A stretch of DNA of 64,000 nt from Ophelia neglecta (Eukaryota): the NCBI GenBank assembly GCA_965285935.1, contig OZ260663.1:14012001-14076000 (forward strand). The letters are read 5' to 3'. The notes beneath the pieces are model-generated. The model was not told the DNA's origin and ran no database searches. It saw nothing but the letters and a program-made list of their open reading frames with translations. Positions 1-64,000 of the stretch are shown piece by piece. Numbering within the stretch: position 1 is the first letter of the stretch; every line of letters begins with the position of its first letter. The translations under genes and the position numbers were made by a program.

Positions 1-1249
1 CTAGGCCAGTGTCTACATTATGTCTGGTATCAATGTCTGGTGTATAGCCATTTACGATAGGGCCTATGCTGATGCCGGCCGGGTCGTACTACGGCTGTAC
101 AATAGTGTAAACATTTTCCTATAAACAAATTTCCCAAGAAGCCCTACGTATAAATGAACTGTCCATAGCCGTATAATTGTCTCTCTAACATCATTCGGCG
201 ACAAAACCTAATGTCTAATATATATATATAGATGTGCTATGCGTACATGTTATTGGGGAGGGAGGGGGGGGGGGTCCCTTTATGGCATTATCTATCAAAT
301 GGGGCCTTCACATTTAAAGCCTAATAAATGCTCTTATTTTCCCTATTAAAATATACTGACATGCATCGTGAAAGCGGTACATTTTCTGACCATTTGTTTC
401 TATTAAGAGGGTAGCTTTTGACAAATTCAAGGGTTTTCTATTTTAATGACGACCTGCTTTCAAAGCTGCAGAGAGCAATCTCACCTTTAAATATGGGAAG
501 TACCCCCGACCCTCCACCCCCATTCCCCGGGGATGTTGTTACATGGCCAATGTCATATAGCCCCGAGTATAGGCCCTGCTCAAACTTTTCCCGAGCCTTA
601 AGGCCAGAGAAAATATCTAGTGAGACGGTACTGTATGTTAGAAGTCATGTGATAAACAATTTATTTGTCAATAACTGTGTAGCGTCGATGGTCTGGTATG
701 GATGGTAATAACAGACTGAATGCTGATGTCCTTGTTTGAACTTTAATTTGTTGTTCCTAACATATTTCACTATATTCAATCCCTTCTCTGTGTGTATTTT
801 CCACCCTTACAAAAGAAACTGTGCTCACTTTATAGTTACACGATGGACAGACAGTTCTAAGGCATCAATCTGAAATTTTATCGGAAAACTGAAGAAGCTC
901 TGAGAAATTACCTTGATCCAGGAATTTTATGTTATACCTGATATAAACACTGTAATCTTACACTATCGGGATACCAGTGGTCTTAGTATCATAGTAATTC
1001 AGTAATTTCTCTTTTTACCTTGGGACCCTTATATTCATATGCACGGGCAAAAACGATACAATCTTTTAAACAAAGTCTATTCCAAACCCTACCCATCTTT
1101 ACCTGGTATATAAATATAATGCACATTTCTCAGTATCATATTGCCCCATTCCAAGTAAGGTACATTAACCCAGCTCAATTTTTTATTTACCCCAGGGGTT
1201 GAATACCCGTACAATGAGTCCGTGCACGATATGCCTTAGCCGCTGTTGA

Positions 1250-2100
1250 CCCTGGTGATTACTGATGTCTATTCCTGTTATATTGGGTTATCATTAAGTT
1301 AAGTTACGCCAGGGAGGTCCCAATTGTTCCAGACTTGACCCCATTATCCGCGTCTGGCACGTGACTACATAATGTTACATCTAAGTAAATGTAATGTTTT
1401 ATCTACTCTCACCTGACCGAATGGGGATATCCCGGTACGTTATAAATCATTGGAACATTAATTACATTATTTATTGGTGTCCCGATTAAGATACAAGATT
1501 ATTTGACAGTTGCTTTTCAATTGACTCTCAGGACGCTGCCAGCCTGTGCTAAAAATCTGGCCAGTAGAGAACCACGCGCTGCTGTCCCTGTTTTGATGTC
1601 GAGAATTTATCAGCTAATTTTAAAATCACGCATCAGACAATGGGTGCGGTGTCACACATTTTGTTTAGGGTTTATATCAAGTACGTCTGCTTATTCTGAT
1701 ACGTCAAAGCGCATGATTTATGTACCATTCAAACTTAAATTTTGGCTATACAAATGTACGTGGTCACATTTTGAATTGCACTACAGGGTAAATTCCAAAT
1801 GTCTAGCTGTTTCTTATGTAATGTTAACAATTTTTAGGGCTTTACGGACAATAAACAGATGCAGGCAGTAGCAAATTGCAGTCCATGTGGGTGGTTTGCA
1901 ACCAACAACTTTCATGCTATGACAAACAATCCGTCTACCAACAGACAGACGAAATAATACACACTCAAATCACTATCTGAACTTTGATTGTAAACGAGAG
2001 GTTCTTATCAACAGGATAGATAAAACTACTCTAATGCTCTTTCGGATAACCAGTTATTTCAATTGCATTGCACTGCCTTGCTGTAAGCGTCCCAGAACTG
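1250..2100 (-). pseudogene. Decayed hypovirus-like RdRp fragment (endogenous viral element)
   Basis: Minus-strand translation, with frameshifts, gives in order: AIEITGYPKEH..F...VD..KVQIVI (2043-2066; cf. ALETGEYPNQFYHAF..KVRTV), NHPHGLQFATA (1870-1896; cf. hypovirus NHPSGNGRQFASV), RG/STGQ..STGW (1557-1577; motif B RGGGTGQSATSW), and IYNV near motif C. Consensus recalled from memory. Confidence 0.65.
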
Positions 2101-2375
2101 CGTTAAAGAATCATATAACGGTAACAACCATGCAGCTTATCCTTTGCTCATTTATATTGCCTGGTTAACTATGGACCTATGATAAAATCATAAACGGAAA
2201 TAGTTTATGGGAAGGTGCTGTCCAAGGTGTAACTTGAAGTTTATCATCGTAAAAGGAAACATGTTGCACAAATCCCGCCCCCCCCCCCCTAGATACCCTG
2301 ATTTTACCGCCAGACACTCCAGCAACTACTATTGCTGCAATGTAATCCACGTACGAGAATGATGCGCAATGATAA

Positions 2376-2593
2376 AGGGCTATTGTCTAAACACGGAGGT
2401 GCGGAGGCTATGCGGAAGAGGAGGTCATTGGTATTTCTGTGTGGCGCGAAGCAAAACATAATCTGCAAGAGGAGGCCTAGGACTGGAGGTTGATTGAGTG
2501 TTAGGAAAGGGTTATGGACAGGTTTATAAGATACTAGTATTGTTTTCTTATCTCGGGATTTACCTCCGCTTTTCCGATTTCAAGAAAAAGCCG
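2376..2593 (-). mobile_element. Non-autonomous DNA transposon (MITE), same family as 28585-28819
   Basis: Reverse-complement similarity to 28585-28819 (cggaggtgcggaggctatgcgga...gatttacctccgc). Flanked by the 6-bp direct repeat tgataa. Confidence 0.75.
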
Positions 2594-4806
2594 TGATAAG
2601 TTGGTTCCAGTATACTACGAACTTCTCTCTGAATATCCTGCTAGAACATCTACTGCGAGAATCGTACTCACTAGATTTACTTTTTACACCCTTGGTTTAG
2701 CTCTTTTTAACTATAGAATATACCTAAATTATTGTGTCTTTTCCATTGGAAGACAAAAGTGAGCTGGATTCAATATTGAATGTTAGAAAGAAGGATAAAC
2801 ACAATTGGAAAGACTTGACTGGATGCTATTACTGAAAGCTCGGTGTGTTAATACACATTGAACCACTTGATTCGTGTAGGTATACTCCAGCGGGCAATTA
2901 AATGATATACACATGGTATAAAGGTGCGGCAGTTTCGCACTGGTATTGGAATGAATGAGCAATAAACGAGTAACATAACATACTATTACTTGTAAGCTTA
3001 AATTTTCTATCCAACGTTAGAAACGGCAACGTACTTATGTGTTTTGTGGTAGTCGAACGGCGGGTTTGGCTGTAGTGAAGGTGACGGTTGTGGTTGGGGG
3101 TTGGGGGGGTGGGGGTGGGGTGGGGTGACGGGGGCATATCGGTCGTTGAGATTTTATTCTTCTTCTAAGTGATAAACTGTTTACCCATATTCCATTTACC
3201 CATATTCCCTTTTCCATTCCAAACCAAATGCTCAGTCCCCAGGTAAAGCACATTTCTATTTCCTGAGAGGGACTGCCAAGAAATCCCTCTTGAACGAAAA
3301 GAACACAATCACAAGTTCTGAACTATATTGGTTATATTTCTGAGAATGCCAGACAATCTGTTTGAAATTAAAAAAGAAACACATATAATTCCAGCTTCTT
3401 GAAGATTGCATATGCCATAAGAATTGCATTCTTTAGTATAGTCTATCTAATTCCTATTTTGTCCAGTTCGGAATTATGTATGCACGTGATCGAATTATTT
3501 CCCTAGTGTCTTATTGATTGATGAAAGTTATACGTACTCTTAACATTGCTCATTATCAACCTGCAGTTGAAAATGCTAGGGTTAATGTTTGCAGCGTTAT
3601 CGCCCTCGAAGGTTTGGTCCTATTAATCCTGTATAGATACGTCATTGTACTAGAGCACGCAAAGGGGCCTCTTGGGGGAAAATCAACAAACAATTGCATT
3701 GAAAATGAACGTGATCCGGCCATGCTTCAGCATAGACAAACACCGAGTTTAAATGAAACGTGAATCCAGTCGGAATCATTATTCATTGCTCAAGCACCCT
3801 CTTTATTTTACTTAATGAATAAGTGACTGGCCATAATTTAATTTCTTTTTCATTTTGCAACCTTAACAATAACAACTGTGATATGAGTTTTTAATGTGTT
3901 TTTACAGAAGACTTTCCGGCTGAGGTTATTTAAACACCTGACCCCCTGCACGACAGGCGAGCATTTTACCGTTAGGCCGAGAGTTACATATTGTAGAAAG
4001 AAAGGAAATTAATAAACATTATGAATGAATAGAACAAAACTAAATAACTAAAAGTAACCTTTTTGCTATGGAAAAACCTTTGGTGTCATACAACATTTGG
4101 CGGACGAAAATGTATGTTGTTTACCATGTCCCAATGACTACCTAAGGACAACTGTGTGTGTGTTATCATATATTATTAAATGCAGGTGTTTCTTAGTACA
4201 GTGATATCGATTATGACCACCGCCTGTCAGTGGTCCGATATGATAAGCACGATTGTTCACTCTAAATTGTCCACACTTATGACGGAATTATTATAATATT
4301 ATGTCGGTTAACTATTAATATAACATATTCATAGCAATACTGATTATATTCACTGTACTCACAAACCGTGTGATTCTAACCTGATATGCTATCATTTAAG
4401 CCGTCATTAGATTGACCGTAAGGAGGGTCTCTCGACGTGGGCAAAGGTCCCTCGTGTGTCTTCTATCTGTACTTTTACATTCCAGTGTTAGCAACAGGGC
4501 AAGTCTGTTGTTACTTTGTTTTGTGAGCTGAAAGACTGCTGGGTAATTCGTTGCAGTGATATCACATTCAACGGGACATGGCTGAATGTAAGCCGTAGTA
4601 AATGGATACAAGGCAGATCTGTGTCTTTTTCTCGACATGCTCAATTTGATTTTCACGGAAATTAGGTTACATAGAAACTGGATAACTTGTTAAATAGCAA
4701 TTCGATCGGTGATTTATCAGGTCTCGACCGGCGTGTGTGTACCCTGATCATCCCAGCTGCAGACGTAGAGACCTATTATTCAATCACGGACCGCTCAGCG
4801 AACGCC

Positions 4807-5602
4807 ATGACCTATCAGTGCCTTATTTTATTACCCCAACGCTATCTGGGATCGACAGTCCTTCTCCGGGGAGGATCAGTTCTTTTAATAGCGTTGTTTG
4901 TTAATGTTGTCTTGGTGGTTGTCCGCCAACTTCCGCTTGCGGCCGGTGAGCTTACTCCCACAGAGGTCCGGGTGGCCGTAATTGCACCACAGGACAGAGG
5001 ACAAATGTTCTCCCTGGAAAAGGTACTTCCCGCCGTGAATTCTGCCTTGGCGGAGACCAGGGTTCAGTTGCTTCTGCCCGGGATGACTGTCAAGGTACTA
5101 GAGGCAGATTCAAAATGTAGTGCCATAAACGGCCCAATCAATGCCTTTGATATGTTCTGGGAAGACCATGCAAATGTGTTCATTGGACCCGTGTGTGATT
5201 ACAGTCTGGCCCCTGTGGCTCGCTATGTTCCATACTGGGGCGACTGGGGATGTCCGATTATCTCACCAGGGGGCATGGCGCATGACTTTGGGGAGAATAA
5301 ATCAGCGACAGGAGCAGAGTTTCCACTCTTAACGCGCGTTGGGGCAACATTTGACTCACTGTCACGTACCGCTTTGTCAATGCTAACCGATTTCCAGTAT
5401 AAACAAGCAACAATTAAAGTGCTGTATACTCCAAATGGTCACCGCGAGGTGGCGTTTCGGTTTTGCTACCTCGCAATGAGCGCCCTAATCAGAGAATTAA
5501 GGGTACAGAAAATGGATTACCATTTGTACCAGTTTGTGGACGACATTAGCCATGATGCAACCGTTAAAATGTTAGTGGAGGAAGTAGGAACTAAATATGG
5601 AG
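4807..5602 (+). CDS. First coding exon of a natriuretic peptide receptor / receptor guanylyl cyclase-like gene (NPR1/NPR3-like; signal peptide plus N-terminal part of the ANF-receptor ligand-binding domain)
   Basis: ATG at 4807 in gccATG context, then a hydrophobic signal-like segment (VLLIALFVNVVLVVV). Motifs VRVAVIAP, ADSKCS, FIGPVCDYSLAPVARY..W..PIISPGG, EFPLLTRVG and CY match NPR-type extracellular domains (cf. NPR-C LGPVCEYAAAPVAR..HW..PMLSAG..EYSHLTRV). The exon ends at a strong phase-1 donor GAG|GTAAGC (5602/5603), at about the position of vertebrate NPR intron 1. The paralogue cannot be assigned from this exon alone. Confidence 0.9.
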
Positions 5603-6049
5603 GTAAGCACAAACTTCCCGTGCAGACTTTGCCTGGAATAAGTCTATTGGCCAAGTCAGCTGATTATTAGACTATCATCTAAACACTATCTGAAGAAAAT
5701 CTGGCGATACTTTATTAAGTAATACGTTTTAAACGCTTTGCAAAAGAATTTACATTTGAAAAAAGTGTCAGTACTCAAATAGTTTGAAAACTTGGGGTCT
5801 TATTTCGCTTATATAGGGCATTATTACACACAAATGATTTATGAGTACATGATAATTTATTAAGTTTAATCTTAGGCTGTATTATCTTAATTCAGTTGAC
5901 AAGCTTTTAACGTTGTATCACTTTCAATCGCCATTGTTGTAATGTAATTGGCAATGTTTTATATAGAGATGGCCTCCGGTATTCGGATAGCTGGTTTTGT
6001 CCTATGTTTACCGGGTATCCTTGTCCTCCATTTCAAATCCAGCTATGAA

Positions 6050-6650
6050 GCTTGCGTCAACTTTGGTCTTGTGATCGGTGTGCCTCTTTTAGGCTTTTTA
6101 GTCCTATCATAAGACATATATATTATTTTAGTTTTATACAGTTTTTTTTTCCATTTTTCCAACTTAAGGCATGCGGACACGATCACCACTGCGGACTTGC
6201 GAATTATGCTTGATTACAAAGAGTAATGTTAATATACTACTTGTAAGGGCACTCTTTATGAATCCTGTAGCCTGTTCTATTTCTATTATGAGATCACTTT
6301 GCAGTCAATTGCGTCTGTTGAATACTATGTGACATTTGACGGGATGTTCCCCCTTCTCTAAGGTATTTTCTACCATTTATAGAAGACGGATGATGTTGCA
6401 TTATGTGCAACTGGGAGTGATCAGCAAACATTTGCAAGATGGAACAAACAGTATTCTGCCAAAGGTTAAACGACACAAAACAAACACACGGTTTGTCAAT
6501 TCTTTCCCGTACTAAAGCTTGGCCTTGAACCAGATGAACACGGTGTTTGGGAATAACCAGTTTGTTAAAGTTTGCCTCGTCTTCATTGAACAGCGCTTTC
6601 TTCTGTGGAACCCATTGTTTGCTGTTCTGTTGGTTATGTTGTTCAAACCC
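6050..6650 (-). pseudogene. Decayed hypo/fusarivirus-like RdRp N-terminal fragment
   Basis: TNWLFPNTVFIWFKAKL, then VENTLEKGEHPVKCHIVF (6341-6373; cf. AIEALETGEYPNQFYHAF), then IYMSYDRT (motif A-like, ~6100). Confidence 0.55.
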
Positions 6651-8439
6651 AAGGCCAATTGAACATCTATCCCATACTTGTAAATAGGCTGTTATTAGGG
6701 CAAAACCAGGAATAAATGGAGAAAAACGACCGAATGATATTTAAATATATCCGTAAACAAATTTCTCTGTACTTGTGGGTGACCTTAGCATCAGCAACAA
6801 CATCGACGGGTAGTTGTTTGTGAAAGCCGACCTGACAATGCAATATACCACAATAAATGATGAGTAATCATCTCTTGTATAGTTCTGTACAAATTAGGAC
6901 CATATGATAAGGGCTCAGTGTTTATAGACACACCTGATTGCATATAGAATCTAAATGCTACGTAGCATTTCGATGACCAAGGGCAGTACAGATTTATAGT
7001 ATCGTTATCCCAACACCGTATGACTGTTAACTGATCAACTAACACTAAAGCTGTCGTTAGGTGAGATGTGATTAAAAGCTCATATCTTACAGGCCACAAA
7101 ATCCAATGTGGAATTGTTATCTCAAACAATCGCTTTATAAGATGTGATATCACATACAACTATTATACTCACATGTATTGCGTAGGGGGGGGGGGGGGGG
7201 CGAAATCCCCTTAAAATGAACTGGAGTCATTTAAAATTCCAATGTCACAATGCCTACGCATACTGCATATAAACAATTATTTGGACACCAAGACATACTT
7301 CAAAACTTTTGCCAACTATATACTTTATAAACTAGAAATTGCAGGTACACTATGTTTTCCCTATGTTTCAGGGTGTTTCGGCGGGACTCCATGTTATGTG
7401 TCAAGTCAATGTGTCTGTTTATCTTGAAACAATGTCGGAATGTCTTAATACTCAAGGCACTGACACGAAAGTTAAGCAAAAGATATTATTTTGCGACATA
7501 GTGATTCATTTGTTCGAAAGGTCTCAATCGTAATGTTTGCAGATCGATTTGAGTTTATCGATTTGTTCCTTTGTGATCGGATGGCATATCGTTAGGTTAC
7601 AGATTAACCCAAGTTTGGCAAGGCTAAGTATGACCACTCCTGTGCATGAACTTTGAGTAGAGACGTCTTGATTGAAATCCGATGGAGTCGCTATGGATGT
7701 TAGCGATAGTCAGGACCTGATCGTTTGACACCAGAATTAATACTGACATGCACATATTTTGTTTATCTTGTTCCACTGTTATTAGGGGCATAATATACTT
7801 ATGATGCAGTTTGTTTCGCCTAGTGCAAGAGGGGGCGGGGGATAGGGGTGGGGTGTGCTCTCTCATGAGTCACATACCTTATCGTATCATCACAGCACGA
7901 GTGGAAACTCACACACCTAGTACAAAGTAGAGTTTGATAATGACCAAATATCATTTGGAGAAATCAAACCGTTAAAACCCTTTAAATGAACAAGTACTAC
8001 ATCACTGATAAGCAAGCCGTGCAGCTAAATATTTGCAGATGTATTGTGCATTGGTTGCTAAAGCAAACATGTCAAGGCTATCAATGAAATGTCACTAAAA
8101 CAGGAATAAGTTCTATATACCTCTAACCTGGTTCAGCTATTTGATGTTTCCTCTTGCTAATGTCACTCCCTGCTGCCTAATGTTTTCCAGCTATGTGTTG
8201 TAAGGTTTCCAGCATATTCTAAATGATATAATTGATATTGATGGCCACATTGCCAGTATCTCCTGTCAGCGTGAGCGTGTTACTTGAATCCACTTCTAGC
8301 TAATTAACATACCAACTATGATATGTAACTGCTTGATTCTATCTTTCTATTTATTAGATTATGTAATATGAGATGGGTCCTGTTAAAGGTTACGACAGGT
8401 TGTTATTCTCTAGCTGAGATGGAATGAGGTACAATTAGT

Positions 8440-8600
8440 AAACCGCGGAACAGTCGAGTACTGTGGAAACAGCCCTGTTCTGCGAAAACAGCCCGAACTG
8501 CTGAACAGCACAATACTGCGGAAAAAAGGTCATATCTGCGGAATTAATTTAGTACTGTGGAAACAGTCCAGTACAGCCGAAACTGGAAACATCCCAGTGC
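8440..8600. repeat. Degenerate ~19-20-bp minisatellite
   Basis: Repeated tactg(c/t)ggaaacagcc-like units. Confidence 0.7.
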
Positions 8601-10219
8601 GGTGTTATGGGGATGACCAGTAAACATTACTGTGAAGACTGGTGGGCTCTAAATGGGACATGAGACGTCTATAGAGTGTGAATATACACTGATACAAAAT
8701 GGTTAGGAGCCTTAAAAGGCAAGAGGCATACTTTGCTAGTAACGCCCATCTTCAAAAGCAGCCAATGAAGACTGTGCAGTATAAGTGTAACATGGTCGAA
8801 TTATCTTGCTCATGTGACCGCAGTACGGAGAAGCCCAGTGCTGCAGAAACTGCCAAATAATCTGTCCTCACATTTGAGAAGGCAAGTGTTTTAATAGCAT
8901 GATCTTGTGTATGCTTAGCGCCCAATTCCTGAACACTGTTAAGGACAAAACTCTGCTTAAACACTACCTTGATGGTTGAATGTTAGAAAGCCATGTTTAT
9001 TTGAATTCGGATTTAGAAATTAAATAGCTCTTAAAATCTACCTGATAACATTCCATCGTCCTTCGACTTTATGTCCGGGATATTCAGCAGTTTGGTAAAC
9101 ATTAAACATTTAAGACATTTTATATATATACAAAACTTGAAGGTAAATTTTACTAGAAGCATCAAGTGTAAACGCACCTTGAACCGATGCAACCTTTATG
9201 TAAACTGCATACGTGGCGTCGCCGTTTGGCCTCTATGGCGTCGGGCCTCCCTAGCATAGCGTTTATAGGTTTTTTTCCGCAATGCATGTGCATTCTTTTT
9301 ATTTCTTCGTTCATTGTTTGCTGAATTACTTTTAAAGATGTTATTCTTGGATGACATTAGATTAATTGTATGTAAATTTAGTAACGGGAATGGCATAAAT
9401 GTGTAAAGCATTTCTTATATATAGTAAGGATGGTTTTTTTATTATGTGTGGGTCCCCTTGTTAAAGAATAGGACAGGTATTTTAGTATATATAGTTTGAA
9501 CATATTCCACTCTTATAAAAATGTATTAGTATCATTTGTAATAATTAACCTCTATGGAAAACAGCGTAAGCTTATTGGGCTATCTAATATAAAGCATTTT
9601 AATAAATAAATAAATGAATAGGTCAAAGAGAAGAAGGTTAAATATTATTAGAGATAAATGGGCGTACGCATTTAAACGGTTTACAATAATAAAGGTTTAG
9701 ATTTTTCTTACATCGGCTAAACGAGGGCCCCAGCCTACCGGGCACTACAGTCCACATATAGTGTGCCGAAGGACTGTTCGAACATCTCGGAATGAGATGG
9801 ACACGTCTGAATAATCTAAAAGTCTCTAACATTGCGGCCCTAGATGTTCTACTGCCATTGGTTTCTGCAAAATTGTATACTTTAAGGCAGCAGCTCCCCT
9901 TGACCCAAAAGCAAAAGGGCTGGATGAATGTACCAGATTATATTATTGGAAAATGTCAGGACAATACTGCCCCAGCCACATGAAAGGGCGCCCCCCTTCC
10001 CTATGCGATATTGGAATTAAGCACCATATGGCACATATCGAGGAGCCCAGCAAAACTACTTGACCTAAAGGGAACAATGGATAAGTTCTGACGAAGTGAA
10101 CCAGGATGAATTAATTAATAGTGTCACGACCACGCTGATACACTAATATTAAATTCAATGTTCATAATCAATTGCGCCCTCTCCCTCTCCACTCTCCCCA
10201 CTCTTCTTCCCCTCCCCGG

Positions 10220-10450
10220 TATTGGAATTAACCACCGTATGGCACTTATTCAGCTCTACCTTGTTAATTGTTGGTGCATGTGAAATGAGGGCTGCAAGGC
10301 TGGACCTTTACCAATATGCCTTTTTGTGGAAACAAACATGCCCCTTTGGGAGAATAATGAACCAATCAAGGGCGAACAAATATTGCAGGAAGACAAATGT
10401 TAGCATCGTAAGTACAATTAACTAACGTACATTATTGCCAATCCGATACT
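10220..10450 (-). pseudogene. Decayed SF2 helicase C-terminal motifs (V-VI), hypovirus-like
   Basis: LVNCTYDANICLP followed by KGILVKVQP..HFTCTNN*QGRAE*V (cf. LVCTPYVQTGIDI..HKGRLVTPHPYTDEKTNEQRVNRVGR). It lies downstream of the RdRp remnant at 11900-13800 on the same strand. Confidence 0.4.
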
Positions 10451-11213
10451 GTAGATGATCTCCCCGCATAGGACACAATAGCATAATGAATTAGATATTG
10501 TTAAATTGTGATGTGTACTTACGTCACTGATGATATCTAAGAAAGTAGCACTATGTATATTATTACTTAACACATGCTCGTTATTTCGTTGTTGACCCTA
10601 ATATAAACAGGAAATATTGTAAATGTGTTCCTTTGAAAGTATTGCGCTTTTCTCAGACAATAAAGCCGAGTGTATAGTGCGCAACAGAAGTTCTTTAACT
10701 AGCGACAAAACAAATATGCAAATGTTGGAGACTTATTTACTAGTTTTTCCCTGCACAACCGTTTATTTGACTAGAAATTTCATTTCGCATCTTGCTAACG
10801 AGACCTGAATAATAGCACCAATACCAACGGGCCCTTTGTTGACTCGGGACTACACACGGACTTTCAGTAAGATAGTTGAAGTGTTGACTAGTCAAGTACC
10901 TACAAAAAGATAAGGGCTGTATTGTAATATATGGCAAAGGTTAGCCCCGATAAACACAGGTGGTCACTCTGTATCATCCTCAGGATTATGATAAGGATGT
11001 ATCAAGTGTAACTGCCATCATATATCGATCTCATATCTGATTACAGTAGCTAATTATAAATTGGATGATTGTGAAATGATAAACTATCGCCGAGAGTGTT
11101 AGGTCCATCTTTATGGTGGACCTATTTCGTAGTGGTGGACCTGTCTTGTGGACATTGTGGAAAAATAAACATGAGAGAATGCATGAACCTGATAAACTAC
11201 CTATTTGACTATA

Positions 11214-11392
11214 CAGTGAAACCTGCCTTAAAGACCACCTTTATAAACAGACCACCTTTCAATTCAGACCACTAATATGAGGACTGTGCTGTATACTTTC
11301 AATGTTTAAAAAACCTGTCTAAACAGACCACCTCCAAAATCCGAACAGCATATTCCAGTCAAGTTGGTGGTCTTAATTCACAGGTTACACTG
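11214..11392. mobile_element. 179-bp Tc1/mariner(pogo)-type MITE
   Basis: TIRs cagtgaaacctg...caggttacactg, TA on both sides, internal agaccacc repeats. Confidence 0.85.
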
Positions 11393-11899
11393 TACTAAAT
11401 TCTGTCTCAAATCGACTAGCCTCCCCCCCCCGCCCCCATCCGCCCAAATTGCTAACGCTGCGTCTCTACTACTTAGACCCTGAGAGTCGACGCGGATTTG
11501 TGTCAATGTGTTAAGATTATGTTGTTTTGGAATTAAAGTACCATTATATGGGGTAGACGCTGATGTAAATACAACGCTCTTTCTCCTACTTGCAGGTTAT
11601 TTTTATGTACTCGAATGAATAAGAGTTTCAATTTTTTTCCTATACATAAGGCAACCATTGTGTTACTATATAGACCATTGGCTTGTGATAAAATACAGAC
11701 CCATTAACATACTTGATTCAACAACCATCTTGGTTGCCTCGGTTAGTGTTGCTTACCAACTATGACATGGTAATGAAAACCGATCTGGTATGACCTGGTA
11801 TAGACTTGACATAAATTAAGCCCGATATTAACACGTGTCTCTAGAGGGTCTTGTCAGCGACTGTCACCTTATGGTTCATATGCGACTTATTACACCAGG

Positions 11900-13800
11900 G
11901 GTTCTTTGAAAGTTTAAGATAATGTTGATAAATGACATAGCTGCCCTTATCTGATTCCAAATCCCCGGACATTCCTGGCATGTCATAAGATGTGGCATTT
12001 CACATTCCGAAGATGATAGTATGCCGTTTTAGGAAGGGGGAGTTGCGGGGATACTGTGATTACCAAATCTCAAGCCGGGCAACAAACTGTTTGCTTATTA
12101 AATGGTACGATGAAAGTTACCAGATCATGCACACAATTGACACAATGTTGGTAGATATGACAATATTAGATACTAAGATAATCATCGTGCAGATATCAAA
12201 ACTAAATTAACAAGTATGCGACTTTGTATATGTTCAGAATCGGAAATATGTATTTCTAATAGAGAGTTCCGACGAGAATAATACTCTAGGCAAATTGTTA
12301 TTAGCTAATTTCCAATTGAACAGTAGGAATGGCTACCTGTCGCGACAATGCAATATAGTCAATAATTATTCCTTTATCGATCTGCAAAAATCAGGACCAA
12401 TCAGGGTCAGGCGTACATTTTGTTCATCTAGCAATAACATGTTTCCAAAAATGTTTATGAGAACACTCTAAATATAATCTGGAGGAGGAAAGTTGATCGA
12501 ACCCGGTGCCAGACGACACTTTCACTATATTTGAACCACTTCAGTTTGTACCTTTCATAATATTTGATAGATGGACTTGCAGAGAAAGGCATGGCATTCA
12601 CCGAAAGAACGGTGCAATGATAAAATGACGGATGGGGGGAACATATTGCATTTTATGCCAAATTGACATAACTTACTGTCTATCTATGTGTAATAACCCC
12701 GTGTGGTACACTGCATTGTGTGTATTTAACTGTGTAATTGCAGACGCAAGTGCCTGAAGAGTATAAAAACGCAAAATCTTTTTTTATCATTGAATATAAA
12801 CTACACATATCAGAATATGATAGCGTTTCATTTAAGATGTCAAAGGCGTAGAGATGTTAAAGTGGCTTCAAGGTTGCCAGTCGTCAGTCTTATCCCAGCC
12901 CCTTGAGGAACATGTGTCTCGGGTCGCAGCCTTTCCGTCGATGATGTTTGAAACAGATAATAACTTCACACTCAATATCACTATGTATACGCACAGTTTA
13001 CAATATAGATTGCATACGGGATCCTAATTGACAGGAACAAGGTTTGAAAGTAAAGACTGTGGTACAATGATATGAATATGAAGCCATCTTTAAAATTGTG
13101 CCTAAAAAGTGCAGCGGATAACCTGAAGACCAATCCGTAGTCGAGAATAGTCTATTAAATAGATAGGAACTAGCAGTCGTAGCCCCAAACACATCAACAA
13201 AACAAACTAAAACGTTTTTGCTTGAATGTCAATGTCCAGGAAAAAGCAGTAAGGATAACACCTACACCTCGGACCGTCAACTCGTGTGACTCAAAATTAT
13301 ATTGTTTGACCTTTTGTAGTTTAAAGCATCACTCACCAATCTACTTAACCACGTGTGGCGCTTTAGCAGCCGAAGAGAGCGAGCATCCTAAGAGACAAAT
13401 CAATGAAGTCTCAATGAATTTAGATAACGACTTCTACTGAAGCCGGCCTTTCGCCATGGGACCTTGCTTGCCTTGGTTTTAACTGCAGCTTAACTGTTTG
13501 TATGGTCAATTCGTTATTCGAGAGAGCACGGATGCTCTACCCCGGATAGATTTTCTACCACAGACACCTGGCACTTTTTGTTATGACAAAGGGCCCGATC
13601 ATTTCTATTTTAATACCATAATCGCATTCAGCGAGAGAAAGCTTCACAAATACGTGACATGCAAAGCAGAGTCGGTAATCAATACCGTAAATCATCAGAA
13701 ACCGTCATTTGCAGACCCTAAAACATCAATCCCCAGTTCCGTAACTGCTAGCTTGTATAAGCCTGTTACGAAGTTAATAAGTTAATAATGCCCATATTAA
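11900..13800 (-). pseudogene. Decayed hypo/fusarivirus-like RdRp (motifs A, B, C, E in order)
   Basis: FVDVFGA..WSSGYP (13115-13132), HLYAFD..SMIKKDF (motif A, 12839-12856), VATGSHSYCSIGN (motif B, 12308-12346), HDDYLS (motif C, 12172-12189), VPF(I)SK (motif E, 12091-12108). The long A-to-B spacer (~500 nt) is as in hypoviruses. Confidence 0.65.
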
Positions 13801-15069
13801 TATCACTTGCAATGAGAAGTCATTTTGTGATTTTCCCGCCGTTTTGTGAAATTATTATAATGAGAAATATTCTATTGTTTTTTTCTTCAACTTAAACCAT
13901 TCCCTAAAACCTACTTCCAATTCATTGCACACTGCATCAAAAATGTGCCCATGTTTTTATTATTGTGTATTTGTTCAGGCCACATATACATTGTATTTAC
14001 ACGAGAAAACATACTCCGAGCAATCGGCAAATATTTTTCAGCATAAGGTTAATGCAAACGGCTCGTTTTATGAAATATTAGGTCCCACAGCTGAAAAGTG
14101 CTCCCTCCCTCCTACCAACTCAAAACCATAGGATAGCACGACCCCGGGGACATAATAAACAACTGTTTAGCGACCTGTGGATGTAATATATCCCTGGTAT
14201 TATTAACCCCTGATATAATAGGATTCTAAACCGTCGTACTACTAAATACTAGTGTGTCAAGACAGGGGATTCCTGTTTTGCAGTTAGGCTTCGTAATTGC
14301 AGTGGGGTGAGAGGGGGCGACTCCAAAACATTTACACCAGTACAAAACCCTGGCTCTCTTGGCTTTGCACTTACTTAGGTCAGAGTCTTAACATTTTTTC
14401 AAGGTACCAAATCGAGACTTGTCACTTCTTGTGTCAGAGCTTGGTCTTAATGCGAGTCTAGGCTTTGAAAACCAGCTTCCAAGCACACTGTGATCCACGC
14501 AGTTAGCCATTAAATTAAGGCTTAACTCTTCGGTTAACTAATTCTTCAGGCTCGCTTTTTATAGTTTATTAGATGGAGATAGCTGTTTACAACTGAATGT
14601 TTTAGCTTTGCTCTTAATTTGGTAGGATTTGCATTCCAGTCAATGTTAATTGAGGGTTTTATATATCACACTTTCACCTTGTTAGTGTAAAGCTCTCATT
14701 TAAGGGCATAAGGGCGCTCTTTAAATGCCAACATTATCATTATTTTTATTGGCAATGTGTGACGATGATTATAAACATACTTGGTTATTTCTGTGGTGTC
14801 AAACACGTGTAGAAATCCTTGATAATATGGTCAGTCGGCAAGCTCATGAATCAATGACGAAACAGTTAACATTGGCTATATATAAGCCCAATATGACTGG
14901 TCACTGATAGGCTGCCGAGTAACCTGTCCTTCGGACGTCATGTCATCTGACCAGAGTTTAGTAAGTCATGATTTTAACATGTACCACTAACTCCGACCTA
15001 TTCTTATGAATACAAGACTTGTTCAATGGCTGTCTCATTATGTAGTAAGGCATACCCTTCAACCAAGCC

Positions 15070-16450
15070 TATTCAATAATTGTTGCTATCTGTATGGCAG
15101 CTGTGGAGACCTTATCAACGATAGCATTTGGATGCGCCTAATCAGAGAAATATTCTTAGGTGTACCTAGATAATGCAACCGATCGGGAAATTTCAAGTCA
15201 CAAGCAATGCTGGGGTATCATAGTTATCCCAGGCGGCTCTGTTATCATTCTAAGCAGGTTTTTTTTTTCAATAAAATTTGAACTGCCATGGTTCATACGG
15301 GTATTTAATATACTGCACTTTTAAGTTTGTTTTAGCAATTTGTCATCTCTAATGCTTACTTTTGGGACCTGGTATGGCCCATACGAGCATATATGTATAC
15401 AAGCCCAAGGGGTAGAACAAAATATCCACACAGTTGTTAGTTCGGGACCATAGTATCGCTTGATGCTCTTGTTAATTCCGGTTTTGGAGTTGCTTCGTAT
15501 TTTGGCTCCTTGGTAACAGTAGCTACAAGTTCGTTTTCTTCTGTAATATGGCCGTCGACAGGGCCAACACTTCAGCTAGCAAGGCATGATTATAGTCTTA
15601 TCTCATGTAAAGCCAATCATCTCATTGCCACATATCACGGTTCGATAGGAGATCGATTTGGTCCTAGCCAATCCTTGTCGACAGTGGAAACACCTAGTCA
15701 CAATTGAAGATTCAGAATTCGGGGTGGATTATTATATTGTCCGTCATATATACCCTGATGTTAATTTCACATAAATAACTACTCACAATTGGCATGGGTG
15801 TGAAGAGATTTTATGCCTTACAATTACGTGTCTGGTACGCCGGATGGAATAATTCACAAACCTGTTGTTTAGGAGTCCTTCATATCAGATAACCCCCAGT
15901 CACAGAGAAAAGCATCAACGAAAACGTTGCTTTAATATTAAATGCTAGCGGGTCCTAAATAAAGACAATGTAAAGCATTGTGCTATCATGACATACACAT
16001 AAGCAACGTCCAACAGTAGCAGTTTTATTGCCCATTTGTTCAGCGTTACATCATCGGGAGTGGTAATTAGATTAGCCACATCTTCAGTCATTCAAACCAT
16101 CAATAATAGAGCGTTCACTTCAAGTACAAGAAGTACCCAGACGACCAATTACTTAAACATTGATTAGTGTGACTAGAGGGCGCGCCCTTCATGAATTTCT
16201 ATCTGAGCTAATTACAACCTTAGTTCAAGGGCCTAATCCTTTGCCTGCCACAGAATAATAGAGCTAAAAAGATATATTAATGAATAGTCCATATCAGATC
16301 AGAGTAAGGAAGAGTAACACTGGCAAAAAAGTTTTTACATTTGCCAAGTCTTTGTCATCGGTCACACATTAATACAAGCTTCCAGTGTATGCAATGGGGG
16401 CCATCAAGCTTGCATTTTTGATATTATCTTAAGCGAAGCTTCGACCGATT
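15070..16450 (+). pseudogene. Decayed viral-type UDP-glycosyltransferase domain, possibly preceded by a papain-like protease remnant
   Basis: CCYLY...W....FLGVP (~15080-15170), HLIATYHGSIGDRFGP (15618-15665; GT1 G-x-x-GD motif), HLPSLCH, and VCNGG (16387-16401; HGG motif) about 260 codons later. This is the Pro-UGT order of betahypoviruses. Confidence 0.5.
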
Positions 16451-18388
16451 GACTCCTCTTTCCAGTTCGTCCTATGGTGTATGTTTGGTTAGATTACCGT
16501 TCATACTTTAATAGTGAAATAAGTATCCCCCTTACATAGCATAGTGTGTGTAATATGCTATTATGATAATACAATATGCATTATATATTTTTAGGTTTGT
16601 CACAGGACGTTTAGGAGCGAAAAATGAATAAGTATTTATCTTTCTGCCGTTATCTGTCGAAGTTGCAATACCATTGAGTGCCGGAAAAGCGATCCATCAT
16701 CTGATAAACCGAATATATTTTGTAATATCCCTGGAGCATGAAACCCCGCCAAGCATTTTTCCTAGACAGCTGCCACGTTAGACGAAAGTATGTGAAAACG
16801 ATTCACAACAAACAGTGTGAATTAACAATGATAAGCAATATAAGTCAACTGATTAATAAACAAGGTTTACTTATACAAGTACCGATAGACATTAGCGCCA
16901 CTTATTGTTTGTCAGAGGTCTTGTATGACATGCCCATCTAGTCACTTAAATCAGGTACAAAACTTTGAACATCACCGAATAAGGAGATCTATCCATTTGC
17001 TAATCACAAATTTATGGCCACACCGATTTTATTCTTTATGCTTTTCCAGCTCGTAGATCTTGGTTAAACTATTAGGCCTCTCGACGATAATTGGAATGAA
17101 TTGCTAATATATTTGCCTTCCTAAACACGGACTAGTTAATTGTTGCTTAAATTATTTATAAAGACAATTTTCAAAATAACTAACGCCTGGCTTCTTTGTT
17201 TTGCGGGTGATATATGTGTAGAAAATGTTACTGTCTGTTAATGTAGTTCGTATGACGGTCAAAAGTATATGTTTTAAGACAGTTATACATGAAAAATTCG
17301 CTACCCGATGATTACCATGTGGTAGACTGGCCTATATAAGTAGGACGCTGCTCAATATATCTTAGATAATTCACATCCCACCACTAAGCTCACGAAAATG
17401 CAGAGTCTTTATGCATGTAGGTTTGATGGGTGAGGGTGGGATTGGGGGAGGGTGAGGTTGCACTGACAAGATAAACTGGGTCTTACCGGTTTAAACTAAC
17501 CATCCAAGATGTGAGCATTGGTTTCATGTTAACTTTAATATACTCTTGTACAATTGTATGATAAACGGACAACATTATGGCTATATTATTTGTAGAAGTC
17601 TCCATACCCTCAATCATTTCTCTAAAATTAATGCTTTCTCGGAAAGCGAATATTATTGATTTGACTTCTGGCTTAAGTTACTTCACATGATTGAAGGTGA
17701 TGTAGCACCCATGCAATTTCCCGCTCCATGGTGTGATCATAACTCATAAAATATCAGCCGCAAGTGGTGGGAAACCTGATGTTTTATCTTTGATACCATT
17801 CATGAGTTTCAGCGGAAGCAAAATATCAGTTTTGCATGCAAAAACGGCGCTTCTACACATCTGGTTCGACTCATATCGTGGATAACTGTTGACTTCTTCT
17901 CAAGTGGTGTCACTTTTTATTTGTATATCTGACCTTTTGTTCCAATAAGCACATTTTACTCATAGAACTGAAGACTGATGTTTGTTGGCTGGCTGCTAAG
18001 GGTCCCTGATAATTTCCGAGCGATTTCATAGGTCATACTTGTTCGCAGTTTTATTTGTTTCTCTTCCAGGTATTCACTAATGTTGTGCGTAATACTAAGT
18101 AAAAGGCAAGGAATACCATAGATTTTATGCTGCATCCTTGCAAACACATTCGATCCAATTTAAATAGGATAAGAACATGCGAATTTTGATTCACAGTGTT
18201 ACTCTCTATGCACGCTTAACATTATAGTACCTTGTTATCAAACAATGGCAGATCAAAACAGGGAGACCAAGGGTTAAAGCATTAGGATTGTACTAAAATT
18301 CATGGCCACGGGAAAAAGTAAAGATTTTTGTTAGTAACACTCGAGTGGATGCCCGGGGAATAAAAGAAAATCAGCGATATTGCATATA

Positions 18389-18567
18389 CAGTGAAACCTG
18401 TGATTTAAGACCACCCAAGGGACTGGAAAACATTGGTCTGATTATAGAGGTGGTCTATTTAGACAGGTTATTATTCTATCAAAAGTATACAGCAACAGCC
18501 TCATCTTGGTGGTCTGAATTGACAGGTGATCTGAATATAGAGGTGGTCTTTAAGGAAGGCTTCACTG
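18389..18567. mobile_element. 179-bp Tc1/mariner(pogo)-type MITE, second copy in opposite orientation
   Basis: TIRs cagtgaaacct...aggcttcactg and TA TSD. Same length as, and homologous to, the reverse complement of 11214-11392. Confidence 0.85.
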
Positions 18568-18749
18568 TATTATTAATGTATACATCTGCCATTTGAACGA
18601 CGCGAGTCTAAAAGAAGCACGTGGCTTAATGCTAGCTGCGTTTACCATCCGAGTAATGATAAATACGGTTTGTCGTGGAATTTAACTGTCAGAATTTTTC
18701 ATATGCTCGATTAAATCGAAGAAATCACATTGCAATAAACATACAGGAA

Positions 18750-19050
18750 TTAAACTGTTTGTATTCACAGCCAGAACTGTAGAAGCTTGGGAAGAACTGC
18801 GCATACCATTAGTATACTAATTTTAAAGTTGTCTACTACTACAAGTAGCTATCGAGTTTCTATAGCTGACTGATTGATATCTCCCGTATTGTTGACCTCC
18901 GTGACCTGCATCCATTCAGACATGCTTTTAATCGGCTAACACCTAAGGGTCGACAAATCCAAGAAGTACAGCGTCATCGTTCATTGCCTTCCACTTTAGA
19001 TCAGTGCACAGATTTTTTACAGGTGCCTTGGATGTTTTTTTTTCTTTCTT
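18750..19050 (-). pseudogene. Possible decayed RdRp motif B-C fragment
   Basis: IQGTCKKSV..S, then W.CRPLG, then VNNTGDIN (18876-18893; cf. NTGDDN). Confidence 0.35.
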
Positions 19051-22000
19051 ATTAGTGCAACCCGACGATCAAACACGTTATTTCACTGGTTTTTGTCAAG
19101 GGGGAAACCATGAGGCAATTTTCAGCTTCAGATACACGTTTGGCAAGCCTGAATCCTACGATGTTTTCCAAGTACGTGCCGGCAGACCTATGCATAAACT
19201 AACAACTTCAAAGATCACCTTGATGTTACAAGCATATCCTAGAATATCTAATCTCTTCGTATATTTGTTTGTGAGCAGAATTTTGTTTAATTAGGCGGAC
19301 ATTTTCCAATGTATAGCGGGTTATGGTTTAGACCATCTTTAGAATAGACGCATAGTTTTTAGGATACACTTGAAGTTGGCGTGTTCCTATGATTGAATCT
19401 TTCTTATACAAGAGCAAAACCTCAAATTTGTAATAGGTGAAGATAACGTATGGGCTAGCTTTAAAATGTTTAATGTGCTATTTTAGGAGCAGGCGAAATT
19501 ATACAATCAGCTTCGATCAGGAAAAACCTGAATACCCTCAAACTATGACCATGCGACTTTGATCTTCTGCGGTATATGACCAATACATACCATTTATATT
19601 CCTATTGCTTCTTAAAAGGCCACTTGTAGATTTCAGAAAGCAAATACTTTTTTCTCGTGTATATCCCCTTTGCACATATACACATTATACATATTTGATC
19701 ATATATAAATAATATATATGCAATTACATTTATCATTGGAAGTGTATGAGCTACATTTGAAATGAATAGATTGCCCCATTTATTGCAATTTATGAAAATT
19801 GTGATTGAGTGTCCAATCTCCGATGTGCATTAAATCTGTTTTTTCCTTTCCAGCGACTGTAGCTAAATATTCCCAGGGCATAAGAAATGAATCAATTAAG
19901 ATCCTCTGTGAAACGACCTTTTACGATACTCGATCACTGTACACATGCTCCTTGTAGGGATTTTTGTCTCATATACAGCAATTTAAACCAATTACGTTGG
20001 AATTTTATCGTCTATATTTAAAAATCTCAAATTTGCACGAGTAATATGTACAATATGGTTGCATAATTATATAGGTTTCGGCCACTATTGTTACCATATT
20101 GTTACCAAATTTTCATTTTAGTGCCTTGTGTTAGGACCAGATAAAAAATCTACGCCCGCCGGGAGTGTTACTGCGCTATTATCAACGGCTATACAAATGT
20201 TTGTTTTGTAAACGTTGTTCAACAATGTTAGACAGACAAGAGGGAAATAATTTAGTCGTATACAATTAACCTTGAGATATCATTGCTCGCTGCTGGCAAG
20301 AACAAACATATGAATATGATATGTAATTCATTATATGTTTGAAATAATTTCTTTGTTAATGGAGACTGTGATATCCGTTGCCGGAATTATTATGACTGTT
20401 TTTTTTGTAATTTAGCACTTCCAATGTCATTTTCAATAGATAACATCATTCAGTCTGTTATTTCTAGTCATACAATATTATCAATCTGGGCAAGATTATC
20501 TAGAAAAGTCCAAACATACCATACTTGATGACAGTATAATAAATTGTTTATTACTTTGCTATTGGCCTGTATATTTAATTCTAACTTATTATCCTCTTAT
20601 CCTGCGGTGTTTCTGCGCTATAACAAATACAAAAATAATAATTAGCATGCTCCATGGCCCATGGGTGTATATCAGAACAGGTGAGACACTTAGATGCACG
20701 ATTTGGTTCTGTACAGTTGAGAGCAGGCTTTTCAAGGGCAGTCACAAAAGGCCAAGTAATTTATGCTATTTTATTCTGAAGCGTCCAAACCCGTGGTGCC
20801 AAGAAGCCGCTGGCGCTATGACTTTTCATTCAATTGTATTGAGCCTGCAGTGCGTGATTTGGAACAATACGGTGTTGGGCTTGTAAATTGGGTAAAATCG
20901 GGCCTTCTATTGTCTTCCATCAGAAACTATTACCGACCGTTCCCAAGAGGGTTTTTATTCTAAAGCACACGCTCTTTTTGCCCATAAGCATTGGTTGTTC
21001 TACACCTTGGCTAGAAAGATTTAGCCTTTTTGTCATGCTAGTACAATTGTCTGTGCTGTAACCGTATTAAATAAGGTTTGATGTCTTTCGTTATTGGTGA
21101 TGGTCTGCACAATTTCTGTGGTAATTGAATATTAAATCTCAAGGGACGCGAGTGCAGGTTTGTGACCTTGGCGCCAATCTGCGTTTGTGCCTTGTTCTGA
21201 CAGACACAAATGAAGATGCGATCTAGTGTCAAGATTTAAGGTCATCCTTTCGTATCACCTTATAAAACACCTTTCTGTTTATGTACGAATTGCAGTCTTA
21301 TGTTTCGGAGATAAATTGTGCCACTTTTGCAGATAAAAAGGGTTGGGGGGAAATAAAACATTCTCCATTTAACGCAGTCAGTACGAAAGAGCCCAGGGTT
21401 CTGAGCCAGTGTTTATATAGGGGGGCCATTTATAAGTGCAGTAAGAGAAGACGTGTCTGTATCTATCACGAGGGCTTGGGTCTCCATTGAGGTCCCCTCC
21501 GAATCCGCTGTTTGGCTGGGGGCTCTAGTAAGTCTCCCCCTTGGGAGGTATCTTATATTTAGTCCGAAATGACGGCTTAATTTATGTAGATTGTTCCCTG
21601 AACGAAATAAATAATATGTGGTCCTAGCTGTAACTGCGGCATGGGCGTGACGGCTAATTCAAAAATTGCACTGCTTAACGAAATTCTCACATAGCTCTGT
21701 CTTTGAAAGAATTCTAAAAAAAAATGAAAAAGTTATCACTGGTCCTAAGTAGTTAAGGCACCAATAAAAATGCATATTTTCCGCCTCCTGAAATACTGCA
21801 AACCTCTAGACCATGATTTACTACTGGCTTTAGTGTTCACGTGCAATACAACTTTCCGTTTAATTAAAAACCAGCTAATTAGATATATCAACAAACCTCT
21901 TGAGGCTATTGCTCACATAGAAACATATATTGTAATGCTGATTCCGTTATTTTCTTTTTCTACAAAGTTGTTTATTAAATGTATTCAGTGACACGAGTGC

Positions 22001-23635
22001 CTTCCCTGTCATTGATAATCAGCAGATTTTGGCTGAAAGGTACTTGCGCCAATCAAAGTATCGCCCTAAACACCATTCCAACATTGGCACACCACGATTA
22101 AAAGATACCAAATGAAAGCAGCACAGTACCATCAAACACACTTTCAACCTGCCCTTTCTCTCAGTTCTCAGTTTTTAACAAATTTGTTATCCAAATTTGA
22201 ACCCAGCAATTCCTCAATAGTAACTTCATTATAGAGGAATAAGAACAAGAATAAGTCGTCTACAATTCACCGGGAATGCTTAGTTGAGATATACATGCTC
22301 GCTGCTGGCCTAAACATACCTTTAAATAAGATAACTTTTGTTATCGGAGACTGTGATTTCTGTTGCCGGAGTAACAAGCTGAGTAGATATCGTAATATAA
22401 GTACGATACATCCCTGTTCAAGTAAACTATCATTAACATTGATTAACTTCAGGTGTGAACAACCGCCAAGTAAACACAGTTTCGAATTTTTTTCTCGAAT
22501 CATCATGAGAAAACGTCACCTGTTTGTTAAGAAAAATGAGCTAAACAATACAAAAAAATCCTATTTTAATTTAATTTATCCAAAAACTAGGGACACCTGC
22601 TTTCGGCCTATTCATTTACACATAATCCTGAAAATTAATTTATGTGGGTCGAACCAAATGCAAACATGAAACATTATAATCATACTATTTTTTCAATTAG
22701 CAAAGTGTGCGTCTGAACGATCGAAACCAATATGAAGTCGTCCTGTTAAAATGTGTTTAATGAAGCCAACTTTTACTTTACATGACAAGGCTTTTATTGT
22801 GAATTCCCGCGAGGCTTTGTACCTATGATCGCCAATGTTTTGACCCATTAAGCATTGATTTGTCCTCAGCCTGTTGGCGTCTTACTCTGTTCTAAAAGCT
22901 GGATCGTTCCACCTATGGCTTCCTTGCAGTCTGAGGGCGGCAGTCGCTCGCCTTAATTATCAGTTAATCGAACATCGTTAGCTTCGATTCCTGTAAACTT
23001 TATTTAGTCTGCGTACTGTCAGTAATCTGTCGAATTAAATGTTTATTCATAATTTTATTTCAAGTCAGACGGCTTTAAATTAGTGTAATTCTGTAAGACG
23101 CATATTGCAATTAAATTACAATCCCGATGTACCTATAGCTTTGCATTGATGAATTTTCCCCATTGATCAACGAAATTTAGTTCAAAATCAAGGGAAATGT
23201 CATTAAATCTTTATAGCCTTTTACTCGGTGGGGTAGTGATAATATATAGAAGTCTGTCATAAATATGGCCATCAGTTCTTGCTTACCCATATGTAAGCCA
23301 TTAAATGTGATTATATTATTTTATTCAGCACACATTTTGCTTTATCCCAGGAATTTTCCGTAAATGCCAATGGCATCATTAGGAATGGTTTTAAACCGAT
23401 TGGGTGATAGATAATATATGTCCATAGTTAGTCGTCGAGGGCTATGGCTCACAATTTAAACGGAAAGTACCGGAAACTGATTGAGAGCGTTGTAGTCTCA
23501 TCTTCTGATTAATGGTCATGCTGCAATATTCTTTCGCTATGTCTAAATTACTAAGGTTCGATTAGTAGGTCAAGGTTTATATTCGTTACCACCTTTTGTA
23601 CCGATAACCATGTACATATATATATATATATTAAA

Positions 23636-23710
23636 TTTATTTTCTTTTCTTTTCAGGTAAGTACATCGTGATGTTACGACTCTATAAAAATACATCTTCT
23701 GGGGGTGAGT
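23636..23710 (+). promoter_or_regulatory. Recursive splice site 1 (AG|GT at 23656/23657) with 48-nt cryptic RS-exon 23657-23704
   Basis: tttattttcttttcttttcag|gtaagt is a full acceptor abutting a perfect donor, on the sense strand. A downstream donor ggg|gtgagt lies at 23705. Confidence 0.8.
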
Positions 23711-23899
23711 TGAAGCAGTGCTCATAGCAGAAGCATTTTTGCCAGGTAAAACTTATTTCAGAAATACTGTATGCGAGATTGGTGCTCATGTCGTTTCAAA
23801 AGAAAGTGTGAACTGTACATGTGAAAAACAATGACAAAAGAGTGAGACTGGTCTCAGTGGCCATTCACAAGCCGAGTAGATCTATCTCAGACATGGCTT

Positions 23900-24720
23900 G
23901 TCTTAAAATGGCAATACCTGTCATTGTGTGTTCGAAAAATGTCCCAACAGAGCCCAGGATTGTCAATGACAATTACGGGCTTGTCAACATGATAACAAGG
24001 TGACTGTGCTGTCGACCCCTTGGGGCTTGCCCGATGTGCGAAGTGTTCAGGTACCAGTGTGGACATATGGAACAAATACGCAGTTTTAACTCGGCGTATG
24101 ATATTTTTATTGGCTTCGTTCGCTTGTAGTCATTTGTAATTAGGAACGTGGTTGCTGTGGGTTGAATTGGCTAGACAGGGCACCATGAAGCCTATATCCT
24201 ATGCCAATTCGAGGTGTTTGCATTGTCCCTTCAATTTTAGAAATATTTTGTTTTCATCATTCATGATATTTTGTTTTATGCCAATTGGCAATACTAGGAT
24301 ATTTAATGTCGACTGCCTTATATTTATCGGTTATCTATTGCATAATTGACTAGAAGATGTCCTGTCCCGCCGATGGGTTGCTGGTATATATACCTAAGTT
24401 CGTTCAACACACTAGCAGTGATCATACTGTAGTTTGAACAGCTGTGTGCTTCTAGGGGCGCAGCACGGGCAGCACTGAGTGTTAGAGCTTTCTACGTACT
24501 AGCTTGAACTGGATCAACTGTGATCGACCGAAATGTTGCCATCAGCATTGATACATGGTGCGCAAACTACGCATATCACAATTGTTTTCTTCACTTCTAA
24601 TTTTTTCAATTCATCCCTTTCCGACGTTTCCAGTAGGTACACTTTCAATATTCTCAATGCAGCCGCCTTAGGCATGGATACGCTGTCTCCCAAACGGCTG
24701 ATAATAATGAACAGTGATCT
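23900..24720 (-). pseudogene. Decayed viral-type UDP-glycosyltransferase domain
   Basis: SLFIIISRLGDSVSMPKAAALRILKVYLLETSERDELKKLE (GD at 24679-24693; cf. hypovirus LIATMGTRGDHVP..ANMAA..VKTHLL..EDLENLK), with a later DIGFMVPCLANST. Confidence 0.45.
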
Positions 24721-25319
24721 ATAAAACGTTTAATAATGTTATTATAGATTACAGGACATACATACTATTATGTAGTATGACGAAATCGTAACACATCCCG
24801 ACAAGATAATTAGATAGCAACCTGAAAAAAAATCTCCTGCTTTTACACTTTTGTTGCCACCCATTAAATTGTCTATTGAATAAATAATCTCTTATTTCCC
24901 GTTAATACAAAAGTAAGAACAGAATAAACTGATATTATGAGTTATGGTGGCAGATATCTACTCCACCCAGTTCTAACCACATCCTACCATTATATCATAT
25001 GTGCAGTATGGAAACTCATTATTTAGCTTAGTTGACAATGTTTGCACGTTCACGACATTTTTCCTAAATAAAAATGACCCTTTAATCTCGGAGGCCATAA
25101 TTGAACAAGAAAGCAATTCTACGAGACATGAAAACTGCCATCATTATTCTTATGTGGATTTATGGTAGTGATCAACTTTACAAATTCAGGTAATTTTGAA
25201 TGCCATGTGCAACCTGAAATGCTTAGCAGTAATTCGTCTGGCATGTGCCTGCCTACGCATTTCAGCGACAACAAAATAATATATTACGTAGAGGTGGATC
25301 AGCCTAGATTATTGATATT

Positions 25320-25760
25320 ACTTGTACTGAGAGTGGATTAAGCTGTCTATCTTACATAGTTCAGAATGGTACTTCTCAAATGTATTTTTTTGTACATAAA
25401 CTAGGTACAAGCACAATAATCAATTGCGGTTTGTTGCAAATATGCAATTTGACCCTTTTGTAGTTCATGTGCCCTTCATATTCGAGGTCCGTGGAAAGAG
25501 TCATTTGTGAAACCATTCGGTTTGTAATTATCAGAAGGAATAATATTTACCATTTAGTTCCTTGTAACCATGTAGTGTTCACCTTATTCCTCGATTCCAA
25601 TTCTTGCGTACATCATGTAATGAATTGATTACTAGAACTGGAAGACACGTCTATCCACAGTGAACGAAACAATTGTCCATGGCCATGCTGCGCTTTGTGG
25701 TCAATTGGTTTCCTATGATTATATATTCGCAGTTCAAATGACTTACTTTACTGATTTCAA
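25320..25760 (+). pseudogene. Decayed RdRp C-terminal fragment (motifs B-E and downstream)
   Basis: ESGLSCLSY, FVANMQFD, WKESFVKPFGL*LSE..I*FL, IPRFQFL...ELITRTGRHVYPQ, NETIVHGHAALC (cf. hypovirus PRF.V.QNP.AILLRRTAFRYYQ..ER.AGHA). Confidence 0.45.
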
Positions 25761-28271
25761 AGCTCATCATGTTTTGGGCAGCTGCACGGAATTTATTACC
25801 GCTCTCACAACATTCAATGTTAAAAGCATTCAGTGTAGGTGGCAAATCTACATTACCTCGTTAACGCAATTCGTCAGGGCGTTAGTATAATTACCTTTCA
25901 TGCCATATGTTTTCCAGTAATAACCTGCAAATTGCGATGCAGCTATTTCTATTCTGATTTATATATATCCCGTTTTAACTTTAAATGAACTTCTCTAAGA
26001 CCGTGTAGGTTCGGAAAACATATAAAAGCTATGTCGTGTATGGAGAACCGTTCTCAGGGCTTAGCTTGTCTCAACCATTCCTACATTCCTCAGGTAGTTA
26101 TAGTCAATTCAAGCGTATGACGTGGCACCGCCAAAACATATGCGTGTTCCTCGTAATGATTGGATAAGGAGCGTATACTAGGCACGTTCAGTTTCATGAT
26201 GGACTAGTATCATTATTGATCATAAAACACAATTAATAGCTACACTCATTGATTTAATAGCTGCTAAGTGGTTCTCAAGTTTTTGGTAGAGCAAACCTTG
26301 TCGTTTAAAGTGGTGAGCTTTTGGGTTATTTTATGCCCTTGCCTGGAAAAACCTACTCGCGCCCTCGGGGGCATTATACGTGCATTCTCGCTTCAGGATC
26401 CAGTAATGACATAAATCATTGCTCATCATTCTTATATGGCATGCTTACACTTTATGAATTGCGCCTATACCAGAATAAGCAGTAACTATTTGCAGTCGAT
26501 GTGTTCAGCTGCCCGTATCTGCAAGACCTACCAAGCAACACTAGGTAAAGCTACTCCTCATATAGTATACGTTCAAGACGCTTCGAAAGTTCTACATTTA
26601 CGAATTGGTATTATGTGTTTTCCCCCAAAATATAAGCGAATGTCATAGCTTTCGGCACAACTTATTTGACCATCTTATTAAAAATGTGTGTTAAGTTCAA
26701 ACTCTTCAGTTTAAACTGTTATATAAGTAAATAAGTTTTTACTCCAACTTGACATTCTGGCATTCCAATATTTATATGATTTGCTGCTATTGAAATCGGC
26801 CACGTAAAATAAACAGCCAATAATTGCTATCAGGACATTTGATGACTTTCGTTCTTAATACACTCCAGGCCACTCTTTCATTACACTCCAGGCATGGTTG
26901 TGTGCCTTTACGACACTTCGTTGAGGTCAACTGGGCATTTCTGACAAAAAACGATAGTATGGAAACCTTGACTTTAAGGATTCAATAATTTCCTGGTTAT
27001 CATCTCTATGCAGTCCTCGGTATTCTGAGAATGGGGTAGATGAAAATGACCACAGAGGACACTTCATATAGAAATTTATTCCTTTGATAATAGGTAAATT
27101 ATTTAACGTCCTTCTTAGGACACATGAGTCGCGGCAACGTGTCCGCCTAGTCCGACGGGACAATGGAATAAAAACATCTATAGTAGCTGAACCAGAGCTA
27201 GCGTGAATATCAATATTTAGTGAATGGCATTGAGGCAACACATGTGATGGGATAAAAGGCTTCAGATCTGTTGTTACAATGCTTGAGCGATTTAGATTTA
27301 ATCCGTGTCTTGTCATGGTAAACACACACTTTATTGCCGAATGTAGGAGTAACTTTAATACCATAGTTGCATTCACACCATTCTCCGTAGCATCATTATT
27401 ACGAGAGATTTATTGCTTCATAGACTCTAAGAGCTTATATCAAATCTGTTTTATTTTGTTCAGTGATTCCTTTGTTCTTTTGTGTTCTAAGAAAAATTGA
27501 CCATTTGTCATTGCAAGCCATGTCAATTATCTTAATTAAGTTGGTCGCAAGATTTCACATTTACGAAACTGGCCATTGATATTTGTAAGCCTGCAGTTGT
27601 CGGTACCTGGGGACTATTTAATGAATTCTTTTTCATTGACAGTTTCGTTTTGTGTGCCCGGTGTCGACTCGTGTTCTTTTACTATATCATGTAATATTAT
27701 ACCATCAGGTGATAACTGCTAGATGGTATGGTGCTTAGGTAAACCTGTTTTGTGGCCTTTAGCTCTGATTGAACAACTTTCGAAACGCAAATGGTTAAAC
27801 AAGCATCAATAAGGAGACATCGCTTTAGTTCAATAATACGTTATGATTCAAATTACGTGTGCGGATACCCGACATTCAAAGCAAATTCATTAAACAAGAA
27901 AGTTCCATTTAATCAATCCGAAATACTCAGAAACCACCAGCTTCAGGCCCGACCCCAGGCTACTCGGGAGTACATATTATGGAACGTTCCATTTTTATCC
28001 CATTCTCCCATTTTGCGAACAAGTCATGATTCATTTCCGAAGCTCTGGGCCAAAAAACCGCACAATTGCATTTCCATTTCCGCCGTGCTAGCCTGCAGTC
28101 AATCAAAAGTAGAATAAACAACTGCTAATGGCATTCTCCACAATTGAATGTCGTCTGCTGGTGTTTACGTTATAAACGGAGCAGCAATCGACTGGAACCA
28201 GTTTCTGGAAAAAGCCTTAAGTCATTACTTGGAATAAAATCAGGTTTCAGTGCTTAATCGACCCTATCTTT

Positions 28272-40991: not shown

Positions 40992-43900
40992 AACCTAATG
41001 ATGAAGTAGTATTTTATTATCATATATTTAATGTACTAAATTTAATTGTGACGGATATACATGACCCATCGGGAACTAAGAAGAACAAAAGCAGTTTCAC
41101 AACACAATGTGTTATACGTCATAAACAAAATCAATTTATAGCGTCATCAGAACTTCCTTAGCGCTCATATACAACAAGAAGTAAATGCATCAATTGAATG
41201 TACCTTGCCTACCATTACTTTTCAAATAGACCGCTATCGTGGATAATTTTGCCACTGATAAAGCATCTGCCTGGACCGTCTTTTTAATGCAAATGCTTAA
41301 GCATCATAAACAGCATGTGTCTTGTACATCACCAACTCAATCTTTGAAAGTTGCGTTTGTACAGGCAGCATTTCATACACAAAAAATCCGATTATTCTGT
41401 ACTTGATATGGCACATCTGTGCTTAATTGTTTGCTGATCATCAGTGATATAATGTGGCTAATGGATTTGTAAGAGGCTTAGACAAGACAGAACCGAAACG
41501 TTAATGGAATACATATTCAAATCACCGTGAACTCTTGCGAAATCGCCGCGCCATTAGCGCTATTATTGTGTTTGTTGCTAGGCCGACAATTCGATATTGC
41601 GTCATTCCTTTAACCGCAGAATACTGCTGACATAATACTTCGCAAAAAAAAGGCGAACAACGCTCATCAAGGATTCTTGGGCTTATTTCATGTATTTCTT
41701 AACTTCTGCAAAAACTGTTTATTATTCAAAACCAATGGACAATTTCATTACTATCGCATGATCGAAACAAGTTTTTCAACAACTAGGAAACTATATTTAA
41801 CTACGAGGTACAAAGATTATAATCGGCTTACATTCGTCAAGCAAGCTACATGTAAAAGTTAGGCTCTAATTTATGCATTTACCTAAATGATAGCACATCG
41901 CATTGTCTTTGCCTAATCTTATCAAAGTTGCACGCCACAAATCCCAATTAATAGAGCATAGTGATTTGATCGCGGCGCTGAAACCAGATTTGCTAATACA
42001 TGTTATTCAGCAATTATGCAAGCAATTGACCCGGTCAAATAAGTAGGTTAATTTCGATGCATATCGGGTATAATATTTTATTTCTGCCGCACAATGACAC
42101 TTGCTTATTACAAATGCATCGTATGCGACATTTCTTGGTGATTAGTTTATAGTGACTTATCTGTGTTAGTTAGTTGTAGCAAGGGTGTCGATTAACCGTG
42201 CTATCCACACGGTAGTTAAGCAATATTGTTATCACGAACAAATACATTACTTAGAAACCAGTGATACTTTTGCAGGATAGAGCTACGTACGCTCACAATA
42301 TTTTGTGACAATTATGAATAAGTAAAGTTTTATATGGCTGATCACAAATTACATAGCTATGGATTGAGAATAAAAGTCTGCACGCTTGGAACTTCCTTCT
42401 TGGAAAGGAACTAATCGTTTAATCAACCAAGTCATGCATTAACATGGAGGCAATCTCAAGAAACACGAAATCGGCCATCAATATTCCAAGGATAAGGAGG
42501 GAGGCTAGCAATGTTACCAGTCATGTAGCCTCAAGACATAAAAACTTCCACGTCAGGCTCTCATGAATAGAAATATCTTTTGGCCCCTCCATAGTGTCTT
42601 TATGTCATTATATAGGATACATCTGAAAGATACAAACTGGCCCCATTGCCATTACTTGTCATGATGGGCTAATTACGTTGATACCAGCAGTGATATATTC
42701 ACTTAATTATCAAAATTGCATCATTATCTATAGCGACAACGGTGCAAACATGTGATGAAAAAAGCTTTAATACGTCTATATGTTGATTGATTGATCGATT
42801 AATTAATGTATTGATTGAATCAGTGATTAATATGATTAGATAATGATGCCATTCAGAAAATACAAAACAATGGAAAAGTAAAAAAACAGTTATTGAAGCA
42901 TCACACATATCACAATGATATAAATACATATTCAATATACTTAAACATGCTACATAAAAGTCTGATTGTGCAAATAATTATATCGATTACTCTCTAGTTA
43001 TTGAAATGTGAGTAGATAATGAAAGTCAATGAATACCGTTACAGTGGCATCACAAATTAGCAATCATTGTAGTAAGTTATAATTGTGAGTTAAGCATACA
43101 ATTATTATTGTGGGCTTTAAACAAGTCAAAAGTGCTGAGTCGTGAGTGGCGAGTACATTGCTAAAAAAAAGATTATGGTAAGGTAAAAAGACGACTGTGG
43201 TAAGGTAAAACCCTCCATTTCGGCATTATCGACTATCTAGTATGGGCACAGTGTGATATATTGCTTGAGTAATATTATAAATGAATAGTTGATGATTTAA
43301 CAAAGGTGTTAGCAGTGTTGTGCAGTACCTTTATACATATGCCAAAAAAAAACCAGTAAGTCGCGCATCATTAACCGCCATCAGAAATAATCAATTCAAT
43401 GGGTAAACAATTGTCTGGAACTGTCCCGAGATATATATCTATATACATGTTAACATAGTTCGTTTCATATGAATTAACAGAGTTGTGGGAACATTTTTTT
43501 TTTATAATATACACTCGTCTTTTGTTACTTTCCTGGCTTTGTTCGAGCATGTAATACGTGACTGGTCTACTCCAGTGTCTTCCGGCTTCCACGCTATTAG
43601 GTTGACAAGTCAGACATGTATTATGGTGGCCCCTAGTAGGATTAAGGCGCTCATTAAATTTGGCCCTGCAGTCTTAAGCATGCGATGACGTCTGAGGGCA
43701 TGGCATATTTCAACACCTTTGGGCCCAATTAACGAGCTTGCACTTGTCAGCGGAAAACGTGATGCTCTAGGATATTGAAGACGGGTACTCAAAGGACTTA
43801 TTAATATGCTTGTTTATAAGATATTCGTTGCCTTTTTAACTTGGTTAAGTAGACTTAGTTGCCCTTTATAAGAAACTATTACTATTCATGAGAAAAGTAG

Positions 43901-44399
43901 TGGAAAACTTTGCAATACTGTTTTATCCATTTATTAAAGGTTCGTCTTTGAACAGAAGCTTTTAAGATAAATAGTTCAAGTCGTGGAGTAACGCCTTGTG
44001 CATTTGTCACAGGCACATTGGGCAATGCTTTCTTTTTGTAATGTTTCTGAAAGAGTTCAGTTAATAACGGTTGAATGAACTAGAAGCATTTTTATTCTGC
44101 ACATCGAACACAAGGGTAGCCGAAGACCTTAAGCATATATCAGTAGTTGGATTGCCACAAAGACGAGCAATGTGGTTTTGGAACCCACAATGATTGTGAT
44201 TTATTTGCAATCTAGGGATGCAGAAAAATGAGAAACCTGATATCTAAAGCAGAAGGCAAGTTGAGATATTATTAACAAGTAATTTCACTTAAAATCACCC
44301 ATAATTGACCCATATTCTTTCCCAAAAAGCATTTATAAAAAGTTGTGTTAATAACTTAAAGTGAATCTCGAGGACAGCATAACAGTATACATTAAACTA

Positions 44400-45150
44400 T
44401 TTATATCTAATAAAATAATCGTGAATAGAAATGATTTACATAGTTCCTTGCAATAAAGATAACTTTCATAATGTGAGCGGTACATCCGAAACACCGTTTT
44501 CCATTTATTGCCATTGAGATCCATGGACCCTGTGGAGTGTCCGTGATCATTTCTTCAGTTTTGAAGCGTTGTTCCTGTTCACTTTTGCCCAGAGTAAACT
44601 GCTTTGTGTATACTGAAGTTCGCTTTGACAACAAGACTTTTTGATAACATTTTCCAAGTCATTATTGTATATAGAAGCAAAGCCCTACTAGTGAAACAAA
44701 GAGTAGCCGGCACGGGAACTTCTGCAATATGAGAAAACGAACTTGTATAACTCTGGGTTGTCTTGGGTAAGGGGCAGTGGGGGGGGGGTTGCATTTCCTG
44801 TAAAGTGCTTCTCTGTCTTTGTGTTACCCCACAATCATTGTACATAGAATAAACGTCTAGTAATTCCTCTATGCATCTTGACCATTCATTTCTGATCAAT
44901 CCTGTGTGTACACACAGACGTTGTTCAATATCTCTTGCAATGTTTGACTTCGGAATATTCTCAGCCTTTTCCGATTAGTCTCTTCGCCTTTTGTGATGGA
45001 TGTCTGCTGGCATTTATGACTGAATACGTACAATAATATGGGACCAAGGAATCGTAAAGAGGCCCTTGGCTGGATGCAAAGATGACGTGGTGACGCAAGT
45101 ATACTGTAATAAGACTCTTGGCTACACAGTTGTCATAAAAGTCTCTTCGG
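44400..45150 (+). pseudogene. Decayed fusari/hypovirus-like RdRp remnant (copy A, inside the duplication)
   Basis: Same element as 50000-50720: PKHRF, VRFDNKT, VAGTGTSAI*EN. Confidence 0.55.
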
Positions 45151-45294
45151 ATTCATAAAAAGTTTAAAACATTTCTCACAGTCGGTGGCATGATAAAAAC
45201 CAAAGATGTTATGTGAAACCTGAAGATCCATTTTCTTCGTTTCACTTCAAATAACAACAGGTTCATCATTCTTCTTACTATTGCTGGACACTTC

Positions 45295-45394
45295 NNNNNN
45301 NNNNNNNNNNNNNNNNNNNNNNNNNNNNNNNNNNNNNNNNNNNNNNNNNNNNNNNNNNNNNNNNNNNNNNNNNNNNNNNNNNNNNNNNNNNNNN
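45295..45394. other. Scaffold gap (100 N)
   Basis: Run of exactly 100 N. Confidence 1.
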
Positions 45395-48300
45395 AAGCAT
45401 ACCTAGACCATTGCCAAGCACAGCATGTCTGCTCGTAGCTGAATTAACTCGCCGCCTAGAATCAGTGGCGGATGAGGCCGGAGTGACAGTGATATCTTTG
45501 ATCTTCACTCCAGGGAATGTAGGCCTTGAAAGTGGCGTGGTACAAAAGTCACGGAATAGCGTGTCTTGGCTAACTAAAGCCGGAAAAAGTCGGATTTGCA
45601 TAGGTGAATGACAACTAGTTAATTGATTGTAGTTGTCTGTTTGAGCTAGCTTTCCACCCCGTTGATCATGAAGTCCTCGGATTGACGATCAGCCAGCATA
45701 GCGTTGATTTTTGGCGCGGCTCTATGTGCTTAAACCGCTTTTTAGGTTAATACTTTAGTTGGCTTTTTTAAAATTTTGTTCTAGTTTTAGTAGCCAACTA
45801 AGCGTATACCCAGGTTCTAGTTTGTTTGCAAACTGCCTTCCTAAATAGAGCTGTTAATTTTCAAGAAATTTAATATCCGTTCATACACTGGTGCGTATCT
45901 ACATTCCTATCCTTTCTATAAAGTGCGAATGGAAATGAGCAAGACGGGATGAAAACAGTGTCCCCTTGACGTCAGAAGATGGCAAATCGATATTTACTGC
46001 GAGTTAAGAAAAGGGAAGAGGATCATTTTTATTTTTCCATTAAGAGTTTCATATTTCCATTAAGTGTTCTTAAACACTTACGTTCAGCGTAAATTTGGGG
46101 AGATATTAGCATTTCCCTATGGCGTCTTCTGTCTGTTGTACGTACGGCACAAAACAACAATAATCGCAAAAAGCGAAGCCGTCTGCCATCCTGGTACAGT
46201 ATTAGGCTGCATAGGCAATATTAGAGAGTTTTGGCTTTCCTTTATTCAATGTCAACCCCAACCCCAAAGATAATGTTCATATTTGTTGTGGATTCTGACT
46301 TGGGTTCTGAAAAATACCTAATGATGAATGATGAATCTACGGCAGGTACTCCAGTGAGGCAGCACTCTAAAGACGGCATTGAACCCACTGTCACAAGGAG
46401 ACACAGTGGCGATATGACTATATAAGTGTTTAAAGCAACGTAAAACCCCAACAACCAACCCAACCTAATGATGAAGTAGTATTTTATTATCATATTATTT
46501 TATTATCATATATTTAATGTACTAAATTTAATTGTGACGGATATACATGACCCATCGGGAACTAAGAAGAACTATAGGGAACAAAGCAGTTTCACAACAC
46601 AATGTGTTATACATGATAAACAAAATCAATTCATAGCGTCATCAGAACTTCCTTAGCGCTCATATACAACCAGAAGTAAATGCATCAATTTAATGTACCT
46701 TGCCTATTATTACTTTTCAAATAGACCGCCATCGTGGTTCTTATGTCTAAAGGATAATTTTGCAATTGATAAAGCATCTTTTTAATGCAAATGCTTAAGC
46801 ATTATAGACAGCATGTGTCTTGTACATCACCAACTATTCTTTGAAAGTTGCGGTTGTACATGCAGCATATCATATACAAAAATCCGATTTTTCCATACTT
46901 GATATGGTACATCTGTGCTTAATTGTGTCCTGATAATCAGTGATATAATGTGGCTAATGGATTTTTTAGAGGCTTAGACAAGACAGAACCGAAACGTTAA
47001 TGGAATAAATATTCAAATCACCGTGAACTCTTGCGAAATCGCCGCGACATTAGCGCTATTATTGTGTTGGTTGCTAGGCCGACAGTTCGATATTGCGTCA
47101 TTTCTTTAACCGCAAGATACTGCTGGCATAATACTTCGCAACAAAAAAAGGAGAACAACGTTCATCATGGATTCTTGGGCTTATTTCATGTATGTCTTAA
47201 CTAGCCTACTGATTTCTGCAAAACTGTTTATTATTCAAAACCAATGGACAATTTCATTACTATCGCATGATCGACAACAGTTTTTTTTAACAACTGGGAA
47301 ACTATATTTAACTACGAGGTACAAAGATTATATTCGGCTTACATTCGTCAAGCAAGCTACATGTAAAATTTAGGCTCTAATTTATGAAATCACATGGCTG
47401 CTTTACCTAAATGATAGCACATCTCATTGTCTATGCCTAATCTTATCAAAGTTGCACGCCACAAATCCCAATTAATAGAACATAGTGATTTGATCGCGGT
47501 GCTGAAACCAGATTTGCTAATACATGTAATTCAGCAATTATGCAAGCAATTGACCCGGTTAATTTGGATGCATATCGGGTATAATATTTTATTTCTGCCG
47601 CACAATGACACTTGCTTATTACAAATGCATCGTATGCGACATTTTTTGGTGATTTGTTTATAGTGATTTATCAGTGTTAGTTAGTTGTAGTAAGGGAGTC
47701 GATTAACCGTGCTATCCACACGGTAGGTAAACAATATCGTTATCACAAACAAATACATTAACTTAGAAACCAGTGATAGTTTTGCAGGATGGAGCTACGT
47801 ACGCTTCACAATATTTTGTGACAATTATGAATAAGCAAACTTGTATATGGCAGATCACAAATTACATAGCTATGGATTGAGAATGAAAGTCTGCACGCTT
47901 GGAACTTCCTTCTTGGAAAAGAACTAATCGTTTAATCAGCCAAGTCATGCATTAACATGGAGGCAATCTCAAGAAACACGAAATCGGCCATCAATATTCC
48001 TAGGATAAGGAGGGAGGCTAGCAATGTTACCAGTCATGTAGCCTCAAGACATAAAAACCGCCACGTCAGGCTCTCATGAATAGAAATATCTTTTGGCCCC
48101 TCCATAGTGTCTTTATGTCATTATATAGGATACATCTGAAAGATACAAACTGGCCCCATTGCCATTACTTGTCATGATGAGCTAATAACGTTGATACCAG
48201 CAGTGATATATTCACTCAATTATCAAAATTGCATCATTATCTATAGCGACAACGGTGCATGAATGTGATCAAAAAAGCTATAATACGTCTATATGTTGAT

Positions 48301-49999
48301 TGATTGATCGATTAATTGATGTTTTGATTGAATCAGTGATTAATATGATTATATAATGATGTTATTCACAAAATACAATACAATGAAAAAGTAAAAAAAA
48401 AAAAGTTATTGAAGCATTACGCATATCACAATGAACAGTCAATGAAGGGCATACTGATACATGTATATATTAAATTTACTAAAAAGGCTAATTGTGCTCT
48501 AGTTATTGAAATGTGAGTAGATAATGAAGGTTAATGAATAGCGTTACAGTGCCATTACAAAGTTGCAATCATTCACACATAAGGCTCTTAGTTAGTTATA
48601 ATGGTGAGTTAAGCATACAATTATTATTGTGGGCTTTAAACAAGTCAAGAATGCTGAGTCCTGAGTGGCGACTAAAAGACGATTATGACAAGGTAAACAA
48701 AAAAAAGATCGTGGTAAAATAAATTCACCCATGTCGGTATTATCGACTATCTAGTATGGGCACAGCGTGATATATCAACTCCGTTCGGTTCATTGAGTAA
48801 TATTATAAGTGAAAGAAATAGTTGATGATTAAACAAAGATGATAGCAGTGTTGTGGAATTCGAAATATTCGAAATATCTTGATAAAACATCCAGCTTACA
48901 CAAACGGTGTCCAATAATATGATTTATGTTGTTATATGTAAAACAAAACAGTAAGTTGCACATTATTAACCGCGATCAATAATAATCAATTTAATGGATC
49001 AAAAAATTATTTGGGTCCACTGTATATCTTTATATACATATATATATATATATATTAACATAGTTCGTCTCATATGAATTAACAGGGTTGTGGGAACATT
49101 TTTCTTACTTTCCTGCCTTTGTTCGAGCATGTAACAGGTGACTGGTCTACTCCAGTGTCTTCCTGCTTCCACGTTATTAGGTTGACAAGTCAGACATGTA
49201 TTATGGTGGCCGCTAGTAGGATTAAGGCGCTCATTAAATTTGGCCCTGCAGCCTTAAGCGTGTAAACATGCGATGACGTCTGAGGGCATGGCAGATTTCA
49301 ACCCCTTGGGCCTAATAAATGAGCTTGCACTTGTCAGCGGAAAACGTGATGCTGTAGGATATTGAAGACGGGTAATCAGAGGACTTATTAATATGACTGT
49401 TTATAAGATATTCGTTGACTTTTTTAGCTTAAGTTGGTTATGTTGACTTAGTTGCCCATAATAAGAAACTATTACTAATCGTGAGAAAAGTAGTAGAAAA
49501 CTTTGCAATACTGTTTTATCTATTTATTAAAGGTTCGTTTTTGAACAAAAGGTTTCAGATAAATAGTTTAAGTCGTGGAGCAACTCCATGGCCATTTGTT
49601 ACAGGCACATTGGGCAATACTTTCTTTTTGTAATGTTTCTGAAAGGGTTCAGTTAATAACGGTTGAATGAACTAGAAGCATTTTTATTCTGCACATCGAA
49701 CACAAGGGTAGCAGAAGACCTTAAGCATATATCAGTAGTTGGATTGCCACAAAGACGAGCAGTGTGGTTTTGGAACCCACAATGATTGTGATTTATTTGC
49801 AATCTAGGGATGCAGAAAAATGAGAAACCTGATATATAAAACAGAAGGCAAGTTGAGATATTAATGACAAGTAATTTCACTTAAAATCACCCATAACAGA
49901 CCCATATTCTTTCCCAAAAAGCATTTATAAAAAGTTGTGTTAATAACTTAAAGTGAATCTCGAGGACAGCATAACAATATACATCAAACTATTTATATC

Positions 50000-50720
50000 T
50001 AATAAAATAATCGTGAATAGAAATGATTTACATAGTTTGTTGCAATAAAGATAACTTTCATAATGGGAGCGGTACATCCGAACCACCGTTTTCCATTTAT
50101 TGCCATTGAGATCGATGGACCCTGTGGAGTGTCCGTGATCATTTCTTCAGTTTTGAAGCGTTGTTCCTGTTCACCTTTGCCCAGAGGAAACTGCTTTGTG
50201 TATACTGAAGTTCGCTTTGACAACAGGACATTTAAGTCATTATTGTATATAGAAACAAAACCCTTCTAATGAAACAAATGGAGCTGGCACGGGAACTTCA
50301 GCAATATGAGAAAACGTACTTCTTTAACTCTGGGTTGTCTGGGACGGGGGGCAGTGGGGGGGGGGGGGGGTTCCTGTGAAGTGCTTCTCTGTTTTTTACA
50401 TCACCATCATTGTACTTGGAATAAACGTCGAGTAATTCCTCTATGCATCTTGACCATACATTGCTGATCAAGCCTGTATGTACACACAGACGTTGTTCAA
50501 TGTCTCTTGCAATGTTTGACTTCAGAATATTCTCAGCTTTCTCCGATTAGCCTCTTCGCCCTTTGTGATGGATAGCTGCTGGCATTTATGACTGAATACG
50601 TGCAATGATATGGGACCAAAGAATCATAAAGAGGCCCTTGGCTGGATGCAAAGTTGACGTGGTGACGCAAGCATACTGTAATGAGCCTCTTGGCTACACA
50701 GTTGTCATAAAAGTCTCTTC
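50000..50720 (+). pseudogene. Decayed fusari/hypovirus-like RdRp remnant (copy B)
   Basis: FVAIKITFIMGAVHPNHRF (PNHRF at 50078-50092; cf. fusarivirus YIM..YGPNHRF), VRFDNRT (A, ~50213-50227), NGAGTGTSAI*EN (B, 50277-50315), LLCFLHHH (C; cf. LSCFGDDH), NILSFL (E). Confidence 0.6.
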
Positions 50721-52324
50721 GGATTCATAAAAAGTTAAAAAACAAGTCGGTGGCTTGATAAAAACCAAACATGTTATGTGAAACCTGAAGATCCATTTTC
50801 TTCGTTTCACTTCAAATAACAACAGGTTCATCATTCTTCTTACTTGCTTGGCTGTTTGAGCATATGTATCGATGTTCGGCAGATAAAGAATATTATGAAT
50901 AATCAGTCATTCAACCATTGCCTTTGGATTAACTACATCTGGCCAATATCTGCTTGAAACATGTTTGGGTTTCACCTTGAAAAGAAGTTGGGCGCATTTC
51001 CAACATCTCCTCGCTTAAAAACACAGTCAATATATCCATGAAAATAAACAACTCCTTGTTAGATTTACAAGCCATATTTCGAACTCTTGTCTAAGCCTGC
51101 AAATTCGCGCTATTGATGAGAATGTAGGCATGGAGGATAATGGCCTATCTAATCATTGCCTTTATGAATAATAATGTTAAATGATTGATGGAGCAAATAT
51201 GTCTTTATTGTGAAATTTTGCCATATGGTAATCACACGGTCTCGTGTATTGTTTATCACACTTGGGCCCAATTTTGGGGCACATTCCATTAGGTGTCTTA
51301 TAACCATGACAACGTCAATTCATTATCAAAGGAGGAGTGGCTAACCGGTAGGCTGAAATGCTTATTAATTCAATACGAAGCCATTACCTTCCAAGAAGCG
51401 CGAGCTACGTCATCACAATCCGCGAGCTGCATCATCAAGAACCATGAGCTGCATCACGAACAGCCGTGAGGTTCGTCATGTGAAAGCCGTGTACCCTTGC
51501 TGCAAACAGTTATTAAAATTTATGTTTAAGTAGCCCTTGTTGAGTCTCATTAAAAGCGTCTCTGGTTCACTTTATGCAGCGCACATTGCATTACACTTTC
51601 ATGAAGATATAATTTCACTTTTCTCCTTCATATGCAGGGCTCTTTTACATCCTTTTTTGGTCTTATTTCTTGGTGTTATTGGGACATATTCAATTATGAG
51701 AAAGCTTATGCCATCGTAGATTCTCCTAAATATCCGGTATGCAGTCCCACAAGAATAAATCTCCAGTTTCCCAACGGCAAATTAGCTTGTAATGCAATTC
51801 ATGAAACCACATATATAAATTGATATCTGGAATAGAAAGTCAACAGTGATTCATGATGCGAGTCAAACTAGTCAGCGGTCCACATAGAAATATCCACTTT
51901 GTAATTTCATACTCGATACTTCTTGATTCGATATTTGATTTGTCTGTCCTGTATCCACTTTCGTATAGCCAATACCTATTCTGTTAATGTTTAATATGAT
52001 CTGAATTGGATAGTTAGCGGATTTCCCGGTCTCCAGCTCTGAAAACAACGTTTTTTTATTTTGTGCTCACGCATATTTGCCATTTTATAAATCGTAGAAA
52101 CTTCTCAAACATGTAATCAATCAGCACTTGGGCTGCGGGAATGATGGTATGCTATCTTAAGCCTTTGGTTTGTTCTTCACTACTAAGAAAAAGCCCTATG
52201 ATGGAGTTACTAATGCATTCGACGAAAGGAATGAATAAGATGCAATAACATGTCAAGTAGAACCAGGATGACGTTCTGTGATTTTGTTACTAACCCCTTA
52301 GAAGAGAAAAAAGGCATTAGTGAA

Positions 52325-52419
52325 ACAGAGAGAGACAGAGAGACGGAGAAACGGAGACAGACAGACCGACAGACAGACCGACAGACAGAGACACAGAGAC
52401 ACAGGGACACAGACAGAGA
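52325..52419. repeat. (GACA/GAGA)n microsatellite
   Basis: Directly visible. Confidence 0.9.
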
Positions 52420-54717
52420 ACTTTAGGGCAAAATAAAAAAACAAATATATCTGGATAGTTAATTTTGCATTGAACCTGCCGATTCATTTCAATGAATACT
52501 GGTTTATTGCTTCTTATAATTGGCGATAACATCGCCAATTTAACGATGTCCACAACTTGAAATTTGACTTGAAATACCAAACATTTTACTAGTCACGAGA
52601 TGTGAAAATTGGGTATTTTAGCCTTTACAAATGCTTGTTTAAGTGTTTCGAGAATAATTGTCTTGTTCATGTGGTGCGACTACACTTCCTGCTATGCATG
52701 CAAAAGCTGGCGATTTAATGCCTATTGAATCATTGGAAAAATACTAGTGTTGAAATTCGGAACACGGAAGCAAAACTATATAACTAGCGGTAGCGAGGAC
52801 GATCAATTTCCTTGCTGATGAATGAATGACTGTTCTTAATCATAGATTTGTTTTCGTTTTGTTCGGAATCTAATAAATGATATTGGTTGAAATAAATCTT
52901 TAATTGAAGGGTTGAAGTTATATTCTGAATACTCTGAATAATTATATATATTTGTACCAATCACAGGTACAATTGAGTAACTTTGGAACGCTTTTTACAA
53001 CGCAATGCTCATCTATCACACAACAGTTCAGACTATCGTTACTGTTCTGTTGTTTCGATAATACGGTAAACCACTTGCGGCTGAGCAGTTGTCAGTTTCG
53101 CAGGTTCACAGCGATGACTAAGCCGGAGTGCTTTGAGAGAAACAATCCCAATTTACTGGTGAAAAATACATTCTACCACATTTCACCAGTCGGCCAAGTA
53201 AATTGCCCAATTTGGTAGCTTGGCTTGTAGTTGGTATTGGCAAGCTCCTGAGACCGTCTGTGGATTTGTGGACAGAAGTGTGCTTCTTTTGTCCCTTTTC
53301 ATACGCTTACCCATTACTGTGTACTAAACTAAGGTGAATCACCGTACCTATTGAAGTTGGTTACGTATTAATTGGCGTTTGAGTACCATTGATGGTATTG
53401 AATGTGTAATATGATTTAACACAGTGCCTATTTCATGTATTATACCCGTCACTGAAATACATGAAAGCGTCATTCCTAAAGGAAACTAATCTTTAATGTA
53501 TCACAGGCTATTGATGCAGTAATTAGATTTACACTTATTAGGCTAGCTGTATAGGACTTATTACCATCTACCCGTTAACAGCTGTTATAACTCGTTCATG
53601 TCATTTTTACAATAATTGCTCATATCATAGGCTTATGGCTTTTAGGCTCTGAAAAGGCATTTCTTTGCATGTGATACTTGCACTATTCATTTAAATATAG
53701 AATTTTCTTTTTTGTGGGAAAATACTTTTTGGGAACTTCGATTTATATTTCTAAACACGTCTCAGGTTCAGGGCACCTTTCATTTTGTCTGGCTGTATTT
53801 TTCGTGCCCTCTGTTCTATTTTCCAATAACAAATTCACCTCTATCGTAACGGTTCCATCATTTTAAGAATTAAAAATATAATTGAAGCAAGTAATAATTA
53901 AATAATAAGTGTGATGTAATTAATAGTTGAATAATTACTAGTCAGGTACTGTTTTCTTTTCTTTTTTTGCAGTTCTTTGATTGGTGAATTTTAATAGACG
54001 TTGACGTCTTACAAACCTTAAGGAAATCGATGATAGTGAACAAACATGAAACTACATTTTCTCAGTTTTAGCTTATTTACGAATCCAATCAAACTACGCT
54101 CAAATACATTATAACAACTTATTATCACAACTTATTCTCCTTATTCATCTCCAGCGTGGCAAACATAATAATGTGTACAAACAGGTCTATATCCCTGCTG
54201 GAAAATGGCGATCTGGCTTCACATGCCATGACATTTTATTTCAAACTATGCGATTGAAAACATCCTTTTGGCGTTATCGTATTGACTGGAATGAGCGGAG
54301 ACTAACGGAGCGGATTCAATTTTAATTTAATTTCCTTTTTTCAGTTCTTTCTGCTCAATGAGCATTCCATTTATTGAAATCAATGAAATGTCTTTTTTCA
54401 CATTGGCCTCGTAGACGCTCATGTCTGGGTCTGCCAAGAATCAACTAATGAATCTGGAATCTTGCACAATTTGAATAATTCTCTACCCTCTTTAGCAAAG
54501 AGATGCTGCTGGAGCACGGTGAACACAAAATGTCCTCAGTCAATCTATCCATCGGGTTACATCGATGTAGGCGTGATTGCCAGTGTATGTCATAAATCAA
54601 AAACTGTGTCGGGACCGAAATTACTGGGTTAATCACGAAATATACTGCTGGTCTTCAGTAAATAGTACACGTGACAAAAAAATAAGTGGTCTTTAAAAAA
54701 CAACGCATGAGTTAGCA

Positions 54718-54979
54718 GGAAATGAAGTATCGGTTCATTGTCTCATTTGGCTCTTGAAATATTTGCAGGCGCTATTTCCTAGCACTGCTTGACTGTATAG
54801 TCTTATATAAAAAAAAAAGCGCGAACTCATTATATAATTCCTAGATCCGGAAATGAGGTATCGGTTCATTGTCTCACTTGGCTCTTGCAATATTTGCAGG
54901 CGCTATTTCCTAGCACTGCTTGACTGTATGGTCTTATATAAAATAAAAAGCGCGAACTCTTTATATAATTCCTAGATCC
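54718..54979. repeat. Tandem duplication, 2 x 131 bp
   Basis: ggaaatga(a/g)gtatcgg...cctagatcc at 54718-54848 and 54849-54979, with few mismatches. Confidence 0.95.
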
Positions 54980-56149
54980 AGACATGCATCCCCCATACGA
55001 ATCTACTCATCGAATATACGTGTAATTCGGCAGAAAGGAAGTAGCAATCTTTGTAACAGTTTTCGTTATAACGAGGCTGAAATTCCAATTCTATCCACTT
55101 CATATATTTTTTTTTAAATTGTTCTAATCGGCTTACCTATGCGAGTTTCCGGCTTGAGCACTTAAATTGTTGAATCACCATACTTCGCTCGGTAAAATCA
55201 CCGGGAAACTCGGGACATGGCTGAATTAAACGAAAGTGGTCAAGGTTAATTCTGTTTTAGCGCGGGTTGTTAAAGATACGCTTATGTTGGATGAACTCAT
55301 GGTAAAGCATAGGCGTTTGTTTTAGCACGCTTGATAAAACATGGGCATTTCATTAACAACACGTATGCTTTTTCACAGCTCACCAGCAGCCGACAAATAG
55401 CGGGTCTAGTGAGCAACACGTCCTCCCATTTAAATGTATTACGACTTGTGTATCGCTAAGAATATTATATTATATCTTGACTTTAGTAGGACGTAAATAC
55501 AAATAGTATACATAGCATAGATTCGATTTGTACGTTAACAATATATTAGCTCAAAGAATGTTTGGTTTTCCACAGTTTCAACAGGAAATTATTTGTGCAT
55601 TTCAGTTTTCGTCATGCAAACCCATTGCAGGTGACGTATCTATGCAAAGTCAAAATGGCGGCGGAAAGTTGTAGTTATAAATTCAAAATGTATACTTTAG
55701 GCGATAAAAGAAAAGGTCATCTGCACAATAGGTTCTGACTTGCAGGTTGAGTGAACGTTCGCGTATTCTTGAATGCAGCTTCGCCAGTATTAAATGACCT
55801 TGCTTTTAAAATGAAGCTCCGCTCTAACAAAAAAATCCAATTAGGCCATATCGGGTTAACTTTTCAGTATTCAAATATATGTATGTTTTTATTAATACAC
55901 GGCATGGTGATGTTCTGAATCGATGATAAAAGCGCTGATAGGAGGGGGGGGGGGGGGGGGGCTTCCACCTAGCAAAACATTTTTAGCATAAAGCATAGTG
56001 GATAAAGGCATCACGTCATAATTATACCCAGACTATTAATTTCTAAAAATATTTTGTCAATGAAATAAAAATAATTGCTGCAAACCTGCGTCGTATGTTC
56101 AGCACATACGCATTTAGATCTACAATTTTATGAATCTCTCCCATGTTCT

Positions 56150-57060
56150 GCCTACTAGATTACGTCACAGTTCCATTAGTGTAGCCCTAGTATATAAAGG
56201 CTGGCTTAGAACACATTATGCACTAGAGAATGGATACCCGACAGCACACAGTCAAGTGTTGAAATGTCCCTCCTGCCTTGTACAATCAACAAGAATCCCC
56301 GTTTTTCTCACGAGAATTTGTCCGATGATGTTGATAAATGGTTCATGATGCATCGCTTGAACTTGAAAGGCTTTGGAACGATAGTGATAAATGATAAAGA
56401 CAAAACAGTCTGATTCTATGTTTTCAGTCTGAGCATATGAGTCACTTCAAATACATTTTATGAGCAATTAACATACCGAGTGCCCTATAGAACAATCAAC
56501 ACTGCTTTTCGTTGAAAAAATACCATTGAGGAAGAGACGAACTTTTAGCCCCTGCCTATACGTTATGAAGGGTAGATTTGAATAACGACTCCCATCAAGT
56601 CTGGTAACCCACCCTGTAGAATAAGCACATTGGCCTTCATTTACTTCTACGTGAATGCTGTATGGTCTCTTCATGGCAAAATGTGCCGCTGGTAGGAAAC
56701 CGCATCCATCACACATAACTGCCCCCGGGTTCGGATGGCACATCCGATCTCCATTTATTTCCAGCAGAATTTTTAGTCAATCTTTCTTCGCAGGTTGGTA
56801 ATTCAGTTTTAAAAAGATTCAGGATATTTTCCTAGAAACAAACAAACCAGAGATGATAACCTGTAATCCTAACGCTAACAAATTCCCTGATCGTAATGCT
56901 GGGTGTTTTGACTTATCTTGTTTTCAGATAAAACTACTGTTAAACCTGGCGGAATTGTGTTCTCGAATTATTCAGGGTCATAGTGTTGGTTGAATAATTG
57001 TTGCCTTCGGCAAAACTTGCACACTTGAAATTCGTGGAATGGTTTCAATCAGTTGACACT
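56150..57060 (+). pseudogene. Decayed hypovirus-like RdRp remnant
   Basis: ALENGYPTAH, INKNPRF, TAPGSDGTS (B), QTRDDNL (C, 56843-56863), VLELFRVIVLVE..LAHLKF (D/E). Confidence 0.6.
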
Positions 57061-57727
57061 TGCAGATTAGTTTCAATCGAAGAAACTCCCCAGCAATTTG
57101 AATAATGAGAGTCCCGAGATGAAATGAATGTAAAAAGCTCCCAGTCAAACTTATACTTAAGAATACATCTCTTGATTACTACATAGTGAATAGTACGCCA
57201 TTTCTACTAATAAACCACAGTATGATACATTTGTGAGACCATTCTTTATCGCCAAAATTATACCTATGCCTTTCTTTGTGTGTGACCTAGTGCAGTTTTA
57301 GTCGTTGACAGAATGTGATGGCATTGGTAGGTGATGATGGTATGCTTCCGTTCAGCAGTGACGTGTGATCGAAATAGTTGCGATATGTAATGACAGGTTG
57401 ATCCATTGTGCTAGCAGCTTGCAGCATAGCTTTCTGATTACTCATTACTATCATACCAGCATTGAATGAGTTCTTAGACTTATATTCTAAGCGTCTTATA
57501 GGCAATTAGCAATCCTGGCACAAAGAAAACTCACACTGGAGCTTTGAGTAAACGCGATCAATGCGTTGGGATAATTTTATTAGTTTTAAATGGATTTCAT
57601 TTTTCGTTGGAAATTAAGGCCTTTCCAACCAGGCATTGATGTTAACAGTATCATCTCTTAAGCTCTGCCTTGCGATTATGGCACTATCTGGTTGTAGGGA
57701 ATCTATTAAAAACTGCCAGATCATAAC

Positions 57728-57854
57728 TATGTCGTCGGTTCTAAAACTTTATATTAAGGCAAAATTTTATCACAAAAGATTATCTAGCGGTATGTCGTCG
57801 GTTCTAATACTTTATATTAAGGCAACATTTTTCCCGTGATAGATTATTTAGTGG
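57728..57854. repeat. Tandem duplication, 2 x ~63 bp
   Basis: tatgtcgtcggttctaa.actttatattaaggcaa at 57728 and 57791. Confidence 0.9.
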
Positions 57855-57964
57855 AATGCACAAATTAAAAACAGACTAGCATTATTTCTTGTAATAGGAC
57901 TCATAATGTAAGTGTCAACCAATAGCAATTGACATACATTTTCTTCAGACAATAATATGTATTG

Positions 57965-58765
57965 AATAATACATTGATTCCTGGGAAATACATCGAATAA
58001 TACCCTGATTCCTAGGAAATACACTGATTAATACATTACTTCATGTTGCGTTTACATGGGTAAACGCGAAAAAATACATTGATTTTTTTTCTGCTGACAA
58101 ATGCACAGAATCCTGGGTAATAATGGAATATTACATTGCCTCCTAGGTAGTAAATATGCCTAATAAACGGTCTAATATAACGTAATGCACGGACTCATAA
58201 GTGGTTACTTGCTAATACACCGACTAATGCATTGATTCAAGTGTTTTAACACAGACTTATACGCTGATTCCTGGATATTACACGGATTCATACACTGATT
58301 CCCTGGTTAAACACTGACTTAAACACTGATCCCTGGGTATTACACGGACCAATTATCTGAGACCTTGGTAATACACGGACTTCTACCCTGATTCCTGGGA
58401 AATACACGGATTTATACACAGAAATCTTGGTAATATACGGACTTCAACACTGGTTCCTGAGTAAAACGAAGACTGATACGCTGATCTCTGGATGATACAG
58501 GGAATCGTACACTGATAACTGGATAAAACCCAGCCTATTGCACTGATTTCGGGCAATACATGGACTTATACCCTAATGCCTAGGTAATGCACGGACTAAT
58601 ACACTGTTTCTAGGGCAATACGGAATAAATAAACAGATACCTGGGAACACAGACTTCTGCACTCATTCCTGGGTACAACAGGTAATTATACAGTGATTAA
58701 TGCATAAACACGGACTAATTCACTGATTGCTATGAAAAACACGGACTAATACGCTAATTGCAGGG
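57965..58765. repeat. Degenerate ~31-bp minisatellite
   Basis: Head-to-tail units close to atacactgattcctgggtaatacacggactt. Confidence 0.85.
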
Positions 58766-59549
58766 TTCCCACTGGAGTAACACATCAAGCTTAAACCAAA
58801 CAAACTAAAAACCGCGAGCAGATATGTTTAGCTATGGTAATAAGGGCTATGTGGGAAATGACTCTCAGGAAGTATTTGCAAACAGAACATTTTCTGCGTG
58901 TGGAAATATGTTGCTTTACAGTTCTTAAAAAACGGGAGTGGATACCCGGCAGGCAAAGCCAAATCAGTAGTATAAAATTAATCTTGAAGTTATTTGTATT
59001 GGTACTGACACTTCCTCCACTCTGATTTTGGTTTGCCTTGATTTTGTTAGGCGTTCAGCTGAAGGCTGCGTATGAAGTCAGACTTTTTTTATTGGTCCCT
59101 TCTCAACTAATGATGTAGAAAATAGCTAATGGCGTTTTTGCGTATTCTTTAATAGGCAATATCCCCAGTTTGGAACAATGCCATCTCCCATTATAGTGAT
59201 ATTATTATATACTGTCGAAAATATCCGTCGAAAAGATTGTAGCTGGGTCGATCCCAGATGAAAGTGGTGTAAGCCATTTTATCCACATATCTTTTTATGG
59301 TAAATATTTGACTGTGCTTAGATTTAGTGTCAGATATGTATGCACTGTTGCAAAATTCTGAGATGTTCTTCGCAAAAGATGGGCTATTCTTATCCGCATA
59401 CAATTATTTAATACAGCGGTAGTTTTAGAATGCATGCAATGTGACATATGTATACCTAAGTGAGTCAACTTTCAGAATATCGCCAATGCCAAGACCAACA
59501 AGACATGAATAGAAGTATCAGTCTGTGAAAGCCAAGTCCATAGCAATAA

Positions 59550-60720
59550 TTAGTAGATGCTTCAGGGGGAAAGAAACACAATGAGCATAGATTGGTTCTT
59601 TGAGCGTAGATTGTTGATTATATGAACAAGACCGGTATATTCGCCCCCTTCGGGTGTAGGCAGACTGTAATATTGTGTTCCATGAGCAATAATTAGGATC
59701 ACTTCTCTGATAGCATGTCGTTTTCGTTAAAGAAATGTAATCGGACAAGAACACTAAACAGGACTAGAAATGACCTTGGCAATACGAGCGCTGAGACCTA
59801 GTGCCAATCACGTAGCCCTGGCGGGAACCTTGCGTAAGCACCACCCGCGATGAAAGTGCACGGAAGTATTGTCTCTGTTGTGATATAGAGTATATTCTGT
59901 GTCATACGGATGATTGCCAATGCAAAGATTGTGATCTTAGATACAGCTGTCTGTCCAGTTATTCCCGTTAAGAGATCAGCCTATATTAATGAACAGAAAG
60001 AATTAGATGAATGCCTTGAAGTGTTCATATTAACACCAGACACTTCATGATGAAATGGGACAGATTAATGGAAAATTTCTGCCATTAATTTTGATTTATC
60101 TTCCTGTAATTCAGTCCCGTTTTATTATACATTATGGTATAGAACAATTAAAAACTCTCTGGCACATTGACCATTAAATAAGTACCCATGCGCTTAATAC
60201 ATTTGCTTTGAAATGTCTTAGTCGTATCTGGCTAATATGATATGCTAAAGGCTTTAAAATTGCGTGACTTATAAAAAATATCGGTGAAGTTTCTATTCGT
60301 ACAGAAGCCTTTTATGCAACTTTCGTAGCATTAGATTGACGTGTGTGCGCATTTTTGCCGTGTTGGTAATAGGGTTGGACGTAGTTTTCTTGAAAATTCT
60401 CGATTTATAAACATTATTGGTCAGGTTTTGTTTCGGGTTGAAGCTTCTTAGACAAATGCTGAAGCTTTGATTGGCGTGTTTGAAATTTGTTTTCGGTAAG
60501 ATCGGTGAACCTCTCCTATACCCACCCATCCACTGAAATATTATGTCTGTAAAACCTACGGCAATCGGCATCGTATTGTGCTTTTAGTCTTTCTTTGCAT
60601 ATTGAGAGAAATCCAACATTTTCTTTGAGAACAAGACTATTTCATTACCTACTTGATGCCCACAAAGTGGTCGAGCGAAACAAATATATCATTCCTTGGA
60701 TTCTTGTTATCTTTAACCTT
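59550..60720 (-). pseudogene. Decayed hypo/fusarivirus-like RdRp (motifs F, A, B, C, D, E in order)
   Basis: KDNKNPR (60694-60708), TMPIAVGF..FQWM (60554-60568; cf. TPIKVGMPLNGYWM), FSICLRSFN..RIFKK (A, 60437-60454), TGITGQTAVS (B, 59939-59968), LYHNRDNT (C, 59865-59888; cf. LYNTSDDT), LVFLS (E, 59743-59757). Confidence 0.7.
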
Positions 60721-61429
60721 TGTTTCATTTCTGCAATAACAAATTAAGTACAGTTATGATTTGTTATTTTGAGGAATAGAAAAGTTTTCCTCTTTTCCGC
60801 TTTAGCTGCCACAGTTTGTTTTCGACATTATCTTTCGTCAGTGATCATTAAGATAATAGCGACGATCTTACATCTGCGGCAAGGATTTAAAACAGCAAAA
60901 CGTGGAATAAAAATCAATCGCCCTCTTTAGGCTTTTTCTATATCAACACCTTCGGTTTGGACTATAAATCGGTTTTATATTTTATGTAGCATCTCACTAT
61001 CCGACGAATAATACGATTGCTTGGTAAAAAAGGCTATGTGTCTTCAAAGAAAGTGCTGCGTTTAATTAAGTGTGCGATGAATACTACTAGTAAATGTTTA
61101 CCTAAGACGTTTATGTGTTTGTTCTGGTTGGATTCAAAACTAGCTTCAAAATGTTATTAAGGATTAATGGAAGTAGTTCACACTGTGCTGTTTTAAGAAA
61201 TGTCTAAATATGAATACATCAACGAACATATATCTGGGAAAACTATAATACATCAACGAACATACACCTGCGACCCCAAATGATAAACCATCCTTCTTTT
61301 GTTCACGAACTGTTTTATCTGAAACTAGAGATTGATTTGTTGATGTGTGTAGGGCTTTGCAGCTGGTTCATGCTAACTAAATGGATTATTAACGGGCCGA
61401 TTTAATGGACTGTTCTTGCCCAATGGTTT

Positions 61430-61960
61430 GGCTTTGATTGCTGGGTATCCACTCCCAATTTTTAAACTGCCAATCAATAAAGTCTATTAAACAAACTGCA
61501 GAAGCATTGATCACGTCTTTTCTCCCCGAGGGGCCTATTATCCCAAGAACAAGGTACATGAACTAACTACTTATCTTAATATATAACGTTATAGCTATTT
61601 AAACTGATAAACAGAGTGCAGCGGAATTAGATCAATGCTGCGGTCAACTGATCAAATATGCATAGCGTAATATGATTCGTTTATTGATGGCAGAGGACCT
61701 AGTACCTTAATAGTCCCCAAAGACTGTTTAATGACTCACATTGCTCCTGACGGGGTCGTTATGCTACCATTTTGAAGTTAATTGGACACTTTAGGAGGCA
61801 AATCGGCAAGATGGAGACCTTGAATTCTTACTGATTGTCGATCACTCACTATTTATCTCGGCCACTCAGAGTTTGTTATGCTGATTGAGATGTAAACTAT
61901 CGTTAGTATAAAAGGGTGGAAGTCACAATCACGGCTACTTGAGCTGGATCAGCACTTAGG
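61430..61960 (+). pseudogene. Decayed RdRp N-terminal half
   Basis: All in a single frame: AGYP (61440), GAYYPKNKVH (61530), GIRSM..TD, ILTDCRSL (A, 61824-61847), IKGW (61908; cf. RKKGF). Confidence 0.5.
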
Positions 61961-62711
61961 AAACTTGGGTCTCCCCGCTGATACCTGTTAATGTACTAAC
62001 AATGGCTTAGAGAATGTACCACCTAGTCAATATTGGATAAAATCTAACGCGATTTACGTTGTGACTTCTATTACACAATTGCTGGCTTGTGAATCGAACA
62101 CGAGGATTGTGAAGGGGATAGTCCAAGGCACTTAAATTATGAAATGCCTACTTATTTAAAACTTTGCTTTTTAGTAAATAATAGAAGGCACACTCCTTAA
62201 AATGTCTTGTATGCTTCTTGCACACATAATGAATAAAAGGGATTTATTTTATTGGTATCATTTATGCTATTCCAAACTTATTAAATTAAAGCCAAATTCA
62301 CAATTTGTATTACCGGAAACGCCAATTGACAGGTATTGGCTACTTAAAATAAGTATTTTAATTTGCACATTCAGTTGTAGTTGACCACCAATATTGCCGA
62401 TAGTCTCTTCCTATTTCGTTTAGTTAAAATCAACTAGATTTCGTTGCTGTAATATAAGTTGGTTTTGAAATTTATCATGGTATTTTGAGATCTACAGAAA
62501 CATCGGTGTCTCCACTATTGTTTTGCATAGCTCGGAACACACAGATGACATGCCATTCGGACACCAGAATCACATTTATGTATTTATATTAGATCTCATT
62601 ATTTGGTCGGAGTTTATACACACTTGATAGGAAATGCACTAATGTTGTTTGGTACAATTGTTGCAATACAACTCACAATTAGTCTTTTACTACTGATTTA
62701 ACAATTACAGC

Positions 62712-62784
62712 ATGTTTTTTTCTTTTTCAGGTAAGTTGTTCTGAACAATTATGATAGTGTGACCTATGTCTTCATATGGTAAGT
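62712..62784 (+). promoter_or_regulatory. Recursive splice site 2 (AG|GT at 62730/62731) with 48-nt cryptic RS-exon 62731-62778
   Basis: gtttttttctttttcag|gtaagt, with branch-like ctgat/ttaac at about 62693-62702. A downstream donor atg|gtaagt lies at 62779. Confidence 0.8.
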
Positions 62785-64000
62785 AAACGAGATATGTTTG
62801 ACACGATGGTCAATTATTTCCGTTTAGTGGCAAAGTCGGTGGACCATTTAAAATGACCTAATTAGCCTTTTTTATGAACGTAATCATGGTAACGATTGGG
62901 AAGCGTCAATAAACAATCCTTTGTCGAGTCGCTGATAAGGCTGGGGACACTCTGACACGTCATACAATGATCAAACTAATACTTTTATTCGGCCACAGGA
63001 TTAGTTTATACAATTAGTTTATCACTAATTCAGATAGCAGACATGTATCACTTTCTCCGTTGCTTACAGAACGTACCTAGATAATGAAACTATTGTAGCC
63101 GGTCAAGCCTACGGCAAAACAAAATTTTTGATTTATCTATTTTCAATATAGTAATACTATATTTAATAATCTCCGCTGATCATCTATGAAACTGGACATT
63201 TAGAATTGCCATTCCTGAAATGAAATGCCACATCTCTCTTTGGAACAAATTCAGTTCATTGTCTTTTTTTAAATTTGACATATGCTGACGTTAGGTAATT
63301 TCCCACGGGGTCCGACAATGTTATTCTGCACATACACGTCATATTTGACTCTTGGCTTAGCGATTCTTGTTAATCCATCCCTTTCCTAGCTTATTTCCAT
63401 ACAATTTATAAAAAAGCAGAAACTCGGCAAGACATCGAAGAAAAAACGGGAAAACAAGCCAAATCATTAAATCGGTCCGAATGTATCAGAAAACCAGCAG
63501 CCACAGCCCCACACACATGAGTAAATTAATCTCCAGTTCCAATAAGTAAATAAACTAAATTGCAAATGATTAAGATGTGTCAACTACTAGGCGTTCTTGT
63601 TCTCATTCGCATATTTAATTAGCACGGAGTAAACAATTGGAAGAGGTACGGTGTATTTAGTATTTTCCCATTTCTGTTTATAGCAGTGTGTATTTGTACA
63701 ATTGACATATTCAGTTAAATAAAAAGCCTGCCTCTCAAATGCCTCTCCGACACATTATACTGGCTCGATTTCGTGGGCTCGATGACAATGTCGTATATAT
63801 GTTGTGCTGACTAGTAACAGTGAAGCCTTAACGAGGTAATGGGTTGCTGCCAATTATCTTACACTGCATTCACAAATTACATTAGCAGCAATGTACGATG
63901 AATCAGGATTGTTAAGATTGATATATACTGTTAAACAGTGCCACGAGATGAGGCATTGTGGTTTCGAAAGCAGTGACATTAGCCGCTAAGACATTACAAA

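What the first reader, a model, noticed from the sequence alone, without database searches (positions are those of the whole stretch)
23636..62784. Recursive splicing of a >58-kb intron: two ratchet points, each with an exactly 48-nt cryptic exon
Seen in the sequence: two perfect Y-rich CAG|GTAAGT junctions on the sense strand split the intron into ~18-kb and ~39-kb pieces (~34 kb if the duplication is collapsed). Both have a second strong donor (GTGAGT at 23705, GTAAGT at 62779) exactly 48 nt downstream, yet the two 48-mers are unrelated in sequence. Established: Drosophila ratchet points and vertebrate RS sites are defined through short downstream cryptic exons. Inference: the same mechanism operates here, in an apparent lophotrochozoan where I know of little description, possibly with a tight exon-definition length.
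Basis: partly seen in the sequence, partly recalled or inferred. Interest (0 to 1): 0.85.

Follow-up and report, generated by a model that had tools for sequence, protein, structure and literature searches.

The report
Predicted recursive splice sites in long intron
The first, more than 50-kb intron of a mollusc- or annelid-like receptor guanylate cyclase gene holds two textbook "ratchet points" of the kind fruit flies use to remove long introns in steps; the sequence pattern is far beyond chance, but the mechanism is already known and no RNA data were available to show it is used here.

Summary
CAG|GTAAGT sits at 23657 and 62731 on the + strand. These are the only AGGTRAGT matches on either strand of the 64 kb. 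Each follows a 16-17/20 pyrimidine tract with TT at -6/-5, and each has its next GTRAGT exactly 48 nt downstream.

Shuffles and 214 kb of real control DNA put the full pattern at roughly 0.003 expected sites or fewer; two are seen.

Both sites lie on the sense strand of a receptor guanylate cyclase (ANF-receptor) gene. Its exon 1 ends at 5602, and its conserved exon 2 is not in the window.

Segment sizes (18.1 kb and 33.6-39.1 kb), cryptic-exon length (Drosophila about 50 nt) and donor strengths fit Drosophila-type recursive splicing.

Limits:
- No RNA evidence could be obtained.
- No close relative was available. About 104 kb of homologous first introns from other lophotrochozoans hold no such site.
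- The "tight 48-nt ruler" rests on two cases.
- The N gap is intronic and sits between two 90-91% identical 5.4-kb copies, probably an unmerged contig overlap. It affects only the length of segment 2 and the linkage of site 2.

Verdict: a probable new member of a known kind, of moderate interest.

The parts
4807..5602 (+). Coding part of exon 1 of a receptor guanylate cyclase / natriuretic-peptide-receptor-like gene: ATG, signal-peptide-like start and the N-terminal half of the ANF_receptor ligand-binding domain. It ends in phase 1.
   Evidence: Pfam PF01094, E 4.7e-07. There are 882 homologs, 478 of them at E<=1e-10. Full-length relatives carry ANF_receptor + Pkinase + Guanylate_cyc. Homolog alignments stop at 5598-5601, and the boundary is conserved in L001, L002, L005, L006 and L007.
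5603..5608 (+). Native 5' splice site of exon 1 (GAG|GTAAGC).
   Evidence: It matches CAG|GTAAGT at 7/9 positions; U1 duplex -9.6 kcal/mol.
5603..23656 (+). Intron segment 1 (18,054 nt), predicted to be removed as the first lariat.
   Evidence: Coordinates. No homolog-matching exon lies inside it. The Drosophila segment mean is 17,953 nt (10.1101/006163).
23634..23656 (+). Ratchet point 1 acceptor: 17/20 pyrimidine tract, TT at -6/-5 and CAG. The candidate branch point is TTTAT, with the branch A at 23639 (-18).
23657..23704 (+). Cryptic RS-exon 1 (48 nt). Its first six bases, GTAAGT (23657-23662), are the donor regenerated after joining to exon 1.
   Evidence: It is open in the phase-1 frame (KYIVMLRLYKNTSSG). 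Regenerated donor: 8/9 match, U1 duplex -12.1.
23705..23710 (+). RS-exon 1 donor, GTGAGT (GGG|GTGAGT). Predicted to serve exon definition and then to lose the competition with the regenerated donor.
   Evidence: 6/9 match, U1 duplex -10.4, weaker than the regenerated donor.
23657..62730 (+). Intron segment 2: 39,074 nt as assembled, about 33.6 kb if the duplicate is collapsed.
39927..45279 (.). Copy 1 of a 5.4-kb direct duplicate. It ends 15 nt before the N gap.
   Evidence: 90-91% identity to copy 2, with 77 gap openings.
45295..45394 (.). Assembly gap (100 N) inside the intron, lying exactly between the two copies.
   Evidence: No coding frame crosses it. Its letters were neither filled nor looked up.
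45395..50844 (.). Copy 2 of the duplicate. It starts at the first base after the gap.
62698..62730 (+). Ratchet point 2 acceptor: 16/20 pyrimidine tract, TT at -6/-5 and CAG. Candidate branch points are TTAAC (branch A at 62701, -30) and CTGAT (branch A at 62696, -35).
62731..62778 (+). Cryptic RS-exon 2 (48 nt). Its first six bases, GTAAGT (62731-62736), are the regenerated donor.
   Evidence: It has in-frame stops in phase 1 (KLF*TIMIV*...). Regenerated donor: 8/9 match, U1 duplex -10.7.
62779..62784 (+). RS-exon 2 donor, GTAAGT (ATG|GTAAGT).
   Evidence: 7/9 match, U1 duplex -10.7, a tie with the regenerated donor by this crude measure.
62731..64000 (+). Start of intron segment 3, which runs off the window. 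Exon 2 was not found in the window.
   Evidence: Searches with the conserved exon-2 peptide (..VVLCASPDSVR..NGEYVFFNIDLF) found nothing credible in the window.

Best explanation
These are two intronic recursive splice sites (ratchet points) of the Drosophila type, in the long first intron of a receptor guanylate cyclase gene.

Predicted course (inferred, not shown):
1. As RNA polymerase passes 23.7 kb, the 48-nt unit 23657-23704 is recognised as an exon. U2AF/U2 bind the strong pyrimidine tract and CAG, and U1 binds the GTGAGT 48 nt downstream (exon definition).
2. Exon 1 (donor at 5603) is spliced to 23657, releasing an 18-kb lariat.
3. The junction GAG|GTAAGT is a new and stronger donor than GGG|GTGAGT. 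The 48-nt cryptic exon is therefore removed together with the next segment, when the same events occur at 62731.
4. The process continues onward to exon 2 or to further ratchet points beyond the window.

No trace is left in the mRNA. If cryptic exon 2 were retained, its in-frame TGA would truncate the reading frame.
For: Shown by sequence:
- The only two AGGTRAGT matches in 64 kb on both strands are CAG|GTAAGT on the gene's sense strand. Each follows a 16-17/20 pyrimidine tract, and each has its next GTRAGT at +48.
- Shuffles expect 0.003 such sites, and none of 2000 shuffles reached 2.
- Real-DNA controls (214 kb, both strands) hold none.
- Only these 2 of the 26 strong acceptor-like sites on the + strand have a nearby donor.
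- TT at -6/-5 is present at both sites. This is found in 99.5% of Drosophila ratchet points against 44% of ordinary introns (10.1101/006163).
- Plausible yUnAy branch points lie at -18 and -30.
- Segments of 18.1 kb and 33.6-39.1 kb fall within the Drosophila range of 2.6-63.6 kb, whose mean is 17.95 kb.
- The cryptic-exon length of 48 nt matches the Drosophila value of about 50 nt (PMC8605326).
- The regenerated donor is stronger than the cryptic-exon donor at site 1 and stronger by consensus match at site 2. This fits the donor-competition rule of PMC8605326.
- The sites lie in unique sequence and are unrelated to each other.
- The host intron is truly long: exon 2, which is highly conserved in homologs, is absent from the window. 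Homologous genes also have first introns longer than 10 kb, and up to 39.5 kb.
Against: - There is no RNA evidence of any kind.
- About 104 kb of sense-strand first-intron sequence from homologous genes holds no comparable site. This covers a relative with 53% identity in the exon-1 protein (27 kb), the whole 39.5-kb intron of Haliotis cracherodii, 10 kb of Patella caerulea, and unnamed loci of 10, 10 and 7 kb. The sites are therefore not an old conserved feature of this gene family. The weight of this is limited, because the relatives are distant and in Drosophila only 6% of large introns are recursive.
- Both cryptic exons are 48 nt and so preserve the frame, and cryptic exon 1 is open in the phase-1 frame. 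Drosophila cryptic RS-exons tend to be out of frame (PMC8605326).
- At site 2 the two donors tie in U1 duplex energy.
- Site 2 lies across an assembly gap from exon 1 and site 1.
Confidence: 0.72

Rival explanations
1. The two 48-nt units are expressed alternative microexons, or poison exons, that happen to be recursive. The model is the two 51-nt Ubx mI/mII exons. The recursive donor would regulate inclusion against skipping, rather than merely subdividing the intron.
For: - Both units are 48 nt, a multiple of three.
- Unit 1 is open in the phase-1 frame and would insert 16 residues into the ligand-binding domain.
- Ubx mI and mII are frame-preserving 51-nt recursive exons (PMC8605326).
- At site 2 the two donors tie in U1 duplex energy, so some inclusion is conceivable.
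Against: - Unit 2 has TGA at its fifth codon in the phase-1 frame, so including it cannot encode a receptor.
- An open run of 16 codons arises by chance nearly half the time.
- The inserted peptide resembles nothing in the homologs. Their sequence passes straight from the end of exon 1 to the conserved VVLCASPDSVR exon.
- No protein in the databases carries such an insert.
Confidence: 0.13
2. The sites belong to another transcript, for example 3' ends of alternative non-coding first exons or exons of an intronic non-coding RNA on the same strand. They would act as ordinary donors or acceptors and not recursively.
For: Long first introns often hold alternative promoters (general knowledge). Nothing in the DNA alone excludes another transcription unit.
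Against: - An ordinary donor has no need for a 16-17/20 pyrimidine tract plus CAG directly upstream.
- An ordinary 48-nt exon has no need to begin with GTAAGT. Seeing this twice out of twice is not expected.
- No ORF in the intron has a Pfam match. There are no Rfam or tRNA matches.
Confidence: 0.08
3. Chance: two pseudo-sites in an AT-rich intron that have no function.
For: The bare core motif AGGTRAGT is not enriched: 2 are seen against 3.4 expected on both strands. No conservation could be shown.
Against: - The full pattern is expected 0.003 times per window, and none of 2000 shuffles reached 2.
- Real control DNA has none in 428 kb of strand length.
- Both sites are on the sense strand.
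- Both carry the TT at -6/-5 hallmark.
Confidence: 0.04

Closest known systems
Drosophila intronic ratchet points with cryptic RS-exons (Burnette 2005; Duff 2015, preprint 10.1101/006163; Joseph, Kondo and Lai 2018; Joseph and Lai 2021, PMC8605326)
   Same: - Juxtaposed (Y)nCAG|GTAAGT with TT at -6/-5.
- Location in a long intron on the sense strand.
- Segments of about 18 kb.
- A short cryptic exon of about 50 nt closed by a second donor.
- A regenerated donor at least as strong as the cryptic-exon donor.
- Cryptic-exon content that is not conserved between the two sites.
   Different: - The host is a lophotrochozoan-like animal, not an insect.
- Use is not shown by RNA.
- Conservation is not shown.
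- Both cryptic exons are frame-preserving in length (48 nt), whereas the fly ones tend to be out of frame.
Vertebrate recursive splice sites with RS-exons (as described in PMC6224609 and PMC6110456)
   Same: An RS-exon is defined first, splicing regenerates a 5' splice site, and retaining the RS-exon would introduce a premature stop (as for unit 2 here).
   Different: Vertebrate sites generally have weaker consensus and occur in much longer introns, mostly of neuronal genes. The two sites here match the strict fly-type consensus perfectly.
Ubx mI/mII recursive microexons (51 nt each; PMC8605326, 10.1101/006163)
   Same: Two short, equal-length, frame-preserving exons inside one long intron, each starting with a regenerated donor.
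   Different: Ubx mI and mII are coding and alternatively included. Here unit 2 carries an in-frame stop, and no homolog has a matching insert.
Computationally predicted RP-site enrichment in large introns of insects and sea urchin (Shepard et al. 2009, PMC2773006)
   Same: A sense-strand excess of combined acceptor-donor motifs in introns longer than 50 kb, taken as a signature of recursive splicing outside Drosophila.
   Different: That study covered no lophotrochozoan and did not consider downstream cryptic-exon donors. The evidence here is a single intron, not a genome-wide ratio.

Membership tests
Drosophila-type intronic ratchet point (recursive splice site with cryptic RS-exon) | A strong 3' splice site and a strong 5' splice site placed directly together: (Y)n N CAG|GTAAGT | tested here: met
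   Both sites read ...TTTTCAG|GTAAGT, with 17/20 and 16/20 pyrimidines upstream.
Drosophila-type intronic ratchet point (recursive splice site with cryptic RS-exon) | TT at positions -6/-5 of the acceptor (99.5% of fly ratchet points; 10.1101/006163) | tested here: met
   TT is present at both sites.
Drosophila-type intronic ratchet point (recursive splice site with cryptic RS-exon) | Lies on the sense strand of a long intron and splits it into segments of a few kb to a few tens of kb | tested here: met
   The sites are on the sense strand of intron 1. The intron is at least 58.4 kb as assembled, or at least 52.9 kb if the duplicate is collapsed. Segments are 18.1 kb and 33.6-39.1 kb. The fly range is 2.6-63.6 kb.
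Drosophila-type intronic ratchet point (recursive splice site with cryptic RS-exon) | A short cryptic exon of about 50 nt, closed by a downstream 5' splice site that allows exon definition | tested here: met
   GTGAGT and GTAAGT lie at +48 at sites 1 and 2. Only these 2 of the 26 strong acceptor-like sites on the + strand have such a donor. The length criterion is from PMC8605326.
Drosophila-type intronic ratchet point (recursive splice site with cryptic RS-exon) | The regenerated ratchet donor outcompetes the cryptic-exon donor, so the cryptic exon is always skipped | tested here: inconclusive
   - Site 1: 8/9 match and -12.1 kcal/mol, against 6/9 and -10.4.
- Site 2: 8/9 against 7/9, but a tie at -10.7.
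This is a crude U1-pairing proxy, not a measured outcome.
Drosophila-type intronic ratchet point (recursive splice site with cryptic RS-exon) | Cryptic exon content is non-coding: out of frame or carrying a stop | tested here: inconclusive
   Unit 2 has in-frame stops. Unit 1 is open, and both are 48 nt, a multiple of three.
Drosophila-type intronic ratchet point (recursive splice site with cryptic RS-exon) | The ratchet motif is conserved in related species | tested here: inconclusive
   No relative closer than 57-61% protein identity was available, and the contigs of those closest two are too short. About 104 kb of homologous first introns in more distant lophotrochozoans hold no such site.
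Drosophila-type intronic ratchet point (recursive splice site with cryptic RS-exon) | RNA evidence of use: exon-to-ratchet junction reads, segment lariats, saw-tooth nascent RNA coverage | not testable with these tools
   No RNA-seq for this organism can be reached. No protein or transcript of this species was found in the collections.
Expressed recursive microexon (Ubx mI/mII type) | A frame-preserving exon that is open in the host frame and present in some mRNAs | tested here: inconclusive
   Unit 1 is open but unit 2 is not. No homolog or database protein has a matching insert. mRNA data are lacking.
Receptor guanylate cyclase / natriuretic peptide receptor family (host gene) | An ANF_receptor ligand-binding domain followed by kinase-homology and guanylate cyclase domains | tested here: inconclusive
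   Only exon 1 is in the window: the N-terminal half of ANF_receptor, PF01094. Full-length relatives have all the domains. A short clearance-receptor-type gene cannot be excluded, since some relatives are named ANP receptor 3.

The most novel reading that the evidence does not exclude
Fly-type recursive splicing through cryptic exons is used in Lophotrochozoa under a stricter length rule than in flies: an exon-definition unit fixed at 48 nt, a molecular ruler. In addition, the open, frame-preserving first unit would be a regulated Ubx-like microexon that inserts 16 residues into the ligand-binding domain of a guanylate cyclase receptor.
Probability: 0.07. Interest if true: 0.7.

Novelty: new member of a known kind. 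Interest (0 to 1): 0.42.

Why it matters
If RNA data confirm use, this would be a clean example of fly-type ratchet points with cryptic RS-exons in a third major animal branch. It would support the view that recursive splicing by exon definition is ancestral to bilaterians rather than a peculiarity of insects and vertebrates.

It would also give a simple sequence rule: a Y-tract with TT at -6/-5, then CAG|GTAAGT, then a donor about 48 nt downstream. That rule could be used to scan mollusc and annelid genomes, whose introns are often long, for recursive introns.

For genome annotation, it warns that such 48-nt units are not coding exons.

Tried and rejected
1. Conservation in relatives.
- The closest relatives, P0151 (61% identity) and P0001 (57%), sit on contigs too short to reach into the intron.
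- I walked 27 kb down the contig of the relative with 53% identity.
- I fetched the whole 98-kb Haliotis cracherodii gene and 7-10 kb of four other homologous introns.
- None holds an RS-like site. Patella vulgata P0194 was not on record.

2. Transcript evidence. P0071 and P0083 turned out to be intronless RNA-seq assemblies from other species. Nothing from the window's own species was found.

3. Further exons of the gene in the window. tblastn with full-length homologs and with exon-2 peptides, at permissive thresholds, gave only noise. The faint likeness of unit 1's YIVML to the IVVLC that starts exon 2 was judged to be chance.

4. Repeat or transposon origin of the sites. Rejected: the flanks are unique, and only the (TA)n run upstream of site 1 matches elsewhere.

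5. Other genes or RNAs in the intron. Ten ORFs had no Pfam match, and there were no Rfam or tRNA matches.

6. Taxon assignment. A tree of exon-1 peptides places the window with unnamed sequences, apart from the named gastropod clade, so only "lophotrochozoan-like" can be said.

7. Literature. The 2018 Joseph, Kondo and Lai paper (PMC6709686) is not held, so the cryptic-exon length distribution is taken from the 2021 paper.

Exon 1 was searched alone, by reference. The frame statements come from translating each 48-mer on its own in three frames.

Full report
THE GAP FIRST

The only N run is 45295-45394. It lies inside the intron, between the two candidate sites, so no reading frame of the gene crosses it. 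The minus-strand ORF listed through it is an artefact of the X residues.

The gap sits exactly between two direct copies of a 5.4-kb stretch. Copy 1 is 39927-45279 and ends 15 nt before the gap. Copy 2 is 45395-50844 and starts at the first base after it. They are 90-91% identical, with 77 gap openings.

Because both inner copy ends abut the gap, the simplest reading is two contig ends that overlap but were not merged, such as divergent haplotypes. That would make it a false tandem duplication. A real duplication cannot be excluded.

Three consequences follow:
- Continuity across the gap is not known.
- Segment 2 is 39,074 nt as assembled and 33.6 kb if the duplicate is collapsed.
- Site 2 is linked to exon 1 and site 1 only through this scaffold join. 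The 5.4-kb overlap itself does argue for adjacency and the same orientation.

THE OBSERVATION

It is correct to the base.
- Site 1 reads TTTTCTTTTCTTTTCAG|GTAAGT, with GT at 23657. The next GTRAGT is GTGAGT at 23705.
- Site 2 reads TTTTTTTCTTTTTCAG|GTAAGT, with GT at 62731. The next GTRAGT is GTAAGT at 62779.
- Both distances are 48 nt.
- These are the only two AGGTRAGT matches on either strand of the 64 kb.

An alignment of the two sites plus or minus 100-150 nt shows nothing in common beyond TTTCAGGTAAGT, the downstream donor, and a TCTTC in the same register, which is within chance. The flanks have no other copy in the window or in the fetched loci, apart from the (TA)n run upstream of site 1.

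IS IT MORE THAN CHANCE?

The bare core motif is not enriched: 2 are seen against 3.4 expected on both strands. The full pattern is.
- In 2000 dinucleotide-preserving shuffles, a YAG|GTRAGT behind a tract of at least 14/20 pyrimidines is expected 0.088 times. With a GTRAGT 30-100 nt downstream as well, it is expected 0.003 times. Two are observed, and no shuffle reached two.
- Real sequence has more T-rich runs than shuffles do, so I also used empirical controls. Only 1.3% of 20-mers on the + strand are at least 16/20 pyrimidine.
- Of 26 sites on the + strand with such a tract plus YAG, only these two have a GTRAGT 30-100 nt downstream.
- In 214 kb of other lophotrochozoan genomic DNA, both strands, there is one Y-tract CAG|GTAAGT (L007, minus strand, 9053). 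It has no donor within 200 nt. No site has the full pattern.

THE HOST GENE

The ORF at 4687-5670 holds an ATG at 4807, a signal-peptide-like start, and the N-terminal half of an ANF_receptor ligand-binding domain (PF01094).

HMMER against 1.8 billion representatives gives 882 relatives. Named ones are mollusc and annelid natriuretic-peptide-receptor-like proteins. Full-length relatives carry ANF_receptor, kinase-homology and guanylate cyclase domains.

Homolog alignments stop at 5598-5601, where the sequence reads GAG|GTAAGC. Five homologous loci have a donor at the same phase-1 position.

In the homologs, the next exon encodes the highly conserved ..VVLCASPDSVR.IMIKAH.LNFDNGEYVFFNIDLF. Nothing like it is in the window, even at permissive thresholds. 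The intron therefore runs from 5603 past 64000.

Long first introns are a family trait. The Haliotis cracherodii homolog has one of 39.5 kb. The relative with 53% identity has one of more than 27 kb. Three others exceed 10 kb.

A tree of exon-1 peptides places the window with unnamed sequences (P0151, P0001, P0152), apart from the named gastropod clade. The organism is lophotrochozoan-like, but it cannot be placed more precisely. Nothing here looked human.

FIT TO KNOWN RECURSIVE SPLICING

The fit to fly ratchet points is close.
[quoted passage not shown] They have TT at -6/-5 in 99.5% of cases, against 44% of ordinary introns. The segments removed average 17,953 nt, with a range of 2.6-63.6 kb (10.1101/006163).
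- Both sites here have TT at -6/-5. The segments are 18,054 nt and 33.6-39.1 kb.
- Fly ratchet points need a short cryptic RS-exon of about 50 nt, closed by a second donor, which is then skipped because the regenerated donor wins. Reported lengths are 51, 51, 53 and 56 nt (PMC8605326). Here the unit is 48 nt at both sites.
- After joining to exon 1, the regenerated donor is GAG|GTAAGT, an 8/9 match to the consensus. At site 1 its U1 duplex is -12.1 kcal/mol, against -10.4 for GGG|GTGAGT. At site 2 the match is 8/9 against 7/9, but the duplex energies tie at -10.7.
- yUnAy branch candidates lie at -18 (A at 23639) and at -30 or -35 (A at 62701 or 62696).
- In the host frame (phase 1), unit 2 has TGA at its fifth codon. 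Unit 1 is open (KYIVMLRLYKNTSSG).

WHAT COULD NOT BE SHOWN

No RNA data for this organism can be reached, and no protein or transcript of the same species turned up. Use of the sites is therefore inferred.

The conservation test was limited.
- The nearest relatives have only 57-61% protein identity and sit on short contigs.
- I surveyed about 104 kb of sense-strand first intron in more distant homologous genes. This comprised 27.0 kb obtained by walking one contig, the whole 39.5-kb Haliotis intron, three stretches of 10 kb, and one of 7.2 kb.
- Even a relaxed motif (AG|GTRAG with at least 11-12/20 pyrimidines) found no site.
- The sites are therefore not an ancient feature of this gene family. 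This is weak evidence against function, because intron sequence does not persist at such distances and only 6% of large fly introns are recursive.

THE "EXACTLY 48 NT" POINT

With two cases, and a known clustering of fly RS-exons near 50 nt, equal lengths would occur by coincidence a few percent of the time. I treat a length ruler as an untested idea, not a finding.

PRIOR KNOWLEDGE

Full-text searches for recursive splicing together with mollusc, annelid or octopus terms found no relevant paper. A 2009 study did report a sense-strand excess of ratchet-type sites in the large introns of four insects and a sea urchin, though it included no lophotrochozoan (PMC2773006). Joseph and Lai regard the mechanism as unified across metazoans (PMC8605326). 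A lophotrochozoan case is therefore expected rather than surprising.

VERDICT

- Recursive splicing is the best explanation (about 0.7), with steps that are inferred, not shown.
- The ruler idea is unsupported.
- This is a probable new member of a known kind, worth a genome-wide scan and an RNA check, and of moderate interest.

Exon 1 was searched alone by reference, and each 48-mer was translated on its own.

Noticed in passing
window 39927-45279 and 45395-50844, gap 45295-45394: A 5.4-kb direct duplicate at 90-91% identity, whose two inner ends abut the 100-N gap. It looks like two overlapping contig ends, perhaps divergent haplotypes, that were scaffolded in tandem rather than merged.
   Followed up: partly
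window 11211-11394 and 18387-18570: A 184-nt inverted repeat, 80% complementary, with arms 7 kb apart inside intron segment 1. It is probably two copies of a short interspersed element in opposite orientation. Such pairs have been proposed to fold long introns (PMC2773006).
   Followed up: no
window 39248-39411: A (CTGTCT)n microsatellite of about 27 units, 0.5 kb upstream of the left edge of the duplicated block. It generates the spurious ORFs at 39026-39481 (+) and 39138-39416 (-).
   Followed up: no
window 58248-58621 and 57964-58037: A degenerate 31-nt tandem repeat (also scored at period 62) of about 12 copies, and a smaller related-looking array 0.2 kb upstream. Both are in intron segment 2.
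   Followed up: no
window 54718-54986: Two tandem copies, 94% identical, of a 131-nt unit.
   Followed up: no
window 23610-23632: A (TA)n run directly upstream of the pyrimidine tract of ratchet point 1. It is the only part of either site's flanks that matches elsewhere.
   Followed up: yes
window 23694-23698 and 62768-62772: Both 48-mers carry TCTTC in the same register, 7-11 nt before the downstream donor. This is within chance for one 5-mer, but could be checked as a shared exonic element if more sites are found.
   Followed up: no
L008 (Haliotis cracherodii, GCA_022045235.1) 2001-100301: The abalone homolog spans 98 kb. Exon 1 is followed by a 39.5-kb intron and then a 14.5-kb intron, neither with any ratchet-like site. 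So not every long first intron of this family is predicted to be recursive.
   Followed up: yes
L011 (Logan SRR30767268 contig) 3934-9437: Downstream of the exon-1 homolog, the contig carries six called ORFs of 147-221 residues, all on the + strand, plus a 61-residue one. None has a Pfam match. That is an unusual density for an intron. The gene in this locus also did not translate exactly to the queried protein.
   Followed up: no
L007 minus strand, 9053: The only other Y-tract CAG|GTAAGT seen in 214 kb of control DNA. It lies upstream of, and antisense to, the receptor exon, and has no donor within 200 nt.
   Followed up: partly
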